Shown here: in pieces, positions 1 through 64,000 of the stretch
Position numbering within the stretch: the stretch's first letter is position 1
How the letters are laid out: each line of letters starts with the position of its first letter
Origin: Escherichia phage BF17
Sequence record: MW822008.1
Direction: 5' to 3' (one strand)
Length of the DNA: 64,000 bases
Program-made: the position numbers and the translations under genes
The notes under the pieces: model-generated
What the model was told of the DNA's origin: nothing
The model's input: only the letters and a program-made list of their open reading frames with translations
The model's database searches: none

Positions 1-48
1 AGGATATTGATAAATTGAATATTCATTGTGAACTTTAAGGTATAACAA

Positions 49-432
49 ATGATAAACGATGTAATGCTTTATGTATTAATTACTCCGATTCTTATTAACT
101 CAGTAATAACTATTTCAATGGCATTATTTGGTATAGTAGCAATTGTTTATGCGGTTAGTACTGGAAAGTATACTTTAATTAGTAAGGTTGATTCATGGTT
201 CGCATCTGATAGTGTACCATATTCAGCTAGTATGATTACGATTGGTATTCTAATCGTTGCATTTACACTGCACTGTATTGGTTTTATTAATACAAGTATT
301 TTTTCAGTTTTTATTGGTCTATCATTATATCCATCACTTTGGTACTTGATTTATGTAATCGATGTTTGGTATAATAACTACAAGCAGTACAAAGTGAAGA
401 AATCCATTTTATCCAAAGGAAACAAATCATGA
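49..432 (+). CDS. hypothetical membrane protein
   Basis: 127-aa ORF, strongly hydrophobic with several TM-like segments; stop overlaps next start. Confidence 0.55.
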   Translation: MINDVMLYVLITPILINSVITISMALFGIVAIVYAVSTGKYTLISKVDSWFASDSVPYSASMITIGILIVAFTLHCIGFINTSIFSVFIGLSLYPSLWYLIYVIDVWYNNYKQYKVKKSILSKGNKS

Positions 433-779
433 AAGTAATTTTGTTTTTTGTTTGTATGATTATATGTGGTATGTCTTATGCAGAACCATTACCTGGACTA
501 GTCTGTACTGAAGGTGATATTAAACACATTTACCAAGGTGATAGCGATGACCATACTATCGTTTATATCGATGGTGAAGTGTATAATTTTGTTAAAGAAC
601 ATACTGTAGGTGACATTAGTTTTACGCAGTACTCGAATGATACTGATCCCAATATGCTTGCATTTCTTCAAGTTGATGTATATGAAGAAAGTAATGGCGA
701 ACAGTATGTTAAACTTGTGATGATGCGTAAGGCAGCAAAACAGGCAACATTCGGTGGCTTGTGTAAATATGAGGACTAA
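429..779 (+). CDS. small secreted protein
   Basis: 116 aa; N-terminal signal-peptide-like MKVILFFVCMIICGMSYA; translationally coupled to upstream ORF. Confidence 0.6.
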   Translation: MKVILFFVCMIICGMSYAEPLPGLVCTEGDIKHIYQGDSDDHTIVYIDGEVYNFVKEHTVGDISFTQYSNDTDPNMLAFLQVDVYEESNGEQYVKLVMMRKAAKQATFGGLCKYED

Positions 780-783
780 ACAT

Positions 784-975
784 ATGTTGATTTATCAATG
801 TGATAACATTCGTGTTATGCAGCATCCATACTTACAAATCTTTGATGTGCAGCAGTATATGGAAGGTGATGATCCAAGAACCTATGGTCGTAAGTATGAT
901 TACTTCACTGTAAAGCAGTGTCGTGACATCAAAGAAGTACGACAATTAGTTCAAGAACTTCAAAATAAAGGTTGA
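784..975 (+). CDS. hypothetical protein
   Basis: ORF 754-975 trimmed to ATG 784, which follows GAGGA; ends in terminator hairpin. Confidence 0.45.
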   Translation: MLIYQCDNIRVMQHPYLQIFDVQQYMEGDDPRTYGRKYDYFTVKQCRDIKEVRQLVQELQNKG

Positions 976-1003
976 CTTCGGTCAACCTTTTTTGTTATAA
1001 TTA
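969..1003 (+). terminator. hairpin terminator with embedded -35 TTGACT and downstream TATAAT
   Basis: AGGTTGACTTCGGTCAACCT + T-run, then TTATAAT ~17 nt after TTGACT. Confidence 0.6.
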
Positions 1004-1030
1004 TTTCATCAACTACTGGGGATTTTAATT

Positions 1031-1471
1031 ATGTACGTATATCGTTTTGAACTTAAATTCAGTTATATTGAACCTAACTTAGATCCAGCAAAAACAGTAG
1101 GGCCGTTCGCACGGTACTCTTCACGATACAGTACTAAAAATGGATTTGACCGTTTGTGCATGACCACGCCTTCGCAATTCCAACCAGAACCAACTGAAGA
1201 TGGAATCTATTCAATCAAACGTGGCTGGGCATTTGGCTGTCAGAGTTTGAATGATTTGTTTAAGTTCTTTACTATGGACTTGGGTAAATTACATCGTGCA
1301 GGGTTTGCTGTATCAGTATATGAAGTTCCTGATAATCATGTTGACATTGGTCGTAGTCAGGTTCAGTACTATTGTGGTAGTGCCAATCTGGTTCGTATTA
1401 TGTCAGTGAGAGAAGCAAAGGATGAGTACCGCCAAAGTAAAAGAGTAATACATGAGGCTGTATATGGATAA
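1031..1471 (+). CDS. hypothetical protein
   Basis: 146-aa ORF downstream of the terminator/promoter unit. Confidence 0.6.
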   Translation: MYVYRFELKFSYIEPNLDPAKTVGPFARYSSRYSTKNGFDRLCMTTPSQFQPEPTEDGIYSIKRGWAFGCQSLNDLFKFFTMDLGKLHRAGFAVSVYEVPDNHVDIGRSQVQYYCGSANLVRIMSVREAKDEYRQSKRVIHEAVYG

Positions 1472-1808
1472 GACTCAAATAGAATTAAAAAAATTTGTAT
1501 CGTTTTATCTACCCAATGACCCACGTTGTACACAATATGATGTTGCATATTACAATGCATTGACTACACAGTTAATGAAGAAATTCAAACAGTGCTTGAC
1601 TGTATTCAATGATGATGGTAGACGTAGATATAGAATCATTCCAATGAATGATGAAAACGATAACTACTTTGACTTTGATGTTGTTTTTCGAGCATACAAT
1701 GATGATAGAATAAAATTAAATTATGAGCAAATAATGCTTGACCTGAGTGTTATCTGTGTTATAATTACTCACATAGCCGAACTTGATGGTTTAAAAGAAT
1801 GGTATTAA
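1452..1808 (+). CDS. hypothetical protein
   Basis: 118-aa ORF; true start may be ATG 1464. Confidence 0.5.
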   Translation: MRLYMDKTQIELKKFVSFYLPNDPRCTQYDVAYYNALTTQLMKKFKQCLTVFNDDGRRRYRIIPMNDENDNYFDFDVVFRAYNDDRIKLNYEQIMLDLSVICVIITHIAELDGLKEWY

Positions 1809-1822
1809 CTTAGAGGATAATC

Positions 1823-2089
1823 ATGAAGCTTAAATTACAATACAATGGTTTTACTTTGCGTAACGACACTGAGTTTGTCAATCGTTCACCCGGTGCTGAG
1901 TTGTTTTTGCGAGAGATGAACATTCCTTTCGTCATCACTACTGTTGGTGACCGTGAAGTGCTACAATACGCAGAGCATCAAGTTATTGATGTTCCGTGGT
2001 ATTCTGAGCATATGTATATGGATATGGCCCGTCGCTACGACTGTAAGTTCGTAGTTGAAGGTGATAAAATTACAGTCCAATTCAAATAA
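1823..2089 (+). CDS. hypothetical protein
   Basis: 88-aa ORF, AGGA upstream. Confidence 0.55.
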   Translation: MKLKLQYNGFTLRNDTEFVNRSPGAELFLREMNIPFVITTVGDREVLQYAEHQVIDVPWYSEHMYMDMARRYDCKFVVEGDKITVQFK

Positions 2090-2100
2090 GGTAACTTAAA

Positions 2101-2394
2101 ATGATCAGTACTTCAGTAAATGCAAGCATCGTGGCAGACGTAGAAATGGTTAAAGAATGTACAGACGAAACCCTTCGCAACATGTACATCAATGATTTGA
2201 TTTCAGAGTACGGAAGTCGTGGTGTTCATGAGTTTGTTCGCCTAAGCGGTGAATTGATGAAGAATCGCATTCGTATGAAGCTTAATGTGCATCCAAAAGC
2301 ATGGGCGTTTACAATGAAGTACGCTGAAGATATTGTTGAGTTGCGTCGCAATGATGTGTATAATCGTTTACACAATGGTACATTAAAGGACTAA
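2101..2394 (+). CDS. hypothetical protein
   Basis: 97-aa ORF; followed by inverted repeat GGAATCC...GGATTCC. Confidence 0.55.
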   Translation: MISTSVNASIVADVEMVKECTDETLRNMYINDLISEYGSRGVHEFVRLSGELMKNRIRMKLNVHPKAWAFTMKYAEDIVELRRNDVYNRLHNGTLKD

Positions 2395-2444
2395 ATTATA
2401 GGAATCCGTAAAAGGATTCCTGTTCTTGTTTATAAGGTAATAAA

Positions 2445-2669
2445 ATGAAATATCTAGTACTAGTACTGCTATTCTTGAGTACTGTTGTATGTGCTAAACC
2501 AAAGTATCATGTAGTGTGTATCAACGAGATGGAAGGATATACTGAAACATATAAGAACCATATTGTTGAAGTTGCAGCCCAAGGTTCCTATGGGACCATC
2601 ATCTTCCTTAAGAACAATGTGATTGTTCAGTACAAAAAAGATTTAAATTGTAAAGTGACTAAAAAATGA
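2445..2669 (+). CDS. small secreted protein
   Basis: 74 aa; signal-peptide-like MKYLVLVLLFLSTVVCA. Confidence 0.55.
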   Translation: MKYLVLVLLFLSTVVCAKPKYHVVCINEMEGYTETYKNHIVEVAAQGSYGTIIFLKNNVIVQYKKDLNCKVTKK

Positions 2670-2739
2670 TCTAGATCAATTTTTCAGATATTCTCTGTAA
2701 ATAATAGCAGTACAGAACATTATTTTACGGAGGTGTAAT

Positions 2740-2976
2740 ATGGAAACTATAATCATCATATGTGCGTTGTTTGCATTTTTGGTAATGTGGTCACCAACAT
2801 TCATTGCATATAAAATGAAAAATAAAAATGCAGAAGCAATTATGTACGTAAACTTATGTTGCATACTAACTTATGGAATACTTTTATTCTTTACTGAATT
2901 TACATTAATCCCAGTAGTAGTTTGTTCATCAATGTTTATTTGGTTGTTTCTGCTTTATGAATCTATTAAAAAATAA
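2740..2976 (+). CDS. small membrane protein
   Basis: 78 aa, two hydrophobic helices; GGAGG upstream. Confidence 0.55.
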   Translation: METIIIICALFAFLVMWSPTFIAYKMKNKNAEAIMYVNLCCILTYGILLFFTEFTLIPVVVCSSMFIWLFLLYESIKK

Positions 2977-3030
2977 AAGATATAGGGTTGGTAATATGCC
3001 ATCCCTTTTACTTTATGTGGGGTTTAATTA

Positions 3031-3603
3031 ATGAATAGAAAAGGTAAGTTCAAAGTATCAAAGAAGAACAAAAGTTCTAGATTTAGACCTATAACTTTAA
3101 CTTTTAAGGCTAAAGAAGAATTAACTGCACTTAGTAAAAAGATAATTTCATCTAAGATTAAAGTATCATACGTAAATTCGGTAAAATTTCAGAAGGTTAA
3201 ACCACAAGACAAACTCATTTCACTTATATTTAAACGTAATGATTTTGAGATATTAGTAGATGATTATAGAGCCTATAATGCTGGATTCATTCATGTCACT
3301 TGTAATACCGAACTAACTGAGTTGGAACATTTGACATGTATCATAAGTGTAGATAACGGTGTGGTGAAGTACAATTTTTTACATTTTACCAATATCAATA
3401 ATGGAATGGGTGTACAATCCAGACCTATAGTACCTACATGTGATGTGACTAATTTAGCAAAGCTCAATGAAGAAGAATATTTTCAAGAAAGCATTGTAAC
3501 TGAGCATTTAGATGCTATAATAGCAACTTACAAAGAATGCATATGGGTTTTGAATGCGATAAAGCCCAAATTGTGTTTAATGAATGTCGTTCGTGATTTA
3601 TAA
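3031..3603 (+). CDS. hypothetical protein
   Basis: 190-aa ORF with Lys-rich N-terminus. Confidence 0.6.
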   Translation: MNRKGKFKVSKKNKSSRFRPITLTFKAKEELTALSKKIISSKIKVSYVNSVKFQKVKPQDKLISLIFKRNDFEILVDDYRAYNAGFIHVTCNTELTELEHLTCIISVDNGVVKYNFLHFTNINNGMGVQSRPIVPTCDVTNLAKLNEEEYFQESIVTEHLDAIIATYKECIWVLNAIKPKLCLMNVVRDL

Positions 3604-3616
3604 CTGGAGATGTAGT

Positions 3617-4060
3617 ATGGGTTGGATTAACGTTAATAGCATTGAACTAAATGAGCAAGACATATTTGCCTTTGTTAATTTGGTAGAGAACATTGCTATT
3701 AAAGGTCGTCTGTTTAGTTCATCGGACGGTAAAAAATGGATCTCTCTTATGAACGACAATGGCGAGATTTATGACGTTATGCAACTACCTCATTGGGCTT
3801 ATAAGAATACATCTGATGATGTGATGGCTGCTGTTATGCGTGAGTTTGAGAAGCTGCCAGGTGGTGATATTAAGAACATCGTATTCAATGCAGAACGCAT
3901 GAACTACACACCAGAGCAGCTTCAACAGTTGGCAATTGCTGCCTATCAAGCTGCCATTAAGAAACCTGAATGTGTGATATTAAAGTACACACCGAACTTG
4001 AAGTTAACATTAGAAGATATGGATTCCTTTATCTTCAGTTCAGAACTTAAACAGTACTGA
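3617..4060 (+). CDS. hypothetical protein
   Basis: ORF 3584-4060 trimmed to ATG 3617 after GGAG. Confidence 0.55.
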   Translation: MGWINVNSIELNEQDIFAFVNLVENIAIKGRLFSSSDGKKWISLMNDNGEIYDVMQLPHWAYKNTSDDVMAAVMREFEKLPGGDIKNIVFNAERMNYTPEQLQQLAIAAYQAAIKKPECVILKYTPNLKLTLEDMDSFIFSSELKQY

Positions 4061-4171
4061 TTTGACTTTGGAACAACCATTTCATATGTGATATAATCTT
4101 AAGTGTCTGTTGAAATAAACAGCACATGAAGTATAAATATTAAAGTAATTTATCTCTTTAAGGAGTATGAA

Positions 4172-4555
4172 ATGGTTGATAAATGGAATAAGAAAGATCC
4201 ATCGCATGATGTGGATATTTCTGGAATTGATAATGCACATAAGCATAAGTATCTTGATTCACTAGGTCTACTAAAGCCTGACCAAAGTCTTGCACATGAT
4301 CGTCCTTCACGTGAAAAAGCTTTCAGTCTAGAATCACTAGGCCATGAATTGAATCGTGTATTTGAAGATCATCCAATTTATGTACGTGATATCATTGAGA
4401 AACTTAAAGTGACTCCTAAAGAGCACTTCAAGGCAACAGTACACGCAGCATTCCGTGCACTACATGAAGCACTAAAGAAAACTCATAACCTTCGCAAGAT
4501 TCATGATGACATCGTGAACTCTATTGAAGGCGAAAAACATAAGTTTAAAAAATAA
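4172..4555 (+). CDS. hypothetical protein
   Basis: 127 aa; AAGGAG upstream; shares SLGLL motif with 5403-6914. Confidence 0.6.
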   Translation: MVDKWNKKDPSHDVDISGIDNAHKHKYLDSLGLLKPDQSLAHDRPSREKAFSLESLGHELNRVFEDHPIYVRDIIEKLKVTPKEHFKATVHAAFRALHEALKKTHNLRKIHDDIVNSIEGEKHKFKK

Positions 4556-4561
4556 TTAAAA

Positions 4562-4595
4562 GGGGTTGACTTCAGTCAGCCCTTTGTCGTATAAT
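4562..4595 (+). terminator. hairpin terminator with embedded -35 and downstream TATAAT
   Basis: GGGGTTGACTTCAGTCAGCCC then TATAAT. Confidence 0.6.
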
Positions 4596-4642
4596 ATTTT
4601 CATCAAGTGATACAAAATACAAACAACGTGAGGTATTAAATT

Positions 4643-4756
4643 ATGCAAGGTACTAAATTCATCATCGCTGCCCTAATCGCTGCTGTTGTAGTGGGTACAG
4701 TATGTTATTCAATTGACACCTATATCAATACACCTAGTGTTGAACAAACCAAATAA
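4643..4756 (+). CDS. small hydrophobic peptide
   Basis: 37-aa ORF below track cutoff; GAGG upstream; single TM-like helix. Confidence 0.35.
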   Translation: MQGTKFIIAALIAAVVVGTVCYSIDTYINTPSVEQTK

Positions 4757-4764
4757 GGGATATC

Positions 4765-5028
4765 ATGGCTGAAACATTATCACTATATGCGTTAGTACTG
4801 TTATTTGTCGGATTTCTTCCCGCACTCATTACCGCCATTCGTGTTGTTAAACATGAAGCTGCATTGATTGTATGTAGTATTGGGTCGAACATTCTATTGT
4901 ATTTCTTTTTGACAAATACTATTGTACTGTTTGCTTTCTTTATCATGATTCTCTGGGTACTTGTAATTCTCGGATTCTTCATTTGGTCATTGGTTGATCC
5001 TAAGAAAAAATCAGGAGAAGTGAAATGA
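4765..5028 (+). CDS. small membrane protein
   Basis: 87 aa, three hydrophobic segments. Confidence 0.55.
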   Translation: MAETLSLYALVLLFVGFLPALITAIRVVKHEAALIVCSIGSNILLYFFLTNTIVLFAFFIMILWVLVILGFFIWSLVDPKKKSGEVK

Positions 5029-5321
5029 AATTAATTATTGCAATGATGATGTGTTTGGCTTTCCCTGTACTGGCTACTCCTAATCTGGACTGCACACTGT
5101 TGCGTTCAGATGGTGACACACTTGAAATCAACACATATGAACTCTTTGGTCCAAGTGTAGTGGAGAATGAAACCACCTACAATTTCAAAGCTATTGACTT
5201 TGAAGGTAATGTTCCAGTACTAACTACAATGACTATTGACAAAACTACTTTACTCGGACGAATCACCACACAACGAGGTGAAAGTAAAACATTCACAGCG
5301 AAAGCTGACTGTAACTACTAA
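5025..5321 (+). CDS. small secreted protein
   Basis: 98 aa; signal-peptide-like MKLIIAMMMCLAFPVLA; overlapping stop/start. Confidence 0.6.
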   Translation: MKLIIAMMMCLAFPVLATPNLDCTLLRSDGDTLEINTYELFGPSVVENETTYNFKAIDFEGNVPVLTTMTIDKTTLLGRITTQRGESKTFTAKADCNY

Positions 5322-5342
5322 TGGTATAGTACAGTGAAAATA

Positions 5343-5380
5343 GGGTTGACTTCGGTCAACCTTTTCTTTATACTATAAAT
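5343..5380 (+). terminator. hairpin terminator with embedded -35
   Basis: GGGTTGACTTCGGTCAACC + T-run. Confidence 0.55.
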
Positions 5381-5402
5381 ATAGTCATAGAGAATAAACA
5401 AT

Positions 5403-6914
5403 ATGAAATCTATGGAGAGAAATCAAATGCCAGGTCAATTTACTGATAAAAATGGCGGGAACATGGCAGGTCACTCTGATAAATGGAGTGAACGCAATCG
5501 TCGTCAAAATAGCTACCAAGCAGGACAGGGGTCACGTGGTTCACGTAATCAAGGGACAGGTTTAGCTGGTAAGGCAAACGCAGAAGCAGGTGAAGTTAAG
5601 AGTACTGAGAACATGACTGAGCTAGAAAAGCTACGTTATGTTAACTCATTAGGTCTTCTTAACGCAACACAGAAACAACGCCTTGCTGATATGGAACGTG
5701 CTGAGAAAGAACAAGCAGTTCCTAAAGAAGAACCAAAACCAGAAGCTCCTAAAGCAGCTAACCCTGTTAAAGAGTTATCTGATAACTTAGGTAAGATCTT
5801 TGCTAACAAACCACAGTTGATTCAGGGTATTGTCAAAGCACTACAGGCAGTTCCTAAAGAAGAACTCAAAGGTAAAGCACAAGCTGTACTTGATGCAATG
5901 AAAGGTAATAAGAGCACTGAACCCACTGAAGTATTCAGTACTATCATGCGTGCACTTGAAGGTACACACAAAGAAGATTCCAAAGAACCTGAACAGGGTG
6001 AAGCAAGTCTTGATGGTATTCTTAAAACTTTTGATAGTATTGGTAAAGCAGACCGTGCTAATGCCCAGCAAGTCAAGAATGTACTGGCTAAACTTGAAAA
6101 CCGTTTAGAAGGTAAAGATGATAAGGTTAAGCTCGTATCAGATGCAGTTAACAGTGCACTTAAATCTTATGTACAAGGTGAGAAAAGTCGCTTCGTAACA
6201 GCTATGGATGCTGCATTCAACACTATGAAAAAGTATGAAGCAGAACATGGTGAGAAAGTGACACCTGATGGATATCTACTACGTAAAGATGAAGAAGGTG
6301 CAGTTGAACAGAAAGATGTTGAGCCTGAGCAAGAAGATCTACCTGATACCGTTGATATGGATGGATACATTCATCGTCCTGAGATGGAAGAGTTTGGGTC
6401 AGATAAAGAAGGTTTTGAACATGCAATGGCAGTATATAAAGCATTAGTTAAAAATCCAGATTATGCTAACCGTTTTGTTGACGAGTTTGATAGTGCATGG
6501 AATAACTACAAAGAGAAAGGTTATGACTTCCCTGCTGAAGCTGCATTCTTTGAACTTGGTAAACTATTAGCTAAACATGGAATTGACGTTGGTTCATCTG
6601 ATTCTGACGGTATGGAAGAAGAACATCTTGAAATGACTGATAAATCAATTCATGAACTTCAAAAGTTAATGATGTGGATATCCGAGATTGGTAAAAAAGC
6701 AGGTGCTGATAGTAAAAGTATCAACAAAAATATTAGTTGGATTAAAGATAATGTTGGTAACAATGCTCGTAAACTTCAAAAGGCTTGGGCTGATTTAGTA
6801 AATGGTGCAGATGATGTTGACATTGAATCACCAGAAGCATATGAGTATGCACTAACTACACTTGATAACTCATTCAAAGAGTACGACCGTGGTGTTGGAA
6901 AGGATAAAAAATAA
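5403..6914 (+). CDS. large charged low-complexity protein
   Basis: 503 aa, Lys/Glu/Asp/Ala-rich; several possible start ATGs between 5403 and 5439. Confidence 0.65.
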   Translation: MKSMERNQMPGQFTDKNGGNMAGHSDKWSERNRRQNSYQAGQGSRGSRNQGTGLAGKANAEAGEVKSTENMTELEKLRYVNSLGLLNATQKQRLADMERAEKEQAVPKEEPKPEAPKAANPVKELSDNLGKIFANKPQLIQGIVKALQAVPKEELKGKAQAVLDAMKGNKSTEPTEVFSTIMRALEGTHKEDSKEPEQGEASLDGILKTFDSIGKADRANAQQVKNVLAKLENRLEGKDDKVKLVSDAVNSALKSYVQGEKSRFVTAMDAAFNTMKKYEAEHGEKVTPDGYLLRKDEEGAVEQKDVEPEQEDLPDTVDMDGYIHRPEMEEFGSDKEGFEHAMAVYKALVKNPDYANRFVDEFDSAWNNYKEKGYDFPAEAAFFELGKLLAKHGIDVGSSDSDGMEEEHLEMTDKSIHELQKLMMWISEIGKKAGADSKSINKNISWIKDNVGNNARKLQKAWADLVNGADDVDIESPEAYEYALTTLDNSFKEYDRGVGKDKK

Positions 6915-6923
6915 ACATTTAAA

Positions 6924-6957
6924 AGGTTGACTTCGGTCAACCTTTTTTTGTAAATAT
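6924..6957 (+). terminator. hairpin terminator with embedded -35
   Basis: AGGTTGACTTCGGTCAACCT + TTTTTTT. Confidence 0.6.
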
Positions 6958-6985
6958 TGTAGAGGGTTTTATAAGAGGTAATGCA

Positions 6986-7237
6986 ATGTTTAAATATGTT
7001 TTATTTTCACTTGTATTGTTTACTGATATAGTTTATAGTACTGAATACCAGTGCTCCATTGCTAGACAGGAGTTTAGAAACGGTGAGTTCTATACCAAGT
7101 CTTACACTAGAGGATTGGTACATGACAATAATAAAACTATAGGGTTCAATGCATTTGATAACAAAGATCGATATACGTCTGGAATACTATCTGAACGTAA
7201 GTCGGATATACTAGGTATCGAGCGTGAATTCCGGTGA
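6986..7237 (+). CDS. small secreted protein
   Basis: 83 aa; signal-peptide-like N-terminus. Confidence 0.5.
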   Translation: MFKYVLFSLVLFTDIVYSTEYQCSIARQEFRNGEFYTKSYTRGLVHDNNKTIGFNAFDNKDRYTSGILSERKSDILGIEREFR

Positions 7238-7598
7238 CACGGTTGCAATGTGTAATGATATTGAGAGTACTAAGAAAGTATATACTAATGGTGAAAATAC
7301 CTTTAGATTCCACAATCTTACTACCAATGAAAGTTTATACTTCTACAACTGTAAAGAGTTCATTAAACCTGCGGATAACTCATGTGATATGCCGGAGCCA
7401 AAAGCTGCTGTATGTGAGGAACCACAATCTAAAGCTGACAAAGATTCAAAAGATAAGAAAGACAAAGCTGACAAATCGGATAAAAAAGAAAACAAAAAGA
7501 AAGCTAAAGATGATAAAGATAAAAAGTCCCCTAAGCCAAATCCATTTGAAAAGCCAAAGAATGAAAAGCCAAAACCAGACATGACATGTAAAATATAA
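7224..7598 (+). CDS. Cys-containing protein with Lys/Asp-rich tail
   Basis: 124 aa; overlaps 6986-7237 by 14 nt in another frame. Confidence 0.45.
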   Translation: MNSGDTVAMCNDIESTKKVYTNGENTFRFHNLTTNESLYFYNCKEFIKPADNSCDMPEPKAAVCEEPQSKADKDSKDKKDKADKSDKKENKKKAKDDKDKKSPKPNPFEKPKNEKPKPDMTCKI

Positions 7599-7606
7599 AA
7601 GAAAAG

Positions 7607-7639
7607 GGTTGACTTCGGTCGGCCCTTTTTGCTATAATC
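7607..7639 (+). terminator. hairpin terminator with embedded -35 and TATAAT
   Basis: GGGTTGACTTCGGTCGGCCC TTTTTGC TATAAT. Confidence 0.6.
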
Positions 7640-7664
7640 ATTTCATCAACTACTGGAGGCAAAC

Positions 7665-8078
7665 ATGTTAAAAGTTATTTTCCGTTCTATCAGTTCATTA
7701 CTTCTTATGATTAGTTCAGTTTGTTATGCAAATGAAGTATCTGATTTATTTGAGAAGAATTACCCAACTGCACAAGAGATGGGTGTTTTAAAATGCAAGC
7801 TAACTTCGTACAACATCATCGGCAGTAAACTTGTACTGGAACATGAACGTAGTACACCAATCCCTCTAGTAGAAGAAGGTAGTACCTTTAGCTTCAAGTA
7901 CGGGGTGAATGTAACATCTGGTGTAATGAACAATGTTGATGCAGAGACTGGTTCAACATGGAGTACTAGCGGTAAAGATGTGTTTCATCGTATGCGTGAA
8001 AATGGTAAACTGAAGTACGTATATGAAAGTTCATTCATGAAACGTGTATTCATTATAAAAAATTGTGTACCAGCATAA
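7665..8078 (+). CDS. secreted protein
   Basis: 137 aa; signal-peptide-like MLKVIFRSISSLLLMISSVCYA. Confidence 0.6.
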   Translation: MLKVIFRSISSLLLMISSVCYANEVSDLFEKNYPTAQEMGVLKCKLTSYNIIGSKLVLEHERSTPIPLVEEGSTFSFKYGVNVTSGVMNNVDAETGSTWSTSGKDVFHRMRENGKLKYVYESSFMKRVFIIKNCVPA

Positions 8079-8089
8079 GGAACAACATC

Positions 8090-8365
8090 ATGCGTTCATT
8101 TGAAAACTTAATCGGTAAACTTCGCTTACAAGAAATTGAAGCTGATGTGAAGGAATTATCTGAAACTAAGAGTTACATTCATTTAGATGAACTGTTTATT
8201 AAGTACGGTGAGATTGGTTTTAAGTCATTATTTGTTTTTGTCATGAAGGTGCATAGTTTAAAGTACTTTGATTTGAGTTCAAAAGACGGACAACCAAATC
8301 TGTATTACATGTATTATCTTAAGAACATAGACGAAGCTAATACATTATTCTTAGAATATATGTAG
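8090..8365 (+). CDS. hypothetical protein
   Basis: ORF 8063-8365 trimmed to ATG 8090. Confidence 0.5.
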   Translation: MRSFENLIGKLRLQEIEADVKELSETKSYIHLDELFIKYGEIGFKSLFVFVMKVHSLKYFDLSSKDGQPNLYYMYYLKNIDEANTLFLEYM

Positions 8366-8374
8366 GGGTAAAAA

Positions 8375-8713
8375 ATGGAACAACATTTTGAATTAATTAA
8401 TAAGGTATCATTTTATGTAGTATCGTTAATTTGGGTGTATTACATGTTTTGTTACATTATTGCATTCTTCCGATACACGACCTTGTATCAACGCATATAC
8501 TACGATGCACCAATTTCATTTTTGATGTTCAGTGCATGTACGTGGGGGATAATTGAAGCACTGGTATGTGGATATAGTACGGACGAATTAAATCTCGTAT
8601 CGGTGTTGACATTACTAACAATTGCTACTATGATAGCTACAGTTCCGATATTTTTGCTCTTTAAACTGCTTCATCGCATCGATGAGTGGCGTAATAAAAT
8701 CCCTGAAAAGTAA
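8375..8713 (+). CDS. small membrane protein, paralog family (cluster A)
   Basis: 112 aa, hydrophobic, basic tail WRNKIPEK. Confidence 0.6.
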   Translation: MEQHFELINKVSFYVVSLIWVYYMFCYIIAFFRYTTLYQRIYYDAPISFLMFSACTWGIIEALVCGYSTDELNLVSVLTLLTIATMIATVPIFLLFKLLHRIDEWRNKIPEK

Positions 8714-8716
8714 GGA

Positions 8717-9064
8717 TTGATAATGATTTTTTACACTAATGCGTTTGCTTATGCCGTTGCATCAATCTACATTGTGTACTTCTTATTTGGTGGAGTACTG
8801 TACTTCTTTAAGTACAAAACATTGTTTAACCGAATGTATCCAAATCACCCAATTGTAGTAGTACTTTTGATTATTTCTGTTGCTCACATCATTGTAGAAA
8901 CAATAATGGGTATTAGTGCAGTACATTACAGTCTAGGTACTATTGTAATTATTACTATGATCATCGCATACATTTTAGTAATGGGTTCTGGTTTATTTGG
9001 GAATGTAGCAATGAAAATGTATAATCGAATCAAAACATTACGTGATAATCTACCGGAGCGTTGA
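8717..9064 (+). CDS. small membrane protein, paralog family (cluster A)
   Basis: 115 aa, tail LRDNLPER. Confidence 0.6.
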   Translation: MIMIFYTNAFAYAVASIYIVYFLFGGVLYFFKYKTLFNRMYPNHPIVVVLLIISVAHIIVETIMGISAVHYSLGTIVIITMIIAYILVMGSGLFGNVAMKMYNRIKTLRDNLPER

Positions 9065-9065
9065 G

Positions 9066-9410
9066 ATGTATAATTTAAATTTAATATCATATATCATAAC
9101 AACACTGTTTACTTTCTATGTCTTTGTTGGTATACTCCTACTGTACTTTAAATTTTATAAACTCTTTGACCGTTTATATCCATCATTGAAACATGAATTC
9201 TTATTGGTGATGTACATCTGTTTAACGTGTATGTCTACATTTTTCACTGTATTTGATGGTATCATCGGTATTAAAGCTGAAGATCCAAATGGGAGTACAC
9301 TTGTTGCCTTTATTCTGGTAGGATTCTTCGGTACTTATATCACTTTCATTTCAACATGGTCTGTGGTTGATTATCTCATTAGATTACGAGATAAAATGCC
9401 AAATCGATAG
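9066..9410 (+). CDS. small membrane protein, paralog family (cluster A)
   Basis: ORF 9042-9410 trimmed to ATG 9066; tail LRDKMPNR. Confidence 0.55.
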   Translation: MYNLNLISYIITTLFTFYVFVGILLLYFKFYKLFDRLYPSLKHEFLLVMYICLTCMSTFFTVFDGIIGIKAEDPNGSTLVAFILVGFFGTYITFISTWSVVDYLIRLRDKMPNR

Positions 9411-9418
9411 GGGGTGCT

Positions 9419-9676
9419 ATGTTTGCATTGCGTAATAAAAATACAAAAGAGATTCTATGTATCTCAACAGTATGGGATTGTGCAGGAAGTGAAATGATTC
9501 TCGAAGAAGGTTCAGGTGATTGTGTTTATGTTGTACAGGATCGTCGCGAACTGGAATCATTACTTGACGAATTTAATGCTGGTGGAAATCCTAAAAGTAC
9601 TCAATTCCCTGAGATCAGGAATCCAGCACCACCAGGCTCTTATGAAATTCTACAACTGTGGGAGATGGATAAGTAA
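9419..9676 (+). CDS. hypothetical protein
   Basis: 85-aa ORF, GGGGG upstream. Confidence 0.5.
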   Translation: MFALRNKNTKEILCISTVWDCAGSEMILEEGSGDCVYVVQDRRELESLLDEFNAGGNPKSTQFPEIRNPAPPGSYEILQLWEMDK

Positions 9677-9936
9677 TGCGTCAAATGCACAAAGTAACCG
9701 AGCTAAACAAGCGTCTGATTAAACAATCAATGTTTGAGGATAAAGAGTCTTACTATAACTTCAAACGTGCTGTAGAGGCTGCTATCCACATTCAGAAGCT
9801 TAAAGATAGTGGATGTATTATTCTCGAAAATGGTTCTGACGTTGTTACTGATGACTTCAGTGTAGCGTTTGATGTTTCACCTGATGGTTCGCTATCAATG
9901 CCACGCTTAGGGACTGGTGACATGACTGTGTGGTAG
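9676..9936 (+). CDS. hypothetical protein
   Basis: 86-aa ORF, start overlaps upstream stop. Confidence 0.5.
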   Translation: MRQMHKVTELNKRLIKQSMFEDKESYYNFKRAVEAAIHIQKLKDSGCIILENGSDVVTDDFSVAFDVSPDGSLSMPRLGTGDMTVW

Positions 9937-10131
9937 GTTTCACTATGGGGAATGTACCAGGCACGGTGTATGTAGATGATGCTGAGTTGAAAGAAAGCTT
10001 CAAAAACTTATCGCATCTTGAACCACAATACGCACATGAAATGAATTTATTTTGAGTTGACAAACTCATTCAGTACTGTATAATGTTTATCAAGGGGATG
10101 AACTTCTCATCCCCACAATCGAGGAATTGTC

Positions 10132-10686
10132 ATGATTACTTTTAAGAAAACTGCTAACCACATCCATGAGATCTACATTAACGGTCACAAAGCTGGCCTT
10201 CTTCGTTTACTCGCCCATCATCCGAATATTACCGTATCTGATAATGAACCTAAAGATTGGCGTGTATTTTTCTTTGGAAAGTACAGTGATTTTCAAGTAT
10301 CAAACCTGAAGAACATTCGTTCAGTATGCACGTTAACTGAAATTAAAGAAAAGTTAACCAAAGCATTGAAAACTAATCCAGATAGTGTTCTTCCACCTGA
10401 TAACTTTGTAGAGAAAGGATATGCCTTAGCTCATTTCAAAGATGGTACTATTCAATCTATCAGTACTGAATATGAATATCAATGGACTGAGTACTTCACT
10501 TATGGATCGCGTAATACATTGATGGCTTCACGTAGTAAATTGGAAGAAGTACTGACTCGTATGAATGAACGCGAGCGTCAATTTTATGACAAACCAGAAA
10601 TGTGGAGTTCAACTTACATTGACCGTATTGACTATGTTATTATGACTCCAATCTTTGACACTGCTTACTATGATTCTTTGAAATAA
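10132..10686 (+). CDS. hypothetical protein
   Basis: 184-aa ORF; GAGG upstream; preceded by TTGACA...TATAAT. Confidence 0.65.
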   Translation: MITFKKTANHIHEIYINGHKAGLLRLLAHHPNITVSDNEPKDWRVFFFGKYSDFQVSNLKNIRSVCTLTEIKEKLTKALKTNPDSVLPPDNFVEKGYALAHFKDGTIQSISTEYEYQWTEYFTYGSRNTLMASRSKLEEVLTRMNERERQFYDKPEMWSSTYIDRIDYVIMTPIFDTAYYDSLK

Positions 10687-10697
10687 GGATAACTTAT

Positions 10698-10874
10698 ATG
10701 AAACTACGTACTCGTAATCGACTGATGGATGCACTGTACCATGAACAGCTTTCACTGAATGAAGTGAAGCGTCAGTTAATGTACACATATCTGTTACCCG
10801 CTCGCATTGCAAAACAACGTGCTAAAGAATTGCTGAAAGAAGCAATCGAGTACTGGGAATCTGATTCGTACTAA
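10698..10874 (+). CDS. small hypothetical protein
   Basis: 58-aa ORF not in track; AGGA upstream. Confidence 0.4.
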   Translation: MKLRTRNRLMDALYHEQLSLNEVKRQLMYTYLLPARIAKQRAKELLKEAIEYWESDSY

Positions 10875-10902
10875 TTGTCACGTTAATTAAGTGAGGCGAT
10901 AA

Positions 10903-11154
10903 ATGAAAATTTTATTAGTTCTAATACTACTAATTGTTTTACCATTTACGTTAGTATCTCCTGAACTTGCATGGAATGTGTTTGTGTACTTACTATGTAC
11001 TATTGTAGTAAATGGTATCTTGTTCTTAGTTCTATTCATAAATGGAATAGGACACGGTGGAGGATGGACCAGTACTGCTGATATTGTACATAAAACCACT
11101 ATGTCTTTATTTGTAGTGTGGAATTTATTCTGGACTTGGTTTGTGTTCTTCTAA
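10903..11154 (+). CDS. small membrane protein
   Basis: 83 aa, hydrophobic throughout; GAGG upstream. Confidence 0.55.
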   Translation: MKILLVLILLIVLPFTLVSPELAWNVFVYLLCTIVVNGILFLVLFINGIGHGGGWTSTADIVHKTTMSLFVVWNLFWTWFVFF

Positions 11155-11164
11155 TTAAAAAAAT

Positions 11165-11536
11165 ATGAATATAGATTTGAAAGGTGCAACACGAACTGTC
11201 ATACTCATTGGGGAATATGCTATCAAGATTCCAACCTTTAAAAGTTGGAAGCTATTCTTAACAGGGATGATAGCTAACCTCAATGAACGTTCGTGGATGC
11301 AGTACTCCAAGCGTAGTAATAGTGGTATCTGCCCTACGTTGTGGTCATCATGTACTGGACTAGTAACTGTACAGAAACGTTGTAAGCCAGTGCAACATAG
11401 GGGTTTATTTTGGCTGGAGTTGTGTGCTTTAGCATTGAATTCAGAGTTAAGTGCTGACTTCTTTTATTCAGATGCGAAGCCAGAAAACTTTGGGTATCTG
11501 TGTGGTAAGTTGGTTAAACTTGATTATGGAGATTAA
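11165..11536 (+). CDS. hypothetical protein
   Basis: 123-aa ORF. Confidence 0.5.
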   Translation: MNIDLKGATRTVILIGEYAIKIPTFKSWKLFLTGMIANLNERSWMQYSKRSNSGICPTLWSSCTGLVTVQKRCKPVQHRGLFWLELCALALNSELSADFFYSDAKPENFGYLCGKLVKLDYGD

Positions 11537-11537
11537 T

Positions 11538-11810
11538 ATGTACGCACTGTATAATAAAGAAAAGAAACGATTTGCTAAGGTTGAAATTTCGATTGATACA
11601 TTTGACATGTTGGAGTACTGTATTGTAACGGACTTATATGCTAACTTGTATTACGTTCTTGATGACGTATCAGTACTGCAACGATTGCTTGAGAATTCCA
11701 AAAGTCAATGCCAGGGCATCCATGATGGTTCATCTTATGAAACACCTGAGTGTTCCTACGGCTATCTGGACGGGTATGAGATTGTGAAGTTGGGTATTGT
11801 TGGATGCTGA
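11538..11810 (+). CDS. hypothetical protein
   Basis: ORF 11451-11810 trimmed to ATG 11538 after GGAG. Confidence 0.5.
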   Translation: MYALYNKEKKRFAKVEISIDTFDMLEYCIVTDLYANLYYVLDDVSVLQRLLENSKSQCQGIHDGSSYETPECSYGYLDGYEIVKLGIVGC

Positions 11811-12084
11811 AACAATGACCAATGATGAATTCATGGAATTTATAAAAAATATACAAAGTTCAAAAACTGGAGAAGAAAAAGAAACATATAAATTTAAAAG
11901 TTCAATAATACTTATGAAAATGAAATTGATTTCTCATACTTTTAATGAGAAGTATGATTTTATCTTTGTGAACAGTGACTACAATGATTTAGTTTATAAT
12001 ATAAATGTTTTGTGGGAAGAAGAACTACAAAGCAAAATACATACAGTACGAAAACCATTAAAAAATCCTTTCAAAACGGGTTGA
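11797..12084 (+). CDS. hypothetical protein
   Basis: 95-aa ORF; ends in terminator hairpin. Confidence 0.5.
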   Translation: MLDAETMTNDEFMEFIKNIQSSKTGEEKETYKFKSSIILMKMKLISHTFNEKYDFIFVNSDYNDLVYNINVLWEEELQSKIHTVRKPLKNPFKTG

Positions 12085-12110
12085 CTTCGGTCAGCCCTTT
12101 TTGCTATAAT
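12078..12110 (+). terminator. hairpin terminator with embedded -35 and TATAAT
   Basis: GGGTTGACTTCGGTCAGCCC TTTTTGC TATAAT. Confidence 0.6.
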
Positions 12111-12138
12111 CATTTCATCAAGACGAGAGGATGAATAC

Positions 12139-12654
12139 ATGACACGCATTAACTTAGTACACGTTAAAGAACTTGCTGACCAACATCTGATGGCTGAATA
12201 TCGTGAACTCCCACGTGTGTTTGGTGCTGTACAAAAACATGTTCAAGCACGTAAGCGAGTCCGTGATTTCAAAATTAACAGTACTTACCTGTTAGGTTCA
12301 GGTCATGTAACATTCTTCTACAACAAGTTATTGTACTTACAGAAGCGTCATATTGATATTGTTAACGAATGTTTGCGTCGTGGTATGAAGATTCAAAACA
12401 CTGAAGTAAACGACATTAGCGGATTCCCTGCTGAGTTTTGTAATGACTACGTACCATCGGAGTCAGAGATTAAAATGTCTCGTGAGCGTTTGATTGAGAA
12501 GATACAGATGAAGCCTATGTGGTATAAATTTACTGACGTTGAACGCCCACAGTACGTTAAAGATATGCAGGACGTAAGTGGTGATATAGAATCTAGTACT
12601 GATATGTTCGACGAAATTGAAGAACAAATCAAAGATGAAATGAATAATTATTAA
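12139..12654 (+). CDS. denV: pyrimidine-dimer DNA glycosylase / AP lyase (T4 endonuclease V family)
   Basis: MTRINL...[19 protein letters not shown]...VRDFKI...GHVTFFY closely matches T4 endonuclease V as I recall it; ~35-aa acidic C-terminal extension. Confidence 0.88.
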
Positions 12655-12660
12655 AGGAAA

Positions 12661-12693
12661 GGGTTGACTTCGGTCAGCCCTTTTTGCTATAAT
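12661..12693 (+). terminator. hairpin terminator with embedded -35 and TATAAT
   Basis: same unit as 12078. Confidence 0.6.
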
Positions 12694-12719
12694 CATTTTA
12701 TCAACTTAAGAGGTAACAC

Positions 12720-12962
12720 ATGAAACTATCTTTTATACGATTAGCAGAATTCTTCGGTACTGATATCATTACTTTACAACAAATTGCAGACAATACTTCA
12801 TTAAGTACACAAGAAGTACTTGACTTAGATGTAATTCAGTGCGATAATACGTCCATCGATTACAAAGAAGGTCTTGTCGAAAAAGATAAGATTCAGGCTA
12901 AGATTAATGGTGCTGGACGGGTTCAGTACTGGAAAGGAGTTTTAAGTAATGTTAATTTATGA
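12720..12962 (+). CDS. hypothetical protein
   Basis: 80-aa ORF, AGAGG upstream. Confidence 0.5.
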   Translation: MKLSFIRLAEFFGTDIITLQQIADNTSLSTQEVLDLDVIQCDNTSIDYKEGLVEKDKIQAKINGAGRVQYWKGVLSNVNL

Positions 12963-14364
12963 CGAGCTTGGTGTTGGATACCATTTTACCGATGTTGTGC
13001 AATTGGAGGGTGAATATGTACGCGACGCACGAGAAGACACACCACTTGATAAAATAAAAACACTTAATTCACTAATAATAAAAAATATAATACACATTGA
13101 ATTATTACAAGGATTTGTCGTTGATGGCATAGATGAGTATAATAAAAAAAGATATTCTAAAAAATTTCGACAACCAAAATGTAATTTGAAAATAGCATTT
13201 TGGTATGATGGTTTATTGTTCATTCAAGGTTATAAACAATTTCTTTCCAACTTAAGTTCAGGAAACTATTGTCCGGGTGAAAAAATATATAATTTAGAAA
13301 AAACCATTTTATCTGCAAAAAATAAACTATCCGGTGGGTGTAGTATAATAACTGGGAATGGTGAGTGGCTGGGGAGAACAAATACTAAACTTTATGCACT
13401 CTGCACGAAAACCAATAAACCTTGGGAATTCACCATCGGTACACAATATTCTCAGAATTGTCCTGACTGTAAAAAAAGCAAAAAAACTAATAAAGACTTA
13501 GATGTGTTTTTTGAACAACAATGTATAAAATTAAATGCAAAATTTATTGGTATTTTCATGTATAATGGTGTAGATAATAGTATTGTCAAATCGGTATGTA
13601 ATTGTTGTGGTAATGAACGTATGGATTATGGAATAACGTTTCGTGCGGGCAGTAGAAAAAGTTTATGCCCACTTGAATCAAGCAGAGTAGAAAAAATAAA
13701 AAAATCCCAATACTTACAAAATGAAGTTTTGGAAGAAAAAATAAAAACTGCAATGAAAATCCATAATATAAGATTTGATGATTCTAACAAATTTGAACCT
13801 GAGAAATACGCAAATGTCAAAACTACTATTATAAATTATATTGATTCGAGTGGAACCCCTGGTAGTACATGTCTTTCAAATTTGATTTATAATACAGACA
13901 AACGAAGTATTGGTTCAAAAAACATGACTAATGGTGGTGAGTTGTATACAAATTCATTTGGAAATATGTACAAACTAGGTCACACGACAAAAACAAGTCG
14001 TAGGATATACGAACAAAATTTATCCTTCTCCAAAAAAAATATATTATGGAAAAATGAACTAATTTTAAAGTTTCCTGGTGAAAATGGGTATGGTCGAGCG
14101 ATTTATTTTGAAAAAACAATTTTAGATTATGTAAATAATATAATTGATTGGGTGAAAAACGTTCAAAAAACACCAATATTCGCCCGTGGTTGTGTTGACG
14201 AAGGTGATGGACATACTGAAACATTTTTAAAGATATATGAATCATATTTTAGATATAAATTGAATGAATTGTACTTGACATATAAAGATGAATGGGATAT
14301 AATTATTTTCAAAGATGAAAAGAATTTTATTTCTAATACAAGAGATACTAAAAATGACCAATGA
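12949..14364 (+). CDS. Cys-rich hypothetical protein in AT-rich insert
   Basis: 471 aa; Lys/Asn/Ile-rich; CPDCKK and CNCCGNE motifs. Confidence 0.6.
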   Translation: MLIYDELGVGYHFTDVVQLEGEYVRDAREDTPLDKIKTLNSLIIKNIIHIELLQGFVVDGIDEYNKKRYSKKFRQPKCNLKIAFWYDGLLFIQGYKQFLSNLSSGNYCPGEKIYNLEKTILSAKNKLSGGCSIITGNGEWLGRTNTKLYALCTKTNKPWEFTIGTQYSQNCPDCKKSKKTNKDLDVFFEQQCIKLNAKFIGIFMYNGVDNSIVKSVCNCCGNERMDYGITFRAGSRKSLCPLESSRVEKIKKSQYLQNEVLEEKIKTAMKIHNIRFDDSNKFEPEKYANVKTTIINYIDSSGTPGSTCLSNLIYNTDKRSIGSKNMTNGGELYTNSFGNMYKLGHTTKTSRRIYEQNLSFSKKNILWKNELILKFPGENGYGRAIYFEKTILDYVNNIIDWVKNVQKTPIFARGCVDEGDGHTETFLKIYESYFRYKLNELYLTYKDEWDIIIFKDEKNFISNTRDTKNDQ

Positions 14365-15412
14365 ACAAATTATTGATATTTTAAACAAACTTGGATATGA
14401 TGAAATAACAATTAATGTGGATAAATGTACATATGATGTATTTCATCCTAAAAGAAAAATAATTTATACTGGTATGGATTTAAATAAGATCAACTTTAAT
14501 ACAAAAGCAATAAAATTTCCACCGTTGGATTATAACACAATAAAATTAAGTTGTGAGAATATTTTCAAAGATAGTGAATGTAAATTTTGTTATTTGGAAT
14601 ATAATGAAAACAAACCAAATGACACAAAAGTTTTTTATTGTGCACCTAAAAGAAAAAAACCAACCAGTATATATTATAGACATTTGGTGAGTGGTGGTAT
14701 TCGTATTAATGTTGAATGGGATATTGAAGACATCTATGATAATGTCTTGATTAAAATAAAAGATATGGATGGTTTTGATATTGATCATGTTGAATATAAT
14801 GAAAAAGAAACTTCAAAAACTATAATTCATTTTAAACACCCAAATAGATTATTAACAGTTAAAAATGAATTTAGATATATAATGAGAGATAATTGGTCAT
14901 TAAAAGAACCGCAGATTTCATTAGACGAAATAAATGAGATTGGTAAGAAATTTTCAAAAGAACATCCAAAATATAAGTATCTTGGATGTAAAAGATTCAA
15001 AGGTTCAAAATCGATATTATCGTTTGTTAAAATCGATAATGGAAAAATTTGGAATCCATCATATGAATCAATAGTTTATAGTAATATTAACAGTGATGTT
15101 GGTGGATATATTGCAAATGATATAAAAAATTTATATATATTTAAAACTGATTCATTTGTTGGAACATTTATATGCAATGAAACAAAATTTAACTTTCATA
15201 AAAATGAAAGGGAGTTTTGGTTGGATGATGGGGAGATTGAGATAATTGGACAATTCAATGAACGATATTCTTTTTTAAAAGGTATTGTAGATACAGTTAA
15301 TAGTGAAATAGAAATAGATCATGATTTAGATATTGTTGGATATACGTGTATTAGGAAAATACATAATATTGAATATATACAACAACGTTGTTATGATTTA
15401 TTCAATTTATAA
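14354..15412 (+). CDS. hypothetical protein in AT-rich insert
   Basis: ORF 14315-15412 trimmed to ATG 14354; ~353 aa. Confidence 0.6.
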   Translation: MTNEQIIDILNKLGYDEITINVDKCTYDVFHPKRKIIYTGMDLNKINFNTKAIKFPPLDYNTIKLSCENIFKDSECKFCYLEYNENKPNDTKVFYCAPKRKKPTSIYYRHLVSGGIRINVEWDIEDIYDNVLIKIKDMDGFDIDHVEYNEKETSKTIIHFKHPNRLLTVKNEFRYIMRDNWSLKEPQISLDEINEIGKKFSKEHPKYKYLGCKRFKGSKSILSFVKIDNGKIWNPSYESIVYSNINSDVGGYIANDIKNLYIFKTDSFVGTFICNETKFNFHKNEREFWLDDGEIEIIGQFNERYSFLKGIVDTVNSEIEIDHDLDIVGYTCIRKIHNIEYIQQRCYDLFNL

Positions 15413-15420
15413 CAAAAAAA

Positions 15421-15453
15421 GGGTTGACTTCGGTCAGCCCTTTTTGCTATAAT
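15421..15453 (+). terminator. hairpin terminator with embedded -35 and TATAAT
   Basis: same unit as 12078. Confidence 0.6.
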
Positions 15454-15481
15454 TATTTCATCAACTGATGAGGATAACGAA

Positions 15482-16252
15482 ATGACCAGAGAAGCACGTA
15501 GCATTCAAATTCAGAAAAACTTCAACTCCATGATGGTTGCTCTTGAGTGTTTGCTCGACGATAACAGTACTGTAAAAAGTATGGTTGTCAGCGGTGCACC
15601 TGGTGTTGGTAAGACTTACACCCTGTCACAACGCCTCCAGAAAGCTCATGACGCAGCAGAATGGAACGTAGCCACTATCAGTGGTAAAATGACTACTCTT
15701 GCTCTGTACGAAGTTCTGTACAAGAATCGTCATAGCACCAACGTATTAGTACTGGATGATATGGACAGCATCTTTGATTCAGAAGACGGTATGAACCTGC
15801 TCAAAGCAGTACTGGACAGCGGTAAACGTACTGTGTCTTACATGACTAGCTCTAAGTACTTAACTACCAACGGTATCCCTAACAGCTTTGATTTTAACGG
15901 TCGTATCGTATTCATTACTAACAAAGATTTAGCACTGAATGCTAAAGCTAAAACCAAAATGTCTGCTCACTATGCTGCTCTTATGTCTCGCTCTGTGTAT
16001 GTTGACTTACAGATCCAGACTAAAAGCGATATCATGATTCACATTGAAAACGTAATGAACAAGACCAATATCCTGTCAACTAAAGGTGTTAATAGTAATG
16101 GTAGCAAAGCAATCCTGAATTGGATGCTGAAACATGAAGATGCACTTCGTGCTCCTTCACTGCGTATGCCTCTGTTGATTTCAGCAGTATACAACAACAA
16201 CCCGTATGATTGGGAAGAGCAGTGCGAAAACTTGTTCCTTGAGAAAATTTAA
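15482..16252 (+). CDS. P-loop NTPase
   Basis: Walker A GAPGVGKT and Walker B-like VLVLDDMD; GAGGA upstream. Confidence 0.7.
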   Translation: MTREARSIQIQKNFNSMMVALECLLDDNSTVKSMVVSGAPGVGKTYTLSQRLQKAHDAAEWNVATISGKMTTLALYEVLYKNRHSTNVLVLDDMDSIFDSEDGMNLLKAVLDSGKRTVSYMTSSKYLTTNGIPNSFDFNGRIVFITNKDLALNAKAKTKMSAHYAALMSRSVYVDLQIQTKSDIMIHIENVMNKTNILSTKGVNSNGSKAILNWMLKHEDALRAPSLRMPLLISAVYNNNPYDWEEQCENLFLEKI

Positions 16253-16267
16253 TTACATGTATTGACA

Positions 16268-16300
16268 GTACTACCATAGTGTAGTACTATAACTTAATAT
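16268..16300 (+). promoter_or_regulatory. sigma70-like promoter for the membrane-protein operon
   Basis: TTGACA, 17 nt, TACTAT upstream of 16320. Confidence 0.5.
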
Positions 16301-16319
16301 TCACCACCGGAGATACGAT

Positions 16320-16658
16320 ATGCTTGAGTTTTTTAATTCAGATACAATGCTTAGTATTACTTTGATTTATCTGTTTGGTTTTTTCTTTTATCATGCACTA
16401 GTTGTAGTACTATGGTATTTTAAAAAGAAAATCGTTTTCAAACTGTATCCTGATGGAAACATTTCACTACTTCTTTTCACTATTATCCAAGGTATGTTTG
16501 CAATTGTTGGTCTTATCGCACACTTAATTTATTGTGCTAATCCACAGTTGAACTCAATATCACAATATATTGTATTCCTTGGATTACTAATTTGGGTGCT
16601 GATATACTTGTTTAATCTCATCATCAATGGTAGAGCAAAAATTCGTGGGGACTTCTAA
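16320..16658 (+). CDS. small membrane protein, paralog family (cluster B)
   Basis: 112 aa, hydrophobic, basic C-terminal tail. Confidence 0.6.
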   Translation: MLEFFNSDTMLSITLIYLFGFFFYHALVVVLWYFKKKIVFKLYPDGNISLLLFTIIQGMFAIVGLIAHLIYCANPQLNSISQYIVFLGLLIWVLIYLFNLIINGRAKIRGDF

Positions 16659-17005
16659 TGTTTGAATCTTATCTTGAGTTTTTAAAGAGTAGTTCTGTTG
16701 CACATTCAATTGCAGGGATTATTCTAACAGGTTATGTAACATTTTGGGTGGTTATGTTTCTAGGATGGTATTTTAAACGACAATTCTATAAGCGTAATGG
16801 TGAAGATTTTATGAATTCTGTTATTAATCAATCGTTGTTTGCATCAACATTGATAGCATGTATTGTAGCAACACTCACAGGAAAGGTACTGCCAGCATTC
16901 TCCGCAGTTTACGGTACATTGGGTATGATATGTGTAGTTTTTTACTTGACCATTAAACTTTGTTGTGTTATGATTGACCTTCGAAACAAGATACCGGAGG
17001 AATGA
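16658..17005 (+). CDS. small membrane protein, paralog family (cluster B)
   Basis: 115 aa; tail LRNKIPEE; overlapping stop/start. Confidence 0.6.
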   Translation: MFESYLEFLKSSSVAHSIAGIILTGYVTFWVVMFLGWYFKRQFYKRNGEDFMNSVINQSLFASTLIACIVATLTGKVLPAFSAVYGTLGMICVVFYLTIKLCCVMIDLRNKIPEE

Positions 17006-17340
17006 TGGAATATTTTTTACACTTACTGCCGTGGTATATGAAAGTTAGTACTATGTACTATATTCTTAGTGCTGGATTCTACTTTCTGATGTGGTTCTTC
17101 AAACGACCAATTTCAGTATTCATCTCTGATAACATGCTGCAATTAAAATTACACGCATGGTTTTTTATGGCGATGTTTATGCCTATTATTCACTACTCAA
17201 TGATTAGTAGAGGGTTCCGTTCCAATGGTGAACCAATTATATTAGTATTCTATTGGGGTTCAACTATTGCATATGTAAGTTTGTTGTTGATCCCAGCCGT
17301 TCATAAATTACGTGCTAAAGTTCCTGATGCGAGGTACTAA
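17002..17340 (+). CDS. small membrane protein, paralog family (cluster B)
   Basis: 112 aa; tail LRAKVPDARY. Confidence 0.6.
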   Translation: MMEYFLHLLPWYMKVSTMYYILSAGFYFLMWFFKRPISVFISDNMLQLKLHAWFFMAMFMPIIHYSMISRGFRSNGEPIILVFYWGSTIAYVSLLLIPAVHKLRAKVPDARY

Positions 17341-17654
17341 TGGATATCGTAACATTGATTTACACGCTTTATTCATTCTATTTTATTATGTGTTGGGTTG
17401 GATTTTTATTTGTATTGAAGATGTTTGATTATGTTGAAAAACAGATAAAAGAATTTTGTATTCCTTTTATTGGGTCAACCATAATTAGTATTACTTGTTT
17501 GTATTATTTGGTATGTGATCCACCTGTTAATACAGCAATGATTGACTTCATGTTATTACCAACAACAGTTATTTTTTTATGTAGTCTGATGCCACCGATT
17601 AGTCGTGGGCTAACCGAATTTAGACGCAATCAAAAGCGTAAACGAGGGATGTGA
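17340..17654 (+). CDS. small membrane protein, paralog family (cluster B)
   Basis: 104 aa; basic tail. Confidence 0.6.
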   Translation: MDIVTLIYTLYSFYFIMCWVGFLFVLKMFDYVEKQIKEFCIPFIGSTIISITCLYYLVCDPPVNTAMIDFMLLPTTVIFLCSLMPPISRGLTEFRRNQKRKRGM

Positions 17655-18022
17655 TGGAAATTGCACTTATTATATTAACTGCTATGTTGTTTATTAGTAC
17701 AATTGTTATTATTGGCAAGTTCTTCTGTGTATCCTTCTTGGAAACCGTATACGATGAAATTGCTGATGATTATGAATTACATGCGGGATTTTTTACTACG
17801 TATTGGATTAGTTTATTACTACTTATCACTGTATGGATTTTACATATATTCAAATGGGGTATGGTAGATGGTGATCCAGTACTGGCAATTATCTGTGTAG
17901 TGTTTGGTCTACTCGGTGGTGCTGTCCATAATCTGATGGTAATTTGGCAAACCGTACAATATGTATTAGTTCCACATTTTCAGAGAATGCACCAAAGCAT
18001 CAAATACCGCAAACGAGGATAA
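17651..18022 (+). CDS. small membrane protein, paralog family (cluster B)
   Basis: 123 aa; basic tail. Confidence 0.6.
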   Translation: MMEIALIILTAMLFISTIVIIGKFFCVSFLETVYDEIADDYELHAGFFTTYWISLLLLITVWILHIFKWGMVDGDPVLAIICVVFGLLGGAVHNLMVIWQTVQYVLVPHFQRMHQSIKYRKRG

Positions 18023-18023
18023 C

Positions 18024-18386
18024 ATGAATAATATTGAATTATCTTTTATTGGTCAATTAATGGTAATGGCGTATACATTTATCTTCTCACTGAATGCATT
18101 CGTGTGCATTGGGAAGTACTTCCATAAGCGACCATTATCAAATATATATGATGTAATACAAAGGAGATATAGTCCAGCATATACTGTGTTGAGTACAGCA
18201 TTCAATTTTGGTTTTATTCTAATGCTGGTTGCATTATTAACATCGAGTTCGAATTTTATAACATTTGGTATTATGGTATGTTCACTAACACTGTGTGTGG
18301 TTATTCTCTGTGCATCAGTTGAGTTGATGGCGTGGATGTATAATAAGATTTCCGAAATCCATGAGCGTTTAGGTAAGAGGAACTAA
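18024..18386 (+). CDS. small membrane protein, paralog family (cluster B)
   Basis: 120 aa. Confidence 0.6.
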   Translation: MNNIELSFIGQLMVMAYTFIFSLNAFVCIGKYFHKRPLSNIYDVIQRRYSPAYTVLSTAFNFGFILMLVALLTSSSNFITFGIMVCSLTLCVVILCASVELMAWMYNKISEIHERLGKRN

Positions 18387-18387
18387 A

Positions 18388-18759
18388 ATGAGTTATCGTG
18401 AAATATTTTCGATCATTACTATTATTGTGTTTAGTTTAGGTTCTTTGATTTGGTTATTGTATTACTTCTGTGTAACCCCAGTATATAATATGCTAAATTC
18501 AGTTCGCTCTGATGTTGGTATTGTTTCTTTTATTATCTTCATGGCATATTATATGCTAAGTATCACAGGTTTGGTTTTGGTTGTTATCTTTGACCTTGGA
18601 CCGAATCAAGATGGTATGGAGATGTGGGAATTGATAACGATGTTTGCATGTATGATACCTGCATTTGGTGTATGTGCTGGTGTATTTTATGGGTTGTGTA
18701 AAGGTGTAAACTACTTAAAAAATATCCACAATACTATTCGTAAAAAACGTATGTTGTAA
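18388..18759 (+). CDS. small membrane protein, paralog family (cluster B)
   Basis: 123 aa; tail IRKKRML. Confidence 0.6.
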   Translation: MSYREIFSIITIIVFSLGSLIWLLYYFCVTPVYNMLNSVRSDVGIVSFIIFMAYYMLSITGLVLVVIFDLGPNQDGMEMWELITMFACMIPAFGVCAGVFYGLCKGVNYLKNIHNTIRKKRML

Positions 18760-18766
18760 TAAAAAA

Positions 18767-18789
18767 TCCAGTACTATAATAGTACTGGA
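18767..18789. terminator. bidirectional hairpin between convergent genes
   Basis: TCCAGTACTATAATAGTACTGGA between plus-strand stop 18759 and minus-strand stop 18796. Confidence 0.55.
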
Positions 18790-18795
18790 TTAATT

Positions 18796-19920
18796 TTAAT
18801 TATCTAAGCCACCAATTACACTGAACAGTGTGGTAACGTCTGAACTATTATCTATGTAAGTTCTTCTACCAACATAATATAGTTGTCCTTTTGCTTGAAT
18901 AAAAGTTACGGTCCCTGTATTGAATGTTATAATATCATTGTATGTAATGTCAGGTGGTAGTGCTGCTGATAACGCAGTAACTTTACTTAATGCAGCACTA
19001 GTACTACCATTTATACCAGCAGCAATACTACCAGTACCATAGAACTTATTATCTTTACCAATGAATACGTTGGCTGATGCTTGTGTAGCTGATGTTATTG
19101 CCTTACCAATTTGGAATGCGGTTCCTATGGTGTATGGTGTGCTCCTGGCTGCGTCTATGCTTTGTGTATATCCATCCCCTAGCTGACCATTAACTTTGTC
19201 ACCACATGAGTATAAAGTACCATTGAGGCTGTATATGATCCCACGGTTAGAGAAGCTAACAGCTTCTGCATTAGTCCATACTGGAGCGGTGTATGAGTTT
19301 ACACGACTAGCAGTAGTTCCTAGTCCTAGTATACCATATGTGTTATCACCACATCCAAACCATTGTCCAGTACTGTTTTGATAGAACACTGAACGTTCTG
19401 TTGATTCCATGCGTACAGCATCCACAGCACCACTTTTAACGAACGAAGTGGATGAGGATGTAGTACCAGTACCCAATGCACCATAAGTGTTTGTACCAAT
19501 CGCATAGATTGATCCTAGTGGTGTCATCACACGTATACAGTTATATCCCAATTGAACTTTACATTCAAATAGGTTGTCCCATATTTCAGGAACAGCAGAA
19601 AATAAATTTGTAATTTCGAACCATGATGTTGTCGAACCAATTAATCCTATACTGCTTTTGTTTCCTAAAATGAAAACAGTTTTGTCCTTCTTAATTATCC
19701 ATGATGATAGGAAACCTATCTCACAGCTATGAACATTTGATTCTATTTGGGTAATATAATACTTAACTGTGTTATCACCCATGAATGCCGCAGCACCGGA
19801 TGCAAAAAGGTTTCCAGTTTGTTTATTTAAAATGTAGTTATTGTTTCCATATACACTAACATCATAAGAACTTTCTTGTTTTTCGTTCCCATAATCAAAT
19901 AACAATACGAAAGGTAACAT
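18796..19920 (-). CDS. array member 1: RCC1-like repeat protein
   Basis: 374 aa; N-term MLPFVLLFDYGN; NGQLGDG and YGILGLG repeats; Gly/Thr/Ser/Asn-rich. Confidence 0.75.
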   Translation of the reverse strand: MLPFVLLFDYGNEKQESSYDVSVYGNNNYILNKQTGNLFASGAAAFMGDNTVKYYITQIESNVHSCEIGFLSSWIIKKDKTVFILGNKSSIGLIGSTTSWFEITNLFSAVPEIWDNLFECKVQLGYNCIRVMTPLGSIYAIGTNTYGALGTGTTSSSTSFVKSGAVDAVRMESTERSVFYQNSTGQWFGCGDNTYGILGLGTTASRVNSYTAPVWTNAEAVSFSNRGIIYSLNGTLYSCGDKVNGQLGDGYTQSIDAARSTPYTIGTAFQIGKAITSATQASANVFIGKDNKFYGTGSIAAGINGSTSAALSKVTALSAALPPDITYNDIITFNTGTVTFIQAKGQLYYVGRRTYIDNSSDVTTLFSVIGGLDN

Positions 19921-19997
19921 GATAAAATCTCCTTGTGTTATACTTTATTTAATCATTTTATAATGTACAATTTTACAGCGATTTAATTGAGGTACTC

Positions 19998-20648
19998 ATG
20001 AATAAAAGAAGTAAGTTCTATCAAGAATATTTCACTAAACATAAACGATTCACAAAAAAATACTTTACATCATCCCACCGACCAGTTGCAAGTTACAAAC
20101 GTCCTAATACTAACTATCTTGCTGGTGGCAAGTTTAGTGCAAAGTTCGAATTACTTATGCGTGAAAAGAATATCAAGATGCATTACGCAGAGACGAGAAA
20201 AAACTCATCAATTATTTGCTCTGATTTTCTTGAGTACGGTTGCTTAACTTATAAATTCAATGATGTATATTTGTATATTGATGTTGATTGTAACAGTACT
20301 CTTATGTTTGAGATTTCAATTCACCCAAATCACAACCGTTATATAAACATTAACTTGATTGATAAAGTACTGATTGGTATATCTAGTACTGATGGTGGTG
20401 GATTTGAATTTATTGCTTCAAAATATGATGAAGATTTCGTACTTTACCCAGTACTTGATGATGTGAAAGATATTCTCAATTCATTAAAAGGAAGTCAATA
20501 CAAATTATCTGAAGAACAGCTATTTCAGTACTCACTTATTCATGATGATATCGAGATATACTTAGAGTGTGCGAGAATCTTGGAGTATCTTTATAATGAA
20601 CTAACAACAACTGGTAAAGTGACTGCATTCACATTATATAATATGTAA
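19998..20648 (+). CDS. hypothetical protein, paralog of 40123-40782
   Basis: 216 aa; plus-strand gene inside the minus-strand array; shares CNST and LSEE[QD]LF[QM]YS with 40123-40782. Confidence 0.65.
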   Translation: MNKRSKFYQEYFTKHKRFTKKYFTSSHRPVASYKRPNTNYLAGGKFSAKFELLMREKNIKMHYAETRKNSSIICSDFLEYGCLTYKFNDVYLYIDVDCNSTLMFEISIHPNHNRYININLIDKVLIGISSTDGGGFEFIASKYDEDFVLYPVLDDVKDILNSLKGSQYKLSEEQLFQYSLIHDDIEIYLECARILEYLYNELTTTGKVTAFTLYNM

Positions 20649-20654
20649 AAGAAA

Positions 20655-20673
20655 AGCCAGTACATAGTACTGG
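20655..20673. terminator. bidirectional hairpin
   Basis: GCCAGTACATAGTACTGGC between convergent 19998-20648 and 20681-21817. Confidence 0.55.
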
Positions 20674-20680
20674 CATTATA

Positions 20681-21817
20681 TTAAACTGGTGGAGAATTAT
20701 ATGGCTCAAATTTATAAGTTGTCGTAGCAGTACCAGCAATGGCGTTGTTAGCTAGTATGTACATAGTCCTGTAGTCGATTACCACTACAGTAATACTACC
20801 ACCAAAAGCATAGTCTGTTATGTTATTAGTGTTGAATGGTAAATTAGATGAACTGGTCCATGTATTAGCTGTTGTGCTATTTGTACCATTGGAATAACCT
20901 ACACTAGATGCACCAGTTGTCCATAAGTTTCCATCATTGAACAAGGAGACATGGTTAGTTGTATATGATTTATTAGGTATAGAACTATCAATTGGTGTAT
21001 TCCAAACTTTAGTAACCCATGTTGTAACTGCTGTATTATTAGTAACGCCATTACCTAATGAACCATTTATTGGTATACCTCTTATATAAGAAGTGTTAGT
21101 ACTAGGGTCAACATATCCAAATGTATATGTATCAAATGCAAATTGAAAACAATCAGAACTCGGTAATGTGTACAGTAATGTATATGAAGACGTGTTTATT
21201 GATGAATTTGTACCGTTCACACCTTGGTATAAAATACCACTAGCCAATATTTGATTATTATTTTTTGTTATAGTGTTCATTGATGGATATGTTTTCACAT
21301 CACGCACATCATTAGTCACATATGTTTGTGTTGATAATGCAACGTTACTACCATTACCTATAACCCCTGTATTTGCACCACTCCCATAAAGTGAACCATC
21401 ATTCAAAAGAACCATTGTAACATTACCATTTCCCGTAATTGTTTTAATATTACTAACATCCACCGCAGCAAATACAGTTGATGTTAAATCAGTGAAACGT
21501 GTATAATGTGATGTTGTGCCATTGATTGGTGTCGCAAAACCAGAATACAAAATTCTATTTTCTTTGGTAATAAGGAATGTGCCAGTAACACCATTTGAAT
21601 GGATATCAACAATATTATCGCCCATTAATACCCAATCACTTACGAATGTTGTTGTACCAGTACCCAACCCATATGTCGTATTGTATCCACGTCCATACAC
21701 TCTACCATCACTGAGTAATGTTACCACACATTGACCACCACCACCAAGTATAACTTTTTGTATAGTACTCTTTACTTTTATATTCCCGTACTTAACCATT
21801 CTTGCAAAAGGTAACAT
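20681..21817 (-). CDS. array member 2: RCC1-like repeat protein
   Basis: 378 aa; N-term MLPFARMVKYGN; 14 nt downstream of member 3, so probably co-transcribed. Confidence 0.75.
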   Translation of the reverse strand: MLPFARMVKYGNIKVKSTIQKVILGGGGQCVVTLLSDGRVYGRGYNTTYGLGTGTTTFVSDWVLMGDNIVDIHSNGVTGTFLITKENRILYSGFATPINGTTSHYTRFTDLTSTVFAAVDVSNIKTITGNGNVTMVLLNDGSLYGSGANTGVIGNGSNVALSTQTYVTNDVRDVKTYPSMNTITKNNNQILASGILYQGVNGTNSSINTSSYTLLYTLPSSDCFQFAFDTYTFGYVDPSTNTSYIRGIPINGSLGNGVTNNTAVTTWVTKVWNTPIDSSIPNKSYTTNHVSLFNDGNLWTTGASSVGYSNGTNSTTANTWTSSSNLPFNTNNITDYAFGGSITVVVIDYRTMYILANNAIAGTATTTYKFEPYNSPPV

Positions 21818-21831
21818 TCTTTTTCTCCTTG

Positions 21832-22980
21832 TTATATTGATGGCATATCCAACACATATGAGTTGCTAGTGATTGATGAATATGTAGAATTTAAACCTGT
21901 ACTATAAACATAATCACCTGCCCATAAGAATGTTCTATCCAATGTTGTATGTATTTCAATATCATCATATGATGATAATGATATTTGTGCTAGTGTATAT
22001 GTAGTAGCATCAATGTTTGAACCAATACCCAAAGTACCATTGTATTGTGATTGGGAGTTTTGACCAGTTGCATATATACCAGATTTGGTTATTAAATGCT
22101 GATTATACATTGACGTACCTTTAAACAATTTAATTAAATTAGAGTTAGGTGTTGTTATTTGTGCAGGAGCAAGTATTGTTGTTGTAGTGCCACCATCACC
22201 TAATTGTCCATATCGTTGGTAACCACCAGCGTATACCTGTTTAACTCCAGTAGTAGTTTCTATAATAAAGAATGAACCATAGCCAGTAGTATTAAAGTCT
22301 ATAATTTTATTTGTACTCAAACCAACATTATATCTAGTAAATGTTGTTGCATTAGCAGAACCACCAGCATTCCCACCGACCATTTGACCACTATAATAAA
22401 ATGCACCAGTACTGTCAGTATAAGCCATACAGTTCTCACTACCATAGATTTTTACTGGTGTACTGGGGAAACTAGAGGTTATATTCACACATGTATTATA
22501 TTTTGCAGTAGTTCCAGTAATTTCACCATTGTTGTTTTGACCAATTGCCCAAACTGTGTCATCGGAACGTATAGCCATTGAGCTAAAAAACGATGACACA
22601 AATTGTTTAATAAAGGAACCAGGGAGGGAAGTAAGCATACTATTGATTTGTGCACTCACATTGGTCCATGTATTCACAACTGAATTGACACCTGCCGCTG
22701 CACCTGAACCTGAACTCCACCATGATTCATCATTCTTTTTAATCAATGTACCGTTAGCAGAACAATAAACATCAGCAACTGAACTATTAACTAATATCCA
22801 TTCCCTCGCTGTTGTGGTATTACCAGTACCTAGCTGTCCTGCTGCATTACTACCCTTAGCATATAAATCACCACTCTGCGTTAAAAGCATAGCATGTTGG
22901 TATCCAGTAGATAATTTCTTTATTTTTGGTAATGCTGGTGCTTCATTTCCATAATCAAACATTCTAACAAAAGGTAACAT
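21832..22980 (-). CDS. array member 3: RCC1-like repeat protein
   Basis: 382 aa; MLPFVRMFDYGN; AGQLGTGNTT and YGQLGDGGTT; own TATAAT/AAGGAGG cassette. Confidence 0.75.
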   Translation of the reverse strand: MLPFVRMFDYGNEAPALPKIKKLSTGYQHAMLLTQSGDLYAKGSNAAGQLGTGNTTTAREWILVNSSVADVYCSANGTLIKKNDESWWSSGSGAAAGVNSVVNTWTNVSAQINSMLTSLPGSFIKQFVSSFFSSMAIRSDDTVWAIGQNNNGEITGTTAKYNTCVNITSSFPSTPVKIYGSENCMAYTDSTGAFYYSGQMVGGNAGGSANATTFTRYNVGLSTNKIIDFNTTGYGSFFIIETTTGVKQVYAGGYQRYGQLGDGGTTTTILAPAQITTPNSNLIKLFKGTSMYNQHLITKSGIYATGQNSQSQYNGTLGIGSNIDATTYTLAQISLSSYDDIEIHTTLDRTFLWAGDYVYSTGLNSTYSSITSNSYVLDMPSI

Positions 22981-23025
22981 AATTCCCTCCTTTATTCATT
23001 ATACTATATTTAATCAAAAAGAAAA

Positions 23026-23044
23026 GCCAGCACTCTGTACTGGC
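23026..23044 (-). terminator. inter-cassette hairpin with T-run
   Basis: GCCAGCACTCTGTACTGGC, then TATAAT and AAGGAGG of the next gene. Confidence 0.55.
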
Positions 23045-23050
23045 ATAATA

Positions 23051-24202
23051 TTATTTCCACGGTAGAAGTGAATCTGGAACTCTTGTTGGTACATTGGTTG
23101 TTGACACACCTGTGAGATTTGGAACACCACATGTATATAAATTATCAGCTTCATCCACTAGCATTGTATAAGAATATCCCCTACAAAAACTACCAATTGC
23201 ACGGCCTTCTAATGCAGAAAGATTCATTTCAGTAAATGTTGTTATATTTGCCACGTTTGAACCAACACCACATTGACCATTTGTATTCAGACCACATAAA
23301 AATAACTTATTATTATTTTTAATTGTACATGATGGCCCTGCAAGGTTTGTGCCAAGTTCACCCACCAACTCTATTTCACCTTGGAATGATAAATTTGGAA
23401 TTAATGCACTCATAGGAACTGGTGTTGTATTTCCAGTACCAGCTTGTCCCCTAACGTTAGTTGAAGCCACTTTGACGGTCCCATCATTAAGAAATATATA
23501 AGAAGTTTCAATTGTATTGACTGCTTTAGTCGCAGTAATAATAGAAGATTCTTGAGTAAATGTTAGTACGTTTTGTGCTGATGTTCCTGATACAAATGTA
23601 TTACCTGCGTACCAATATGTGCCATCATTGAGCACTAATCCAGTACTGCGTATTGCACACCCAGCACTTCGAACATTTTCAATAGTACTATAAGTGAATT
23701 GTGTAACGCTTGCAGTTGAACCATTTCCAAATACACCACCTATTCCCGCTCCACAGTAGAACCACTTTCCATTTTTTAAAAATACACGTAAACAACCAGA
23801 TATAACAATATTATCAATATCATCTGCAATAACACCGAAGTCAGCAAAGTTCTGTGTTACTTCAACCCAAACACCGTTGGTATCTGCTGATAATATTGGA
23901 ATTACAGACCTTGAACCAGTGTACCAAATAGTTCCATTTTTCTTAATAGCAATTGTACCTTGAACACCACCCCAATAACGTTCCACATTTGTATTGACAT
24001 TAGTCCATGAAGTTGATGTGTTAGTTGAGCCATATGCACCATTACCGCTTTGTCCATATGTTGCTGTACCATACCAATATAGATCGCCTGTAGTGTGTAA
24101 ATAAAATTTGGAATCAGCCGAGCATTGTAATCTATTTTTAAATATAGGTTTTGGCTCTGGTGCTACATTCCCGAACTTAACCATTCTTGCAAAAGGTAAC
24201 AT
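23051..24202 (-). CDS. array member 4: beta-propeller-like repeat protein
   Basis: ORF 23051-24268 trimmed to the conserved MLPFARMVKFGN start; the longer reading runs through the RBS. Confidence 0.7.
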   Translation of the reverse strand: MLPFARMVKFGNVAPEPKPIFKNRLQCSADSKFYLHTTGDLYWYGTATYGQSGNGAYGSTNTSTSWTNVNTNVERYWGGVQGTIAIKKNGTIWYTGSRSVIPILSADTNGVWVEVTQNFADFGVIADDIDNIVISGCLRVFLKNGKWFYCGAGIGGVFGNGSTASVTQFTYSTIENVRSAGCAIRSTGLVLNDGTYWYAGNTFVSGTSAQNVLTFTQESSIITATKAVNTIETSYIFLNDGTVKVASTNVRGQAGTGNTTPVPMSALIPNLSFQGEIELVGELGTNLAGPSCTIKNNNKLFLCGLNTNGQCGVGSNVANITTFTEMNLSALEGRAIGSFCRGYSYTMLVDEADNLYTCGVPNLTGVSTTNVPTRVPDSLLPWK

Positions 24203-24247
24203 ATTTCCTCCTTTATTCATTATACTATATTTAATATAAAAAGAAAA

Positions 24248-24266
24248 GCCAGTATCAAGTACTGGC
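24248..24266 (-). terminator. inter-cassette hairpin with T-run
   Basis: minus strand reads GCCAGTACTTGATACTGGC TTTTCTTTTT, then TATAAT, AAGGAGG, ATG. Confidence 0.6.
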
Positions 24267-24279
24267 ATAGTATTAAGGT

Positions 24280-25410
24280 TTAAATATTTTTATAATTAAT
24301 TTCTACATAGTTACGTTGTGTTCCAGTATATCCTGGAACATTACCTAAATTTCCATTACCTGCACCAAACAGACGTTCTCCGACTGCAAAATATGTCCCA
24401 TAGAAACAACCATCAAACACAGGAACATCATTATAATTTGATATGTAATTATCCATTGAATCCATTCTAGTGTATGCAGTCAGAGTTACATTTGTACCTA
24501 TACCATATGCACCATAAGGGTTAGTACCAGCAACATAATACCCAGTGGGTGTACATATTACTGGTGAATTTGCCCCTGATCTCGTGTGGATAAATCTAAA
24601 TGTACCTTCAGGTACTGGTGCTTCTTTACTGAATAATGTTGTAGCTACTACTGGGTAATCAATACCATAACTATTACCACTCAACCACGTTTTACCATCA
24701 CTATCTTTGAATAATGAACAGGATTGTGTGCATCCGAACAGATTCAAATTGGTTACATTTGGAAATTTACTAATTTGTGTATATACCAGAACTGTGGTTG
24801 CGGTAGCACTACCAAGTTGTCCACGACCATTATCACCCGCACTGTACATGTACCCATCGGTCTTTAATATTATACTAGCGTTTCCTAAAATATCAAAATC
24901 AACAACATCCGTTTGTGTTAATGTAGCTATAGGATAACGAAAATTCACTGCCTCACCAGTACCAAATTGACAATTGGTGTTTACCCCACATCCATATAAG
25001 TTGCCGTTTTGCATTAATATAAACAAACCTGTTGTCATTTTAATTTTCTTAATATTAAGAATATCTATATCTTGGAATATGTGTGTTACATTTACAAATG
25101 TGGTTGAGTTAACAGCACTTGAACCATAATAAGAACCGTTCCCGCTACCAAAGAATTCATCGCCTTTTCTGTACATTGCACATAGACTGCCACCCCATAC
25201 ATCATCAACTCCAGTGTCAATTTGAATAACTGAAGTAACACTAGTTGTTGCACCAGTGCCAAGTTCACCACCTGAATTGAATCCAAAACCATACAAATCT
25301 CCACTTTCGGTGAGCACCAAAACACTGTTAGTGGTTGTGCATGAAATCTTTTTGATATTATTAGATGGTCTTTTATTTCCGTACTTAACCATTCTTGCAA
25401 AAGGTAACAT
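24280..25410 (-). CDS. array member 5: RCC1-like repeat protein
   Basis: trimmed to MLPFARMVKYGN; GGELGTG and RGQLGS repeats. Confidence 0.7.
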   Translation of the reverse strand: MLPFARMVKYGNKRPSNNIKKISCTTTNSVLVLTESGDLYGFGFNSGGELGTGATTSVTSVIQIDTGVDDVWGGSLCAMYRKGDEFFGSGNGSYYGSSAVNSTTFVNVTHIFQDIDILNIKKIKMTTGLFILMQNGNLYGCGVNTNCQFGTGEAVNFRYPIATLTQTDVVDFDILGNASIILKTDGYMYSAGDNGRGQLGSATATTVLVYTQISKFPNVTNLNLFGCTQSCSLFKDSDGKTWLSGNSYGIDYPVVATTLFSKEAPVPEGTFRFIHTRSGANSPVICTPTGYYVAGTNPYGAYGIGTNVTLTAYTRMDSMDNYISNYNDVPVFDGCFYGTYFAVGERLFGAGNGNLGNVPGYTGTQRNYVEINYKNI

Positions 25411-25454
25411 AATTCCTCCTTTATTCATTATACTATATTTAATCAAAAATAAAA

Positions 25455-25473
25455 GCCAGTATCAAGTACTGGC
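25455..25473 (-). terminator. inter-cassette hairpin
   Basis: GCCAGTATCAAGTACTGGC on plus strand. Confidence 0.6.
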
Positions 25474-25487
25474 ATAGTTTTATAGTA

Positions 25488-26597
25488 TCATTTCGGCATT
25501 GTAATTGCAGACCATGAGTTCGTGGTAATAGGACCTGGCACATACAAAAAAGAACCACAAGCATAAATTTGATTATTACCATCAAATACTATACTAAAAT
25601 GTGCACATGTGTATAATGCTGATTTTTCTGGGTTGTAATTATCTAAAGTTAGTGTATTGGTGAATCTACTCAAACCACCACCAGAACCATTTCTACCAAA
25701 TTCACCAGTACTATATATCTTTCCTTCGGTTGTTGCGTACATATTAACATATGAAGTTGCACTTGATTTTGATATTTTATGTATCTTACTATCAATAGTA
25801 GTGGAGTTAAATGCAAATGGATATACTTGTGTGTTCGTTGTAATACCGTTACCAAGTTGACCAACATACTGCCAACCTGCGTTGTATATATTGCTGGCTG
25901 AATAAGCAAGAGTACCAGTACTGTTACCACCAAACAGTTTAACACTGGTTAACCTGCTTACTAGTGTAGTATACTGTCCTGGACTTACGCCAAGTGAACC
26001 ATACCCACTACTCCCACAACCGAGAAGTTCACCATTTGATGTTAATATTAATGTGTTATTCTGTGTACCCAATATATCAAGGACTGTATTAGCTCCGGTA
26101 TTAATAACTGAAACAAAAGTACTCTGAGCCGTGGAATACCCACCACCGAGTGAATAGTTACCATTCATGCCTCTACCATAAACAATCGAACCACTAGCAT
26201 CAACGTAGTGCATTGTATCTGCACCAATTGATATCATTTTAATATTAGATATATGTGGAAATGAAGAAGTAACATTCAAACCACCCAACGGAATCGTAGT
26301 ATTTCCTGTGCCTAATTGTGTGGTAACTCCATGCATTATGAATTCTTCACCCTTGATATAAAGAATATTGTACGCCCCAGCCCATGCATCAGTAACACCT
26401 TCTGAAATTAATATCCAAGTATTTCTTGTTGCTGTATTTGTAACGTTTAACTGAAAATACGAATTAACCCCACAACCATAAAGTGAGCCATCGCCATAGA
26501 GGACGTACAAATTATCAAGACCGCACAGTACTTTCTTTATCTTTGGATCTTCAGGTGCAATATTCCCGTAATCAAACATTCTAACAAAAGGTAACAT
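25488..26597 (-). CDS. array member 6: RCC1-like repeat protein
   Basis: trimmed to MLPFVRMFDYGN; VGQLGNG repeat. Confidence 0.7.
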   Translation of the reverse strand: MLPFVRMFDYGNIAPEDPKIKKVLCGLDNLYVLYGDGSLYGCGVNSYFQLNVTNTATRNTWILISEGVTDAWAGAYNILYIKGEEFIMHGVTTQLGTGNTTIPLGGLNVTSSFPHISNIKMISIGADTMHYVDASGSIVYGRGMNGNYSLGGGYSTAQSTFVSVINTGANTVLDILGTQNNTLILTSNGELLGCGSSGYGSLGVSPGQYTTLVSRLTSVKLFGGNSTGTLAYSASNIYNAGWQYVGQLGNGITTNTQVYPFAFNSTTIDSKIHKISKSSATSYVNMYATTEGKIYSTGEFGRNGSGGGLSRFTNTLTLDNYNPEKSALYTCAHFSIVFDGNNQIYACGSFLYVPGPITTNSWSAITMPK

Positions 26598-26642
26598 ATT
26601 TCCTCCTTTATTCATTATACTATATTTAATACAAAAAGAAAA

Positions 26643-26661
26643 GCCAGTATCAAGTACTGGC
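26643..26661 (-). terminator. inter-cassette hairpin
   Basis: GCCAGTATCAAGTACTGGC. Confidence 0.6.
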
Positions 26662-26668
26662 CTATATC

Positions 26669-27406
26669 TTAGACTGAATTGTCAGGATAATATCTCCCAC
26701 GTCCCCATATTATTCGCACAGCACCACCACCAGCAGCCGTATAAGAAGAATTATCCCATATACTACCACCACCACCATACCTCTTACCAGCACCACCACT
26801 ACCAGCACCACCATTATATGAACCATCGTAGCTACCACCAATACCATTAGCACCTTGAACAATGATACCAGTACCACCACCCGTACCAATGAACGAGGTA
26901 TTATAGAATGCACCACCACCACCGCCCCCGCCAGCACCATTTTCACCAGTGATTGCATTTCCGTTACCACCTTTACCTGTGTAGCCACCAGCACCACCAC
27001 CAATGACTGCACCACCACTTAAACCAGTGTTGCCACCATTACCACCACCATCATTAATAGCGTTAGCAGCTTTTCCACCTAGTCCACCAACCGTATATGC
27101 ACCAGTGAAGCTAACACATAGTTTTTCAGTTCCACGATATAAACCGTTTTCAACTGCTGTAGTAGTGTTGGGATGTGTAAGAGAAACACTTAAGTACTCA
27201 CCACCAGAAACCGGAATATTATTACGCCACGATAAGCCGCCACCAGCACCACGTTGACCACCCGGCGAAATAACACATACTGATATTTCGGTAACGCCAG
27301 CAGGAACTGTAAATTGTGTTGTTCCTATTGTCGTGATTAATTGTTCACCATGTGGCTTATATTCAATTTTATTCCCGAACTTAACCATTCTTGCAAAAGG
27401 TAACAT
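26669..27406 (-). CDS. array member 7: glycine-rich protein with the shared N-terminal tag
   Basis: 245 aa; MLPFARMVKFGN followed by long poly-Gly tracts. Confidence 0.7.
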   Translation of the reverse strand: MLPFARMVKFGNKIEYKPHGEQLITTIGTTQFTVPAGVTEISVCVISPGGQRGAGGGLSWRNNIPVSGGEYLSVSLTHPNTTTAVENGLYRGTEKLCVSFTGAYTVGGLGGKAANAINDGGGNGGNTGLSGGAVIGGGAGGYTGKGGNGNAITGENGAGGGGGGGAFYNTSFIGTGGGTGIIVQGANGIGGSYDGSYNGGAGSGGAGKRYGGGGSIWDNSSYTAAGGGAVRIIWGRGRYYPDNSV

Positions 27407-27451
27407 AATTCCCTCCTTTATTCATTATACTATATTTAACCAAAAAGAAAA

Positions 27452-27470
27452 GCCAGTATCAAGTACTGGC
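27452..27470 (-). terminator. inter-cassette hairpin
   Basis: GCCAGTATCAAGTACTGGC. Confidence 0.6.
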
Positions 27471-27477
27471 TTTTACA

Positions 27478-28668
27478 TTACAATTGTCTAGGTGTATCCA
27501 GTACATATCTATTTGTACTAGGACCACCATCATCATAAGTTCCGGTTGAATATATATTTTTCATATCAGCAGTTAGGAAAGTACGTAACGACCCTCGATA
27601 TATTTTTATTTTATCATACATAGAATATGTTATTTCTGACGGCAATGGACATGCAGTAAATTTACCAATGGTAACATTAGAACCAACACCCAATGAACCA
27701 GCATAACTACTCGCATTTAAACCTGTTGCATATACACCAGAACTCGTAACTAGTATACTAGATTGTGCTGGGTATCCAGTATGAATTGAATACAAAGTAC
27801 CGGGTGGTAAGGTTGAACTATTATTTCCTAATACTGCTCGTGCTGTACTAGACGTAGTGTTATTACCCCATGCCCCATTATTGGCGTTCCCACCCACTAG
27901 GAACTGACGTGCTCCTGTACTTGGATTCTCCACTAAAGCACTGACTGCACCAATTGTACATACAACATATTGTAATGTTTTTGTATATGTTGTACTTGGC
28001 TGATATAAAGTATATTGATTGTATGGAGTCCATGTATCAGTAGTACTTATACCTGATGTACTACCACCAATATATAAATTATTTTGTGTATCATAAAACA
28101 TTACACAGCTATTTGTTGACTGTATTCGTGCAATATCAACATTAGGCGTGACAGCTTTTACAAATGATCCATCTGTTATTTGTTGAGTACTACCAGTACC
28201 ATCAGCGAATTGTCTAGCCCCACTCCAACCAGTACTCCATATTGTATTATTATCCATTAAGAAAGTAAACCAAGTAGTACCTGCATACATCTGTTTAATT
28301 GAAGTACCTGAACTTTGTGTGTACAAATTTTCAATATATTGGTTATAACTTAAAAATGATGTAGTACTAGTTTCTAAACCAATATGACCACCATATCCAC
28401 AATAAAAATAATTTAAGTCCTTATCTTGAACTAACAAAGTTCCTTGTGTCATCCAGCAATCTTTGACATTTTCTCTAATTAATGTCCACGACCTTACTGC
28501 ATTATTATTTCCGCGACCGAACTTCCCATAACTATTATTTCCTCGTGCGTATAGTTGACCGTCAGTATAAAGTACAACCACATCAGTATCAGTTGGTATT
28601 ATTTTCTTAATTAGAAGAGGTTCAGGTGTGATATTCCCATAATCAAACAATCTAACAAAAGGTAACAT
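27478..28668 (-). CDS. array member 8: beta-propeller-like repeat protein
   Basis: 396 aa; MLPFVRLFDYGN; Thr/Ser/Asn/Gly-rich. Confidence 0.7.
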   Translation of the reverse strand: MLPFVRLFDYGNITPEPLLIKKIIPTDTDVVVLYTDGQLYARGNNSYGKFGRGNNNAVRSWTLIRENVKDCWMTQGTLLVQDKDLNYFYCGYGGHIGLETSTTSFLSYNQYIENLYTQSSGTSIKQMYAGTTWFTFLMDNNTIWSTGWSGARQFADGTGSTQQITDGSFVKAVTPNVDIARIQSTNSCVMFYDTQNNLYIGGSTSGISTTDTWTPYNQYTLYQPSTTYTKTLQYVVCTIGAVSALVENPSTGARQFLVGGNANNGAWGNNTTSSTARAVLGNNSSTLPPGTLYSIHTGYPAQSSILVTSSGVYATGLNASSYAGSLGVGSNVTIGKFTACPLPSEITYSMYDKIKIYRGSLRTFLTADMKNIYSTGTYDDGGPSTNRYVLDTPRQL

Positions 28669-28713
28669 ATTTCCCTCCTTTATTCATTATACTATATTTA
28701 ACCAAAAAGAAAA

Positions 28714-28732
28714 GCCAGTACTTGATACTGGC
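28714..28732 (-). terminator. inter-cassette hairpin
   Basis: GCCAGTACTTGATACTGGC. Confidence 0.6.
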
Positions 28733-28738
28733 GTAATG

Positions 28739-29881
28739 TCAATAAGCTTCCCACGGTAAGGGTGTCTTCCTAAATCCATACCTGGTTGTGGTCGCACCAT
28801 CACCAGCAATGTATCGACCGATACCACATTGGTATAACTCTGTACTACTACATATAGCACCACCAATAGTACCACTACTCCACAGAATTATATTAGAATA
28901 TGTTATTGGTAAATCACTACATTTAGTATATACACCAACGGTAGCAGCCCCACTAATACCACCAAACATACTTCGGTTAGCACCAGTATAATATATACCA
29001 TCTGGACTCATAAATGCAGAGGTGTAAGTTGTACTACAATCCACTGGACTTCTTATAGTATTAAGATCGCCTGGGTATGTCCTGGCACCAAAGGTGTATA
29101 CATTACCATCAGTTGTAATACCATTACCTAACTGCCCACTGTTTTGTCCACCACATGTAAGCAACAATGCAGAACCAGAAACAATTGCAGTAGCATTATA
29201 CGAAGTACCCATCGCAATAGAAGCACCAGACAATAGTTTTGGAGTAACAATAGCTGTTGTATTACCCTGGCCTAATTCACCATTGATATTTCGTCCCCAT
29301 GCGTATATAGAAGTTGTATCCAATCGACATAGTACTGAACCATAACTAAACGTATATCGCATGTCAATTACCGCATTAGGCAAATTAACCTTAGTTGCAA
29401 CACTAATAACACCACCAGTAACACCACTGTTTGCGTTCATGTTACGACCATATGCATATAAAGAACCATCTGAAGTTTTAATATGCATCATACCATCTGT
29501 ACAATACAATGCATCTATACTATCCACTGCAACCGGACCCATACTGGTAGTTATATCGGTCCACCCAAGCGTGGTAGTACTGGAAATTAAGTTATTTCCG
29601 GCGTATAGTATTCTATTATTATTAGTAACTACAACTGTATATCTGGCAGTAACACCAATTAATCGAACATCAGTATATATCTTAGACCACGCACCTAATG
29701 AATTGGTGTTTGCATCCAAAAAGCCCAACTGCCCATCTGTATTGTATCCAATACCCCATACATCACCTGCACTGTCCAATAACACTTCATGTGAAAATCC
29801 AATCTTAAAATCTTTTATTGTAGGAACTACCGGAACTGGTGCAATATTCCCGTACTTAACCATTCTAGCAAAAGGTAACAT
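28739..29881 (-). CDS. array member 9: RCC1-like repeat protein
   Basis: 380 aa; MLPFARMVKYGN; DGQLG, NGELGQG, SGQLGNG repeats. Confidence 0.75.
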   Translation of the reverse strand: MLPFARMVKYGNIAPVPVVPTIKDFKIGFSHEVLLDSAGDVWGIGYNTDGQLGFLDANTNSLGAWSKIYTDVRLIGVTARYTVVVTNNNRILYAGNNLISSTTTLGWTDITTSMGPVAVDSIDALYCTDGMMHIKTSDGSLYAYGRNMNANSGVTGGVISVATKVNLPNAVIDMRYTFSYGSVLCRLDTTSIYAWGRNINGELGQGNTTAIVTPKLLSGASIAMGTSYNATAIVSGSALLLTCGGQNSGQLGNGITTDGNVYTFGARTYPGDLNTIRSPVDCSTTYTSAFMSPDGIYYTGANRSMFGGISGAATVGVYTKCSDLPITYSNIILWSSGTIGGAICSSTELYQCGIGRYIAGDGATTTRYGFRKTPLPWEAY

Positions 29882-29927
29882 AATTCCCTCCTTTATTCAT
29901 TATACTATATTTAATACAAATAAGAAT

Positions 29928-29946
29928 GCCAGTATCAAGTACTGGC
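29928..29946 (-). terminator. inter-cassette hairpin
   Basis: GCCAGTATCAAGTACTGGC. Confidence 0.6.
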
Positions 29947-29952
29947 ATTATG

Positions 29953-31062
29953 TTATTTTGGTAAATCAATTTTAGTAAAGACTGCAACATCCTCGCTTGC
30001 TCCAGGAATGGCGTAATACGATCCAGTACTATACACATCTCCATCTTTGGTTAATATTGATGTCAAACCATCACTAAAAAGAACATCCCTAATTGCACTA
30101 ACTTCAACGGGTAATTGTAAATTTGTAGCACTATATATAGCACCAGTTTGAGAATTGTTTAATCCCAAACCACGGTTCGCCCCAACACCCTTCTGATATG
30201 TACTAGTAATTACCATTTGTGTCGCAGTATTTAAGGCAGGTGAATTCGTCATAAACAACGGAGAACTATTCGGCAAAGTACTTACAGGAACTGCACGGAA
30301 TGTAGTCGTACCTGAACTAAGAAAGTTTGGAGTTTGACCACATACGAAATATGATGTGCCATTATAGTAATTTAATGCATTACCACCAATTGCTGCATCG
30401 ATTACACCAGAACTACGTAATCCCCAAGTGTTAACTTGTGTTTGGCTCCCCGTGCCATGCTGCCCACTGCTATTCCATCCAGAACTATATAGCTTATTAT
30501 CTAATGTAAGATACATACTATCATTCGCATTGGTCATTACTTTACGAACGTTCGTAGCACATTGAGTTAATGTGTAAATTGATGATGAACCAATACCTAA
30601 AGAACCACGATATCCATTATCTCCTGCACCATAGAGTACTGAATTAGTGCTAAGTACAAATATTAAACCATTTGTACATACAATATTAGCAATTTCACTT
30701 ACTGGTATTGCATTTGTGAACCAACTGGTTCTATCAACTAATACAGTACTGTAAGAAGTAGTTGTGGAAGATGTGAACCAGTACGTTTGACCTGATGACC
30801 ATATCGTATTATCATTTTTAATAATAACAAGTGTACGATCACCCACGAAAAAATTAGAAACATCTGTACTTACTAATATCCATGAGGATACTGTGTTGGT
30901 ATTTCCATTTCCAGATTCACCACCTTGATTTCTACCTATGTAATATAAATCATGTGAATCTGTCAATAAGAATTGACCCTGTGTAGAAGCACCAACTTTA
31001 ATTATATTTTTAGGACCAGGTGTGATATTCCCATAATCAAACAATCTAACAAAAGGTAACAT
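29953..31062 (-). CDS. array member 10: beta-propeller-like repeat protein
   Basis: 369 aa; MLPFVRLFDYGN; 10 nt downstream of member 11. Confidence 0.7.
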   Translation of the reverse strand: MLPFVRLFDYGNITPGPKNIIKVGASTQGQFLLTDSHDLYYIGRNQGGESGNGNTNTVSSWILVSTDVSNFFVGDRTLVIIKNDNTIWSSGQTYWFTSSTTTSYSTVLVDRTSWFTNAIPVSEIANIVCTNGLIFVLSTNSVLYGAGDNGYRGSLGIGSSSIYTLTQCATNVRKVMTNANDSMYLTLDNKLYSSGWNSSGQHGTGSQTQVNTWGLRSSGVIDAAIGGNALNYYNGTSYFVCGQTPNFLSSGTTTFRAVPVSTLPNSSPLFMTNSPALNTATQMVITSTYQKGVGANRGLGLNNSQTGAIYSATNLQLPVEVSAIRDVLFSDGLTSILTKDGDVYSTGSYYAIPGASEDVAVFTKIDLPK

Positions 31063-31072
31063 ATTTCTCTCC

Positions 31073-32203
31073 TTAATTTAGTAATGCCCCTGGCAAATCC
31101 ACTTTGACGAATTGTGCATATGCTGAGGAATTTTGATCAAAGTTTGGTCCCAATCCATAAAATGAGCTAATGCCGTCTTCATTTGTGTATATGATATAAA
31201 CGTTCTTTACATCATTTCCGCATATAAATCGAATGTCTTTCGTTTGTGTTCCCGCTGGAACATTACGAAGGTTCACAACGCCATTACTTGCATTGTTATC
31301 AGCCGACGCAATTGGTAATTGATTTTGACCATATTGACCACGCATATTTTTTGCATCTAAACCAAACACAGTATCTGATACCGCACCAACTTTCAAAAAT
31401 GAACCAAAACTATTATTGAATGACTTTGGAAATGTACCACTATAAACACTTCTCCCATCTGATAATACCGCTGAACTGAATTTCCCGCTATTCGATATGG
31501 CAAATTCATTGTAAGGAAGTGTACCCATTTTGGTATATACAGAATATGAATTAGTGGAAGTATTATCAATAATCTTATTACCATTATATCCAATACCATA
31601 CTGGTATCCGTCTGCATCTTGAACTATACACAAAGGACCACTTGGGGTTTGTGTCAACGAAACAACACGTTCAACTTGTATATCACCAAATGTATTTCTT
31701 CGCCATGTTCTATCTATTATAGTACTAGTATTACCCAAAGATAATGCCACACTATATAATAGATTGTTTTCAGTAAAAATGGCAACATAATATGCGTGGT
31801 TAATAACTTGCTTCATCCCAGCATCAATAACTTCCTGTGGAATATGATCAGTAACATCCAACCAATCAAGGTTAGATGATGCAATATCTGGAGTACTGAA
31901 TTTGTCAAATCTAGTTGAGCCACAAACTAGCACTCTATCATCATTTGTCAAAGCCACTGTGCTAGTCTGCATATTAGAACTGAATGATTTAACATTACTA
32001 ATGTTAGACTTGTACCAACCCTTATCAGCAGCACCCACCGTGAATCCGGTTCCCATTGATCCACTTGTACTTGTACCATAAGCCCACATCTCACCACTAT
32101 ATGTTAGTGCCATACAGTGGCTTCCATTTGCTTGGAAATCCTTTATACCAGTGGGAGCAACCACTGTATTCCCATAATCAAACATTCTAACAAAAGGTAA
32201 CAT
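31073..32203 (-). CDS. array member 11: beta-propeller-like repeat protein
   Basis: trimmed to MLPFVRMFDYGN; more divergent body. Confidence 0.65.
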   Translation of the reverse strand: MLPFVRMFDYGNTVVAPTGIKDFQANGSHCMALTYSGEMWAYGTSTSGSMGTGFTVGAADKGWYKSNISNVKSFSSNMQTSTVALTNDDRVLVCGSTRFDKFSTPDIASSNLDWLDVTDHIPQEVIDAGMKQVINHAYYVAIFTENNLLYSVALSLGNTSTIIDRTWRRNTFGDIQVERVVSLTQTPSGPLCIVQDADGYQYGIGYNGNKIIDNTSTNSYSVYTKMGTLPYNEFAISNSGKFSSAVLSDGRSVYSGTFPKSFNNSFGSFLKVGAVSDTVFGLDAKNMRGQYGQNQLPIASADNNASNGVVNLRNVPAGTQTKDIRFICGNDVKNVYIIYTNEDGISSFYGLGPNFDQNSSAYAQFVKVDLPGALLN

Positions 32204-32245
32204 AACTAAAATCTCCATATAATAATTATAATGTATTTACAAAAA

Positions 32246-32269
32246 AATACCAGTACGTATTTCAGTACT
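32246..32269 (-). terminator. inter-cassette hairpin (variant)
   Basis: ACCAGTACGTATTTCAGTACTGGT. Confidence 0.5.
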
Positions 32270-32277
32270 GGTATCAT

Positions 32278-33459
32278 TTATGGTAAAATGATAGATTGTA
32301 ACGAACTCATACCCAATGCTGGAACACTAGCCTGTGGTGCTGGAGAATTCAATTTTGGTGATGAAACCGCATAAGTCATTCCTGTACCCAAATCTGGATC
32401 AAAAACTACAGCACAATAATTCCCACTATATATAAGTCCATTCTTGTATCCTTGTGCACTTTGAATGCATTTCGTGAACGTACCAATATCTGTAGTGGCA
32501 TTTATTAAGTTCCTCCCACGATAACCGCAGGTGTATATGAAATTATCATCGCCTATGTACATACTAGAATCCCCAGAAGAACTACATAGATACGACATAT
32601 AAGCACGCATGTTTTTAGGAGCAACTGACAATGTACCTGCATAGAATTTATTATTCGAACCCGTAATATCACCATCACCCAATGCACCAAAACTTCCCCA
32701 GCCAGTACCGTAATATCTCTTATCACTCAAAAATATAATACAGTTGTTATTACACATCTTGATTTGATATATCAATGAAGGATCAACCCCAGGGAATGAT
32801 TCAGTGAATGTTAGAACAGCCGGATCAGTACTAGCATTACATTGATGATATGTATTAGTACCAGCGGACAAGATTGTTCCATTAGCTAACAGAATTCTCG
32901 CAGTACCAGTACCAGCAGTACAAGCAACTGCACTTCCTGCACTTCCGGTGTATATTTGTCTGAAAGTAAAGAAACCAACAGTCTTACTCCCTTGTCCACT
33001 CCAACCAGTATTATCAACACCACACGCCCATACTGAACCATCTTCCATGATCATCATTACACCAAAGCGTTCTATTGAAATATAAACAATCTTTTTAGTA
33101 TCAACTGCACGAAATCTAGAAGTTATATCCGTCCAAACCTTTACACTTACCGAAGTCGCACTGGAAGTAGGATCTTCACCTGCTATCATTATCCTACCAT
33201 TGTTAGTCAGATACATTGTCTGACTATAACCAGTACTACAAAACTTAACACTATCAGTCTCTGGAACTTTTAACCACTCGTTGTAACGTGTTACGTTAGT
33301 GTTATTACCTAACTGATAATAGTTATTCATCCCAGATACATATAACACACCATCCTTTATTAAACTATAAGTCGCACTATAGTCACTACAGGTATAACGT
33401 GTACCCACAGGTCGCTCAACGACGTTCCCATAATCAAACATTCTAACAAAAGGTAACAT
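32278..33459 (-). CDS. array member 12: beta-propeller-like repeat protein
   Basis: 393 aa; MLPFVRMFDYGN; 9 nt downstream of member 13. Confidence 0.7.
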   Translation of the reverse strand: MLPFVRMFDYGNVVERPVGTRYTCSDYSATYSLIKDGVLYVSGMNNYYQLGNNTNVTRYNEWLKVPETDSVKFCSTGYSQTMYLTNNGRIMIAGEDPTSSATSVSVKVWTDITSRFRAVDTKKIVYISIERFGVMMIMEDGSVWACGVDNTGWSGQGSKTVGFFTFRQIYTGSAGSAVACTAGTGTARILLANGTILSAGTNTYHQCNASTDPAVLTFTESFPGVDPSLIYQIKMCNNNCIIFLSDKRYYGTGWGSFGALGDGDITGSNNKFYAGTLSVAPKNMRAYMSYLCSSSGDSSMYIGDDNFIYTCGYRGRNLINATTDIGTFTKCIQSAQGYKNGLIYSGNYCAVVFDPDLGTGMTYAVSSPKLNSPAPQASVPALGMSSLQSIILP

Positions 33460-33468
33460 GATTTTCTC

Positions 33469-34662
33469 CTATGATTGCCATAACTGCGTTGGCATTAATG
33501 TTAATGTTTTAATTAAGTAAGTACCATCCGGTAAGTTACCACCTGAACCGTTAAAGCCCCCACATGCATATAATTTATAATCTTTAGTTATAATTATTGT
33601 TCTGGACCAGTCTTTGGATGCCATAAGAACATTGTCATATCCACCCTGTATCGCACTTAAAGAAAACGCCCCCCACGAAGTAATTACTGTTGTATTTCCC
33701 GTCCCTTCTTGACCATATGTATTGATGCCTGCACTCCTGACATATGATGGGTATTGAGCCATAGGTGCACCAATTGTTGAGTTACCCATATTACTAGGAC
33801 ACAGGAAACCATCACTAATATTCACTATAACCTGTGAATTCTGAACTGTAGTTAATTGGTTTGTAGTTGAAGTAGTACCATTCCCAGCTTGTCCAGAATT
33901 GTTTCTACCACTCCAGTACACCCTACCGGCAGTGAACCACCAGGTAACATCATAAGTAGCACTTATATAATCGACGTTGGTTCGTATTAATTTATTAGTA
34001 AAAACGTATGAGCTAGTCCCACCACCACTTTCACCAAAGTTATCCTTACCACAAAACCATGCTTCTTTATTTGTTTTGAGATAGTGCGTACCCTGTAATG
34101 AACACGCCAATTGAGAAACTTCACCCATACCAGTAACAACTGTTAGTACTGGAATGGAATTTTGGTTACCTGTTCCACATTCGGCATTTGCATTTTTACC
34201 ACAAACAACTACTCTTCCATCGTGTAGTAATATTCTAGTACTTTCACCTATATGTACACTCTTGATTAAATTAGCGTGTACATTTATTTTGTTAAATGCG
34301 GCAGTAACATCAGTCCATGTTCTAAAATAACCATTAACTGGAGTTGCATCTCCATAATCGGGGAATGCTACAGTATTCCCTGTGAAATATATTCTATTAT
34401 CCAAGTCAATCATCAATGAGCCATGAACGCCTAACCAAAAGGCTGCACAGTGCGTTGCCAGTACTGTAAAAGTAGAAACTGTCGATTGATTCCCTAGACC
34501 TAATTGGCTCAAGTTATTACCACCATAACCGTATAGTGTATTCGTGGGCTTATGTAGATACATAGCATTAGTATAATGTTGCTGTAAAACATCAGTGAAC
34601 TCAACTGGTTCAGGAATAGGCAGTTTATTCCCGTATTTAACCATTCTTGCAAAAGGTAACAT
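33469..34662 (-). CDS. array member 13: RCC1-like repeat protein
   Basis: 397 aa; MLPFARMVKYGN. Confidence 0.7.
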   Translation of the reverse strand: MLPFARMVKYGNKLPIPEPVEFTDVLQQHYTNAMYLHKPTNTLYGYGGNNLSQLGLGNQSTVSTFTVLATHCAAFWLGVHGSLMIDLDNRIYFTGNTVAFPDYGDATPVNGYFRTWTDVTAAFNKINVHANLIKSVHIGESTRILLHDGRVVVCGKNANAECGTGNQNSIPVLTVVTGMGEVSQLACSLQGTHYLKTNKEAWFCGKDNFGESGGGTSSYVFTNKLIRTNVDYISATYDVTWWFTAGRVYWSGRNNSGQAGNGTTSTTNQLTTVQNSQVIVNISDGFLCPSNMGNSTIGAPMAQYPSYVRSAGINTYGQEGTGNTTVITSWGAFSLSAIQGGYDNVLMASKDWSRTIIITKDYKLYACGGFNGSGGNLPDGTYLIKTLTLMPTQLWQS

Positions 34663-34725
34663 ATTTCCCTCCTTTATTCATTATACTATATTTAATCAAA
34701 AATAAATGCCAGTACTCATTTAATT

Positions 34726-35880
34726 TTAACGAGGTATAACTATTTTTTTGAATAATCCAGTATTTCCTGCATTTTCTTCTTCATATGGAATTGTACCCAT
34801 ACCAGCAGTTCTGCCACCATTCCCTGAACCATACAGTTCTCCATTCTTAATCATGAATGTTATCATATAACCATGTGTCATTTTATCATATGGAACTGGT
34901 TCAGTTATATTATTACATGCTCGCCATGTACTAATAACACGAGAGTTCGTTATACCATCACCTGATGCGTTTCCTCGACCAGCGAAATACCATATCCCAC
35001 CTGCTCTAACGTGTGCTTCATAATTAGAACCACCTATGTAATCAATCGCAGTACTAGGAATACTAGAAGCTGGTATCTTTGTGATTGTTCTAAGACTGTT
35101 AATAGTGCCATCAGTTCCATCACCCAACTGTCCATCTATTTGTGAACCGAATACATATAGCCCATCACTCTTTAATACGTAATTAGCACTATATGCATTT
35201 TCTGAATTTATCTGTAATACTCCAGTAGTAACAGTAGTCAATGTGGTAGTTGTACTAGTCGTACCAGTCGAACCAATACTAGATTTATTCCCACTGTACT
35301 TTAATGTCCCATCATTGTATAATACAAATGAAGCATTATTCGCGGTTACACCAATATCTTTAACATCAACTTCAGGTGTCAATGTCAGTACTGATACTCT
35401 TTGTCCAACAGCCCCAGTAAAAACTTCACCGTTGTTATTGTCACCCATCTTATATAATTTATTATCTATTGTTAATAATAATGTAACGCCGTTTCCTATA
35501 ACTATTTTACTATATGTGTCATTCACATTATTAAAAATACCAAGTATTTCTGTCCATACACGATAAGTAGTATTAACACCACGATAGATTTGAGTACCAG
35601 TACTCCACCATGTGCCATCATTTTTACGTACTAATATTCCTTGTGTATCACCAGTAGTCCAAAATTCCTTTACATCAGTTAAACATAAAACCCACTCTTC
35701 AACTATAGTAGGAGAACTACTACCAGTACCTAATTGATAGTAAAAATTATGCCCTCTGCCATATAATCTTCCGTCTTCTAATAAAATAAACACATTATTC
35801 TGTAAAACTTTTACCATCTTTATACCAACTGGCACAGGTGCTTCATTCCCATAATCGAACATTCTAACAAAAGGTAACAT
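34726..35880 (-). CDS. array member 14: RCC1-like repeat protein
   Basis: ORF 34726-36015 trimmed to MLPFVRMFDYGN; DGQLGDGTDGT. Confidence 0.7.
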   Translation of the reverse strand: MLPFVRMFDYGNEAPVPVGIKMVKVLQNNVFILLEDGRLYGRGHNFYYQLGTGSSSPTIVEEWVLCLTDVKEFWTTGDTQGILVRKNDGTWWSTGTQIYRGVNTTYRVWTEILGIFNNVNDTYSKIVIGNGVTLLLTIDNKLYKMGDNNNGEVFTGAVGQRVSVLTLTPEVDVKDIGVTANNASFVLYNDGTLKYSGNKSSIGSTGTTSTTTTLTTVTTGVLQINSENAYSANYVLKSDGLYVFGSQIDGQLGDGTDGTINSLRTITKIPASSIPSTAIDYIGGSNYEAHVRAGGIWYFAGRGNASGDGITNSRVISTWRACNNITEPVPYDKMTHGYMITFMIKNGELYGSGNGGRTAGMGTIPYEEENAGNTGLFKKIVIPR

Positions 35881-35926
35881 ATTCCCTCCTTTATTCATTA
35901 TAATATATTTAATACAAAAAAGAAAA

Positions 35927-35945
35927 GCCAGTATCAAGTACTGGC
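35927..35945 (-). terminator. inter-cassette hairpin
   Basis: GCCAGTATCAAGTACTGGC. Confidence 0.6.
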
Positions 35946-35953
35946 ATATTAAT

Positions 35954-37102
35954 TTACTGCACAAATGACATATCGACTTCGGTATAATTAAGAACGTTCT
36001 GTCCAGCACTACCACCCATTACTACAAATGAAGCACCCGAATAATATAACTTCGAAGTGTCAGTAAGTATAAGTGAACCAGATGGAGTGCGTACCAAATT
36101 ACACGAAGTATTAAACGAAGTATATGAAGGAGTATAGGAGTACTGATTATTATTATTACCAACACCTAATTGCCCAAACCCATTCGATCCAGAAGCATAT
36201 AGAACTTCATCTGCTTTGACAATATGTGATGCCATGTTACCAACACAAGTATATAGAGTATAAACTCCTGAACTCAATAATGTCGGAGTTTTATATTGTA
36301 TATCTGTAGATGTAGAAGTACCACCTGTACCAAATTCGTTCCCATATTGTGCACCGAACTGTTTACCACAAGCGTACAAATTATTATCCGATTTGATAAA
36401 AAATGTACTCTGATAACTTACATTAAAATCTATAACATCCGAAGAAATCATCGTCACCCCAGTAATAGAAGTTTGATTACCCGTGCCCAACTGGTAGTAA
36501 TAGTTAAAACCACAACCCCATAAAGTATTATCTTCTCGCAAATAAATGTTACCAACTGCCTTTTTAACCGAAGTTATAGTATCTACTCTTTTGAATGTGT
36601 TAAAAGAATTAATGTTTGTGCCATCACCAAATGATGATATGTTCGATATATTGTTAGTTCCACAACAATACAATGTACCATCGTTTGTTATCAAATTCAC
36701 CTTCATATCATAAAAACTACTCATGTATTTTATATCAGAAACATTAATACCACTTGATGTTATCCACGTAGTACAGTCCGTCCACAAAGTTTTTCTATCA
36801 GTTACACCAGTGAATGCCTTCGTGTTACCAGTGATAAAAACTTTTCCAGTACCTTTCTCTTCATACAATTGACAATCACTACTGTTATCTTCCAATAGAA
36901 CTCGTTTAACATTCTCCGCACAAAGAATAAATTTACTCGATGTTACACCTGTACCAGTACCCCAATTCGCCGCAGAAGATGCATACAACTTATCAGTATA
37001 AGTATCATGAAGATACATAGAATCACTGGAATATATTTTAAAACGCCCAGAGTTGGTAGGTGCTTCATTCCCATAATCAAACATTCTTACAAAAGGTAAC
37101 AT
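35954..37102 (-). CDS. array member 15: RCC1-like repeat protein
   Basis: 382 aa; MLPFVRMFDYGN; YYQLGTGNQTS and FGQLGVGNNNN; 12 nt downstream of member 16. Confidence 0.75.
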   Translation of the reverse strand: MLPFVRMFDYGNEAPTNSGRFKIYSSDSMYLHDTYTDKLYASSAANWGTGTGVTSSKFILCAENVKRVLLEDNSSDCQLYEEKGTGKVFITGNTKAFTGVTDRKTLWTDCTTWITSSGINVSDIKYMSSFYDMKVNLITNDGTLYCCGTNNISNISSFGDGTNINSFNTFKRVDTITSVKKAVGNIYLREDNTLWGCGFNYYYQLGTGNQTSITGVTMISSDVIDFNVSYQSTFFIKSDNNLYACGKQFGAQYGNEFGTGGTSTSTDIQYKTPTLLSSGVYTLYTCVGNMASHIVKADEVLYASGSNGFGQLGVGNNNNQYSYTPSYTSFNTSCNLVRTPSGSLILTDTSKLYYSGASFVVMGGSAGQNVLNYTEVDMSFVQ

Positions 37103-37114
37103 ATTTCCTCCAAA

Positions 37115-38020
37115 TTATTTAAAAACATACTGCGTATTAACACGTGTCCCGTTGTCGTAACCAAGTACGTAAAATATTTCAGCACTATTATTAGAGCCAA
37201 ATAATGCACCAGTACTATTACTCAACGTTGTATTGATAGCTAATGGTATCCATTTGTTTTGCTCGGCATCATATTTTAATAAATTTAATGCACCATAAGA
37301 TACTGCATATATACCTTTGTCATATCTATTGTAAATTATCTTACTAGGGTTAGCTCCACCAACTGCTGCCATTCTTGACCAAACCGCACTCTCTATGTGA
37401 TATTTTTGTGCAGGAGTAGATCCTTGTCCTGTAAAATATATGTAAGTACCATCAGTGCACATATCACCACCACCATTGTTTGTTGTATTCCCAGTAGTAC
37501 CTAACGATGCCCATGTATTAGTACTCGGCGTATAACTATATAATGCAGTATTAGACGGTGAACCCCACAAATATATCTTATCCCCTGTAGTAATCATCTT
37601 ACTATATACTGCCTGGTTAGGTTTGCCAACACTTGTATTATTCAGTGTCCATGTATCAGAGCTTATGTCATATACATAAAAATTATTATTAGCAACATTC
37701 GCTGCACCTAAACCACCGAACAAATATATTTTTCCTTGATAGGCACACAATGCACTTCCATAGGTGGATACTGGTGGTGATGATAATTGTACCCATATTC
37801 TAGAATTTAAATTAAAACTCCATAACTGATTATCCTGGTTCGAAGTATTCATTATACCACCAAATATATAAGCAGTATTTCTTGATGCATCATACGTATA
37901 ACCAAAGTTATTTCGTGCTGAAGGTACTGGTGATGTGGTAAATTGAGTTCGTACACCACCATTTGGGACTGGTAATGGAGCTTCATTCCCGTAATCAAAC
38001 ATTCTAACAAAAGGTAACAT
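37115..38020 (-). CDS. array member 16: Kelch-like repeat protein with the shared N-terminal tag
   Basis: 301 aa; MLPFVRMFDYGN then repeated IY(L)FGG...W blades. Confidence 0.7.
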   Translation of the reverse strand: MLPFVRMFDYGNEAPLPVPNGGVRTQFTTSPVPSARNNFGYTYDASRNTAYIFGGIMNTSNQDNQLWSFNLNSRIWVQLSSPPVSTYGSALCAYQGKIYLFGGLGAANVANNNFYVYDISSDTWTLNNTSVGKPNQAVYSKMITTGDKIYLWGSPSNTALYSYTPSTNTWASLGTTGNTTNNGGGDMCTDGTYIYFTGQGSTPAQKYHIESAVWSRMAAVGGANPSKIIYNRYDKGIYAVSYGALNLLKYDAEQNKWIPLAINTTLSNSTGALFGSNNSAEIFYVLGYDNGTRVNTQYVFK

Positions 38021-38123
38021 AAATCCCTCCTTTATTCATTATATCATATTTACCCCAAAAAGAAAACCCTTGACAACCTTCCAGTACTGATGTACTATAG
38101 AAGGAATATAAGGAGAACTGTAC
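38021..38123. promoter_or_regulatory. divergent promoter region
   Basis: minus-strand TATAAT/AAGGAGG for member 16 plus plus-strand TTGACA-17-TACTAT and AAGGAG for 38124. Confidence 0.5.
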
Positions 38124-38351
38124 ATGACAACTACACTTAAGTACTACATTAATACTCTAAATGAAATAGAGTACGCGAAGTTTCTCGCGGATAGTTCGTG
38201 GCTAATTGAGCTAAAAACACATAACAGTACTGGATGTAACCTTATGCTGAACAATGCACTTGATACCCTTGTAGTGAGTATTTTACACAGCAACATCTGC
38301 GGGAATAGCAATAAACAATTATCAAAAATCTTAGTACTGGTAGCTCTATGA
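38124..38351 (+). CDS. small protein, ~60-aa paralog family
   Basis: 75 aa; first gene of the plus-strand array. Confidence 0.55.
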   Translation: MTTTLKYYINTLNEIEYAKFLADSSWLIELKTHNSTGCNLMLNNALDTLVVSILHSNICGNSNKQLSKILVLVAL

Positions 38352-38560
38352 ACACTATGAACATTGAACAGTACTACATTGATGCACTACCAACAAAAGG
38401 TCTACGAGAAAGCCTACTGTATACACAAAATAATTATATAAACCTCAAACATTGTCCTAAACTCTTGAACTCGTACAGGAATAATAAAATAAGAAATGCT
38501 GTACAAGGGGTAGAAAGTATGCAATACTATTACATCCTAACCCTTTTAATCGAGCACTAA
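38348..38560 (+). CDS. small protein, ~60-aa paralog family
   Basis: 70 aa; shared Y-Y near N-terminus and L-x-L-I near C-terminus. Confidence 0.55.
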   Translation: MNTMNIEQYYIDALPTKGLRESLLYTQNNYINLKHCPKLLNSYRNNKIRNAVQGVESMQYYYILTLLIEH

Positions 38561-38561
38561 T

Positions 38562-38747
38562 ATGTATAAAGAATTCTACTGTAGTAAGCTGCACAAACAA
38601 TACAGAGATTCATTTCCCAATGAACCTATGGATATGAATAGTCCCTTTTATAAATTTGACTTCAGACTGGAGACACGTTATGCAATAGAACATCAATTTC
38701 CTGAAACTAAGTACTTATCTATCATGAACCTCATCTTTAAGTTCTAA
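38562..38747 (+). CDS. small protein, ~60-aa paralog family
   Basis: 61 aa. Confidence 0.5.
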   Translation: MYKEFYCSKLHKQYRDSFPNEPMDMNSPFYKFDFRLETRYAIEHQFPETKYLSIMNLIFKF

Positions 38748-38758
38748 AAGAGTACTAT

Positions 38759-38971
38759 ATGAAAACAATGAACATACACCAGTACTACTTAGATATTCTC
38801 CCTAAAGATGTACAGTTCATCCTTAAACAAGAATACAGTACTTTAAAAAACCTTAAAAGAACCGCACCGAATGTATTAATCCTGCACCAAGAAAATGTAG
38901 TTGATAATATTCTACAAGGTGTACCAGGGACCGAGTACTTTAACATAATAAGGCTAATTACATTACCATGA
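38759..38971 (+). CDS. small protein, ~60-aa paralog family
   Basis: 70 aa; close paralog of 38348. Confidence 0.55.
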   Translation: MKTMNIHQYYLDILPKDVQFILKQEYSTLKNLKRTAPNVLILHQENVVDNILQGVPGTEYFNIIRLITLP

Positions 38972-39153
38972 ATCATATATTATACTATTACCAAAATCTA
39001 TCCGACAGGGACAAGTACACCCACAACTCCAATGTATGGTACTACAAACGCGGTAGTATAAGAGATAAACAACATTACTTCTGTATTGCTATAAAAGAAG
39101 CACTAACAACTAAGTACACGTACAGAGCAGTACTGAAACTTATTGATATGTAA
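38968..39153 (+). CDS. small protein, ~60-aa paralog family
   Basis: 61 aa; C-term YTYRAVLKLIDM. Confidence 0.5.
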   Translation: MNHILYYYQNLSDRDKYTHNSNVWYYKRGSIRDKQHYFCIAIKEALTTKYTYRAVLKLIDM

Positions 39154-39163
39154 AGAGAATACT

Positions 39164-39346
39164 ATGAGCATTGAATTGTACTTAAGTAAATTACAGCCTG
39201 GCGATAGATTCATCTACAATAAGTTCGAATTCAACTACAAGAACGGGAGCAACAAATATCGTCGAGGATACCTATATACAAGCACAAGAGATGCACAAAA
39301 CGAAAAGTACACATACAGAGAAGTACTTAAACTAATCTCTATTTGA
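39164..39346 (+). CDS. small protein, ~60-aa paralog family
   Basis: ORF 39143 trimmed to ATG 39164; C-term YTYREVLKLISI. Confidence 0.5.
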   Translation: MSIELYLSKLQPGDRFIYNKFEFNYKNGSNKYRRGYLYTSTRDAQNEKYTYREVLKLISI

Positions 39347-39354
39347 GGTAATAT

Positions 39355-39540
39355 ATGAATACATTTGAGTACTATACCAATAAACTATCTATGCCTGAAA
39401 GATCTCATCTCTATGTGTGGAGAAATGCGTATAAAAGCGGCAATAAACTTATACAAAGAAATTCCCTTACAGTGTGTACAAATTTAATTAAAGCAGAGTA
39501 CCGCACATATATTGAAGTACTGAAGCTGATAGCAATCTAA
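39355..39540 (+). CDS. small protein, ~60-aa paralog family
   Basis: 61 aa; MNTFEYY...VLKLIAI. Confidence 0.55.
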   Translation: MNTFEYYTNKLSMPERSHLYVWRNAYKSGNKLIQRNSLTVCTNLIKAEYRTYIEVLKLIAI

Positions 39541-39548
39541 GGTACTCT

Positions 39549-39728
39549 ATGCAAGAATTCTATATCTATAACCTCCAGCACAAAGATAGATACAACTATA
39601 ATAAATTCCAAAGGTACTACACAGTCGGGAACAAAAGAGATAAAAAACGATACCTACTATCATGTACAGTAGAAGCACAAAACGAAAAGTACACGTACAG
39701 AGAAGTACTTAAACTAATCTCAATCTAA
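39549..39728 (+). CDS. small protein, ~60-aa paralog family
   Basis: 59-aa ORF below track cutoff; MQEFYIY...YTYREVLKLISI. Confidence 0.5.
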   Translation: MQEFYIYNLQHKDRYNYNKFQRYYTVGNKRDKKRYLLSCTVEAQNEKYTYREVLKLISI

Positions 39729-39735
39729 GGTAGAC

Positions 39736-39924
39736 ATGAACACTTTTGAGTACTACTTCAATAAACTAAACCGCATAGAACAAAGTATGCACAACTCATT
39801 TATTCAGCACCATCAATCATCTGCATCTGGAATTAAAAATATATCGATTGAGATTATCACTACCCGTGTACTGTCATCTGAACGTTATATGTATATTGAT
39901 GTACTGAAACTCATCTCTATGTAA
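39736..39924 (+). CDS. small protein, ~60-aa paralog family
   Basis: 62 aa; MNTFEYY...VLKLISM. Confidence 0.55.
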   Translation: MNTFEYYFNKLNRIEQSMHNSFIQHHQSSASGIKNISIEIITTRVLSSERYMYIDVLKLISM

Positions 39925-39932
39925 GGAATAAT

Positions 39933-40112
39933 ATGCAAGAATACTATATAGAACACATAAGCATTAAAGACCGTTTCATGTACGACACCTTCGTGAAGTA
40001 CTACAACCTGGCAACTAACAGTACTAAAAATATTAATCTCAATAGCTGCATTCATCACGCACTAACAAAAGATAATCCCTTCAGGGAAATCCTCGCACTA
40101 GCATCTGTATAA
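39933..40112 (+). CDS. small protein, ~60-aa paralog family
   Basis: 59-aa ORF below track cutoff; MQEYYIEH. Confidence 0.45.
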   Translation: MQEYYIEHISIKDRFMYDTFVKYYNLATNSTKNINLNSCIHHALTKDNPFREILALASV

Positions 40113-40122
40113 AGGAAACCAA

Positions 40123-40782
40123 ATGAAACTTAATGCACACAGCAAACAATACCTTAAGCACTTTAAGTACCTCAACAGTATTCAAGCAGAATCTTTTACA
40201 TCTGCATATACGTATCACCCAAATGTACTAAAGAAACGAAATAAAAAGAAAAAATCCAGAAATGTTCTCGTATCTAAGAACCTCAAATCGTACTTGAAGA
40301 AAAATAATATAGCTCTTGCTTTTATTAATATCTATAATACTGATTTAAAAGTATTGAGTACTAATACCAGCACAAAAGCACTAAAGAATGCATCTATCTA
40401 TATACACATGGATAATATCCCGTGCACTATAATTCTATCTTTCGGGAATGTATACTTCTTCGGGAATTGTAATAGCACCCATGATATCAGTACTGCACAA
40501 TTCCAAATCGGAGATATGTACTGCATGGGTTCAGAAAAAATACACGATAACATGCACTTCTTCCAAAAGCAACGTACTAACGAAACTGATACAGTACTGC
40601 AATTCCTCAAAGAACTACAAAACAAAGAATTATCAGAAGAAGATCTATTCATGTACAGTACTGTAATCGATAATCCAGGACTCTATAAAAACGCGTACAA
40701 ACTAACAAAACATGTACAGGAACTTATCAGTACTGATAAGAAATTTCATAACCTCATTACGTATATTTCAAACTATGTATAA
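40123..40782 (+). CDS. hypothetical protein, paralog of 19998-20648
   Basis: 219 aa; embedded in the small-protein array. Confidence 0.65.
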   Translation: MKLNAHSKQYLKHFKYLNSIQAESFTSAYTYHPNVLKKRNKKKKSRNVLVSKNLKSYLKKNNIALAFINIYNTDLKVLSTNTSTKALKNASIYIHMDNIPCTIILSFGNVYFFGNCNSTHDISTAQFQIGDMYCMGSEKIHDNMHFFQKQRTNETDTVLQFLKELQNKELSEEDLFMYSTVIDNPGLYKNAYKLTKHVQELISTDKKFHNLITYISNYV

Positions 40783-40957
40783 AGAATACTACAAAGATAA
40801 AATCCCAATGCATCTACAACACCATATACCAAACGTTGCATTGGGTATCAAAGAACACGCAAAGATAATGTTCCAACAATGTACTAAGTACACGCTCATA
40901 TACGATGATAATCCATATATGCTGTACTACGTAGTAATGCTAACATTCAGGTACTAA
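40775..40957 (+). CDS. small protein, ~60-aa paralog family
   Basis: ORF 40712 trimmed to MYKEYYKDK. Confidence 0.5.
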   Translation: MYKEYYKDKIPMHLQHHIPNVALGIKEHAKIMFQQCTKYTLIYDDNPYMLYYVVMLTFRY

Positions 40958-40958
40958 T

Positions 40959-41138
40959 ATGCACAAATATAAAGAATTCTACCTCTCGTACCTTAATTCC
41001 GATATAGTAACATCCAATACCTTCAGTACTAAAATTATCTATAATGAATTAATGAAAGAATGTATTAAAGGTGCTATTAACCCTAAAGATACGTATGACT
41101 TGTACTATGCAGTACTAACCCTTGTTTTCACGAAATAA
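40959..41138 (+). CDS. small protein, ~60-aa paralog family
   Basis: 59-aa ORF below track cutoff; MHKYKEFY. Confidence 0.45.
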   Translation: MHKYKEFYLSYLNSDIVTSNTFSTKIIYNELMKECIKGAINPKDTYDLYYAVLTLVFTK

Positions 41139-41146
41139 CACATAAT

Positions 41147-41338
41147 ATGAATAACCACAAAGAATACTACATAGAGAAACTCCCAATGTATCTCCAACAT
41201 CTTGTACCAACAGAACCATTGCGTATAGAAAAAGACTACGAAAAAGACTACTTCGTTAAGTGCACTAAATCCTCGATAGATATTGAGGACTATAATCGAG
41301 TACTGTATCACATCCTTTTACTAATATATAAGTACTAA
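41147..41338 (+). CDS. small protein, ~60-aa paralog family
   Basis: 63 aa; MNNHKEYYIEKL...LLLIYKY. Confidence 0.55.
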   Translation: MNNHKEYYIEKLPMYLQHLVPTEPLRIEKDYEKDYFVKCTKSSIDIEDYNRVLYHILLLIYKY

Positions 41339-41339
41339 T

Positions 41340-41528
41340 ATGAATAACCACAAAGAATACTACATACAATTTCTCCCCAGTATTTTTGAACACTACGCCA
41401 GATATAAAGTCCCCCTGGATAACGATTTGGCAGTACTGGGATTCAATAACTGCATAGAACGAAGTATAGAAAATAGTAGTAGCTATGACCAATTATATAA
41501 CACTATCCTACTTATATTCAGGTACTAA
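41340..41528 (+). CDS. small protein, ~60-aa paralog family
   Basis: 62 aa; MNNHKEYYIQFL...LLIFRY. Confidence 0.55.
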   Translation: MNNHKEYYIQFLPSIFEHYARYKVPLDNDLAVLGFNNCIERSIENSSSYDQLYNTILLIFRY

Positions 41529-41529
41529 T

Positions 41530-41718
41530 ATGCATAAAGAATACTACACAAAATATTTCCCAATGTACCTCAGTACTAATCTATTAGATAAACCTCGCGG
41601 TATCAATGCTCAAAACGATAAAGTGTACTTTACTATGTGCACTAAAGCATGTATACTAGATTTTGACAGCTATCATCGAGTACTGTATCATACCCTGTAC
41701 CTAGCTTTCGTGTACTAA
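41530..41718 (+). CDS. small protein, ~60-aa paralog family
   Basis: ORF 41485 trimmed to MHKEYYTKY. Confidence 0.55.
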   Translation: MHKEYYTKYFPMYLSTNLLDKPRGINAQNDKVYFTMCTKACILDFDSYHRVLYHTLYLAFVY

Positions 41719-41728
41719 AGAGGCCAAT

Positions 41729-41935
41729 ATGAACGAACAGAAAGAATTTTACACCAAACACCTCAGTGCATCAGAACAAATGTTTCTAAGGAGTGTATCA
41801 CCTTTAAGTTTAGATACACCACACGCCAGAGATTGCTTTAATAATTGTATACGTATTACTCTAGAAGCTTTAGAAAACAATAACAAAAATATTCAGTACT
41901 CAGGCGTAATGGGACTAATATTCTTCTATGAATAA
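41729..41935 (+). CDS. small protein, ~60-aa paralog family
   Basis: 68 aa; close paralog of 42309. Confidence 0.55.
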   Translation: MNEQKEFYTKHLSASEQMFLRSVSPLSLDTPHARDCFNNCIRITLEALENNNKNIQYSGVMGLIFFYE

Positions 41936-42116
41936 CAAAGAATTCTACTTAAACCATCTGGAACTAAACTCCCAAATGCTTATACCACTAAAACCAATAG
42001 ATATCAAGGATAAGAAAAATACCAAACAATTCCACTACCACACACTATGTGCAATCAACCCAGATTATAATACATATAAACTGTACTACATTCTCGCCCT
42101 AATATACAGGTACTGA
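41928..42116 (+). CDS. small protein, ~60-aa paralog family
   Basis: 62 aa; ends LALIYRY. Confidence 0.55.
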   Translation: MNNKEFYLNHLELNSQMLIPLKPIDIKDKKNTKQFHYHTLCAINPDYNTYKLYYILALIYRY

Positions 42117-42117
42117 T

Positions 42118-42303
42118 ATGCATAGAGAATACTACACACAATTTGTTAAAGGGAACTACAAACACGCCGTCCCCGTAAACCCCTTAAATTCTAATGACCC
42201 AAGTACTATATTCTTGTTCCATGACGCAATACGTACAGTACTCAATACTAAAGATGAACAGGTGCAGTACGTATTCTTACTATTACTTATATACAGACAC
42301 TAA
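42118..42303 (+). CDS. small protein, ~60-aa paralog family
   Basis: 61 aa; MHREYYTQF...LLLIYRH. Confidence 0.55.
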   Translation: MHREYYTQFVKGNYKHAVPVNPLNSNDPSTIFLFHDAIRTVLNTKDEQVQYVFLLLLIYRH

Positions 42304-42308
42304 CTAAT

Positions 42309-42518
42309 ATGAATAAAGAACATAAAGAATACTACTCCAAACACCTCAGCCCCTCAGAACAAATGTTTCTAAGGACTACAGCACCTTTAAGTACTGATAC
42401 ATATTTCGGCAGATTATGCTACAATAATTGTATTCAAATGACTTTAAACGCAAACGACAATAATAACAGTACTAACCTGTACTCAGGCATCATAGGTATA
42501 CTATTTCTATATGAATAA
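42309..42518 (+). CDS. small protein, ~60-aa paralog family
   Basis: 69 aa; MNKEHKEYYSKHLSPSEQMFLR. Confidence 0.55.
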   Translation: MNKEHKEYYSKHLSPSEQMFLRTTAPLSTDTYFGRLCYNNCIQMTLNANDNNNSTNLYSGIIGILFLYE

Positions 42519-42693
42519 AAAACATAAAGAGTACTATATAAGTAAACTAACATTCGTCCCCGTAAAAATATATAAAGAATGCGACCCAAGATTATACCTA
42601 TGGCACTTCAATGAGTGCATAAAAGATTCTATATACCATAAGAACTATAAAGAACAATTGATCTCAGTACTAACACTAGTACTATCATATTAA
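42511..42693 (+). CDS. small protein, ~60-aa paralog family
   Basis: 60 aa; MNKKHKEYYISKL. Confidence 0.55.
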   Translation: MNKKHKEYYISKLTFVPVKIYKECDPRLYLWHFNECIKDSIYHKNYKEQLISVLTLVLSY

Positions 42694-42706
42694 TAGAGAT
42701 AATACT

Positions 42707-42889
42707 ATGTATAAAGACTTCTATATAAGTAAACTAAAAGAAAATGAACAAATATGGATTAACAATCTAATCCCCCTACCAATGACTCAATACGAATTTA
42801 ATATGTGTACAAAGATTGTTTTAACTAGTAATGATATCTCTAATACGTACTACTTCCTATTAAGAGTACTATATGGTACTTTGAAATAA
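42707..42889 (+). CDS. small protein, ~60-aa paralog family
   Basis: 60 aa; MYKDFYISKL. Confidence 0.5.
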   Translation: MYKDFYISKLKENEQIWINNLIPLPMTQYEFNMCTKIVLTSNDISNTYYFLLRVLYGTLK

Positions 42890-42900
42890 TAAGGTATACT

Positions 42901-43107
42901 ATGCAGAACATAAAAAACTATAAAGAGTACTATATAAGTAAACTACCACCGACTGACCAAGCATGGATTAGATCTATAATAGTACTGGCATTTAATAGAT
43001 ATGCATTTAACAGATGTACCGAGATTGCTATAGACCCTTATAATATTAAAGAGAATGTACAGCATAATCAGTACTACTATATGTTAATGCTTATATATAG
43101 GAAGTAA
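42901..43107 (+). CDS. small protein, ~60-aa paralog family
   Basis: 68 aa; last member; ...YKEYYISKL...MLMLIYRK. Confidence 0.55.
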   Translation: MQNIKNYKEYYISKLPPTDQAWIRSIIVLAFNRYAFNRCTEIAIDPYNIKENVQHNQYYYMLMLIYRK

Positions 43108-43227
43108 TTCAACATATAGACAGGGGAAGCTCCGCAGGGAAAGCATTGGACAGGCTTTAACATATGTTATATATGTTAAAATTCAGCCTGGACAAATGCG
43201 ATCACTAGGATTCTCCCCAGGCTAAAC

Positions 43228-43520
43228 CCCGTAATCATATGTAGTCATAAGTAATCATATATAAACATTTATGTAATCATTTATAATCATTGTAGTGATT
43301 AGTATTGAGTACTAGAGTGTAATAGAGTACAGGAATGTGCACGTTTAATCAAGAACGTAGCAGTACTGCCCCAAAAGTATTCAGTACTGAAGGTGTCGAT
43401 ATCCCACTAAAGTAGGCAGAGGAAGTCTGCCGTACTTTTTAGTTTCCAAGCTCCTTTTCCATTTTTCAAATTACATCAAATGTAATCAAAAGTAATCACG
43501 CAATGATTAGTACTGAATTA
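43228..43520. repeat. cluster of GTAATCA / TGATTAC heptamer repeats
   Basis: GTAATCAT five times in 43228-43300; ATGTAATCAAAAGTAATCACGCAATGATTAG at 43470-43515. Confidence 0.5.
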
Positions 43521-44194
43521 TTACTTTCACCTTAATTTCAATTACCCTTTTACCCGTCGGGGTAAAATTCAATTACCCCTTGAGGCTCCAGAAAAAAGTT
43601 GGTTAGTACTCCATCCTAAATCTCGATCCTAAAAATTTTGGAGTACCTATGAAATAAAAGTTGGATCTTCGAAAGTTGAAATTTACGTTGGGACGTTTAT
43701 GATTTGTGGGATATAATGATGTTTGTAGACGGGTAGTTCTCAAGAATATCAGTACTGAATAATGAAAGAAAGTTATTGACATTATGATTCAGTACTGTAT
43801 AATGTTCTACATAGCTTCAAGGGTGATGAGTTGCTGCGAACAATTCATTTACTCTACCTCCTGTCGTGAGACAGTACAGAAAAGATAGTTCCTCCTGTGG
43901 TGGTACATCTTTTTGAACCTCATATGAAAATCGTAATAACAGTACTGATATTAACAGAATGGTGTCAGTACTGATTTTAATCTAAAGCATTATGCCACCA
44001 GCACAAGCTGGTGGATTCCCTCTAACAGTATTCAGTACTACATGATAGTCTTCATCCTCCTAGGGTAACATAGTGAGGGCTATGATGGCAGTACTGAATA
44101 CTCCCTTTCAAAAGATAGATCTATGGTATAGTACTGACGGATTTTGGGCGTAGTTACCCTGGATGGATTTTGGACGTAGATATGTCTAGCCCTC

Positions 44195-44335
44195 CAGAAG
44201 TCTGGAAGTAAAGATGGCTATCCATCTAGACGGCTAAACGGCTAGATTTCTGGATGGCTAGATGGCTAGACGTTTGGACGGCTAAACGGCTAGATGGTTA
44301 CACGTCTGGAAGTATAGACGGCTAAATCAAAATTT
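44195..44335. repeat. iteron-like cluster of GGCTA(A/G)A / ACGGCTA repeats
   Basis: GGCTA nine times in ~130 bp. Confidence 0.55.
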
Positions 44336-45081
44336 TATTTTGTTTTTCCAATAGTTCCCCTACCGCGTGGGGATAGTTTCCCCGCAGTATCTGGAGTTAG
44401 ATTTTTCTGAATCTGGAATCATTATCTTATAAACTGGGGGCAATGTCAACGACCTGGACGGATATTTTTAAAAATTTTTTCAGTACTGAATTTTGGGCGT
44501 AACTATGCACCCGGTGGGCTTGAGTCTTTCTCGACTTGATGGAACTATTATACAGTACTGAAAAAATAAAGCAATACCCTGGAAGCAAAAAAGTTTTAAT
44601 TAATTTGCTTGCTATCCTGGGCCGGACTATGGTACTATATTTCAGTACTGAGAAAGTGCGTTTACCTGCTAGGGTGCGGGAGTGTATCCTTTTTTTATAT
44701 CTTGAATTTTGGGCGTAATTTCGCACCCTCTGGGGTTTCCGCTTTCTCGCGTCTATGTAGTAATTATACGCTTTTTCAGGATCAAGTCAATACCTAAAAA
44801 CAAAATAATTGAAAATAATTTAACGCGTTTAAACGGCCCGTAAAGCCCTGGAATGATTGGAATGGTGCAAATGTATAGCTTATGTGTATTAATGCGTTAG
44901 AATGCGTCTGAGGCCGTTTTACGGGGTATGGGGATGATTTGGTGGATTGATTCAGTACTGAATAATAGTACTACTATATAGAAAGATAGTTCCCCTGGAT
45001 GGTTGCAGTACTGAATGATAGTACTGAATAATAGTTCCCCTATATAGAAAGAAAACTATTTTAAAAGTATTTGTAGAAAGT

Positions 45082-45142
45082 ACTTGCAAACTAAGTTTAA
45101 CGGCGTATAATGTTTTACATCGAGAGCGGGAACACTTCCCGC
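45082..45142 (+). promoter_or_regulatory. early-type sigma70-like promoter with leader hairpin
   Basis: ACTTGCAAACTAAGTTTAACGGCG TATAAT ... GCGGGAACACTTCCCGC. Confidence 0.6.
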
Positions 45143-45166
45143 TACATATTACGAGAGATTAAAACG

Positions 45167-45529
45167 ATGGCGACTCAAATCACTAAAATTATTGCTAACC
45201 TGGTTAACTTTCGCGACGAGATGAAAGATCTTCCGGCAGAAACGGTAAAAATTCACATTTCAGCTTATCGGGAACTTATTGCAATGTTACCGCTTAAGCG
45301 TGAACAATACGCCGCGACCGTGATGCTTGATGCGATGATCCATAAGATGATCGCCAGTGATTTAACGATGGTTTATCAGTATATGGGCGAAAATTTCGCG
45401 GTGTATAGTAAACCAGTACCAGGAATGGAAAGTACAGAAGTATTACACGGTTTAAATTTAAAACAAGATGCATGGGATAATATGCCTCGTTTCCTGGTAT
45501 GGGCTGACAGTGGCAAAATTTACGAATAA
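45167..45529 (+). CDS. hypothetical protein
   Basis: ORF 45110 trimmed to MATQITK; the longer reading starts inside the promoter. Confidence 0.6.
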   Translation: MATQITKIIANLVNFRDEMKDLPAETVKIHISAYRELIAMLPLKREQYAATVMLDAMIHKMIASDLTMVYQYMGENFAVYSKPVPGMESTEVLHGLNLKQDAWDNMPRFLVWADSGKIYE

Positions 45530-45541
45530 GTTTAATAAAGT

Positions 45542-45602
45542 ACTTGCAAACTAAGTTTAAAAGCGTATAATACTTTACATCAGGTGGGGAATAGTTCCCC
45601 AC
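45542..45602 (+). promoter_or_regulatory. early-type promoter with leader hairpin
   Basis: TACTTGCAAACTAAGTTTAAAAGCG TATAAT; hairpin GGGGAATAGTTCCCC. Confidence 0.6.
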
Positions 45603-45623
45603 TATAATTAAGAGATTAATTTT

Positions 45624-45857
45624 ATGAGTACTATTTTAACTGTTTCTCAATCCGTTGCACTGACTGACCTATTAAACGCTTTAAGCCGTTGCACTGAGGT
45701 TGGCTTGTTTGATGTGGTTGACGTTGCACCGGACGTTATTAATCATTTTTGTGATGCGATGGAAGAATGTAAGGAAGATGATAGCCGTATGATGGCGGTC
45801 GCCTTTGAGGAAGTACAGCCGGGTGAGATCAAAGGTTTACCAGTACTGAAAAAATAG
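45624..45857 (+). CDS. hypothetical protein
   Basis: 77-aa ORF after promoter/hairpin. Confidence 0.6.
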   Translation: MSTILTVSQSVALTDLLNALSRCTEVGLFDVVDVAPDVINHFCDAMEECKEDDSRMMAVAFEEVQPGEIKGLPVLKK

Positions 45858-45918
45858 TACTTGCAAACTAAGTTTAAAAGCGTATAATACTTTCTATCAG
45901 GTGGTGAATAGTTCCCCA
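45858..45918 (+). promoter_or_regulatory. early-type promoter with leader hairpin
   Basis: near-identical copy of 45542 unit. Confidence 0.6.
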
Positions 45919-45939
45919 CTATATAAGAGGATTAAAAAA

Positions 45940-46179
45940 ATGGCTAAATCAAAAATGTTCTTAGGTCACAAAAACAAAACTCATTGGAATGTAAGCCTTT
46001 GGATTAATAACGATGAGTCATTGTACCGGTTGGCCCAGGACTTTATTAATGATAGCACTAATCGCAATGATGCGGCCCGTCATATGATGCTATTTTTAGA
46101 ACAGACTGGACAAGATAAAACACCGGACGGATTCAAATATAGCACTACTGCGATCCGTGCGGCGATGGTTGGAATGTAA
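45940..46179 (+). CDS. hypothetical protein, paralog of 47980-48219
   Basis: trimmed to MAKSK; shares GHKNKT.WNVSLWINN and PDGFKYSTTAIRAAMVGM. Confidence 0.6.
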   Translation: MAKSKMFLGHKNKTHWNVSLWINNDESLYRLAQDFINDSTNRNDAARHMMLFLEQTGQDKTPDGFKYSTTAIRAAMVGM

Positions 46180-46265
46180 TAGAATTTATTTAAAGTACTA
46201 TCATTTTTTTGCGATAGTACTTTATAATAGTGTTTTATTCATACACCAACGATAAGGGTAACAGC

Positions 46266-46532
46266 ATGAATATTAAGTATTTTGCGACGCGTGAACAAGC
46301 TCGGATCGCCGCACGCCAGGACGGGGCAACGTTTAAAGATATGGGAGCGGGATCGGCAAGTGGTGAACGTTGGGCCATTGTAAAGCGTAGTACCGCCAGA
46401 TCATTACAGTACTGGTTAGCGGCGTTAAAAAGTCCCGATAGTGTATCGCGTCGAGTGGTAGAAATAAAGCTCGACCGAAAGGGCAACCGCGTGACCGTGT
46501 ACCGTACTAAAAAGATTGCAGTACTTGAATAA
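46266..46532 (+). CDS. hypothetical protein, paralog of 58638-59033
   Basis: trimmed to MNIKYFATREQARIAARQDG; shares DRKGNRVTVY. Confidence 0.6.
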   Translation: MNIKYFATREQARIAARQDGATFKDMGAGSASGERWAIVKRSTARSLQYWLAALKSPDSVSRRVVEIKLDRKGNRVTVYRTKKIAVLE

Positions 46533-46536
46533 AAAG

Positions 46537-46598
46537 TACTTGCAAACTATGTTTAATGGCGTATAATGTTTTACATCGAGAGCGGGAACACTTCCCGC
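46537..46598 (+). promoter_or_regulatory. early-type promoter with leader hairpin
   Basis: ACTTGCAAACTATG...TATAAT...GCGGGAACACTTCCCGC. Confidence 0.6.
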
Positions 46599-46619
46599 CT
46601 ATAACCTGGAGTAATAAAA

Positions 46620-46850
46620 ATGACTAATATGTATATGACTGAAGTTAAAACCGTAAAAGATACTACCACGAATAAAACTACTTACTTACAGCGGATCTGC
46701 GGTGTATGGCAACGTATCAGCAAATCAAAGTACTTTAAATTAACATCATATGCAAACCGTTCGGATTCATTCAGTACTGAAATAAAAGGTAATAAAGTAC
46801 ACCAATACGGCACTTATTATTATTATAGCCTGGACGCGATTGCAGTATAA
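46620..46850 (+). CDS. hypothetical protein
   Basis: 76-aa ORF, GGAG upstream. Confidence 0.55.
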   Translation: MTNMYMTEVKTVKDTTTNKTTYLQRICGVWQRISKSKYFKLTSYANRSDSFSTEIKGNKVHQYGTYYYYSLDAIAV

Positions 46851-47092
46851 GCAGTTTACAAATCTTTACAATTGCCGGTATTGACTTATTTTGTCAGTAC
46901 TGGCATAATGTATTCATTGGCAGATAAGCCGTAGCCCATAGGGTGCGGGAGTGTATCTATAGAAAAAGTAGTTTATTACAGTTACAATTGTGCACCCGGT
47001 GGGTTAGCTGTTGTCATGGGGTATATTATGCCAGTACTTGATAATGCTGTCAATACTTTTTTTACTATTCAGTACTGAAAACTATTTTTAAA

Positions 47093-47130
47093 AAGTACTT
47101 GCAAACTATGTTTAAAGGCGTATAATGTTT
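47093..47130 (+). promoter_or_regulatory. early-type promoter driving a non-coding leader
   Basis: ACTTGCAAACTATGTTTAAAGGCG TATAAT; no ORF before the next promoter. Confidence 0.55.
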
Positions 47131-47215
47131 TACATCAGGACGGGGAACGAAATAAGTAACTCCCCGTTAAGTAGCCCAGGAGTAAGGCACACGAAAAACT
47201 CCCCTGATAAAATAG
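47131..47215 (+). ncRNA. candidate small RNA / structured leader, copy 1
   Basis: ~85-nt conserved block CAGGACGGGGAACGAAA.AAGTAAC.CCCGTTAAGTAG.CCAGGAGTAAG...CCCCTGATAAAA; second copy at 57447-57525. Confidence 0.4.
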
Positions 47216-47262
47216 TTTGACAAATGTTTTTAAAAGCGTATAATACTTACATCAACTACTGA
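47216..47262 (+). promoter_or_regulatory. promoter upstream of 47277
   Basis: TTGACA ... TATAAT before GAGGG and ATG. Confidence 0.45.
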
Positions 47263-47276
47263 ATGAGGGTTACAAA

Positions 47277-47888
47277 ATGAAAACTATCACTACTACTACT
47301 TTCGTTATGGATTTTTCTGAATTGAACGCAGAACAAAAAACGTCAGCTATCGAACTGGTTCGGGAACGTGAAAAAAACTTAAACGATGATTATTTTTCTG
47401 AAAGTGAAATTGAATACTATAAAGAAACAGTACTACCGGAATATGGCATTAATGACGCTGATTTACGTTTCAGTGGCTTTTGGTCCCAGGGTGACGGTGC
47501 ATCAATCAGTACTGACCACGTTGACGCAGTGAAGTTTTTACGCAAGGTAAGAGCATTAACTAAGTATCGCTCAATCCGTCACTTGCTGAATGAAGATGAT
47601 TTGGCGATGAGTGTAAAGCGTTCTCACTCCCACTACTCGCATGAAAACACTGTAAGCGGGTACATTGAATCGGCTTACACTGATTTAACCGCAAAACAAG
47701 AAACGTTAGTTAATGAGCTTGAGGAACTACTCACTGAAACTATTCGTGAATTATCCCGCAAGTTGTACCGTGATTTAGAGAATGCATATGAGGATCAATT
47801 CACTACTGAAAACATTACGGCACTGATTGAGGGTAACGAATATCAATTCAATGTTATTGATGGCGTAGTAGAATCAATCGAATATTAA
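47277..47888 (+). CDS. hypothetical acidic protein
   Basis: 203-aa ORF. Confidence 0.65.
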   Translation: MKTITTTTFVMDFSELNAEQKTSAIELVREREKNLNDDYFSESEIEYYKETVLPEYGINDADLRFSGFWSQGDGASISTDHVDAVKFLRKVRALTKYRSIRHLLNEDDLAMSVKRSHSHYSHENTVSGYIESAYTDLTAKQETLVNELEELLTETIRELSRKLYRDLENAYEDQFTTENITALIEGNEYQFNVIDGVVESIEY

Positions 47889-47896
47889 TTTAAAAA

Positions 47897-47960
47897 AGTA
47901 CTTGCAAACTAAGTTTAAAAGCGTATAATACTTTATATCGAGGCGGGGAGTGGTTCCCCG
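47897..47960 (+). promoter_or_regulatory. early-type promoter with leader hairpin
   Basis: ACTTGCAAACTAAG...TATAAT; hairpin GCGGGGAGTGGTTCCCCGC. Confidence 0.6.
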
Positions 47961-47979
47961 CTCAAACGAGGATTTAAAA

Positions 47980-48219
47980 ATGGCTAGTTCTAAAACTTAC
48001 AACGGGCACAAAAACAAAACTCAATGGAATGTAAGCCTTTGGATTAATAACGGTGAGTCATTGTATCGGCTTGCACAAAGTTGTATCGCACAAAGTAGAA
48101 CTAAAGATATTGCAGCGGAATGTATGTACCGCAGATTAAAAGCCAACGGTACTACTACAACGCCGGACGGTTTTAAGTATAGCACTACTGCGATCCGTGC
48201 TGCAATGGTTGGAATGTAA
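47980..48219 (+). CDS. hypothetical protein, paralog of 45940-46179
   Basis: trimmed to MASSKTYNGHKNKTQWNVSLWINN. Confidence 0.6.
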   Translation: MASSKTYNGHKNKTQWNVSLWINNGESLYRLAQSCIAQSRTKDIAAECMYRRLKANGTTTTPDGFKYSTTAIRAAMVGM

Positions 48220-48276
48220 TATTCAGTACTGAGATAATGGCGGGTAATAGTTCCCGCCTTTACTGAGGGTTATCTA

Positions 48277-48537
48277 ATGAGTAAAGTAATAAAGTACAAT
48301 GTGTTAAGCAAATCATTGTCTATCAGTGAATGCACCGATGGTTTTTGGATGTACGATGAAACGCGTGGCATGAATTTAGCTATGCGTGCAAAAACTGCTG
48401 AGGCGGCGTATATTCAAGCACTGGAATACTACCAGGAACGTTTAAAGGAAGTAGAAGAAGATTATAAAAGCCTCAAAGCGAAAGTAGATCATTTCGTCGG
48501 TCAATTCATCGAGGAAGACGACGACAAACAATATTGA
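48277..48537 (+). CDS. hypothetical protein
   Basis: 86-aa ORF, GAGGG upstream. Confidence 0.55.
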   Translation: MSKVIKYNVLSKSLSISECTDGFWMYDETRGMNLAMRAKTAEAAYIQALEYYQERLKEVEEDYKSLKAKVDHFVGQFIEEDDDKQY

Positions 48538-48540
48538 AAA

Positions 48541-48606
48541 AGTACTTGCAATTAGTTTTCAGTACTGTATAATGGTTTACATCAAAGGGAGAAATGGTTC
48601 TCCCTG
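48541..48606 (+). promoter_or_regulatory. early-type promoter with leader hairpin
   Basis: ACTTGCAATTAG...TATAAT; hairpin GGGAGAAATGGTTCTCCC. Confidence 0.6.
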
Positions 48607-48623
48607 GTAATGAGGAAAATAAA

Positions 48624-48845
48624 ATGGCTAATATCACTACTCTTTCCCAACTGGAAGCACTGGTTAAATCTATGCGGGAACATGCCGACAAAATCGGCGT
48701 ACAAGATCCAGCCGTTTGCTTCTGCGACGAATTGAATGATGATACCCTGGTAATAGCAGAAGTCCAGGACGTTTCTAACTATTCATCGCGTTACACTGGC
48801 GGCGTAGCAAATAAAGGTGACTTCTGTTTATACCTTACAAAATAA
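48624..48845 (+). CDS. hypothetical protein
   Basis: trimmed to MANITTLSQ. Confidence 0.55.
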   Translation: MANITTLSQLEALVKSMREHADKIGVQDPAVCFCDELNDDTLVIAEVQDVSNYSSRYTGGVANKGDFCLYLTK

Positions 48846-49009
48846 CAACGCGGGGAGATAATAACTCCCCGTTACTTTTTCAGTACTGAATCATTTAATA
48901 GACGGATCTATGCACCCGGTGGGTTAGTGACTGTTTCGTCTTGATGTAGTAATTATGCCAGTACTGGATGCACTTGTCAACAACTATTTTTCAAATACTT
49001 TTTATTAAA

Positions 49010-49068
49010 ATACTTGCAATTAGTTTTTAAACGCGTATAATGTTTTGCATAGGGGGAGCGGTTCCCCT
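49010..49068 (+). promoter_or_regulatory. early-type promoter with leader hairpin
   Basis: ACTTGCAATTAG...TATAAT; hairpin GGGGGAGCGGTTCCCC. Confidence 0.6.
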
Positions 49069-49088
49069 GGTAACTAAGGAATAATAAA

Positions 49089-49325
49089 ATGCTTGAACAA
49101 ATCAAATCAACGTCTTCGAATGTAACGGGAACGGTAGCACACTTTACTAGTGATGAATCGCGGGGCGTTCCCTATTGTGCTGTACATGTAAACACTGAGG
49201 GTAACTACTGGTTTACGGTTTACGGATCATATTCATTTGGACGGCCAGGGCATCAAAAAATTCTGGATAAAGTACAACCAACGGGTAAAAATATCACTGC
49301 TGAAATGTTTTATAAAAAATCATAA
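49089..49325 (+). CDS. hypothetical protein
   Basis: 78-aa ORF. Confidence 0.55.
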   Translation: MLEQIKSTSSNVTGTVAHFTSDESRGVPYCAVHVNTEGNYWFTVYGSYSFGRPGHQKILDKVQPTGKNITAEMFYKKS

Positions 49326-49326
49326 A

Positions 49327-49390
49327 GTACTTGATAATAGTTTTTAGTACTGTATAATATTTTACATCGCAAGGGGGAGCGGTTCCCCCT
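49327..49390 (+). promoter_or_regulatory. early-type promoter with leader hairpin
   Basis: ACTTGATAATAG...TATAAT; hairpin GGGGGAGCGGTTCCCCC. Confidence 0.55.
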
Positions 49391-49409
49391 GGTAACTAAG
49401 GATAATCAA

Positions 49410-49709
49410 ATGAAAATTGCAATCATCGCCCTGGCTTTATCTGTTTCCTCTTTCGCTGTTAATGCGTCATTAGATGTAAGTAGTGAAAAATTCATTCAGT
49501 GCACTGTTGCAATGACCGATGAAAGTACTGGCGAGATTGTTTTAAAGGATTTAGAGATCCAGCCGGAAGCATTTAAAAACGGGCCGTTCCATGAAGAAGA
49601 CGAAAAAGGTAGCACGACAATTTATTACGATGCAAGTACTAAACGCGGTTCGGTCACTGTTATGGATACTGAGAAAGTAACTCATACTGGCGTTATTAAT
49701 TGCCGTTGA
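49410..49709 (+). CDS. small secreted protein
   Basis: 99 aa; signal-peptide-like MKIAIIALALSVSSFAVNA. Confidence 0.6.
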   Translation: MKIAIIALALSVSSFAVNASLDVSSEKFIQCTVAMTDESTGEIVLKDLEIQPEAFKNGPFHEEDEKGSTTIYYDASTKRGSVTVMDTEKVTHTGVINCR

Positions 49710-49730
49710 TATATACTACGGGGTAACATC

Positions 49731-49961
49731 ATGACTAAGCGAATTGTTTTACTTAACGAAAGCAGTACTACACAACTACTTAACGCCGTGCATTATGATA
49801 TTGAAACGAGCGTTAATCTTATCAGTACTGTAGTACTGTTGGACACTGGAAAGGTCGCCAATGATAAAGCGATTGCAGGTATACTAACGGATCTTGAGCC
49901 TGGTAGCAGTGCATCAATAACGTTAAATGGTAAAGTGTTTAACATTTTACTTACTGATTAA
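49731..49961 (+). CDS. hypothetical protein
   Basis: 76-aa ORF. Confidence 0.5.
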   Translation: MTKRIVLLNESSTTQLLNAVHYDIETSVNLISTVVLLDTGKVANDKAIAGILTDLEPGSSASITLNGKVFNILLTD

Positions 49962-49966
49962 GTACA

Positions 49967-49995
49967 TAGCCCACCTGGTGGGCTTTTTTGTTTTT
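49967..49995 (+). terminator. rho-independent terminator
   Basis: AGCCCACCTGGTGGGCT + TTTTTGTTTTTG. Confidence 0.65.
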
Positions 49996-50043
49996 GTAGT
50001 ATCGTAGTACTGAGATACTTTGAAAATAGTTTTAAAAAAGTAG

Positions 50044-50072
50044 TTGACATTACCGCAGAAAAGCGTAGAATG
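50044..50072 (+). promoter_or_regulatory. sigma70-like promoter with ~120-nt leader
   Basis: TTGACA, 16-17 nt, TAGAAT. Confidence 0.5.
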
Positions 50073-50194
50073 TATTACATCAAGACGGGGAGCACTAAGT
50101 AGACCGCCAGTAAGTCGAACGAAAAACTGGACACGTCGAGAAAACTTTGATACACTAATAAACGTAAACTAAACTTTAATTGAGGATTTATAAA

Positions 50195-50677
50195 ATGGCT
50201 AATGTAAAATCATTCATCAAAGCACTGGTAGCAAATGAAACTAACGTCGCGGCTGAGATCCTGGCTGAACTGGATAACGATACCATGAAAGCGGTACGCA
50301 ATAATTTTAACATCGCGTACAGTACTGCGAAAGAACTACAAGCAAATAAAGCGGCAGAAATTGAAGCGGCAAAGGCGGCCCGTGAAGCAGAACTACAAGC
50401 AACAATCGAAAGTATTCAGGCGGCAGTAGTTGGATTGGATCTGGAAGTAGTTACAGAGATGGCACAAAAAGCCCTGGCGGTTAAGTATGGGGAAGACAAG
50501 CCAGAAGTAAAAGCCAAAAAATGGATTCAGGAACGCGTAGCGGTAGTACTGGACAACGGGGAAGAATATCTGATTCCGGTGCGTGGTAACTGCATTGCGG
50601 TAGTACTGGACGCGATTAACTCCAGTGGTATGACTCGCGAGGAATGGATCGAAGCTCATCGCAAAGTTGAAGCATAA
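50195..50677 (+). CDS. hypothetical Ala/Glu-rich protein
   Basis: trimmed to MANVKSF after GAGGA; ~160 aa. Confidence 0.6.
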   Translation: MANVKSFIKALVANETNVAAEILAELDNDTMKAVRNNFNIAYSTAKELQANKAAEIEAAKAAREAELQATIESIQAAVVGLDLEVVTEMAQKALAVKYGEDKPEVKAKKWIQERVAVVLDNGEEYLIPVRGNCIAVVLDAINSSGMTREEWIEAHRKVEA

Positions 50678-50698
50678 CAATTAAAGTACTGAATCACT

Positions 50699-50730
50699 AG
50701 CCCACTTATACAGTGGGCTTTTTTGTGTTT
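50699..50730 (+). terminator. rho-independent terminator
   Basis: AGCCCACTTATACAGTGGGCT + TTTTTGTGTTT. Confidence 0.65.
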
Positions 50731-50875
50731 ATCGTTTACCAGGCCACCAGCACCGCCTAGAAACGATTCTAACGCATTAAACTGATTATCTGATGCATCA
50801 CCCTAGCTGGTGGCGTTAAGGTCGTTAGAATGCGATTGAGTGCGTTTAAAGTATTTTACAAAAAGTAATAAAAAG

Positions 50876-50940
50876 TACTTGCACGATTAAGAGATTAGCG
50901 TATAATGTTTTACATCGAGAGGGGGAAACGGTTCTCCTTC
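50876..50940 (+). promoter_or_regulatory. early-type promoter with leader hairpin
   Basis: ACTTGCACGATT...TATAAT; hairpin GGGGGAAACGGTTCTCC. Confidence 0.55.
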
Positions 50941-50961
50941 CAAATCAAAGGAATCAAAACA

Positions 50962-51189
50962 ATGGCTATTATCATTACTCGCGTATCTGGTACTACTGGC
51001 AACGAACAAGTAGTTGCAGTCATTACCAACAAGGAAGGTGCGGAATTGCAAAATGCAATGAATACCTGGGCCGTTAATGAGTTCGGTCAGTGGGCAAGTG
51101 TAGCATACATTGAAACCTATCAAGTGCCGTCGATTAGTTTAACTGATTTGGGCGTTGAGCGTATCCTTTGCCTTGATGAATTAAATTAA
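50962..51189 (+). CDS. hypothetical protein
   Basis: trimmed to MAIIITRVSG. Confidence 0.55.
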   Translation: MAIIITRVSGTTGNEQVVAVITNKEGAELQNAMNTWAVNEFGQWASVAYIETYQVPSISLTDLGVERILCLDELN

Positions 51190-51193
51190 AAAA

Positions 51194-51260
51194 GTACTTG
51201 CAAAGTAAATCGAATAAAGTATAATACATTACATCAAGGGGAGAAAATGGTTCTCCCCAC
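51194..51260 (+). promoter_or_regulatory. early-type promoter with leader hairpin
   Basis: ACTTGCAAAGTAAATCGAATAAAG TATAAT; hairpin GGGGAGAAAATGGTTCTCCCC. Confidence 0.55.
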
Positions 51261-51275
51261 TACAAGGAAACTAAA

Positions 51276-51419
51276 ATGAAAACTTGTCAATGTGGTCAGA
51301 AATCTATTACGGGTTTAAAGCGGGGCGTTGCTCTTTGCCAGTACCATTATAATTTACAAGTATGGGGTAAAGAATGGGCCGACCAGGTGGAAGCAGCAAA
51401 GAAAGCAAAAAGTAAGTAA
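51276..51419 (+). CDS. small Cys-containing protein
   Basis: 47-aa ORF below cutoff; MKTCQCGQ...CQYH. Confidence 0.4.
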   Translation: MKTCQCGQKSITGLKRGVALCQYHYNLQVWGKEWADQVEAAKKAKSK

Positions 51420-51438
51420 AAATATTATCACAGTACTA

Positions 51439-51467
51439 TTGACATAGTTTGATAGTACTGGCATAAT
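51439..51467 (+). promoter_or_regulatory. sigma70-like promoter (TTGACA class), in an ~80-bp repeat
   Basis: TTGACATAGTTTGATAGTACTGG CATAAT; block repeated at 51712-51790. Confidence 0.55.
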
Positions 51468-51498
51468 AGATTTTATCAAGACGACTAAGGAAAACAAA

Positions 51499-51711
51499 AT
51501 GGCTATCATTACAAAAATCAAAGTAAACAAATCACTGGTTAAACTTGAACAAGTGAAAGCAGGTTATAAAGTATCGTGGTGCGGTATGTATCGGATGTTC
51601 GCAGATATTGATGAAGCGATCAATTATTACAGCGACACGGTTAAAAACTTTGTTCGTGCTGATGTGGTTATGGCAGTGGCAGCACATAAAGCAGCGAAAG
51701 AAAGTAAGTAA
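51499..51711 (+). CDS. hypothetical protein
   Basis: 70 aa; MAIITKIKV; N-terminal similarity to 54613-54792. Confidence 0.55.
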   Translation: MAIITKIKVNKSLVKLEQVKAGYKVSWCGMYRMFADIDEAINYYSDTVKNFVRADVVMAVAAHKAAKESK

Positions 51712-51730
51712 AAATATTATCACAGTACTA

Positions 51731-51759
51731 TTGACATAGTTTGATAGTACTGGCATAAT
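51731..51759 (+). promoter_or_regulatory. sigma70-like promoter (TTGACA class), repeat copy
   Basis: same sequence as 51439-51467. Confidence 0.55.
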
Positions 51760-51800
51760 AGATTTTATCAAGACAACATATTAATTTAAGGAATACAAAA

Positions 51801-52124
51801 ATGGCTAAAACTATCATTAACACCGTTTCCCTGGCTGCAATCCGTGCAATCAATGTTGACGGTAAACGTTGGACTGATTCATATGGCAATACTTATCATT
51901 CTTGTCATGTAAGCGTTGAACTGGATAACGGTTTGAATGATCTGGCGGTTGAATCATTTACTTATGGCTATGAAGATGCATATCAACAAACGGCGTTAGA
52001 TCTCTTAAAGGAATCAGTAGACGGGCTTAATACTGATGAAACCTCCCTTACTCGTTTGTGCAATGATCTTAATATCCCGTTGCATTGTACTGTACAGAAT
52101 GTTAAACGCAAAAAAGATCTTTAA
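51801..52124 (+). CDS. hypothetical protein, paralog of 58219-58542
   Basis: 107 aa; shared RWTDS.GNTYHSC.VS and FTYGY, ending VKRKKD. Confidence 0.6.
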   Translation: MAKTIINTVSLAAIRAINVDGKRWTDSYGNTYHSCHVSVELDNGLNDLAVESFTYGYEDAYQQTALDLLKESVDGLNTDETSLTRLCNDLNIPLHCTVQNVKRKKDL

Positions 52125-52204
52125 TTAGCTTTACTTTATGCAGATACTTTGATATAGTGTCTGCATAGGGGAAAGAAATTAAATTAACTTAAGAGGATCG
52201 TATA

Positions 52205-52474
52205 ATGAAAAATATCAGTACTTTAATCGATGCAGGTACACATGTTCGGCGGTCTATGGTTGCAACCAGTACTACAAAACAAGTAGCGAGCGGTTATCTT
52301 GTATTTGTGCACGATGGTAAACTCCTGGAACGTTCAATCAATTTTGATGTTAAAAACAATTGCCGTTTTATTATCTTTAAGCGTGAACAATATAAAATTG
52401 ATTTACCAGCGAAGCCCATAAGCGGGGCGTACAACGTGCAATCATTGTTTGAGCGTCAACCTTACACCTATTAA
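52205..52474 (+). CDS. hypothetical protein
   Basis: 89-aa ORF, GAGGA upstream. Confidence 0.55.
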   Translation: MKNISTLIDAGTHVRRSMVATSTTKQVASGYLVFVHDGKLLERSINFDVKNNCRFIIFKREQYKIDLPAKPISGAYNVQSLFERQPYTY

Positions 52475-52525
52475 TCAAAACATCGTTAGCGGTCGTTTAA
52501 GGCCGCTTATATTGGGGATTATACC

Positions 52526-52798
52526 ATGAACGTTAATCAAGTACTGAATGAGATCGAAAGCATCATTAAACCGATGAAGCGTACTGATGCTATGTTAACA
52601 CCGGAAGAAAGCCGCCTATATGAGCGTTACAGCGTCGAACAAGTCCAGGCAATGGCTATGGCTACGCCAGCCGTTAAACCGCCTGAGAATGCGTTACAGG
52701 ACGTTACAGGGGATTATATCATTAATCCAGTACTAGGGAAGATGCCGCCAATCACCGAAGAACAAAAAGACTATTTGAGTCAGTACTTAAAAGGTTAA
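52526..52798 (+). CDS. hypothetical protein
   Basis: 90-aa ORF. Confidence 0.55.
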   Translation: MNVNQVLNEIESIIKPMKRTDAMLTPEESRLYERYSVEQVQAMAMATPAVKPPENALQDVTGDYIINPVLGKMPPITEEQKDYLSQYLKG

Positions 52799-52803
52799 TT
52801 AAT

Positions 52804-53013
52804 ATGCTTACTGTACAGGATAAGATCGACATCTTAAAGGTTAATATGTATGTGATTGATGCCGTACCTGGTAAAGTATTTGCATACGATGATTCTAATC
52901 GCAGTCCTTTCTATTGTAGTCATGTAGTTGGATACGTGCCGTTGGCGTATGTTATCGAAAGAGTGGTTGATGCAGCATACAATCATTTTTTAGAAAATAA
53001 TACTTGCAATTAG
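52804..53013 (+). CDS. hypothetical protein
   Basis: 69-aa ORF. Confidence 0.5.
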   Translation: MLTVQDKIDILKVNMYVIDAVPGKVFAYDDSNRSPFYCSHVVGYVPLAYVIERVVDAAYNHFLENNTCN

Positions 53014-53065
53014 TTTTTAAACGCGTATAATGTTTTACATGAAGGGGAGAAATGATTCTCCCCAC
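53002..53065 (+). promoter_or_regulatory. early-type promoter with leader hairpin
   Basis: ACTTGCAATTAG...TATAAT; hairpin GGGGAGAAATGATTCTCCCC. Confidence 0.55.
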
Positions 53066-53082
53066 TAATTAAGGAATATGAA

Positions 53083-53229
53083 ATGAAAGCATCAAAAAAG
53101 AGTAATACCAAGAAAGCATGTTCACCTTTCGCTGGGGTATTCCCTTTACGTTTCGTTGATGAAGTGGTTTCCTACCCGCTGGGCCTTACTCCTGAGATGG
53201 TAGAAAGTTTGCGTAAATCTAAAAAATAA
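53083..53229 (+). CDS. small basic protein
   Basis: 48-aa ORF below cutoff. Confidence 0.4.
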   Translation: MKASKKSNTKKACSPFAGVFPLRFVDEVVSYPLGLTPEMVESLRKSKK

Positions 53230-53230
53230 T

Positions 53231-53292
53231 ACTTGCAATTAGTTTTCAGTACTGTATAATAGTTTACATGAAGGGGAGAAATGATTCTCCCC
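53231..53292 (+). promoter_or_regulatory. early-type promoter with leader hairpin
   Basis: near-duplicate of 53002 unit. Confidence 0.55.
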
Positions 53293-53310
53293 AATAACAG
53301 GAGAAACAAA

Positions 53311-53463
53311 ATGAAACAATACAACGCTCGGTTTGATGTTACTATCGGCAACGGCAAAGGTCAATTCTCTTTCAGTACTCGCCGCAGTTATACAGAAAAC
53401 TTCCTGCGAAATTGTGCACTGACCGCCGCACAAATTAAACATTACTTCCAGGCTAAAAAATGA
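53311..53463 (+). CDS. small protein
   Basis: trimmed to MKQYNARF; 50 aa. Confidence 0.45.
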   Translation: MKQYNARFDVTIGNGKGQFSFSTRRSYTENFLRNCALTAAQIKHYFQAKK

Positions 53464-53679
53464 AATCATTAGCTTATTACAGTTCGGCGGTGATCGGTGC
53501 ATTGATCGCGGCATTGTTAGTAACCTATCTATTCTTTATGGTGATTTAAATGAATCCTAACGGTTTAATTTACAGTACTACTAAAACGAAAGCAGATAAA
53601 GCGAAAGTAAAGGAGTACATTAAGCAAGGCATGACGCGAAAGGCGGCAGTACTGAAAGCTAAAAAATAAATGAAAAAAG

Positions 53680-53699
53680 TGGTTGACTTCGGTCAGCCA
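53680..53699 (+). terminator. hairpin terminator with embedded TTGACT
   Basis: TGGTTGACTTCGGTCAGCCA. Confidence 0.5.
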
Positions 53700-53800
53700 T
53701 TTTGCTATTATATATTCATTGAGAGATAGCTCACTAGCCCACCGGGTGCATAAGTGTATCTATTATATAAGTATTGAGTACTGAGAACTATTTTTAAAAA

Positions 53801-53866
53801 GTACTTGCAAACTATCTCAATTGGCGTATAATGTTTTACATCGAGAGGGGGAACGGTTTCCCCTGG
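53801..53866 (+). promoter_or_regulatory. early-type promoter with leader hairpin
   Basis: ACTTGCAAACTATCTCAATTGGCG TATAAT; hairpin GGGGGAACGGTTTCCCC. Confidence 0.6.
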
Positions 53867-53883
53867 TAATAAGGAAACGAATC

Positions 53884-54225
53884 ATGACTATCTCAATTGC
53901 TCAATCTAACTTTGAAAATGAAATCATCGCCCAGGCACTGCGTTTAAATGATGGTCGGGCCGAAATTAATTACGGTTTCAATTCAGGCGGTTGTGAAAAC
54001 TATCAGTACTTTGTAACTGCTGATGGCGGTGTCCTGGGCATCAATACCGTTATTGTAAACATTCAGAAAATTAATTTCAATGATCCAGACGATAGCCAGT
54101 TTTACATTGTAGGCGTAGACGTGAACTATGAGGATGACTCACTAACTGATGATCACACTGGCGAGAAGTTAGAAAGTGCATACGGTGAAGATGATTATCA
54201 GTCCGGTCCAGAAGATTTTGAATAA
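53884..54225 (+). CDS. hypothetical acidic protein
   Basis: trimmed to MTISIAQSNFE; 113 aa. Confidence 0.6.
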   Translation: MTISIAQSNFENEIIAQALRLNDGRAEINYGFNSGGCENYQYFVTADGGVLGINTVIVNIQKINFNDPDDSQFYIVGVDVNYEDDSLTDDHTGEKLESAYGEDDYQSGPEDFE

Positions 54226-54238
54226 TATTAAAAAATAG

Positions 54239-54300
54239 TTTGACAATAGATTATAGTACTGTATAATAAGTTACATCAAGGGGAGAATAGTTCTCCCCAC
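54239..54300 (+). promoter_or_regulatory. sigma70-like promoter with leader hairpin
   Basis: TTGACA-17-TATAAT; hairpin GGGGAGAATAGTTCTCCCC. Confidence 0.6.
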
Positions 54301-54316
54301 TAACAGAGAAAACAAA

Positions 54317-54529
54317 ATGGCTAATATCTGCACTGTACTGAAAAATGCAAAACAAGTTTTATTTTCTGACCACGATTATTTTAATAAAGATATTACAGGC
54401 GTTCGGAATATCAAAGATGTAAAAAGTGTTATGGGTATCTATTGCAATATGAAACGTGTTGGAACGTTCGGCGACAAAGTACTATACCAGGCAGGGGATT
54501 ACAATTTTACACTGACTATCATTAACTAA
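54317..54529 (+). CDS. hypothetical protein
   Basis: 70-aa ORF. Confidence 0.55.
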   Translation: MANICTVLKNAKQVLFSDHDYFNKDITGVRNIKDVKSVMGIYCNMKRVGTFGDKVLYQAGDYNFTLTIIN

Positions 54530-54548
54530 AAATATTATCACAGTACTA

Positions 54549-54578
54549 TTGACATAGTTTGATAGTACTGACATAATA
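54549..54578 (+). promoter_or_regulatory. sigma70-like promoter (TTGACA class), repeat copy
   Basis: third copy of the 51421 block with -10 variant ACATAAT. Confidence 0.5.
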
Positions 54579-54612
54579 ACTTTTATCAACTACACTACTA
54601 AGGAATTAAAAA

Positions 54613-54792
54613 ATGGCTATCATCGCAAAAACTGAAATCGTTGGTCTGGATTCTATCATCATGACGTTTGAAGATCAAAAAGGTATGTATGTAGTTTCAT
54701 ATGGTGATTATGTTCGGGAGTATGAAACGGTAGACGAAGCCTTTGAAAGTTATATTCGCCAGGTGAATAAAGCATACGACGACTACCGCTAA
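54613..54792 (+). CDS. small protein
   Basis: 59-aa ORF below cutoff; MAIIAKTEIVGL. Confidence 0.45.
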   Translation: MAIIAKTEIVGLDSIIMTFEDQKGMYVVSYGDYVREYETVDEAFESYIRQVNKAYDDYR

Positions 54793-54819
54793 AATATATT
54801 ACCAGTACTATTAAAGTTA

Positions 54820-54848
54820 TTGACATAGTTTGATAGTACTGTATAATA
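54820..54848 (+). promoter_or_regulatory. sigma70-like promoter (TTGACA class)
   Basis: TTGACATAGTTTGATAGTACTG TATAAT. Confidence 0.5.
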
Positions 54849-54891
54849 AGTTTTATAAACAGTAGTTAACTTAACCTAAGAGAGAAATAAA

Positions 54892-55035
54892 ATGATCGCA
54901 CTGGATTCATTCATCGACGCAGTACTGGCAAAAACTGGCGAGGATCTGACCGCAGAACAATACGCGATGATCGAGCAATGTCAGCAAAACGGTAAATCGG
55001 TGAAAGATACTGTTAAGATTATCCGCAAGATGTAA
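54892..55035 (+). CDS. small protein
   Basis: 47-aa ORF below cutoff; followed by terminator-like inverted repeat. Confidence 0.4.
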   Translation: MIALDSFIDAVLAKTGEDLTAEQYAMIEQCQQNGKSVKDTVKIIRKM

Positions 55036-55134
55036 GATTATAGCCCACTGGTTAACGCTGGTGGGCTTTAATCCTTTACCCTATACAATGTCAGTACTAA
55101 ACCGTTTATCTCATTAGAATGCGTTACAGGACGT

Positions 55135-55338
55135 TTGACAATGATTAGCATGAAATCAGTACAAAAACAAATAGAAACATTATCAAAAATTAAACGTAAA
55201 CAGTACTCGTTAGAATATACAATCAATGGTAACTATCATCTAATGAAAGAGAATAATTTTATCGTCATTGATGAATCATTGCAAGTTATTAGTATAGTAC
55301 TGAAAGCATTAATTAATGATAGAAAAAAATTAAAATAA
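55135..55338 (+). CDS. hypothetical protein
   Basis: 67-aa ORF. Confidence 0.45.
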   Translation: MTMISMKSVQKQIETLSKIKRKQYSLEYTINGNYHLMKENNFIVIDESLQVISIVLKALINDRKKLK

Positions 55339-55669
55339 TCTATTGACAATATCCTCCAGTACTGGCATAATACTTACATCAAGACGAGAACGTCACTAAC
55401 CCATAGGGTGCACAAATGTAACTGTATAATATTGATCAAAAAATGATCTGATCAATACTTGATCAATTTGCGTAAAGTAGTATAATTCTATGCAGTTGGT
55501 TAGACGAAAGGTTATGATTAGTAGTGCAAGTGTATAAAAATTTTCATGGTGTATCGTTCCGCACATATGGCAATGAATATGTGGTATCATGTGGATTGGA
55601 AAAAGTAAGAACAAGTAATATTATTGTCGCATTACAGTACTATAGTATTTTTATAATGAGGTTAAAATA

Positions 55670-55927
55670 ATGGCTGTAGGATTCGCGAAAGATGGGGCCG
55701 AACAAGACGAGATTAACGCAGTGATTCAGGCCGCCGTTAACCACGCTAGAAAGCAAATTAACGCACAAATAGAATCACTGATACATTGCCTCGACTGCGG
55801 CGATATAATCCCTGAGAAACGACGCCAGGCCGTTAAGGGATGTAAGTACTGCATAACTTGCCAGGAGGATCATGATAGTACTTTTAAACGTCCCCCGCGT
55901 AATTGTTGGCATAGATCTATGAGATAA
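55670..55927 (+). CDS. TraR/DksA-family C4 zinc-finger protein
   Basis: 85 aa; C-x2-C...C-x2-C in HCLDCGDIIPEKRRQAVKGCKYCITCQE. Confidence 0.65.
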   Translation: MAVGFAKDGAEQDEINAVIQAAVNHARKQINAQIESLIHCLDCGDIIPEKRRQAVKGCKYCITCQEDHDSTFKRPPRNCWHRSMR

Positions 55928-55933
55928 AAAGTA

Positions 55934-55990
55934 TTGACAGTACTATCCAGTAGTGTTATAGTACTTACATCAAGGGGAAACATCTTCCCC
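55934..55990 (+). promoter_or_regulatory. sigma70-like promoter with leader hairpin
   Basis: TTGACAGTACTATCCAGTAGTG TTATAGT; hairpin GGGGAAACATCTTCCCC. Confidence 0.5.
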
Positions 55991-56002
55991 TACTAAGAGG
56001 AA

Positions 56003-56197
56003 ATGAAAATGGAAAACTTATCAAGTATTTTAGTACAAGATGATTTCGGTAATCCTGGAAGTGCTATCATTGTTCGGGGTAATAAAGCAACATTTGTTAT
56101 TGCTGGTGGACCTGTACAGCGTAGCATTAAAAACAATGCCGTTACTATTAATAATGTACGCTATCGCTTAGATAAAGAATTGATTCATAAACTGTAA
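56003..56197 (+). CDS. hypothetical protein
   Basis: 64-aa ORF (alternative start 56009). Confidence 0.5.
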   Translation: MKMENLSSILVQDDFGNPGSAIIVRGNKATFVIAGGPVQRSIKNNAVTINNVRYRLDKELIHKL

Positions 56198-56224
56198 TAT
56201 TAATTTAATAGAGGATAACAATAA

Positions 56225-56548
56225 ATGTACATTCATACTACTATCACAAAGGAAGTCCGTTGCCAGTTCGAAAGTATTCCGGGCGTATGTTTCATCACTG
56301 GTACGTTTTCCCCTGGTGATCGTGATAATCCAGTACTGTTACAATTACGCCATCCATCATGGGATAAAGCATTTGATCTACCGTTGAATGAATTCGCAAC
56401 TACTGCTGAAAAGTACATTAAAAATATTCGCGAGAATGATCGACTATTCATTAATGCTTTCAGTGATTCCGCGTTAAGCGAGATCCACAGCGTATTGGTT
56501 GCAATCATGGAATCAATGGAGAAAACTAAATTCAAACAAGGTGAATAA
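56225..56548 (+). CDS. hypothetical protein
   Basis: 107-aa ORF, GAGGA upstream. Confidence 0.55.
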   Translation: MYIHTTITKEVRCQFESIPGVCFITGTFSPGDRDNPVLLQLRHPSWDKAFDLPLNEFATTAEKYIKNIRENDRLFINAFSDSALSEIHSVLVAIMESMEKTKFKQGE

Positions 56549-56553
56549 AAACT

Positions 56554-56616
56554 ATTGACAAGATAATCTAGTACTGTATAATAAGTTACATGAAGGGGAG
56601 AAATGATTCTCCCCAC
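56554..56616 (+). promoter_or_regulatory. sigma70-like promoter with leader hairpin
   Basis: TTGACA-17-TATAAT; hairpin GGGGAGAAATGATTCTCCCC. Confidence 0.6.
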
Positions 56617-56631
56617 TGAGAGGAAAGAAAA

Positions 56632-56844
56632 ATGCAAGGTCAACTAATCGTTCGTAAATGGTCTGATACTAACGCTAAACCGTGGGATGTACAATACATC
56701 GGACCGGATGGGGTATCACGTTATCAGCCTGGCGTAACGCATAGTACTGAGCAATATGCCGCCGCTCACCGCGAACGCCTGTTAGAATCCATGAAACAGG
56801 GATACGGTGAAAAATTCATTCAAGATCATTGGCTGAAAGATTAA
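56632..56844 (+). CDS. hypothetical protein
   Basis: 70-aa ORF. Confidence 0.55.
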   Translation: MQGQLIVRKWSDTNAKPWDVQYIGPDGVSRYQPGVTHSTEQYAAAHRERLLESMKQGYGEKFIQDHWLKD

Positions 56845-56861
56845 TATAAGGAGTACAGCTT

Positions 56862-56954
56862 ATGCAAATGAATCCGATGATTATTGTGTTAGCTGTACTT
56901 ATGATCATTCATGCAATAGTAAAAGTATTAACGCAATCAGGAGTAATAAAATGA
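56862..56954 (+). CDS. small hydrophobic peptide
   Basis: 30-aa ORF; AAGGAG upstream; single TM-like helix. Confidence 0.35.
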   Translation: MQMNPMIIVLAVLMIIHAIVKVLTQSGVIK

Positions 56955-57124
56955 TTCAAGTAGAATTATCAGTACTGAAAGATCTGTTTTATCGGTTAGG
57001 TACTACTGGCGAGTATCCTAAAAGTGATACCGCAAAACTTTTTGTATCACTCGACTTATGGCAACGCGAACAATTAGTAATGTCCTGGCGTAAAGGTAAA
57101 GCAGATAGCGAGGTGAAAGCATGA
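56951..57124 (+). CDS. small protein
   Basis: 57-aa ORF overlapping upstream stop (ATGA). Confidence 0.35.
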   Translation: MIQVELSVLKDLFYRLGTTGEYPKSDTAKLFVSLDLWQREQLVMSWRKGKADSEVKA

Positions 57125-57270
57125 AAGAATTCTTATTCGAAGTAGTGTTTCAAGGTGTCGGTAGTAACCAACTGATTCGCTCAAGTGGTTATAATGTTAA
57201 CCAGGCATGGAATAACATTAAACAAATGTACCCGAACGCTATCACCTATCGCAACCCGAAAGAAGTTTAA
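57121..57270 (+). CDS. small protein
   Basis: 49-aa ORF overlapping upstream stop. Confidence 0.35.
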   Translation: MKEFLFEVVFQGVGSNQLIRSSGYNVNQAWNNIKQMYPNAITYRNPKEV

Positions 57271-57284
57271 AAATATTTGAAAAA

Positions 57285-57306
57285 GGGATTGACTCCGGTC
57301 AGTCCC
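57285..57306 (+). terminator. hairpin terminator with embedded TTGACT
   Basis: GGGATTGACTCCGGTCAGTCCC. Confidence 0.55.
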
Positions 57307-57414
57307 TTTGCTATTATATACGCATAGAAACAAATCAGCCCACAGGGTGCATAAATGTATCTATTGTTTGCTGGTGGCTAGTACTGAAAACTATTTTTAA
57401 AAAAGTACTTGCAT

Positions 57415-57446
57415 TGTACTTAGAATCAAGTATAATGTTTTACATC
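57415..57446 (+). promoter_or_regulatory. early-type promoter driving the second candidate small-RNA copy
   Basis: ACTTGCATTGTACTTAGAATCAAG TATAAT. Confidence 0.55.
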
Positions 57447-57525
57447 AGGACGGGGAACGAAACAAGTAACCCCGTTAAGTAGTCCAGGAGTAAGACATAA
57501 GAAAACCTCCCCTGATAAAATAGTT
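57447..57525 (+). ncRNA. candidate small RNA / structured leader, copy 2
   Basis: near-identical to 47131-47215; again between an upstream promoter and a downstream TTGACA...TATAAT. Confidence 0.4.
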
Positions 57526-57585
57526 TGACAATAGAAAGTAAACGAGTATAATACTTACATCAACCACTGATAAGGAAACATTAAA

Positions 57586-57861
57586 ATGCGGATTCTACTG
57601 ACAGCTAACGAAATCGAACAAGTACTGACTACTAACCTGGAAGACTGGAAACGTGAAGCAGATATCCAGGCGGTTCAACTGCTTAACGATAAGTTAACGC
57701 CGGATGACTTAAGCAAGATTGTAGATCCTCAATTCTACGAAGATATCCACGACACCGCGTTAAGCGTCGAGGATGTACTAGATAAGCACTACATTGATAT
57801 TGATTTGCAGGTTTACGGTCGTAAAAACTTTATCACTATTCACGACATTTATAATAATTAA
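57586..57861 (+). CDS. hypothetical protein
   Basis: 91-aa ORF. Confidence 0.55.
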   Translation: MRILLTANEIEQVLTTNLEDWKREADIQAVQLLNDKLTPDDLSKIVDPQFYEDIHDTALSVEDVLDKHYIDIDLQVYGRKNFITIHDIYNN

Positions 57862-57863
57862 GT

Positions 57864-57925
57864 ATTGACAAAGTATCTTAGTACTGTATAATAGTTTACA
57901 TCGAGAGGGGGAATGGTTCCCCTCC
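57864..57925 (+). promoter_or_regulatory. sigma70-like promoter with leader hairpin
   Basis: TTGACAAAGTATCTTAGTACTG TATAAT; hairpin GGGGGAATGGTTCCCCTCC. Confidence 0.6.
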
Positions 57926-57947
57926 TAACAAAGAGAGAGAAATAAAA

Positions 57948-58130
57948 ATGGCTAAATGCACTATCTGCAAGAAAGAAATAGTATTAGTTCCAAGTGCCCG
58001 TGAACGTGCCGCTCGGTTCGGTGGCAAAGCGTCAGACTATACAAAAATGTTTACTACCCATGCAGCTTGCCAGGTAGCAAAACGTTCACAAGAAAGCGTA
58101 GAATTAATGCGTAAACTTTCCAAAAAATAA
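57948..58130 (+). CDS. small Cys-containing protein
   Basis: 60 aa; C-x2-C at N-terminus. Confidence 0.5.
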   Translation: MAKCTICKKEIVLVPSARERAARFGGKASDYTKMFTTHAACQVAKRSQESVELMRKLSKK

Positions 58131-58133
58131 GTA

Positions 58134-58196
58134 TTGACAAAGTATCTTAGTACTGTATAATAGTTTACATCAAGTGAGGGGAAACGGTTCCCCTCC
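58134..58196 (+). promoter_or_regulatory. sigma70-like promoter with leader hairpin
   Basis: near-duplicate of 57864 unit. Confidence 0.6.
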
Positions 58197-58218
58197 TAAC
58201 AAAGAGAGAGAAATAAAA

Positions 58219-58542
58219 ATGGCTATGATCCTTGCCCAGAAAGTAGAACTGAAAATTGTAACCTCCTTTGACATTAAAGTTAATCGGTGGACTGATTCAC
58301 ACGGCAATACTTACCACTCTTGCTACGTGTCCGCGTTAATTGGCGACCGCTGGGAAGACTTGGGACATGAAACCTTTACTTACGGTTACGGTACACAAGG
58401 AGAATACACGGGCTTGGAGATCATTAAAGAAACCGTTATAGGTTTCAACCCGAAAGAAAAAGTTATTCACCGCATCGAAAAAGAGATTAACAAAGAAATA
58501 ACAGTTCGCTACTACGATGTAAAACGTAAGAAAGACATGTAA
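58219..58542 (+). CDS. hypothetical protein, paralog of 51801-52124
   Basis: trimmed to MAMILAQ. Confidence 0.6.
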   Translation: MAMILAQKVELKIVTSFDIKVNRWTDSHGNTYHSCYVSALIGDRWEDLGHETFTYGYGTQGEYTGLEIIKETVIGFNPKEKVIHRIEKEINKEITVRYYDVKRKKDM

Positions 58543-58637
58543 TAGAATCCATTTAAAGTACTATTTGACATTGCCCAGATAGTACTTTATAATAGACTCT
58601 AACTTGTAGTACTAACTCAACTAATAGGATGTATACC

Positions 58638-59033
58638 ATGATTACTAAATTCTACGCTACCCGTGAAGCTGCCCGTATTGTTGCACGCGAGGAAGGAGCA
58701 GCATTTAAAGACATGGGCAAAGATGCACCGAAAGGTCAACGCTGGGCCGTACAGTTCAAAGAAATCTCTGATATTGTGAATTCACCTGAGCCAGTACTAA
58801 CAGCAGCAGAACTAAAACGAGCGGATTTACTGGCGGCAGTACTTAACGCACAAGATGAATTTATCGCTGATTCTGATATCAAAGTACAGACAAACCATAC
58901 CGCTTGGACTCACGCGGATCACCTGGCAAACCTTAAGCGTCCAAGTGAACTGGTTCGCAACCAGAAAGAGATCCGACACGACCGTAAGGGTAATCGTGTA
59001 ACAGTATACAGTAAACGCCGCCAGGTTATCTAA
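58638..59033 (+). CDS. hypothetical protein, paralog of 46266-46532
   Basis: trimmed to MITKFYATREAARIVAREEG. Confidence 0.6.
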   Translation: MITKFYATREAARIVAREEGAAFKDMGKDAPKGQRWAVQFKEISDIVNSPEPVLTAAELKRADLLAAVLNAQDEFIADSDIKVQTNHTAWTHADHLANLKRPSELVRNQKEIRHDRKGNRVTVYSKRRQVI

Positions 59034-59054
59034 TAACTTGCAGTACTAACAACA

Positions 59055-59088
59055 CGGCGGGATCAGTTCCCGCCTTTTTTATAGGATA
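59055..59088 (+). terminator. rho-independent terminator
   Basis: GGCGGGATCAGTTCCCGCC + TTTTTT. Confidence 0.65.
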
Positions 59089-59095
59089 AACTAAA

Positions 59096-59350
59096 ATGAT
59101 TAAGGTACAACTATCTAAAGATAATATCTTGCGGGTACACTATAAAGCACCACAGAGAATCATCACAAAGGCCGTACAGCTTGCTAATGAGTTTATTAAT
59201 GGTAACCTATTACCAAGGAAGTTAAGCAACGGAAAACTGCGTGTAATCGATGTAGACACTAACAACAGAATAGTAATTGAGAACACAGGAAAGATAAACC
59301 TATATGAACACCAACAATATAATAAGAAAATAAAACTAATATCACGTTGA
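59096..59350 (+). CDS. hypothetical protein
   Basis: 84-aa ORF. Confidence 0.5.
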   Translation: MIKVQLSKDNILRVHYKAPQRIITKAVQLANEFINGNLLPRKLSNGKLRVIDVDTNNRIVIENTGKINLYEHQQYNKKIKLISR

Positions 59351-59376
59351 CAGTACTCAATTGTTTTAGTATTATG
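59347..59376 (+). promoter_or_regulatory. sigma70-like promoter
   Basis: TTGACA-17-TATTAT; duplicated at 59623. Confidence 0.55.
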
Positions 59377-59403
59377 TACACATACCAACACGGGAGAAAC
59401 AAA

Positions 59404-59622
59404 ATGAAATTATCTAAAATCGAAAAGAAAACTATTGATGAAGCAGTTAAGCACGGTTATACCTTTCGTAATGATTCACATTTTACCAATTTTCAACAAG
59501 GCCAAAGGACTATTAAAAAACTAATTGACAAAGGTTTATTAGTTAAAGTAGATAACGGTAACGGCATTGAGTATCAGCCAACCCAAGACGCATTATCTTT
59601 AAAGAAATATGCAATTATCTAA
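59404..59622 (+). CDS. hypothetical protein
   Basis: trimmed to MKLSKIEKK. Confidence 0.55.
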   Translation: MKLSKIEKKTIDEAVKHGYTFRNDSHFTNFQQGQRTIKKLIDKGLLVKVDNGNGIEYQPTQDALSLKKYAII

Positions 59623-59653
59623 TTGACAGTACTCAAATGTTTTAGTACTATAT
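59623..59653 (+). promoter_or_regulatory. sigma70-like promoter (duplicate of 59347 unit)
   Basis: TTGACAGTACTCAAATGTTTTAG TACTAT. Confidence 0.55.
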
Positions 59654-59679
59654 GTACATACCAACACGGGGAAAACAAA

Positions 59680-59922
59680 ATGATTACTTTAGAAAAACGT
59701 ATCAAAGAAACTACATCGCTGGTGGAACTGTTAACAGTACTGAAATGCCGTACTACTCGGTTTAGTACACCGGACTTTATTAATATGGTTGATGTTAACG
59801 GTCGTTATCGCATTGCAGTAGAACATGGAACAGCGAAAGTATTCAGTACTAAAAACACTAAGGAAGTGATTCACGCGGTTAGTGTGAAAAAAGTGGTTGC
59901 CATTGATAGTAAAGTACTGTAA
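59680..59922 (+). CDS. hypothetical protein
   Basis: trimmed to MITLEKRIKE. Confidence 0.55.
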   Translation: MITLEKRIKETTSLVELLTVLKCRTTRFSTPDFINMVDVNGRYRIAVEHGTAKVFSTKNTKEVIHAVSVKKVVAIDSKVL

Positions 59923-59953
59923 GATAGTTTCATTAACTCAAGGAGAACATGCA

Positions 59954-60538
59954 ATGCGTAATTATACTAAATTCATCCGTACCCTGTCAGAAATGGAAAC
60001 CAACAAAGAGATCCTTTCAGCTTGTCGGTTAGCTGGTCTGGAGATCATCGGTGCGGGTTCTTCCCGTATTGTATTCGCTTTAAATGATCGGTTAGTGATT
60101 AAGGTCGCCAATTGTGATGCGGGTGTAGAACAAAATGAAACTGAATGTAAGGTATGGAATTTTTTAGACTATGACCGCCCTCAATTGAAACAGTACTTTG
60201 CAAAGGTGCATATGCATTTATGCGATCCTGATAATATGTTTATCGTTATGGATCGGTTGAGTACTGCAAGCAAAGGCAGTGTAAAGCACGTTAACGCGTG
60301 CAACGAATTAAAGTACAATATTAAACGTAATGCCATTGAACGCCAGCACCGCTTTGCTGATGCACTACAACACGTCGATGATACATTATCAACACTAACG
60401 ATAAGAGATATCAGAAAACAGAATATCGGCCAGGATCGTAATGGACTTATTAAAGTACTTGATTACGGTTTAACCCGCAATATCTGGAATCAGTACTATA
60501 AAAAGCGTGATGTGGCAGCAAGTAAAGTAACACGATAA
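59954..60538 (+). CDS. possible small protein-kinase-like protein
   Basis: trimmed to MRNYTKF after AGGAGA; kinase-like motifs IGAGSSRIVF, VIKVA, IRDIRKQNIG, VLDYGL. Confidence 0.45.
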   Translation: MRNYTKFIRTLSEMETNKEILSACRLAGLEIIGAGSSRIVFALNDRLVIKVANCDAGVEQNETECKVWNFLDYDRPQLKQYFAKVHMHLCDPDNMFIVMDRLSTASKGSVKHVNACNELKYNIKRNAIERQHRFADALQHVDDTLSTLTIRDIRKQNIGQDRNGLIKVLDYGLTRNIWNQYYKKRDVAASKVTR

Positions 60539-60551
60539 AAAAGATTAAAAA

Positions 60552-60573
60552 AGGGATTGATTTCGGTCAGTCC
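60552..60573 (+). terminator. hairpin terminator with embedded -35-like box
   Basis: GGGATTGATTTCGGTCAGTCCC. Confidence 0.55.
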
Positions 60574-60674
60574 CTTTGCTATTATATATTCATTGAGAGA
60601 TAGCTCACTGACCCACAGGGTGCATAAATGTATCTATTATATAAGTATTCAGTACTGAAAACTATTTTTAAAAA

Positions 60675-60742
60675 GTACTTGCATTGTACTTAGAATCAAG
60701 TATAATGTTTTATATCGAGAGGGGGGGAACGGTTCTCCCTCA
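60675..60742 (+). promoter_or_regulatory. early-type promoter with leader hairpin
   Basis: ACTTGCATTGTACTTAGAATCAAG TATAAT; hairpin GGGGGGGAACGGTTCTCCCTC. Confidence 0.6.
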
Positions 60743-60761
60743 AAGAATAAGGAATAAAATC

Positions 60762-60983
60762 ATGACTACAATGACTTGCATTTACGCTTCCAATCTTCTG
60801 AATGATGCGGCCTTTAATGTTGATTCAGAATATCAATGTTATCGGGATGAAAATAAAAAAGTTTTTGTAGTTGATAATAATGGTTTCCATATTGAAATAC
60901 AATCCGGCTTCACTGGTGTTGATGGTAAATCAGTATGGGGCGTACAGGATGATAACGGTACATATCATTTTAAACGTAATTAA
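60762..60983 (+). CDS. hypothetical protein
   Basis: trimmed to MTTMTCIYAS. Confidence 0.55.
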   Translation: MTTMTCIYASNLLNDAAFNVDSEYQCYRDENKKVFVVDNNGFHIEIQSGFTGVDGKSVWGVQDDNGTYHFKRN

Positions 60984-60985
60984 GT

Positions 60986-61046
60986 ATTGACAAAGTATCT
61001 TAGTACTGTATAATAGTTTACATCAAGGGGAGAATAGTTCTCCCCG
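60986..61046 (+). promoter_or_regulatory. sigma70-like promoter with leader hairpin
   Basis: TTGACAAAGTATCTTAGTACTG TATAAT; hairpin GGGGAGAATAGTTCTCCCC. Confidence 0.6.
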
Positions 61047-61067
61047 ATACTAAAAGGAAACAAAATT

Positions 61068-61340
61068 ATGTCCAGCTACTCCGCTACTATGATCATTAAA
61101 GATATGAACGGTAATCCTACTTCCGCTGGTGGATCATTTGGAAACATTAATTTAGATGGTCGGTTATCCATGCAATCAGCCATCGATGCAGCGAAAGAAG
61201 TTTTTAAGAATGAATGCACTGTAAGCAAGCTGGATTATATGGGATTCGCTATCGAGAAAACTAATCGTTTTGTGAACTACAAAAATCCACTGATGATTGA
61301 TACTAACCTGAAAGCTAACGAAGTGGAATACTTATTATGA
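61068..61340 (+). CDS. hypothetical protein
   Basis: 90-aa ORF. Confidence 0.55.
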   Translation: MSSYSATMIIKDMNGNPTSAGGSFGNINLDGRLSMQSAIDAAKEVFKNECTVSKLDYMGFAIEKTNRFVNYKNPLMIDTNLKANEVEYLL

Positions 61341-61528
61341 CAGTTGAAGAAGTTAAAAAAGTACTGGCAGTACTACGCTATCATAATCATTGCAAGGTGA
61401 AGAATGATCCTGATTATGTTGATTCATCCCTGGAGGAAGACACATTAAACGCAATAAGCCATATGCAAACATTAGCAAAGCGTATGACCGAAAAGAATAG
61501 ACCGGACTATATCGGAAATAAAATTTAA
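61337..61528 (+). CDS. hypothetical protein
   Basis: 63-aa ORF overlapping upstream stop. Confidence 0.5.
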   Translation: MTVEEVKKVLAVLRYHNHCKVKNDPDYVDSSLEEDTLNAISHMQTLAKRMTEKNRPDYIGNKI

Positions 61529-61530
61529 AA

Positions 61531-61597
61531 AGTACTTGCATTGTAGTTAGATTAACGTATAATGTTTTACATAGAGCGGGGGAATAGTTCTCCCGCC
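61531..61597 (+). promoter_or_regulatory. early-type promoter with leader hairpin
   Basis: ACTTGCATTGTAGTTAGATTAACG TATAAT; hairpin GCGGGGGAATAGTTCTCCCGC. Confidence 0.6.
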
Positions 61598-61614
61598 AGT
61601 CCAGGAGATACACC

Positions 61615-61878
61615 ATGAACACTATCGAAATCACTATCAATGCACACGTATACGACAACGTAGTACTGCAAACTACTATGACCGCTAACGATACCAGTAC
61701 TTTGCGGAATACTGTTATTAGTGCCGTATGTGCCGCTATCGGTGATGTCGCCCTGGAAAATGCAAAACACGTAAACGATGGTTTCACTATGTGCAAACGT
61801 GATAACGCAAAACATATCATCGTGGAAGGTTACGGCGGTGTAGAATTTAATGTTTATATGAAAAAAGTACTTGCATAA
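61615..61878 (+). CDS. hypothetical protein
   Basis: 87-aa ORF. Confidence 0.55.
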   Translation: MNTIEITINAHVYDNVVLQTTMTANDTSTLRNTVISAVCAAIGDVALENAKHVNDGFTMCKRDNAKHIIVEGYGGVEFNVYMKKVLA

Positions 61879-61927
61879 TAACTAAAACAAAGTATAATGT
61901 TTTGCATAGGGGGAGATGTCCTCCCCC
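61866..61927 (+). promoter_or_regulatory. early-type promoter with leader hairpin
   Basis: ACTTGCATAATAACTAAAACAAAG TATAAT; hairpin GGGGGAGATGTCCTCCCCC. Confidence 0.55.
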
Positions 61928-61945
61928 ACTAAAAGGAGTAATAAA

Positions 61946-62170
61946 ATGGCTAACTTTGATGAACTGATGCGGGAAGTAGCTAACCTGGCAGAAGAGAAAA
62001 AATCATTCGATTCTATCTATAACACCTCTTACCGTGATTCAGTACTGGCATGTAACCAGGATCAAAAAGATGAACTAATCGCCACCTATCATGAAGCATG
62101 GAAGTACTACCGACAATGGGAGAAAGAAGAAAGAGAGTCTACCATTGACGGCCTCAATAATCTAATCTAA
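61946..62170 (+). CDS. hypothetical protein
   Basis: trimmed to MANFDELMRE. Confidence 0.55.
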   Translation: MANFDELMREVANLAEEKKSFDSIYNTSYRDSVLACNQDQKDELIATYHEAWKYYRQWEKEERESTIDGLNNLI

Positions 62171-62189
62171 AAGTTTTATTTCAGTACTA

Positions 62190-62220
62190 TTGACATAGCT
62201 TGATAGTACTGATGTAATAA
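62190..62220 (+). promoter_or_regulatory. sigma70-like promoter (TTGACA class), repeat copy
   Basis: TTGACATAGCTTGATAGTACTGA TGTAAT. Confidence 0.5.
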
Positions 62221-62246
62221 CTTTACTAACTACAAGGGGAAACATC

Positions 62247-62504
62247 ATGGAACAATTCACACAATATCGGGTAAATCCTCAAGCTATGGCCTACGTAGAA
62301 GACCATAAAACGTTACCAGTACTGCAACCAGTTAAAGGCCATATCTATCGTGCAATGTCGTGGAGTACGGCCCAGGATGGCTATAAAACCGTAGCCGTTG
62401 GTATGTACTGCGGTAATGGTGAATGGTTTGATCCAAATAATCCGGTAGCCATTGACAGTACTGAAAAAATGAAATGGGCCGACTACATCGAAGATATTTC
62501 ATAA
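62247..62504 (+). CDS. hypothetical protein
   Basis: 85-aa ORF. Confidence 0.55.
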   Translation: MEQFTQYRVNPQAMAYVEDHKTLPVLQPVKGHIYRAMSWSTAQDGYKTVAVGMYCGNGEWFDPNNPVAIDSTEKMKWADYIEDIS

Positions 62505-62518
62505 AAAGAATAAAAAAA

Positions 62519-62540
62519 AGGAGTTGACTTCGGTCCGCTC
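62519..62540 (+). terminator. hairpin terminator with embedded TTGACT
   Basis: GGAGTTGACTTCGGTCCGCTCC. Confidence 0.55.
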
Positions 62541-62746
62541 CTTTAGTACTATATACGCATAGAAACAAATCAGCCCACAGGGTGCATAAGTGTATCCAAA
62601 ATATATAGTTAATAACGGTGAGTAACTATCTGCTGGTGGAACTAAAACTATTAATAAAAAAGTATTGACAAAGTATATCAGTACTGCAATAATGTATCTC
62701 GTAGGGCGGCAATGGTGCGACGGCCCACAAAGTTAGGAGATTCAAA

Positions 62747-63079
62747 ATGAGTACTTCAATCGCTATCGTTAAAGCTTTCATCCGTACCAATGTTTCATCT
62801 GTATTCATCGACGGTCTGGATCGGGAAGTAGAATACTCAATCATTATCGCACAGACTGCAAACGGTGCTCGGTATATCCTTAATGATAGTGAAGCAAATC
62901 ACTACTACTTCACTAAAGCTACTGGCTTTAAACGCATCGATGCTGATGTAGTATACGCTAAGATGAATAAGCTGGTAGACAAGATTAACGCTAAAGGTAC
63001 TATAGATTTACAGTACTGGACCGAAACCGATCCAGAATATGGATCTCACCGCTACCTGAATCCAGGTATTAAAATGTAA
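62747..63079 (+). CDS. hypothetical protein
   Basis: 110-aa ORF; AGGAG upstream; preceded by TTGACA promoter at 62664. Confidence 0.55.
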   Translation: MSTSIAIVKAFIRTNVSSVFIDGLDREVEYSIIIAQTANGARYILNDSEANHYYFTKATGFKRIDADVVYAKMNKLVDKINAKGTIDLQYWTETDPEYGSHRYLNPGIKM

Positions 63080-63083
63080 AAAG

Positions 63084-63150
63084 TACTTGCATAGTACTTA
63101 GAATCAAGTATAATGTTTTACATAGAGAGGGGGAAATGGTTCTCCCTCCT
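63084..63150 (+). promoter_or_regulatory. early-type promoter with leader hairpin
   Basis: ACTTGCATAGTACTTAGAATCAAG TATAAT; hairpin GAGGGGGAAATGGTTCTCCCTCC. Confidence 0.6.
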
Positions 63151-63168
63151 AAATTAAGGAGTTTTATC

Positions 63169-63570
63169 ATGACCTTCTCAATCAATTCCTTCGCTGACGT
63201 TTTAGTACTGGCTCGGACTTTCGGTAAAGATGCACTGGAGTACGCTGTAAGTAATGGCACTATCCAACCGGAACAGTGCCGCATCATTGGAAACTGCAAA
63301 CGTTGGGCGGTATCCAATACTATTGCACTGGAAAACTTCCACGATGGCAACAATGAATATTCTGTTGATGTAGTATTCGAAGCCGTTGATCTCGGCGGTA
63401 TCTATAATACTAACCTGAATGATGTGCGTATCGTTCGCACGGGGTTCGGTGCTTATGATGTATCTATCCGTGAAGCTATGGACAACGGATACATTAGCAA
63501 GGACTTACTTGCTCACATCATGCAGCTGTGTACGGAACGTAACGAAGCACGCACTATCTTAGGACTGTAA
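63169..63570 (+). CDS. hypothetical protein
   Basis: trimmed to MTFSINSF; 133 aa. Confidence 0.6.
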   Translation: MTFSINSFADVLVLARTFGKDALEYAVSNGTIQPEQCRIIGNCKRWAVSNTIALENFHDGNNEYSVDVVFEAVDLGGIYNTNLNDVRIVRTGFGAYDVSIREAMDNGYISKDLLAHIMQLCTERNEARTILGL

Positions 63571-63584
63571 GCGTTACACATCAC

Positions 63585-63615
63585 CAAACATCATAGGCCG
63601 CCTTGTAGCGGCCTT
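63585..63615 (+). terminator. terminator-like hairpin
   Basis: GGCCGCCTTGTAGCGGCC; no strong T-run. Confidence 0.4.
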
Positions 63616-63638
63616 AACTATATCAGGAGTACATACAT

Positions 63639-63848
63639 ATGTTCTATACAGTATACAGCGTTCTAGGTACTATTGCAGGCGTACATGATAACGTCAATGA
63701 TGCTATGCGTACAGTACTGCAACAGGTTCCACTAAAGCCTAAGACCATTAAGCAGATGACAGCACGACTAACCAGGGCGACCGATGGCGTGGAAGTATGG
63801 CAGGACTACGGGGATACACAGATAATCGTTAGCGTAACGAAGGATTAA
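63639..63848 (+). CDS. hypothetical protein
   Basis: 69-aa ORF, AGGAG upstream. Confidence 0.55.
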   Translation: MFYTVYSVLGTIAGVHDNVNDAMRTVLQQVPLKPKTIKQMTARLTRATDGVEVWQDYGDTQIIVSVTKD

Positions 63849-64000
63849 TGCGTAAAGGGATCTAGTACTGATTCAGAAAAAAGTCAAGGCGTTTTTAAAA
63901 TTATGCGTTAAAAAAATGCATAGGTAATCCCTTGACTTTTTTGAAATAAAAGGGATTGGACTATGGCAAAATGCGTAGGGGGCTAAAGGGCGGGTAACCT

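Follow-up and report, generated by a model that had tools for sequence, protein, structure and literature searches.

The giant Escherichia coli phage BF17, a Rak2-like jumbo phage of the genus Asteriusvirus, carries an array of 16 genes whose products have in common a 12-residue N-terminal tag, which behaves as a module separate from the bodies that follow it. The array is best read, with a probability of roughly 0.55, as a set of late-expressed, low-copy accessory adhesins docked to the particle by this short N-terminal peptide. Fixing the proteins to the virus particle is the most likely role of the tag, proposed by analogy with the "conserved peptide" system of K1-5/SP6/KP32 receptor-binding proteins; for the heads, we infer an external location and binding to glycans or the host surface.

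The window, i.e. the whole 64-kb stretch of DNA analyzed, contains 16 tagged open reading frames (ORFs) on the minus strand with outer limits at 18796 and 38020 (Table 1), exactly the number and limits given in an earlier note on this DNA, and a six-frame scan of the window found no copies of the tag motif beyond these. The genes are not strictly consecutive, as had been claimed, since genes 1 and 2 are separated by an ORF on the plus strand (19998-20648), and in three genes automatic ORF calls run upstream of the true MLPF start. The earlier note had set the array, as an unfamiliar architecture, against T4-like phages, a frame that does not hold because BF17 is not a classical T4-like phage; moreover, RCC1 arrays had already been annotated and discussed, the phAPEC6 paper listing 'eleven RCC1-like proteins' (PMC7247149). 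What is apparently new is the common 12-residue tag.

The tag follows the consensus MLPF[AV][RL][ML][VF][KD][YF]GN (n = 16) and comes in two flavours, VK (MLPFARMVK[YF]GN) in six genes and FD (MLPFV[RL][ML]FDYGN) in ten. These counts reproduce those first reported; the pattern proposed then, MLPF[AV]RM, stands as the core and is widened to [RL][ML] by one divergent copy of the FD flavour, MLPFVLLFDYGN. Median pairwise identity among the 16 genes is 79% for the tag versus 20% for the body (range 13-28%). Across the clade the consensus is M-[LI]-P-F-x-R-h-h-x-Y-G-N: in a set of 95 proteins P3 and F4 never change, each of Y10, G11 and N12 is retained in at least 97%, and positions 5 and 9 are unconstrained. 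Tag codons vary synonymously within the array and differ between genera (Pro CCA/CCT/CCG/CCC, Arg AGA/AGG, Gly GGA/GGT/GGG) while the residues are kept, which argues that selection works at the level of the tag peptide. The opposite reading, a conserved 5' end that matters only as nucleic acid (a regulatory or recombination cassette, serving as translation-initiation region or gene-conversion homology arm) and encodes a functionless peptide, would suit the approximately 70-nt upstream cassette, near-identical in 8-10 copies versus bodies about 20% identical, the use of TTA for Leu2 in 30 of 30 copies inspected, the invariance of CCT and AGA across the copies of the window, and the coincidence of recombination breakpoints with the tag. 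This reading is nevertheless very unlikely: Tyr and Phe codons also change between genera with the same residues retained, genes 2, 10, 12 and 15 lack the cassette and have a tag just as conserved, the tag is kept in CBB, BF and Munch despite unrelated upstream DNA, and variation falls at positions 5 and 9, not at third codon positions.

In an AlphaFold model of the gene 5 product (pLDDT 81.6) residues 1-9 score below 50, as do residues 1-10 of a second, otherwise confident model, and a Pro-rich linker follows the tag, which is accordingly predicted to be a disordered N-terminal extension outside the body fold. In many beta-propellers the ring is closed by an N-terminal strand, and the 12-mer might have been an integral element of this 'velcro' kind. 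That it is part of the propeller fold is contradicted by the gene 5 model, whose first propeller strand comprises residues 19-24, by the identical tag on non-propeller bodies, and by the conservation of the tag, which no blade nearly matches; the idea can practically be discounted.

Pfam profiles matched RCC1, RCC1_2 or WD40_RLD in 14 of the 16 genes and Kelch in gene 16, with no Pfam match for the glycine-rich gene 7, and Foldseek aligned the gene 5 model to UVR8, RCC1 and HERC2 with TM scores of 0.7-0.8. Of the 16 heads in the array, 14 are RCC1-like propellers, one is a Kelch propeller and one a fibre-tip domain of the TNF-like/polyglycine kind, and the RCC1-like, Kelch-like and glycine-rich classes recognized previously were borne out by both profiles and structure comparison. 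Body dN/dS values, mostly 0.1-0.3, indicate that the genes are functional. Most related records are annotated as 'regulators of chromosome condensation' or DNA-condensation proteins, and the phAPEC6 authors speculate on DNA ordering around the inner body; taken literally, the name would imply proteins that organize DNA packed in the particle or that target the DNA of host or phage. This is highly improbable, as the annotation merely transfers a fold name: RCC1 itself acts as guanine-nucleotide exchange factor for Ran, which is absent from bacteria, the functionally unrelated UVR8, HERC2 and RPGR match equally well in structure, and Kelch, lectin and fibre-tip bodies with no link to DNA bear the same tag. 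By sequence, the heads look external, because the nearest cellular RCC1 proteins have secretion or surface domains and some bodies match tail-protein families in PHROG. The fold of one body, that of a tail-fibre receptor-binding tip, agrees with the idea of a docking peptide that carries exchangeable binding heads. Against an adhesin function, the heads lack a trimerising shaft, in contrast to classical receptor-binding proteins.

Table 1. Tagged genes and intergenic cassettes of the BF17 array. Each gene starts at its higher coordinate.
Feature	Coordinates	Strand	Description
Gene 1	18796..19920	-	374 aa; divergent tag MLPFVLLFDYGN; RCC1-like propeller; 99% identity to fEgEco12 g580
Gene 2	20681..21817	-	378 aa; MLPFARMVKYGN; weak RCC1-like body; starts 14 nt past gene 3, no cassette of its own
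Gene 3	21832..22980	-	382 aa; MLPFVRMFDYGN; RCC1-like propeller
Gene 4	23051..24202	-	383 aa from MLPF start; MLPFARMVKFGN; RCC1-like propeller; missing in fEgEco12, 121Q members 64-76% identical
Gene 5	24280..25410	-	376 aa; MLPFARMVKYGN; RCC1-like seven-bladed propeller; modelled member
Gene 6	25488..26597	-	369 aa; MLPFVRMFDYGN; RCC1-like propeller; orthologues in 121Q and phAPEC6 (gp009, virion MS) 96-97% identical, with VK-type tag
Gene 7	26669..27406	-	245 aa; MLPFARMVKFGN; TNF-like and polyglycine (Gly_rich_2 family) adhesin-type body
Gene 8	27478..28668	-	396 aa; MLPFVRLFDYGN; RCC1-like propeller
Gene 9	28739..29881	-	380 aa; MLPFARMVKYGN; RCC1-like propeller; orthologues phAPEC6 gp005 and JP4_582 seen in virions
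Gene 10	29953..31062	-	369 aa; MLPFVRLFDYGN; RCC1-like propeller; starts 10 nt past gene 11; 96% identity to VK-tagged 121Q member
Gene 11	31073..32203	-	376 aa; MLPFVRMFDYGN; weak RCC1-like body; variant cassette upstream
Gene 12	32278..33459	-	393 aa; MLPFVRMFDYGN; RCC1-like propeller; starts 9 nt past gene 13
Gene 13	33469..34662	-	397 aa; MLPFARMVKYGN; RCC1-like propeller
Gene 14	34726..35880	-	384 aa from MLPF start; MLPFVRMFDYGN; RCC1-like propeller
Gene 15	35954..37102	-	382 aa; MLPFVRMFDYGN; RCC1-like propeller; starts 12 nt past gene 16; 93% identity to VK-tagged 121Q member
Gene 16	37115..38020	-	301 aa; MLPFVRMFDYGN; Kelch propeller, weakly similar to NanM/YjhT sugar mutarotases
Type cassette	22981..23050	-	hairpin (GCCAGTAC-loop-GTACTGGC) and T-run, then TTAAATATAGTATAATGAATAAAGGAGG, then ATG
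Near-identical cassettes	24203-24279, 25411-25487, 26598-26668, 27407-27477		
Near-identical cassettes (continued)	28669-28738, 29882-29952, 34663-34725, 35881-35953		
Variant cassettes	32204-32277, 38021-38100		

Searches by tblastn and a degenerate DNA scan placed the tag in one clade only, the Rak2-like genomes of 348-386 kb, with 1 to 16 copies each. Its fusion partners within this clade comprise at least five body types, including RCC1, Kelch, LamG/ConA-like and glycine-rich bodies, the ConA-like lectin heads being found tagged in sister genera. An unrelated ~150 kb phage has glycine-rich and LamG-like families that match those of the Rak2 clade at 34-35% identity (E 1e-23 to 3e-25) and share another N-terminus, M[LN]EML..G, suggesting that the tag tracks the chassis and not the body. 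Bodies of 121Q and phAPEC6 93-97% identical to those of BF17 bear the other tag flavour, and DNA identity in these swapped pairs is 94-99% for the body, 78-86% for the tag and 26-37% upstream; near-identical bodies with opposite flavours imply that tag and body recombine as modules, and the mosaicism reaches the level of the cassette. It is this exchange of flavours, together with the disorder in two models, the peptide-level conservation and the variety of bodies, that marks the 12-mer as a separate module. Hair-like fibres do not track with the tag: Atu_ph07, described as hairy, yielded no match in the tag search, and GAP32 has tagged proteins and no reported whiskers.

Tagged proteins are present in four published virion proteomes, those of phAPEC6 (gp003, 005, 006, 007, 009 and 010), CBB (CBB_548, 549, 551, 552 and 553), GAP32 (GAP32_001) and a fourth phage (JP4_577, 581 and 582), with low peptide counts (1-8) and by a method, virion mass spectrometry, that is blind to external versus internal location. 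Such low abundance and lack of location would suit the main rival explanation, in which the tag resembles the T4 capsid-targeting sequence (CTS) and sends a library of propellers to the prohead core or inner body, to be ejected with the DNA as, for example, anti-defence or takeover factors. The CTS is the address of the T4 internal proteins IPI, IPII, IPIII and Alt, short (10 residues), N-terminal, sufficient for incorporation and carried by divergent products of a hypervariable locus (PMC9026906). The BF17 tag has a similar length and the same N-terminal position, and it too belongs to divergent proteins encoded in a plastic locus; BF17 also has T4-like head genes, and an inner body is seen in phAPEC6. 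Arrays differ strongly between near-identical phages, as arms-race genes would, and RCC1 and Kelch propellers, typical scaffolds for protein-protein interaction, could equally well bind host proteins after injection. Packaging of this kind is nonetheless unlikely. Whereas the prohead protease cuts the T4 CTS at a Glu-containing site, no conserved Glu or L/I-x-E type cleavage motif lies in or past the BF17 tag, residue 13, just beyond it, being I, K, T, V or E. T4 CTS cargo is internal and ejected, whereas the BF17 heads have adhesin or lectin folds, and a tail-fibre-tip head and the ConA-like lectins of the clade would be odd internal cargo; two of the body families recur under a different tag in the ~150 kb phage, which is not T4-like, and the heads, of 25-43 kDa, are not conspicuously basic, as judged by eye from the translations.

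Docking to the particle, the preferred reading, has close parallels. In K1E/K1-5/SP6-like phages and in the Klebsiella KP32, KP34, Menlow and PhiK64-1/RaK2 groups, the last of these in the same broad Rak2-like clade as BF17, secondary receptor-binding proteins attach through 'conserved peptides' of 7-11 residues at their N-termini (Latka et al. 2019, PMC6872550), a mechanism confirmed by experiment (Latka et al. 2026, PMC13352976). Of the docking-peptide idea put forward in the earlier note, the separate 12-mer, the virion association and the fibre-tip fold of one body are upheld, but the principle itself is established (PMC6872550, PMC13352976). Both systems combine a very short, group-specific N-terminal peptide common to proteins with unrelated distal domains and horizontal exchange of those domains, and in the known one the peptide itself fixes the proteins to the virion, which for BF17 would hold by analogy. 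By contrast, the peptide sequences are unrelated, a single peptide serves up to 16 proteins in BF17-type arrays versus one to a few in the known system, the small propellers, lectins and polyglycine domains that act as heads seem to be monomeric and replace trimeric beta-helix depolymerases, and an anchor or T4gp10-like branching partner would be hypothetical for BF17. For gene 7 only, one of the 16, a comparison can be made with the polyglycine-domain tail-fibre tip adhesins Pam3 gp24 of a cyanophage and gp38 of Salmonella phage S16 (PMC9608196). Like gp38, its product is small and must attach to the particle by its N-terminus; Pam3 gp24 docks by a trimeric N-terminal helical bundle and gp38 by a small folded domain, whereas gene 7 offers only the 12-mer and linker.

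Each BF17 protein consists of two separable modules, a 12-residue putative address peptide with a short Pro-rich linker and a compact, probably ligand-binding head. The tag, unstructured alone, would dock to a conserved spot on a structural protein of the clade's particle, probably by contributing an extra beta-strand that ends in the YGN turn, so that a single type of site could display many different heads that serve as accessory adhesins or receptor-binding modules. Heads are gained, lost and exchanged by recombination between phages, with joints formed by the cassette (terminator hairpin, putative late-type promoter and Shine-Dalgarno sequence) and the tag codons.

A repeat finder returned 16 copies of a 46-nt unit spanning the start codon, and a 26-nt motif upstream occurs in 10 copies versus 0.00 expected. 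Terminator-like sites are enriched (22 versus 8.1 expected), and sigma-70-like sites showed no enrichment. In 11 of the 16 genes the ATG is preceded, at a distance of 32-37 nt, by TTAAATATAG, which resembles both TATAAATAT(AG), found upstream of the two annotated virion genes of the window, and the ATAAATA late motif known from CBB; by this resemblance, expression of the array would be of late type. Promoter/stem-loop cassettes (PeSLs) reportedly mediate modular gene shuffling in T4-type genomes, as described by Arbiol, Comeau and Krisch in 2010. As with PeSLs, variable genes in BF17 are flanked by repeated intergenic units of stem-loop terminator and promoter, which fall at recombination joints. 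The promoters of PeSLs are early ones, and the genes flanked by PeSLs are small and non-structural, whereas the promoter-like element of the BF17 cassette is of the late TAAATA type, and the BF17 repeat, unlike PeSLs, continues into the first 36 nt of the coding sequence, which encode a putative functional peptide.

Sixteen minus-strand genes (numbered 1 to 16 by rising coordinate) share an N-terminal 12-mer, hereafter the tag, and differ in the remainder of each protein, the body or head. Scanned in six frames with the pattern [MLVI]LPF..[KD][YF]GN, the 64 kb window gave exactly 16 matches, each at the beginning of a minus-strand ORF, and together with the ORF listing the scan reproduced the limits that the earlier note had set for the array (Table); mechanical ORF calls overshot the true start upstream in three genes. 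The division of the tags into two flavours of six and ten members was likewise recovered: six of the 16 read MLPFARMVK[YF]GN (VK) and ten MLPFV[RL][ML]FDYGN (FD), the divergent tag of gene 1, MLPFVLLFDYGN, being counted among the latter. The description of the sixteen genes as strictly consecutive did not stand, a plus-strand ORF being located between genes 1 and 2. Median pairwise identity was 79% for the 12-mer versus 20% (13-28%) for the bodies, and a repeat finder recovered a 46-nt unit around the start codons 16 times, about 1.2 kb apart.

Table. Location of the array, its surroundings and related loci in other records
Feature	Coordinates	Strand	Remarks
Virion gene	4172-4555
Virion gene	5403-6914
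P-loop NTPase, 256 aa	15482-16252	+	AAA/STAND-like Pfam matches, phrog_1250; among small early-looking genes upstream of the array
Seven consecutive ORFs, 104-123 aa	16320-18759	+	directly before the array; fEgEco12 counterparts g573-g579
Array of tagged genes	18796-38020	-
ORF of 216 aa	19998-20648	+	interrupts the array
Second tandem family, ~25 consecutive small ORFs, 59-77 aa	38124-43107	+	directly past the array
ORF of 219 aa	40123-40782	+	2 kb past the far end of the array
Change in base composition	~44 kb		GC skew changes sign; G+C rises from ~0.33 to 0.39
Short tagged members in 121Q/phAPEC6 arrays	L006:18515-18721, L006:22184-22408, L005:14262		52-74 aa; L005 and L006 are excerpts with these arrays
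Parallel tag system	L025:2459-3109 and L025:10001-10693		E. coli assembly GCA_009015555.1, ~150 kb phiTE-like phage contig

The first half of the array was 97% identical to Escherichia phage fEgEco12, and the array matched in pieces 121Q, PBECO4, phAPEC6, CMSTMSU and other Asteriusvirus genomes of 348-386 kb. The T4-like setting assumed in the earlier note thus has to be abandoned, since these relatives are Rak2-like jumbo myoviruses and not classical T4-like phages. In Asteriusvirus records the genes are named 'chromosome condensation regulator' or 'putative DNA condensation protein', a label resting on the Ran exchange and chromatin binding of RCC1; to our knowledge, Ran is absent from bacteria. 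Neither the array nor its RCC1 character is new, both being annotated in relatives and noted in the phAPEC6 paper, which counts 'eleven RCC1-like proteins' and views them as tandem duplicates (PMC7247149).

Profile searches and structure prediction agreed with the RCC1-like and Kelch-like bodies originally proposed. With Pfam, 14 of the 16 bodies were RCC1-like, each protein matching at least one of RCC1 (PF00415), RCC1_2 (PF13540) and WD40_RLD (PF25390). Of these 14, twelve exceeded the gathering score of RCC1 or RCC1_2 and the other two, genes 2 and 4, gave only sub-threshold or WD40_RLD matches, and none of the 16 proteins reached the whole-domain cut-off of WD40_RLD (150 bits). Gene 5, the sole RCC1-like member modelled, was predicted by AlphaFold to be a seven-bladed propeller (pLDDT 81.6, pTM 0.85). 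Foldseek aligned this model with UVR8, HERC2 RLD and RCC1 (E to 2.5e-22, TM 0.7-0.8), the matches to functionally unrelated RLD proteins being as good as that to RCC1, and a word-indexed homologue search with gene 5 yielded only nine proteins, not enough to build a deep alignment. Gene 16 carries the Kelch body, with 92.7 bits against the Pfam family Kelch_KLHDC2_KLHL20_DRC7 (cut-off 50) and scores exceeding the respective cut-offs of Kelch_1, 2, 3, 4 and 6; it is weakly similar to NanM/YjhT sugar mutarotases, the mutarotase-type NCBIfam matches being sub-threshold.

The glycine-rich protein of gene 7 had no Pfam match even at E 0.1, and NCBIfam returned no match for it or for gene 5; PF21722 (Gly_rich_2) is present in many gene 7 homologues (E down to 1e-15). 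Comparison of the gene 7 model with known folds revealed a TNF-like beta-sandwich combined with a polyglycine lattice, as in a fibre tip of the Pam3 gp24 type, a relationship found by fold comparison only, sequence and profile giving no match in the PDB. A unit of this TNF-like and polyglycine type forms the end by which the Pam3 fibre binds its receptor, and it has been compared to the S16 gp38 adhesin (PMC9608196). Whereas Pam3 gp24 has an N-terminal trimeric helical shaft, such a shaft docking to the baseplate is absent from the gene 7 model, which contains no helix.

The tag proved to be clade-wide, with copy numbers that vary by genome. A tblastn search with it retrieved 55 phage records, every one a Rak2-like jumbo phage, and a scan of IMG/VR with a degenerate DNA pattern matched only contigs of 348-378 kb; RaK2, K64-1 and PA5oct gave no match in the tag search. 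Asteriusvirus genomes carry the tag at 5-15 places each. It was also present in the Salmonella phages Munch (at least 14 genes, in the variant MIPF[AT]RIL.YGN), 7t3 and SE_PL, in Pectobacterium phage CBB (seven genes, CBB_548-554), in Klebsiella phage fENko-Kae01, Cronobacter phage GAP32 and Serratia phage BF, and in Erwinia Eneladusviruses. The bodies joined to it across the clade are of the RCC1, Kelch, LamG/ConA-like lectin and glycine-rich kinds. Where genome ends are evident, the position of the locus is constant, directly before the terminal repeat or the genome end.

Several features mark the tag as a peptide module separate from the bodies. In both AlphaFold models the first 9-10 residues had pLDDT below 50 and the fold began at about residue 19-20 (in gene 7, residues 1-10 were disordered and the beta-sandwich started from residue 20), and in most members a Pro-rich stretch follows the tag. 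A role of the tag as the closing strand of the propeller was ruled out by its disorder in both models. Within the array, synonymous codon variation occurs at tag positions 5, 8, 9, 10, 11 and 12, and such amino-acid changes as occur are few and conservative (M/L, Y/F). The tag residues persist in CBB, GAP32 and Serratia phage BF with differing codons (across genera all four for Pro, AGA/AGG for Arg and GGA/GGT/GGG for Gly), and the upstream DNA is unrelated to that of the window; conservation purely at the DNA level was ruled out by this codon variation across genera. Over 95 tagged proteins, comprising 62 distinct 13-mers, P3 and F4 were invariant, M1, Y10, G11 and N12 at least 97% conserved and R6 90% conserved, positions 7 and 8 were hydrophobic, and positions 5, 9 and 13 were free. 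Conservation of the even positions (L-F-R-h-Y), variability at 5 and 9 and a G-N turn thereafter would suit a docking beta-strand.

Tagged proteins are virion-associated in relatives: published proteomes of four phages list them, and the tag was verified here on each listed protein. They comprise gp003, 005, 006, 007, 009 and 010 of phAPEC6, CBB_548, 549, 551, 552 and 553 of CBB, GAP32_001 of GAP32, and JP4_577, 581 and 582 of JP4; in phAPEC6, gp009 shares 97% identity with gene 6, and gp005 shares 84% with gene 9. Peptide counts for these proteins are low and mass spectrometry gives no location in the particle, and none of the data sets gives N-terminal peptides, the CBB and JP4 supplements being protein-level. 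The best-supported reading is that the tagged proteins are accessory adhesin or receptor-binding heads, which a short N-terminal docking peptide would fix to a conserved site of the particle, and we give this external docking a probability of roughly 0.55. The window offered no candidate for the docking partner, its two annotated virion genes (Table) carrying no informative domains. Supplement S5 of the CBB study lists structural proteins that are common to CBB and GAP32 and missing from RaK2, among them CBB_225 and the long-tail-fibre proximal subunit CBB_226.

Virion association would also be seen if the 12-mer were a packaging signal for internal, ejected proteins, like the capsid targeting sequence (CTS) of T4, a stretch of about 10 N-terminal residues conserved among divergent proteins (PMC9026906). 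We consider this main rival improbable. It is compatible with a short address at the N-terminus, a plastic locus and the unexplained inner body, but fits poorly with the fibre-tip and lectin folds. The T4 peptide, moreover, ends in a prohead-protease motif of the L/I-x-E type, whereas no cleavage motif is conserved here and no Glu is conserved in or beside the tag (K/D/E/S/T at position 9, I/K/T/V/E at position 13), although L/I-x-E may not be the protease specificity of this clade. The rest of the probability falls to minor or other alternatives.

The system closest to docking by the tag is that of the 'conserved peptide', 7-11 residues long, of secondary receptor-binding proteins in K1E/K1-5/SP6-like phages, which also occurs in the PhiK64-1/RaK2 group, related to the tagged clade (PMC6872550), and has been shown experimentally to be a docking element (PMC13352976). 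Both systems have a short, group-conserved N-terminal peptide common to different distal domains, and the tagged proteins, too, are incorporated in the virion according to the published proteomes. In the tagged clade, by contrast, as many as 16 proteins have one peptide in common, their heads are small and seem to be monomeric, and the docking partner is only postulated.

Homologues of gene 7 in other phages begin with other short peptides, namely MLE[LMT]L, MIELL and, in PVP-SE1, MFEMML; a start of the form M[LIF]E[LMT][LM] was noted in many further homologues. On a phiTE-like contig (Table) the glycine-rich adhesin homologue starts with MLEMLTVG and a LamG-like protein with MNEMLMLG, the latter being 34-35% identical to the MLPF-tagged GAP32_002 and BF_0548 (E 1e-23 to 3e-25). 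Given these body homologies and differing N-termini, two body families are common to the lineages, each of which adds its own N-terminal peptide. Such lineage-own peptides on common bodies would be expected if the peptide fits a lineage-specific site of the particle.

Comparison with 121Q and phAPEC6 revealed that tags can be exchanged on nearly constant bodies. Protein identity to their members was 96-97% for gene 6, 96% for gene 10, 93% for gene 15 and 85-89% for gene 8; the tags of those members read [AGT]RM[VM][KN]YGN and those of the window counterparts VR[ML]FDYGN, a change of flavour that, for FD vs VK, amounts to a charge reversal of K9 to D plus V8 to F. DNA identity was 94-99% directly past the tag for five of six pairs (77-85% for genes 8 and 15), 78-86% in the flavour-switching tags and merely 26-37% upstream of them, because the neighbouring genes differ. 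Only K-type (VK side) tags occur in 121Q and phAPEC6, FD being restricted to the lineage of fEgEco12, CMSTMSU and the window. Genes 4, 11 and 16 of the window have no counterpart in fEgEco12, which carries two others and follows a different gene order. Synonymous divergence among array members ranged from 0.004 to 0.49 for one genome pair, gene 10 being nearer to 121Q and gene 9 to fEgEco12; such unequal divergence indicates that individual cassettes have separate histories. Along the array, dN/dS of the bodies was mostly 0.1-0.3 and gene-wide positive selection was not seen in them; judged by these ratios, the copies are kept by selection and are not decaying.

A bolder version of external docking, which strikes us as conceivable though rather doubtful, is that there is one address peptide and the 16 monomeric heads compete for a single class of multi-copy site. 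Adhesins would then be mixed at random on each particle, which would amount to combinatorial bet-hedging in host recognition; the heads would be plug-and-play across genera, and FD would be a second, orthogonal docking specificity spread by gene conversion.

Several short members of the 121Q/phAPEC6 arrays (Table) retain the tag; the tag of one truncated remnant is the variant MLPFGRIITSSK, which resembles MLPFPIISN, a variant in Serratia phage BF. In the CMSTMSU record (L007) the array shows numerous apparent frameshifts, which probably reflect sequence quality.

A cassette of about 70 nt, nearly identical each time, lies upstream of ten genes; in it a GC-rich hairpin and T-run are followed by TTAAATATAGTATAATGAATAAAGGAGG and then the ATG. 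Gene 11 is preceded by a variant form. Genes 2, 10, 12 and 15 start 9-14 nt past the preceding stop codon and are presumably co-transcribed. Terminator-like sites were enriched (22 observed, 8.1 ± 3.2 expected), and sigma-70-like promoters showed no enrichment (76 observed, 97 expected). The element [GT]TAAATA[CT] lies 32-37 nt upstream of the ATG in 11 of the 16 genes, two annotated virion-protein genes of the window carry TATAAATAT(AG) at a similar distance, and in CBB an ATAAATA motif ahead of structural genes has been proposed as a late promoter; this likeness makes late expression of the array plausible. With a terminator-promoter-RBS-tag cassette as the joint, the locus offers a clear phage case of exon-like module shuffling.

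While the array, its RCC1 annotation and the principle of N-terminal docking peptides are known, a single clade-wide 12-mer uniting RCC1, Kelch, lectin and polyglycine proteins as a tagged family was not found in the searchable literature, and neither were the tag-flavour swap and a parallel tag in another lineage. The tag strings had no match in the literature searched; the Sharanji and EJP2 papers and the other clade genome papers and jumbo-phage reviews consulted are silent on the tag, and the function of the array goes unmentioned in the Sharanji and EJP2 papers and the reviews. With the docking reading, a misleading name, 'chromosome condensation regulator', would give way on about 5% of the genome across a whole clade of jumbo phages, and more than 90 proteins now without a function class would all receive the same one. 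It would also supply a testable set of proteins and an address peptide for the unexplained hair-like, fibrous decorations of these phages, hairs and tag showing no clean co-occurrence across phages. If the tag loads arbitrary folded domains, it could become an engineering handle for display and host-range reprogramming, paralleling the podophage conserved-peptide system.

Both flanks of the array contain runs of small genes. Those directly past it share the pattern M..KEYY...L..., end in LKLISI or LIYRY, and correspond to runs of hypothetical genes of about 60 aa in fEgEco12 (g596-g613) and 121Q (249-265); at least the last four of the seven ORFs before it are hydrophobic, membrane-protein-like paralogues with a basic tail at the end. 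Near the C-terminus the plus-strand ORFs of 216 and 219 aa resemble each other weakly (35% over 55 aa, pairwise E 3e-4), and they fall into different PHROGs. In fEgEco12 the array ends about 5 kb before a terminal repeat of 20,993 bp, and by comparison the change in composition at ~44 kb may mark the start of the terminal-repeat region.

What the first reader, a model, noticed from the sequence alone, without database searches (positions are those of the whole stretch)
22981..35953. Conserved hairpin + TATAAT + AAGGAGG cassette between array genes, continuous with the first 36 coding nt
Between most array genes the minus strand reads stop, GCCAGTA-loop-TACTGGC, a T-run, TATAAT, AAGGAGG, ATG, almost base for base. 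The identity extends through the first 12 codons in the two flavours. That gives a ~110-nt near-identical unit every ~1.2 kb, an obvious substrate for homologous recombination, so cassettes could be shuffled, duplicated or deleted. Four pairs lack the cassette and sit 9-14 nt apart (members 3 to 2, 11 to 10, 13 to 12, 16 to 15), implying bicistronic units and about 12 transcription units in total. The promoter has a clear -10 but no obvious -35.
Basis: seen in the sequence. Interest (0 to 1): 0.75.

Follow-up and report, generated by a model that had tools for sequence, protein, structure and literature searches.

The report
Shuffling joints in a phage gene array
A giant E. coli phage carries 16 very different virion-protein genes that each start with the same 12-residue tag, and most sit behind the same terminator-promoter-ribosome-site unit. 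Comparison with related phages shows these units are where genes have been swapped, added and lost.

Summary
The window comes from an Asteriusvirus jumbo coliphage (121Q/PBECO4 group). On the minus strand it holds 16 genes, mostly RCC1-like beta-propellers, plus one Kelch propeller and one Gly-rich protein.

- **The unit.** Ten genes are preceded by a near-identical promoter and ribosome-binding site; eight of these also have an intact GCCAGTA-loop-TACTGGC hairpin with a T-run.
- **The cliff.** All 16 genes share the first 36 coding nt (86% mean identity). Identity falls to 37% over the next 36 nt, and the protein bodies are only 21-30% identical.
- **Transcription units.** Four pairs sit 9-14 nt apart. 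The motif TAAATA-N3-TATAAY occurs 12 times, once per predicted transcription unit.
- **Shuffling.** Across seven genomes, 83 genes fall into 34 body types with different orders, neighbours, tags and junction types. Of 62 homology-block ends, 59 lie in the units. One single-gene indel has its crossover in the hairpin's 5' arm.
- **Products.** Eight tagged phAPEC6 array proteins were found in virions by published mass spectrometry.
- **Other genera.** The tag occurs in three further groups of related jumbo phages; the promoter box was confirmed in the Munch array.

The closest known analogues are PeSL cassettes and the T-even internal-protein loci, so this is a new variant of a known kind. Promoter class and tag function remain inferred.

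The parts
18796..38020 (-). Array of 16 genes. ATGs at 19920, 21817, 22980, 24202, 25410, 26597, 27406, 28668, 29881, 31062, 32203, 33459, 34662, 35880, 37102, 38020. Each starts with the tag MLPF-x-R/L-M/L-x-x-Y/F-G-N. Bodies are RCC1-like propellers, except member 16 (Kelch) and member 7 (245-aa Gly-rich protein).
22981..23050 (-). Unit 4>3: hairpin 23026-23044 (one G-U pair), T-run, TAAATATAGTATAAT at 22998-23012, AAGGAGG
   Evidence: (-12.4 kcal/mol)
24203..24279 (-). Unit 5>4: hairpin 24248-24266, T-run, promoter box 24219-24233, ribosome-binding site
   Evidence: -10 kcal/mol
25411..25487 (-). Unit 6>5: hairpin 25455-25473, promoter box 25427-25441, ribosome-binding site
26598..26668 (-). 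Unit 7>6: hairpin 26643-26661, promoter box 26614-26628, ribosome-binding site
27407..27477 (-). Unit 8>7: hairpin 27452-27470, promoter box 27424-27438, ribosome-binding site
28669..28738 (-). Unit 9>8: hairpin 28714-28732, which is the exact reverse complement of its fEgEco12 counterpart (loop TCAAG versus CTTGA); promoter box 28686-28700; ribosome-binding site
   Evidence: (-11.3 kcal/mol)
29882..29952 (-). Unit 10>9: hairpin 29928-29946, promoter box 29899-29913, ribosome-binding site
32204..32277 (-). Variant unit 12>11: hairpin ATACCAGTAC-N8-GTACTGGTAT at 32246-32275, T-run, TAAATACATTATAAT at 32225-32239, GGAG. The same variant unit precedes a different gene (W13) in fEgEco12.
   Evidence: (-15.2 kcal/mol)
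34663..34725 (-). Unit 14>13: promoter box 34680-34694 and ribosome-binding site are intact, but only the 3' hairpin arm (GTACTGGC) remains, so the terminator is probably inactive
   Evidence: no stem-loop formed; fEgEco12 has an intact hairpin after W14
35881..35953 (-). Unit 15>14: hairpin 35927-35945, promoter box 35897-35911 (TAAATATATTATAAT), ribosome-binding site
38021..38075 (-). Array-proximal promoter of member 16: TAAATATGATATAAT at 38038-38052 plus AAGGAGG, T-run, no canonical hairpin. Conserved in fEgEco12, EC22.5-2, TH47, 121Q and phAPEC6.
21818..21831 (-). Tight junction 3>2 (14 nt, GGAG ribosome site, no terminator or promoter)
31063..31072 (-). Tight junction 11>10 (10 nt; the stop codon TAA overlaps the ribosome site TAAGGAG)
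33460..33468 (-). Tight junction 13>12 (9 nt)
37103..37114 (-). Tight junction 16>15 (12 nt)
19921..19951 (-). Variant promoter of member 1: TAAATAAAGTATAAC at 19937-19951, followed by GGAG
20656..20674 (-). Hairpin terminator after member 2. It lies between member 2 and the convergent plus-strand ORF 19998-20648.
   Evidence: (-12.4 kcal/mol)
18765..18791 (-). Hairpin terminator after member 1: AATCCAGTACTATTATAGTACTGGATT followed by a T-run

Best explanation
Each roughly 110-nt unit is a composite expression-and-joining module with five parts:
1. An intrinsic terminator that closes the upstream gene.
2. A promoter without a -35 element, built on the conserved box TTAAATA-N3-TATAAT.
3. A strong ribosome-binding site.
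4. The start codon.
5. Eleven further codons that complete the conserved N-terminal peptide MLPFxRMxxYGN.

The peptide is fused to otherwise unrelated bodies: RCC1-like propellers, a Kelch propeller and a Gly-rich protein. The products are minor virion proteins.

Because the unit is the only sequence shared by neighbouring genes, the phage's general T4-type homologous recombination uses it as a short patch of homology. Crossovers in the hairpin, promoter or tag delete, insert, reorder or re-tag whole gene bodies while always leaving a correctly regulated, tagged gene. This turns the locus into a hypervariable repertoire.

Shown: the anatomy, the identity cliff, breakpoints inside the units, and virion association of the products (published mass spectrometry mapped here onto tagged genes).

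Inferred: termination and promoter activity; the timing class (my best guess is late-type, through the gp55-like sigma factor, about 0.5); and that the tag is a virion-incorporation or docking signal (about 0.4).
For: Anatomy and significance.

Terminator: hairpins of -10 to -12.4 kcal/mol followed by UUUUCUUUUU; 22 terminator-like sites against 8.4 expected; the G17 record annotates ARNOLD terminators on the corresponding hairpins.

Identity cliff: 0.86 falling to 0.37. Bodies are 21-30% identical and include different Pfam families.

Tag lies outside the fold: in the AlphaFold2 model (mean pLDDT 84) residues 1-19 have no secondary structure and low confidence. The body resembles UVR8/RCC1, TM-score 0.78.

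Shuffling:
- Different orders in 7 genomes.
- 34 body types among 83 genes. Of the 21 types shared by at least two genomes, 14 have two or more different upstream neighbours, 13 have two or more tags and 9 have two or more junction types.
- 59 of 62 block ends lie in units.
- The member-4 indel crossover lies in the hairpin's 5' arm.
- Chimeric tags and one hairpin inversion.

Purifying selection rather than only recent copying:
- The same architecture occurs in Salmonella phage Munch, with different nucleotides but the same peptide pattern (MIPFxRIxxYGN) and the same TTAAATATA(A/G)TATAAT box.
- The tag is present on RCC1, BNR and unannotated bodies in Yersinia and Erwinia jumbo phages.
- Non-coding units are no more alike within a genome than between genomes.

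Virion association: phAPEC6 Table 1 (PMC7247149), mapped here to tagged array genes. GAP32 GAP_001 was also found by mass spectrometry (PMC5259590).

Late-type clues:
- TATAAATA lies directly upstream of six genes in the phAPEC6 structural-gene region, including the major head protein gene, and is depleted in the window (2 against 14 expected).
- The clade's predicted late consensus is ATAAATA with an A/T-rich downstream region, and the clade encodes a gp55-like sigma factor (phAPEC6 gp237c).
- The Yersinia phage's top promoter keeps TAAATA but not TATAAT.

Recombination machinery: gp46/47-like and EndoVII-like genes are annotated in phAPEC6.
Against: - No transcript or 5'-end data exist for any Asteriusvirus in the searched library, so promoter and terminator activity are predictions.
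- The array box never has the full TATAAATA that precedes genes in the structural region, and it is absent from the 49-kb structural region. It may therefore be a separate class.
- TATAAT is perfectly conserved, which argues for sigma-70-type recognition.
- The hairpin stems are conserved in sequence rather than by covariation, which terminator function alone does not require.
- No conserved protease cleavage motif follows the tag, and no direct evidence shows that the tag loads proteins into virions.
- The block-end test is partly circular: the units are the only homology between non-orthologous neighbours, and the block ends share ancestry, so the binomial p of 6e-57 is nominal.
- Order differences could in principle arise from duplication followed by differential loss, although that also needs unequal crossing-over at the units.
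Confidence: 0.7

Rival explanations
1. The unit is a sigma-70-dependent promoter with only a -10 element (early or constitutive, or needing a phage activator), not a late-type promoter. TAAATA is just AT-rich spacer.
For: TATAAT is a perfect -10 hexamer, invariant in 51 canonical units and conserved in Munch. The exact late box TATAAATA is never present in the units.
Against: There is no -35 and no TGn extension, whereas this phage's own early promoters have strong -35 elements (27 of them at 43.7-63.1 kb). The products are virion proteins. TAAATA is as invariant as TATAAT, and it is kept in three sequence-unrelated unit variants and in the Yersinia phage, where TATAAT is lost.
Confidence: 0.3
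2. The conserved unit is simply a leftover of recent tandem duplication and has no role of its own.
For: The genes are tandem, similar in size and mostly of one fold.
Against: Bodies are 21-30% identical and include Kelch and Gly-rich proteins, while the unit is 86-100% identical, with a cliff at codon 13. The architecture and the peptide pattern persist in other genera with different nucleotides.
Confidence: 0.03
3. Shuffling is programmed. The invariant CCAGTAC/GTACTGG hairpin is the target of a dedicated site- or structure-specific recombinase or nuclease, in the manner of an integron or shufflon, rather than a passive patch of homology.
For: The stems are invariant in sequence while the loops vary freely. 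One indel crossover lies in the stem. One hairpin is inverted between close relatives. The stem is a split copy of CAGTACTG, a palindrome about 60-fold over-represented in the genome. An uncharacterised ORF (19998-20648) sits inside the array.
Against: Other crossovers lie in the tag-coding 36 nt, far from the hairpin. Tight junctions without hairpins are also reshuffled. ORF 19998-20648 has no Pfam or NCBIfam match, its only PHROG match is to a family of unknown function, and its model has no PDB fold match. The palindrome is genome-wide, not specific to the array.
Confidence: 0.1
4. The hairpins are mainly RNA-stability or processing elements on a long polycistronic array transcript, and the internal promoters contribute little.
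For: Eneladusvirus and Erwinia arrays are tightly packed operons with no internal units. The broken hairpin before member 13 is tolerated.
Against: The hairpin plus U-run is the canonical intrinsic-terminator form. A promoter box accompanies each hairpin and is conserved independently in unit variants that differ elsewhere.
Confidence: 0.12

Closest known systems
PeSL (promoter-early stem-loop) cassettes of T4-like phages (Arbiol et al. 2010, PMC2839356; Comeau et al. 2014, PMC4122927)
   Same: A short, repeated, composite terminator-and-promoter motif between variable non-core genes. Indels and replacements between close relatives have their junctions in the motif, sometimes inside the stem-loop. 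The proposed mechanism is general homologous recombination on short homology.
   Different: PeSLs have a strong sigma-70 early promoter (UP element, -35, -10) and GGGG...CCCC stems, flank unrelated ORFans, and do not extend into the coding sequence. Here there is no -35 but a late-like TAAATA box; the stem is GCCAGTAC; a conserved ribosome-binding site and 12 codons belong to the unit; and the cargo is one class of tagged virion proteins. There is no sequence homology to PeSLs. The window also has a separate class that looks more like true PeSLs (early promoter plus GC hairpin) at 43.7-63.1 kb.
Hypervariable internal-protein (IP) loci of T-even phages, as discussed in PMC2839356. Details of the capsid-targeting sequence are from my own knowledge (Repoila et al. 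1994; Mullaney and Black 1996).
   Same: A small locus with many alternative genes, each with its own conserved promoter and stem-loop and a short conserved N-terminal peptide. The products are packaged into virions, and gene content differs between close relatives.
   Different: T4 internal proteins are small and basic. Their roughly 10-residue capsid-targeting sequence is removed by the prohead protease at a conserved Glu. Here the bodies are 245-397-aa propellers, no conserved cleavage motif follows the tag, the location in the virion is unknown, and the array is far larger (7-16 genes).
Conserved N-terminal anchor with exchangeable distal domain in phage receptor-binding and tail-fibre proteins (general knowledge)
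   Same: The conserved N-terminus is the recombination joint and possibly the attachment point, while the distal part is variable.
   Different: Those anchors are folded domains of tens to hundreds of residues, usually on one or two genes. Here the tag is 12 residues on up to 16 tandem genes.

Membership tests
PeSL cassettes (T4-like phages) | Repeated intergenic composite of a stem-loop terminator and a promoter | tested here: met
PeSL cassettes (T4-like phages) | The promoter is a strong sigma-70 early promoter with -35, -10 and an AT-rich UP region | tested here: not met
   No -35 within 16-18 nt of TATAAT. The phage's real early promoters look different.
PeSL cassettes (T4-like phages) | Stem-loop usually built on polyG...polyC | tested here: not met
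   The stem is GCCAGTA(C)/(G)TACTGGC.
PeSL cassettes (T4-like phages) | Indel and replacement junctions between related genomes fall in the motif | tested here: met
PeSL cassettes (T4-like phages) | Formation of encapsidated mini-circles by recombination between flanking motifs | not testable with these tools
   Needs inverse PCR on infected cells or virion DNA.
T-even internal-protein loci with capsid-targeting sequence | Short conserved N-terminal peptide shared by otherwise unrelated proteins of the locus | tested here: met
   MLPFxRMxxYGN is present on all 83 array genes detected in 7 genomes by a search that required an MLPF start, and on different folds.
T-even internal-protein loci with capsid-targeting sequence | Products are present in the virion | tested here: met
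   Published phAPEC6 mass spectrometry (PMC7247149), mapped here to eight tagged array genes. GAP32 GAP_001 is reported in PMC5259590. The window's own phage has not been tested.
T-even internal-protein loci with capsid-targeting sequence | The tag is removed by the prohead protease at a conserved (L/I)-x-E site | tested here: not met
   No conserved Glu-containing motif follows residue 12. Actual processing is untested.
T-even internal-protein loci with capsid-targeting sequence | Proteins sit inside the head and are injected with the DNA | not testable with these tools
   Needs cryo-EM, immuno-EM or ejection assays.
Intrinsic (rho-independent) terminator | G+C-containing stem of at least 5 bp, short loop, followed by a U-run | tested here: met
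   7-8 bp stems, -10 to -12.4 kcal/mol, UUUUCUUUUU tail. In vivo termination is untested.
T4-type late promoter (gp55-like sigma factor) | TATAAATA (ATAAATA in this clade) at -10, no -35, A/T-rich downstream region | tested here: inconclusive
   The unit has TTAAATA (6 of 7 positions), no -35 and an A/T-rich downstream region, but never the exact box that precedes genes in the structural region.
Integron or shufflon-type site-specific cassette system | A dedicated recombinase gene next to the array, with all junctions at one defined site | tested here: not met
   Nothing marks any ORF within the array as a recombinase. ORF 19998-20648 has no informative family match and no fold match. Junctions occur in the hairpin and also in the tag.
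RCC1-like seven-bladed beta-propeller | RCC1 repeats and a propeller fold | tested here: met
   Three of the five members scanned have Pfam RCC1, RCC1_2 and/or RLD hits. The model of member 3 matches UVR8 (TM-score 0.78) and RCC1. Member 16 is a Kelch propeller and member 7 has no Pfam match.

The most novel reading that the evidence does not exclude
MLPFxRMxxYGN is a portable virion-loading or docking tag. The terminator-promoter-ribosome-site-tag unit is then a plug-in slot, and any body recombined behind it becomes a correctly timed virion protein. On this reading the locus is a population-level diversity generator for virion-borne binding proteins (adhesins or injected effectors). It is shared by several genera of Rak2-like jumbo phages and may be helped by a factor that recognises the clade's hugely over-represented CAGTACTG palindrome, from which the hairpin stems are built.
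Probability: 0.3. Interest if true: 0.75.

Novelty: new variant of a known kind. Interest (0 to 1): 0.6.

Why it matters
Jumbo phages of the Rak2/121Q clade are phage-therapy candidates, yet over 80% of their genes have no known function. The so-called "DNA condensation" genes are annotated only by their fold.

This analysis recasts them as a hypervariable, modular set of tagged virion proteins. Related phages exchange these genes through a defined roughly 110-nt joint. That has four consequences:
- It extends cassette-mediated modular shuffling, known from early genes of T4-like phages, to virion-protein genes of a distant jumbo clade.
- It yields a simple testable peptide motif for virion incorporation.
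- It explains why the array is the main region of difference between near-identical isolates.
- It offers a natural slot for engineering cargo or binders onto these phages.

Tried and rejected
- **Dedicated recombinase.** The only non-array ORF inside the locus (19998-20648) has no Pfam or NCBIfam match, and its only PHROG match is to a family of unknown function. Its AlphaFold2 model (pLDDT 71) has no PDB fold match. This gives no support for a recombinase.
- **Concerted evolution within a genome.** Non-coding units are as different within genomes as between them (0.128 against 0.131, p = 0.24). The signal is only marginal in the 36 coding nt (p = 0.04). Intragenomic gene conversion is therefore not the main cause of conservation.
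- **Known RNA family.** No Rfam match in 18500-38500.
- **A generic phage promoter.** The 35-mer occurs only in Asteriusvirus records. In fEgEco12 the genome-wide count (10) equals the count inside the array locus. The TAAATA-N3-TATAAY box is absent from the 49-kb structural region of phAPEC6.
- **Tag as the propeller's closing strand.** The model leaves residues 1-19 without secondary structure.
- **Protease-cleavable targeting sequence.** No conserved cleavage motif follows the tag.
- **Member 7.** No PDB sequence match, no Pfam match, and its only PHROG match is to a family of unknown function.
- **Wider distribution.** An IMG/VR scan for the exact 28-mer found only 121Q itself.
- **Literature.** Searches found no description of the cassette, no Asteriusvirus transcriptome and no report of the palindrome.
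- **Excluded data.** The CMSTMSU array was dropped because its genes are heavily fragmented.

Full report
**What the window is.** A 20-kb query covering the array matches 36 phage records, all jumbo coliphages or Salmonella phages of the 121Q/PBECO4 group (Asteriusvirus). The best match is fEgEco12 at 97% identity, but it covers only 52% of the query. The records annotate the genes as "regulator of chromosome condensation" or "DNA condensation protein".

**Checking the observation.** On the minus strand there are 16 genes of 245-397 codons. Their ATGs are at 19920, 21817, 22980, 24202, 25410, 26597, 27406, 28668, 29881, 31062, 32203, 33459, 34662, 35880, 37102 and 38020.
- The hairpin GCCAGTA-N5-TACTGGC matches exactly 8 times against 0 expected.
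- The 27-mer TAAATATAGTATAATGAATAAAGGAGG occurs 10 times with at most 2 mismatches against 0 expected, always just upstream of an array ATG.
- An alignment of 12 units shows invariant stem arms, T-run, TAAATA, TATAAT, GGAGG and ATGTTACCTTTTG. The same holds for 51 canonical units from seven genomes, where only the hairpin loop varies freely.
- Mean pairwise nt identity among all 16 genes is 0.86 over +1..+36 and 0.37 over +37..+72.
- The hairpins fold at -10 to -12.4 kcal/mol and are followed by UUUUCUUUUU. A consensus scan finds 22 terminator-like sites against 8.4 expected. The G17 record annotates ARNOLD terminators on the corresponding hairpins, and the UE-S1 record annotates 104-105-nt repeat regions on the unit.

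Three refinements apply:
- The unit before member 13 has lost the 5' arm of its hairpin.
- Members 11 and 1 have variant units with the same architecture.
- More units lie outside the given range.

**What the genes are.** The bodies are only 21-30% identical to one another.
- Three of the five members scanned have Pfam RCC1 or RLD hits. Member 16 is a Kelch propeller. Member 7 is a 245-aa Gly-rich protein with no Pfam match.
- An AlphaFold2 model of member 3 (mean pLDDT 84, pTM 0.84) is a propeller starting at residue 20. It matches UVR8 (TM-score 0.78) and RCC1. Residues 1-19 have no secondary structure and low confidence.
- All 16 proteins nevertheless begin MLPF-(V/A)-(R/L)-(M/L)-(F/V)-(D/K)-(Y/F)-G-N.

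The conserved 36 nt therefore encode a peptide that is appended to different folds. It is not the first strand of a shared fold.

In phAPEC6, mass spectrometry found eight "DNA condensation" proteins in virions (PMC7247149). I mapped these (gp003, 005, 006, 007, 009, 010, 549, 551) to array genes that carry the tag; six also have the canonical unit, while gp003 and gp009 follow tight junctions. The single GAP32 homologue is also a mass-spectrometry-verified structural protein (PMC5259590).

**The promoter.** There is no -35 element and no TGn extension. By contrast, the window has 27 classical promoters on the plus strand at 43.7-63.1 kb, with TTGCAA or TTGACA, a 17-nt spacer and TATAAT; most are followed by a GGG..CCC hairpin.

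The units have a second invariant box, TAAATA, 3 nt upstream of TATAAT. TAAATA-N3-TATAAY occurs 12 times in the window against 0.2 expected. All 12 lie upstream of array transcription units, including the two variant units that differ elsewhere.

The clade's predicted late promoter is ATAAATA with an A/T-rich downstream region, and the clade encodes a gp55-like sigma factor (PMC5259590; phAPEC6 gp237c).
- In phAPEC6's structural-gene region, all six TATAAATA copies lie directly upstream of genes, including the major head protein gene.
- TATAAATA is depleted in the window (2 against 14 expected).
- The array box is absent from that structural region.

My best guess is that the array promoter is a late-like variant, which would fit products that are virion proteins. 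A sigma-70 promoter using only its -10 element, or a dual promoter, cannot be excluded.

**Comparative test of the recombination idea.** I extracted arrays from fEgEco12, EC22.5-2, TH47, UE-S1, 121Q and G17 and clustered the bodies at 80% or more amino-acid identity. The 83 genes form 34 body types, and arrays hold 7-16 genes (a lower bound for G17, whose locus is cut at one end).

Orders differ. Here "|" marks a junction with an intergenic unit and ">" marks a tight junction.

| Genome | Order |
|---|---|
| window | 16>15 \| 14 \| 13>12 \| 11>10 \| 9 \| 8 \| 7 \| 6 \| 5 \| 4 \| 3>2 \| 1 |
| fEgEco12 | 15 \| b \| a \| 12 \| 13>10 \| 14 \| 9 \| 8 \| 7 \| 6 \| 5 \| 3>2 \| 1 |
| UE-S1 | 15 \| a \| 12 \| 10 \| 9 \| 7 \| 8 \| d \| l |

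Of the 21 body types shared by at least two genomes:
- 14 have two or more different upstream neighbours.
- 16 have two or more different downstream neighbours.
- 13 carry two or more different tags.
- 9 have two or more junction types (canonical unit, variant unit or tight).

Of 62 ends of homology blocks (at least 400 nt, at least 85% identity) between the window and the six other arrays, 59 lie in the units. The units make up 7-9% of the region. The other three ends are within about 50 nt of an ATG. The nominal binomial p is 6e-57, but the ends are not independent.

Three junctions can be resolved at nucleotide level:
- **Member 4 is absent from fEgEco12.** The fEgEco12 5>3 unit has the 3' flank of gene 5 up to TATGCCAGTAC, and from there the loop and remainder of the window's 4>3 unit. 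The crossover is therefore in the 5' arm of the hairpin.
- **Tag exchange.** Body 12 carries MLPFVRMFDYGN in three genomes and MLPFGRMVKYGN in UE-S1, with identical sequence from nt 31 onward. Chimeric tags (MLPFVRMVKYGN, MLPFVRMIKYGN) also exist. These crossovers lie inside the 36 nt.
- **Hairpin inversion.** The hairpin before member 8 is the exact reverse complement of its counterpart in fEgEco12.

**Why the unit is conserved.** Non-coding units are no more alike within a genome than between genomes (0.128 against 0.131, p = 0.24). Intragenomic gene conversion is therefore not the main cause.

The architecture is old.
- Salmonella phage Munch, from a group with about 29% ANI to fEgEco12 (PMC13070987), has an array with hairpins built on the same CAGTAC core, a T-run, TTAAATATA(A/G)TATAAT, a ribosome-binding site and MIPFxRIxxYGN. 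The nucleotides differ but the peptide pattern is the same.
- Yersinia phage fHe-Yen9-04 and Erwinia phage Kaldavass have tightly packed arrays in which RCC1, BNR and unannotated bodies mostly start MLPFP..(x)YGN. Their top promoter keeps TAAATA.

Both the tag and the promoter box are thus under long-term purifying selection. The individually insulated units were seen in the Asteriusvirus and Munch arrays but not in the Yersinia or Erwinia arrays.

**Mechanism.** The unit closes one gene, starts the next at a fixed strength and time, and supplies the N-terminal tag. It is the only homology between neighbouring genes. The T4-type recombination genes annotated in phAPEC6 (gp46/47-like and EndoVII-like) and in Sharanji (recombinase A) would therefore exchange whole bodies at these joints without breaking regulation or the tag.

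I found no evidence for a dedicated recombinase. ORF 19998-20648 has no informative family match and no fold match.

The sequence invariance of the stem is not explained by terminator function alone. The stem is a split copy of CAGTACTG, which occurs 63 times in the window against about 1 expected. The related hexamer AGTACT is enriched about five- to twenty-fold in every locus counted across the clade. This is unexplained.

**Comparison with known systems.** The mechanism matches PeSL-mediated modular shuffling (PMC2839356, PMC4122927). The unit nevertheless fails two defining PeSL features, the sigma-70 early promoter and the G/C stem, so it is an analogue and not a member.

The nearest overall parallel is the T-even internal-protein loci. 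These have their own promoter and stem-loop, a conserved short N-terminal targeting peptide and packaged products. Here, however, no conserved cleavage motif follows the tag, and the proteins are large propellers whose location in the virion is unknown.

I found no paper describing this cassette, the tag or their role in shuffling.

**Verdict.** It is a new variant of a known kind. Interest is 0.6.

Noticed in passing
whole window, e.g. 43361-43973 and 44481-45013; also loci L001, L003, L009-L012: The 8-bp palindrome CAGTACTG occurs 63 times in 64 kb against about 1 expected, and AGTACT 275 times against about 22. Sites lie in both coding and intergenic DNA. AGTACT is enriched in every locus counted: about 5-fold in the phAPEC6 structural region and 9- to 20-fold in the other six, which include the Munch, Yersinia and Erwinia arrays. 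Control palindromes of the same composition occur 0-1 times. The array hairpin stems are split copies of this palindrome. No literature on it was found.
   Followed up: partly
window 43776-63114, plus strand: A second and different repeated regulatory unit: AGTACTTGCAA or TTGACA at -35, a 17-nt spacer, (G)TATAAT, then ttttACAT and a GGGG..CCCC hairpin followed by AGGA. There are 27 full promoters in this stretch and 34 in the whole window, 22 of the 34 followed by the GC hairpin. They sit in front of small ORFs. This looks like the closer counterpart of T4-type PeSLs, although the hairpin lies downstream of the -10.
   Followed up: partly
window 38500-43000, plus strand: Tandem families of roughly 190-nt and 380-nt repeats encoding small (about 60-aa) paralogous ORFs. 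Related phages carry 10-17 annotated small hypothetical genes at the same place, next to the array's upstream end.
   Followed up: no
window 4132-4139 and 5374-5381: The T4-type late box TATAAATA is strongly depleted (2 copies against 14 expected). One of the two copies lies 22 nt upstream of ORF 5403-6914, which by size and position appears to correspond to a gene annotated as a virion structural protein in fEgEco12.
   Followed up: partly
window 28714-28732 versus L001 (fEgEco12), upstream of the member-8 ortholog: The 19-nt hairpin is exactly inverted between two otherwise collinear genomes that are 96.5% identical over this block (loop TCAAG versus CTTGA). Both loop orientations also occur among other units. 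This suggests template switching or recombination within the hairpin.
   Followed up: partly
window 19998-20648, plus strand: A 216-aa ORF of opposite orientation sits inside the array between members 1 and 2, conserved at the corresponding position in the arrays of fEgEco12, UE-S1 and 121Q. It matches phrog_34359 (unknown function), has no Pfam or NCBIfam match, and its AlphaFold2 model (pLDDT 71) has no PDB fold match.
   Followed up: yes
window 26669-27406 (member 7) and 37115-38020 (member 16): Two array members are not RCC1-like. Member 7 is a Gly-rich 245-aa protein (phrog_4474, unknown function; no PDB or Pfam match). Member 16 is a Kelch-repeat propeller with a weak match to NanM-type sialic-acid mutarotase. 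Both carry the same N-terminal tag.
   Followed up: partly
L010 (Salmonella phage Munch), L011 (Yersinia phage fHe-Yen9-04), L012 (Erwinia phage Kaldavass): Arrays of tagged genes exist in other genera of the clade. Munch has terminator and promoter units (MIPFxRIxxYGN tag). The Yersinia and Erwinia phages have tightly packed operons in which most genes carry an MLPFP..YGN-type tag, on RCC1, BNR and unannotated bodies.
   Followed up: partly
L003 (121Q) 4225-9046 and L008 (CMSTMSU): Several array genes are annotated as fragments in 121Q (for example gp235, 237, 240) and many more in CMSTMSU. Whether these are sequencing frameshifts or real pseudogenes was not resolved.
   Followed up: no

Follow-up and report, generated by a model that had tools for sequence, protein, structure and literature searches.

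Why does a small glycine-rich protein stand inside a tandem array of propeller genes, and why does it begin with the same residues as they do? The gene that raises this question lies in a 64,000-nt stretch of the genome of Escherichia phage BF17 (MW822008.1; hereafter the window), a jumbo coliphage of the Asteriusvirus type that belongs with 121Q, PBECO4, and phAPEC6 to the 'Rak2-like' group. It is a complete coding sequence (26669–27406, minus strand) of 245 amino acids plus stop. The product shares 99.6% of its residues with a hypothetical protein from Escherichia phage Turkey3, and its orthologue in phage 121Q is gp243 (~94% identity); all of its orthologues are annotated 'hypothetical'. 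The gene is the seventh among 16 tandem minus-strand genes that span positions 18796–38020, away from the main structural (tail and capsid) gene module. Fourteen of the 16 proteins match RCC1-like Pfam models, including those encoded on either side of the glycine-rich gene, and the last gene of the array (37115–38020) encodes a Kelch propeller. The BF17 glycine-rich protein belongs to neither class: a Pfam scan returned no propeller match and no match of any kind at E up to 1, and a PHROGs search led to the unnamed family phrog_4474, function unknown, and to nothing else. The initial annotation, which had proposed that the propeller body is replaced in this member while a shared N-terminal tag is kept, was therefore correct on the missing propeller, and on the tag as well, which all 16 array genes encode.

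All 16 array proteins start with MLPF[AV][RL][ML][VF][KD][YF]GN. In the glycine-rich protein this segment reads MLPFARMVKFGN (codons 1–12; 27371–27406, minus strand), the 'A-R-M-V-K' form in the tag alignment, and it is held in common with the 15 neighbours. At the DNA level the pattern ATGTTACCTTTYG was observed 16 times where 0.31 occurrences are expected, and none of 100 shuffles reached 16. The 14 RCC1 paralogues are mutually only 16–30% identical, and six of the eight invariant columns of their alignment fall within the tag (M1, L2, P3, F4, G11, and N12). The tag is joined to the body by a linker, KIEYKPH (codons 13–19; 27350–27370, minus strand; mean pLDDT ~70 over residues 11–20), at whose position the paralogues mostly have a Pro-rich stretch. 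AlphaFold confidence over the tag is low (mean pLDDT 50 for residues 1–10, below 50 at residues 4–7), so that the tag is disordered on its own. The RCC1 neighbour encoded at 25488–26597 was modelled likewise with the tag as a disordered extension and the propeller starting at residue 20. Both models, glycine-rich and RCC1, show a disordered stretch of 10–19 residues ahead of a fold that sets in at residue 20; on these grounds we ruled out that the tag serves as the closing 'velcro' strand of the propellers.

The resemblance among the array genes extends upstream. In front of the ATG of the glycine-rich gene stand, in this order, a hairpin (GCCAGTACTTGATACTGGC), a T-run, an AT-rich box (TTAAATATAGTATAATG), and a ribosome-binding site (AAAGGAGGG), all on the minus strand. 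The hairpin is terminator-like (AAAAGCCAGTACTTGATACTGGCTTTT; 27448–27474); together with the T-run that comes after it (27440–27447), it closes off the upstream gene and forms the first element of the cassette. The box (27423–27439) resembles a promoter in having a -10-type TATAAT but lacks a -35 element, and a sigma-70 scan did not list it; any function is putative. The Shine-Dalgarno sequence (27411–27419) ends 4 bases 5' of the ATG. A further terminator-like hairpin just past the stop codon (26641–26663, minus strand) starts the cassette of the next gene. The same elements precede about 10 of the 16 array genes, the glycine-rich one among these, which agrees with the shared cassette described in the initial annotation. 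Each array gene may form a unit of its own, with terminator hairpin, AT-rich box, and ribosome-binding site, and the repeated cassette and tag would offer homology for the swapping of bodies. Over its 36 bases the tag is 78–100% identical to that of the glycine-rich gene in 14 of the 15 other members (64% in the outlying first member), and in member 4 (ATG at 24202) it is identical base for base. In the 60 bases after the tag, DNA identity drops to as little as 18–37%, which is chance level.

Tandem variable genes that each lie behind a stem-loop and promoter cassette are known from the internal-protein loci of T-even phages, and such cassettes, termed PeSL, have been regarded as possible recombination points (PMC2839356, PMC4122927). 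PeSL promoters are of the early sigma-70 type with a -35 element, whereas the box in the BF17 array consists of a -10-like element alone. A PeSL-like organisation would account for a glycine-rich body that follows a tag identical to that of member 4. It also raises the question of whether the peptide matters at all. Near-identity of cassette and tag between genes of unrelated bodies, with a sharp edge at codon 12, is the signature of PeSL cassette shuffling (PMC2839356, PMC4122927), and the 36 bases might be kept purely as a regulatory or recombination cassette, with the glycine-rich gene as its passenger. Comparison with other genera makes this very improbable. In Pectobacterium phage CBB, ten proteins begin with MLPFxxxxxY[GA]N (the glycine-rich CBB_144, three Kelch proteins, two Laminin_G_3 proteins, and four others), and Erwinia phage pEa_SNUABM_12 carries a 10-gene array whose products begin with MLPF, two glycine-rich members included. 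The DNA upstream of these genes is unlike the BF17 cassette, and M-L-P-F and the later tag pattern persist nevertheless. Across the tagged genes, leucine is encoded by TTA, CTT, or CTA, proline by CCT, CCA, CCG, or CCC, and phenylalanine by TTT or TTC; substitutions among the 16 local tags are for the most part synonymous too, and the tag is still present in virion proteins (see below). Altogether the peptide has been conserved in 36 genes from three phage genera, where four or more kinds of body carry it, and its Leu, Pro, and Phe codons vary synonymously across these genes. Its disorder outside both modelled folds, its much stronger conservation than that of the bodies, and its recurrence across genera on unrelated bodies show together that the tag is an element independent of the body and that selection maintains it as a peptide. 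The differing upstream DNA in the Pectobacterium and Erwinia phages and the same synonymous variation further indicate that the hairpin and promoter cassette is a local feature of the BF17 array and that the peptide is old and selected. In the searchable literature we found no description of a shared MLPF tag.

Glycine accounts for 70 of the 245 residues of the BF17 protein (28.6%) and for 38.6% of residues 101–245. The initial annotation had spoken of long poly-glycine tracts; the protein is indeed glycine-rich, but the wording overstated the case because the glycine is distributed over 18 short runs of two or more residues, the longest being G7, with two to eight other residues between runs. 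We found 186 sequence homologues, mostly stand-alone proteins of ~250 residues. They have in common the core GQ..FT..GT..W.VP.GVTSI..V.VG.GG..GGGLSWRNNIPVTPGE, glycine motifs such as DGGGNGG and GGGAGGYSGNGG, and a C-terminal GAVRIIWG; W234, G235, and P241 are unchanged throughout the family. Among 80 aligned homologues, 25 matched PF21722 (Gly_rich_2; best E = 3.5e-11), and phmmer searches with the BF17 protein recovered these PF21722-matching homologues at E = 1e-15 to 1e-6. The BF17 protein itself stays under the PF21722 reporting threshold; as it reaches no Pfam model directly, its membership in the family rests on transitive homology and on fold. With a limit of E = 0.001, an exhaustive profile search yielded 6,584 cluster representatives, of which 1,765 also passed a limit of E = 1e-30; they comprise stand-alone proteins as well as domains that occur in two to at least five copies within proteins of 500–5,000 residues. 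Against PDB sequences the profile gave spurious matches only (a galectin, a Gly/Ser linker). Taken by itself the glycine-rich body is ordinary and adds one more protein to a very large family that already has a name. Its 13 Asteriusvirus orthologues differ at 25 positions, mostly at non-Gly residues between the glycine motifs. Variation this modest gives no strong sign of diversifying selection; the location of the variable sites is weakly consistent with turns that contact a ligand.

Structure prediction with AlphaFold2, supplied with the homologue alignment, resulted in a model of high overall confidence (mean pLDDT 93.3, pTM 0.89), with low confidence for residues 1–19, a well-defined body from residue 20 to 245, and the first strand starting at residue 20. 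The coding sequence (26669–27406) can thus be divided from end to end into tag, linker, a beta-sandwich, and a glycine-rich domain. The sandwich (residues 20–100; 27107–27349, minus strand) contains the family motif FTVPAGVTEISVCVISPGG...GGGLSWRNNIPV and appears TNF-like by analogy with gp24, a tail fibre protein of cyanophage Pam3. The glycine-rich domain (residues 101–228; 26723–27106, minus strand) probably consists of extended glycine-rich strands that are bundled together and linked by turns of non-Gly residues. Alignment and model place a C-terminal strand, AVRIIWG, and a tail at residues 229–245 (26672–26722, minus strand). The boundary between sandwich and glycine-rich domain at residue 100 is our own reading of the sequence and the strand pattern. 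A beta-sandwich followed by a glycine-rich strand bundle is the arrangement of Gly_rich_2 proteins, of Pam3 gp24, and of the ALK glycine-rich domain, and the model of the BF17 protein has this arrangement. We hold the assignment of its body to this fold and family with high confidence.

The closest solved relative is the Pam3 tail fibre gp24 (PDB 7YPX; values of 12.9 and 168 in the structural comparison, 17% identity). It is followed by the tail wing brush gp33 of mycobacteriophage Bxb1 (PDB 9D93; 9.5 and 141, 25%), the Bxb1 tail spike gp29 (8.5 and 137, 15%), and four structures of the ALK glycine-rich domain (7.5–7.9 and 107–111, 15–21%). Without exception, the solved relatives are virion appendages or an extracellular receptor domain. 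Matching predicted viral structures are mostly labelled 'glycine-rich domain-containing protein', and some bear the names of baseplate, tail-fibre, or minor-tail proteins. According to the Pam3 paper, gp24 consists of a helical docking domain at the N-terminus, a TNF-like domain, and stacked glycine-rich motifs, and its variable distal turns are proposed as receptor binders; the 'polyglycine-rich' or 'brush' domains of siphophages are likewise held to be candidate anti-receptors. There are clear differences from each of these systems. The alpha-helical domain of Pam3 gp24 trimerises and docks to the baseplate, and the chaperone gp25 is required, whereas the BF17 protein has a 12-residue tag and a linker instead of a helical domain and no chaperone gene next to its own. 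Bxb1 gp33 and the brush domains of siphophage hubs serve Gram-positive-like hosts, have another attachment partner, and bear no MLPF tag. ALK, finally, is a eukaryotic receptor whose ectodomain binds a cytokine, in contrast to a phage protein of the same glycine-rich fold.

The initial annotation had likened the glycine-rich segments to phage adhesin tips such as T-even gp38. Had the protein been an adhesin of this type, it would cap the tip of the long tail fibre and set host range. Comparison of the family profile with T6 gp38 by hhalign gave a probability of 1.2% and BLASTP an E value of 5.1; a profile search of PDB sequences that admitted matches up to E = 10 brought up no gp38 chain, and there is none among the best 50 Foldseek matches. 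For the gp38 receptor-binding domain, the structural comparison gave values of 4.0 and 66 (23% identity). Hallmarks of gp38 are an N-terminal domain for attachment to gp37, five glycine-rich motifs (GRMs) with four hypervariable segments (HVSs), and a gene directly after gene 37. In the BF17 protein the gp37-attachment domain is absent, and its place is taken by the 12-residue tag, the linker, and the beta-sandwich. T6 gene 38 comes after gene 37, whereas the BF17 gene is flanked by RCC1 paralogues and has no gene 37 beside it. With the sequence tests negative and the hallmarks absent or not comparable, tests of sequence, domain architecture, and synteny together rule out homology to gp38, and a gp38-like role at the long-tail-fibre tip is exceedingly improbable. 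The gp38 proteins of T2, T6, and S16 differ from the BF17 protein in their middle domain, gene neighbourhood, and gp37-binding N-terminal domain, and the likeness is one of structural principle only, a glycine-rich core that holds variable loops. Of the earlier adhesin-tip reading, the reference to gp38 falls, but the structural model retains a glycine-rich fold of the tail-fibre and brush type.

Whether tagged proteins are part of the virion can be judged from published data on relatives of BF17, from which both virion incorporation and retention of the tag are derived here. CBB_144 has the same architecture as the BF17 protein and 36% identity to it over residues 1–120. It is listed in the ESI-MS/MS table of CBB virions with five unique peptides and 34% coverage (PMC5259590). 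Besides CBB_144, the tagged CBB proteins 536, 537, 548, 549, 551, 552, and 553 are annotated as structural; the CBB paper reports 536, 537, 551, and 552 as identified by mass spectrometry and states that CBB_552 is part of the mature particle (PMC5259590). In the CBB peptide file, three tagged proteins are represented, and for two of these the peptide includes part of the tag: IAPYQILYEMK corresponds to residues 14–24 of CBB_144, LFEYANVIIPPNYK to residues 7–20 of CBB_536, including tag residues 7–12, and YANVIVEYATK to residues 10–20 of CBB_548, including tag residues 10–12 (PMC5259590). Tag residues 1–6 were never seen by mass spectrometry. The second half of the tag is present in mature CBB particles, which argues against a cleaved propeptide, and with tag residues among the virion peptides we ruled this candidate out.

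In phAPEC6, the virion proteome of 62 proteins includes gp003, gp005, gp006, gp007, gp009, and gp010, which are annotated genes of the array, and also gp549 and gp551, which bear the same 'DNA condensation protein' label (PMC7247149); these eight proteins were chosen by array position or label and not by their N-termini. GAP32 gp1 was likewise detected in virions (PMC7247149). The phAPEC6 orthologue of the glycine-rich protein is missing from the virion list. In the phAPEC6 record, gp004 at this locus is a 100-amino-acid open reading frame in another frame, and the true gene, which is intact there (244 amino acids, with G6 in place of G7), is unannotated. The absence is therefore uninformative, as the true protein was probably outside the search database, and we rejected the phAPEC6 proteomics as counter-evidence to virion association.

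A protein with a role inside the infected cell, for example in binding a host or phage factor, would also produce a mass-spectrometric signal in CBB if it reached virion preparations as carry-over. This alternative draws on gene neighbourhood, as homologues lie close to genes for nucleotide metabolism and replication (flanked by nrdD and nrdG in CBB, beside a DNA polymerase gene in a Seunavirus); the context of the distant homologues in the Seunavirus and in a phiTE-like metagenomic contig offered no clue to function. We consider it quite improbable in view of the peptide number and coverage of CBB_144, the other tagged proteins detected alongside, and the nature of the solved structural relatives.

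More weight attaches to the question of which side of the capsid the tagged proteins occupy. Internal proteins of T4 have in common an N-terminal targeting peptide of ~10 residues. The MLPF tag could similarly be a capsid-targeting signal, in this case uncleaved, that loads diversified proteins into the head for injection with the DNA, where they would, for example, organise DNA or counter host defences. The layout of the array resembles that of the genes for the injected internal proteins of T-even phages, with divergent tandem genes, a stem-loop and promoter cassette (PMC4122927), and a conserved N-terminal peptide of ~10–12 residues, and the array is distant from the tail and capsid gene module. 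The reading keeps some probability because mass spectrometry of virions is blind to inside and outside, and because an inner-body role in organising DNA was put forward for the RCC1 paralogues by the phAPEC6 authors. We nevertheless regard it as unlikely. The head protease of T4 cuts the targeting peptides away at a conserved L/I-x-E motif, whereas CBB virion proteins keep tag residues 7–12, and neither the 16 local tags nor those of CBB have a conserved Glu within or after the tag. Furthermore, the body folds are typical of external binding modules: the glycine-rich fold occurs in tail fibres, brushes, and giant multi-domain proteins, and CBB has the tag on Laminin_G_3 domains as well.

Most likely, the glycine-rich protein belongs to a large set of surface-binding heads that the virus particle can exchange for one another. 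This reading rests on a tag that is common to 15 neighbours and from a brush domain like those in the tail fibres of other phages. Reading frame, tag, cassette, fold, family membership, and selection on the tag peptide are demonstrated by the analysis; beyond these, we infer for the glycine-rich protein a docking role, an external location, and ligand binding. To the more specific proposal, that it is a small accessory virion protein in which an uncleaved docking peptide presents one of several binding heads, we assign an even probability. According to this proposal, the tag would be disordered alone and become ordered on binding a virion site common to all 16 tagged proteins. It would be followed by the short linker and by the head, a TNF-like beta-sandwich (again by analogy with Pam3 gp24) whose strands run on into the glycine-rich domain, as in the heads of Pam3 gp24, the Bxb1 gp33 brush, and the ALK glycine-rich domain. 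The variable Tyr-, Asn-, and Ser-rich turns between the glycine motifs may touch a ligand on the host surface. The phage would carry a mixed set of RCC1, Kelch, and glycine-rich heads. Hair-like appendages are found on the tails of phAPEC6 and CBB and also on the phAPEC6 capsid, and these may be one possible site of the tagged proteins.

The closest known principle for such a tag is that of the docking peptides of K1-5/SP6-, KP32-, and KP34-type phages. In K1E, K1-5, and SP6 and in phages of the KP32 and KP34 types, N-terminal peptides of 7–29 residues are found on unrelated secondary receptor-binding proteins and are proposed to attach these to an adapter or branching domain (PMC6872550). As in BF17, proteins of the same phage that are otherwise unrelated begin with a short conserved peptide. 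Their peptides sit on trimeric tailspikes or depolymerases, one to few per phage, and have a T4 gp10-like domain or an adapter as partner, whereas in BF17 a single tag is borne by 16 proteins, all small and globular, with three or more folds among them. These tagged bodies, an RCC1-like propeller, a Kelch propeller, and a glycine-rich head, are not trimeric tailspikes or depolymerases. The BF17 system would be the docking-peptide principle in a new form. The related jumbo phage RaK2 uses whole N-terminal domains for tail-fibre assembly, unlike the short peptide in BF17, and was ruled out as an instance of the same system.

The initial annotation had also suggested that the tag presents unrelated binding modules. 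At least four kinds of body do carry it, and these would be the binding heads. A broader and more tentative extension is that MLPFxxxxxY[GA]N and its variants form a portable virion-display signal of Rak2-like jumbo phages, by which 10–16 unrelated heads would be brought to one common site. The heads would be RCC1, Kelch, Laminin_G_3-type, and glycine-rich brush domains, and the site may be the tail or capsid 'hairs'. If so, one particle would carry a combinatorial and quickly exchangeable coat of binding heads. A tag that acts as a docking signal would furthermore provide a compact handle for the display of foreign proteins on jumbo phages and a clue to what the hairs are made of.

In jumbo phages related to 121Q, phAPEC6, and CBB, the RCC1-type arrays still bear the annotation 'chromosome condensation', and recent Asteriusvirus genome papers colour the array genes as 'chromosome condensation' proteins. 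Because one tag joins propellers, lectin-like domains, and a glycine-rich head, and because tagged proteins are found in virions, we recast the array as a probable library of surface-binding heads. Within BF17 the tag exists in two charge-opposite forms, ..MVKYGN and ..MFDYGN, which could address two different sites.

In the tandem array (window 18796-38020, minus strand), the tag codons of the 16 genes specify two versions of the shared 12-residue N-terminal tag, which starts with MLPF; at position 9 the two carry opposite charges. The form A-R-M-V-K-[YF]-G-N is carried by six of the 16 genes, including that of the glycine-rich target protein (26669-27406), and V-R-[ML]-F-D-Y-G-N by ten, including that of the Kelch member; genes with one form alternate irregularly with genes carrying the other. 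Each form could be directed to its own docking site, or the two could pair with each other. Two forms, MLPFPIIS.T and MLPF.RI.EYGN, likewise occur in Erwinia phage pEa_SNUABM_12, where all ten proteins of a ten-gene array (locus L007, 8874-18934) begin with MLPF. Alongside RCC1-like, Kelch and 'structural' members, this array includes two that are Gly-rich, and the annotation of one Gly-rich member is PE-PGRS family protein. The Kelch-repeat protein of the window (301 aa; 37115-38020, minus strand) is the final array member and has the same tag and cassette. It shares 37% identity with CBB_550, and its orthologue in phage vB_Ec-M-J, 99% identical, bears the annotation of virion structural protein.

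Beyond Rak2-like phages, members of the Gly-rich family begin instead with the conserved sequence M[LI]E[LM]L..., which may be another lineage-specific N-terminal signal. Two tandem Gly-rich paralogues of 248 and 247 aa lie immediately upstream of the terminase gene on a metagenomic contig with phiTE-type head genes (locus L005, 7879-9372). Stand-alone Gly-rich genes, as in Pectobacterium phage CBB and a Seunavirus, have non-structural neighbourhoods: CBB_144 (locus L001, 6001-6765) is flanked by nrdD and nrdG, and the gene of Salmonella phage NINP13076 (Seunavirus; locus L004, 7998-8840) lies immediately 3' of the DNA polymerase gene. These stand-alone genes behave like mobile single-gene insertions.

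A close relative of the target from a metagenomic contig, P0002 (206 aa), has the N-terminus MNKGGN-KIEYKPHGEQ, and relative to window 27371-27419 exactly the 36 bases of the tag are missing. GGGAAT repeats occur in the RBS region and at codons 11-12, and the gap looks like a deletion between the two; P0002 could represent a naturally occurring variant that lacks the tag, or the gap could stem from faulty assembly.

Because glycine codons are GC-rich, another frame of the target gene contains a shadow ORF of 102 aa (MVVQSLVVVLV...; 26710-27018, minus strand). It is this shadow ORF that is annotated in the record of the related jumbo coliphage phAPEC6, as gp004 (locus L002, 7716-8018), and the true 244-aa gene carries no annotation. 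Glycine-run length also differs among orthologues, the G7 run of the target (residues 159-165; 26927-26947) corresponding to G6 in phAPEC6 through a 3-base deletion within the GGC/GGG repeat.

The hairpin of the cassette is a near-perfect palindrome. Compared with the copies at 27448-27474, 26641-26663, 25455-25473, 24248-24266 and 35927-35945, the element at 28714-28732 is flipped as a whole, its inverted loop reading GCCAGTATCAAGTACTGGC on the minus strand where the others have GCCAGTACTTGATACTGGC. Since ATGAATAAAGGAGG of the cassette is in frame, mechanical ORF calls place the starts of several paralogues 5' of MLPF, e.g., as MNKGGN-MLPF... (ORFs 23051-24268, 24280-25446, 25488-26615, 31073-32218 and 34726-36015); the position of the RBS indicates that their true start is the ATG of MLPF.
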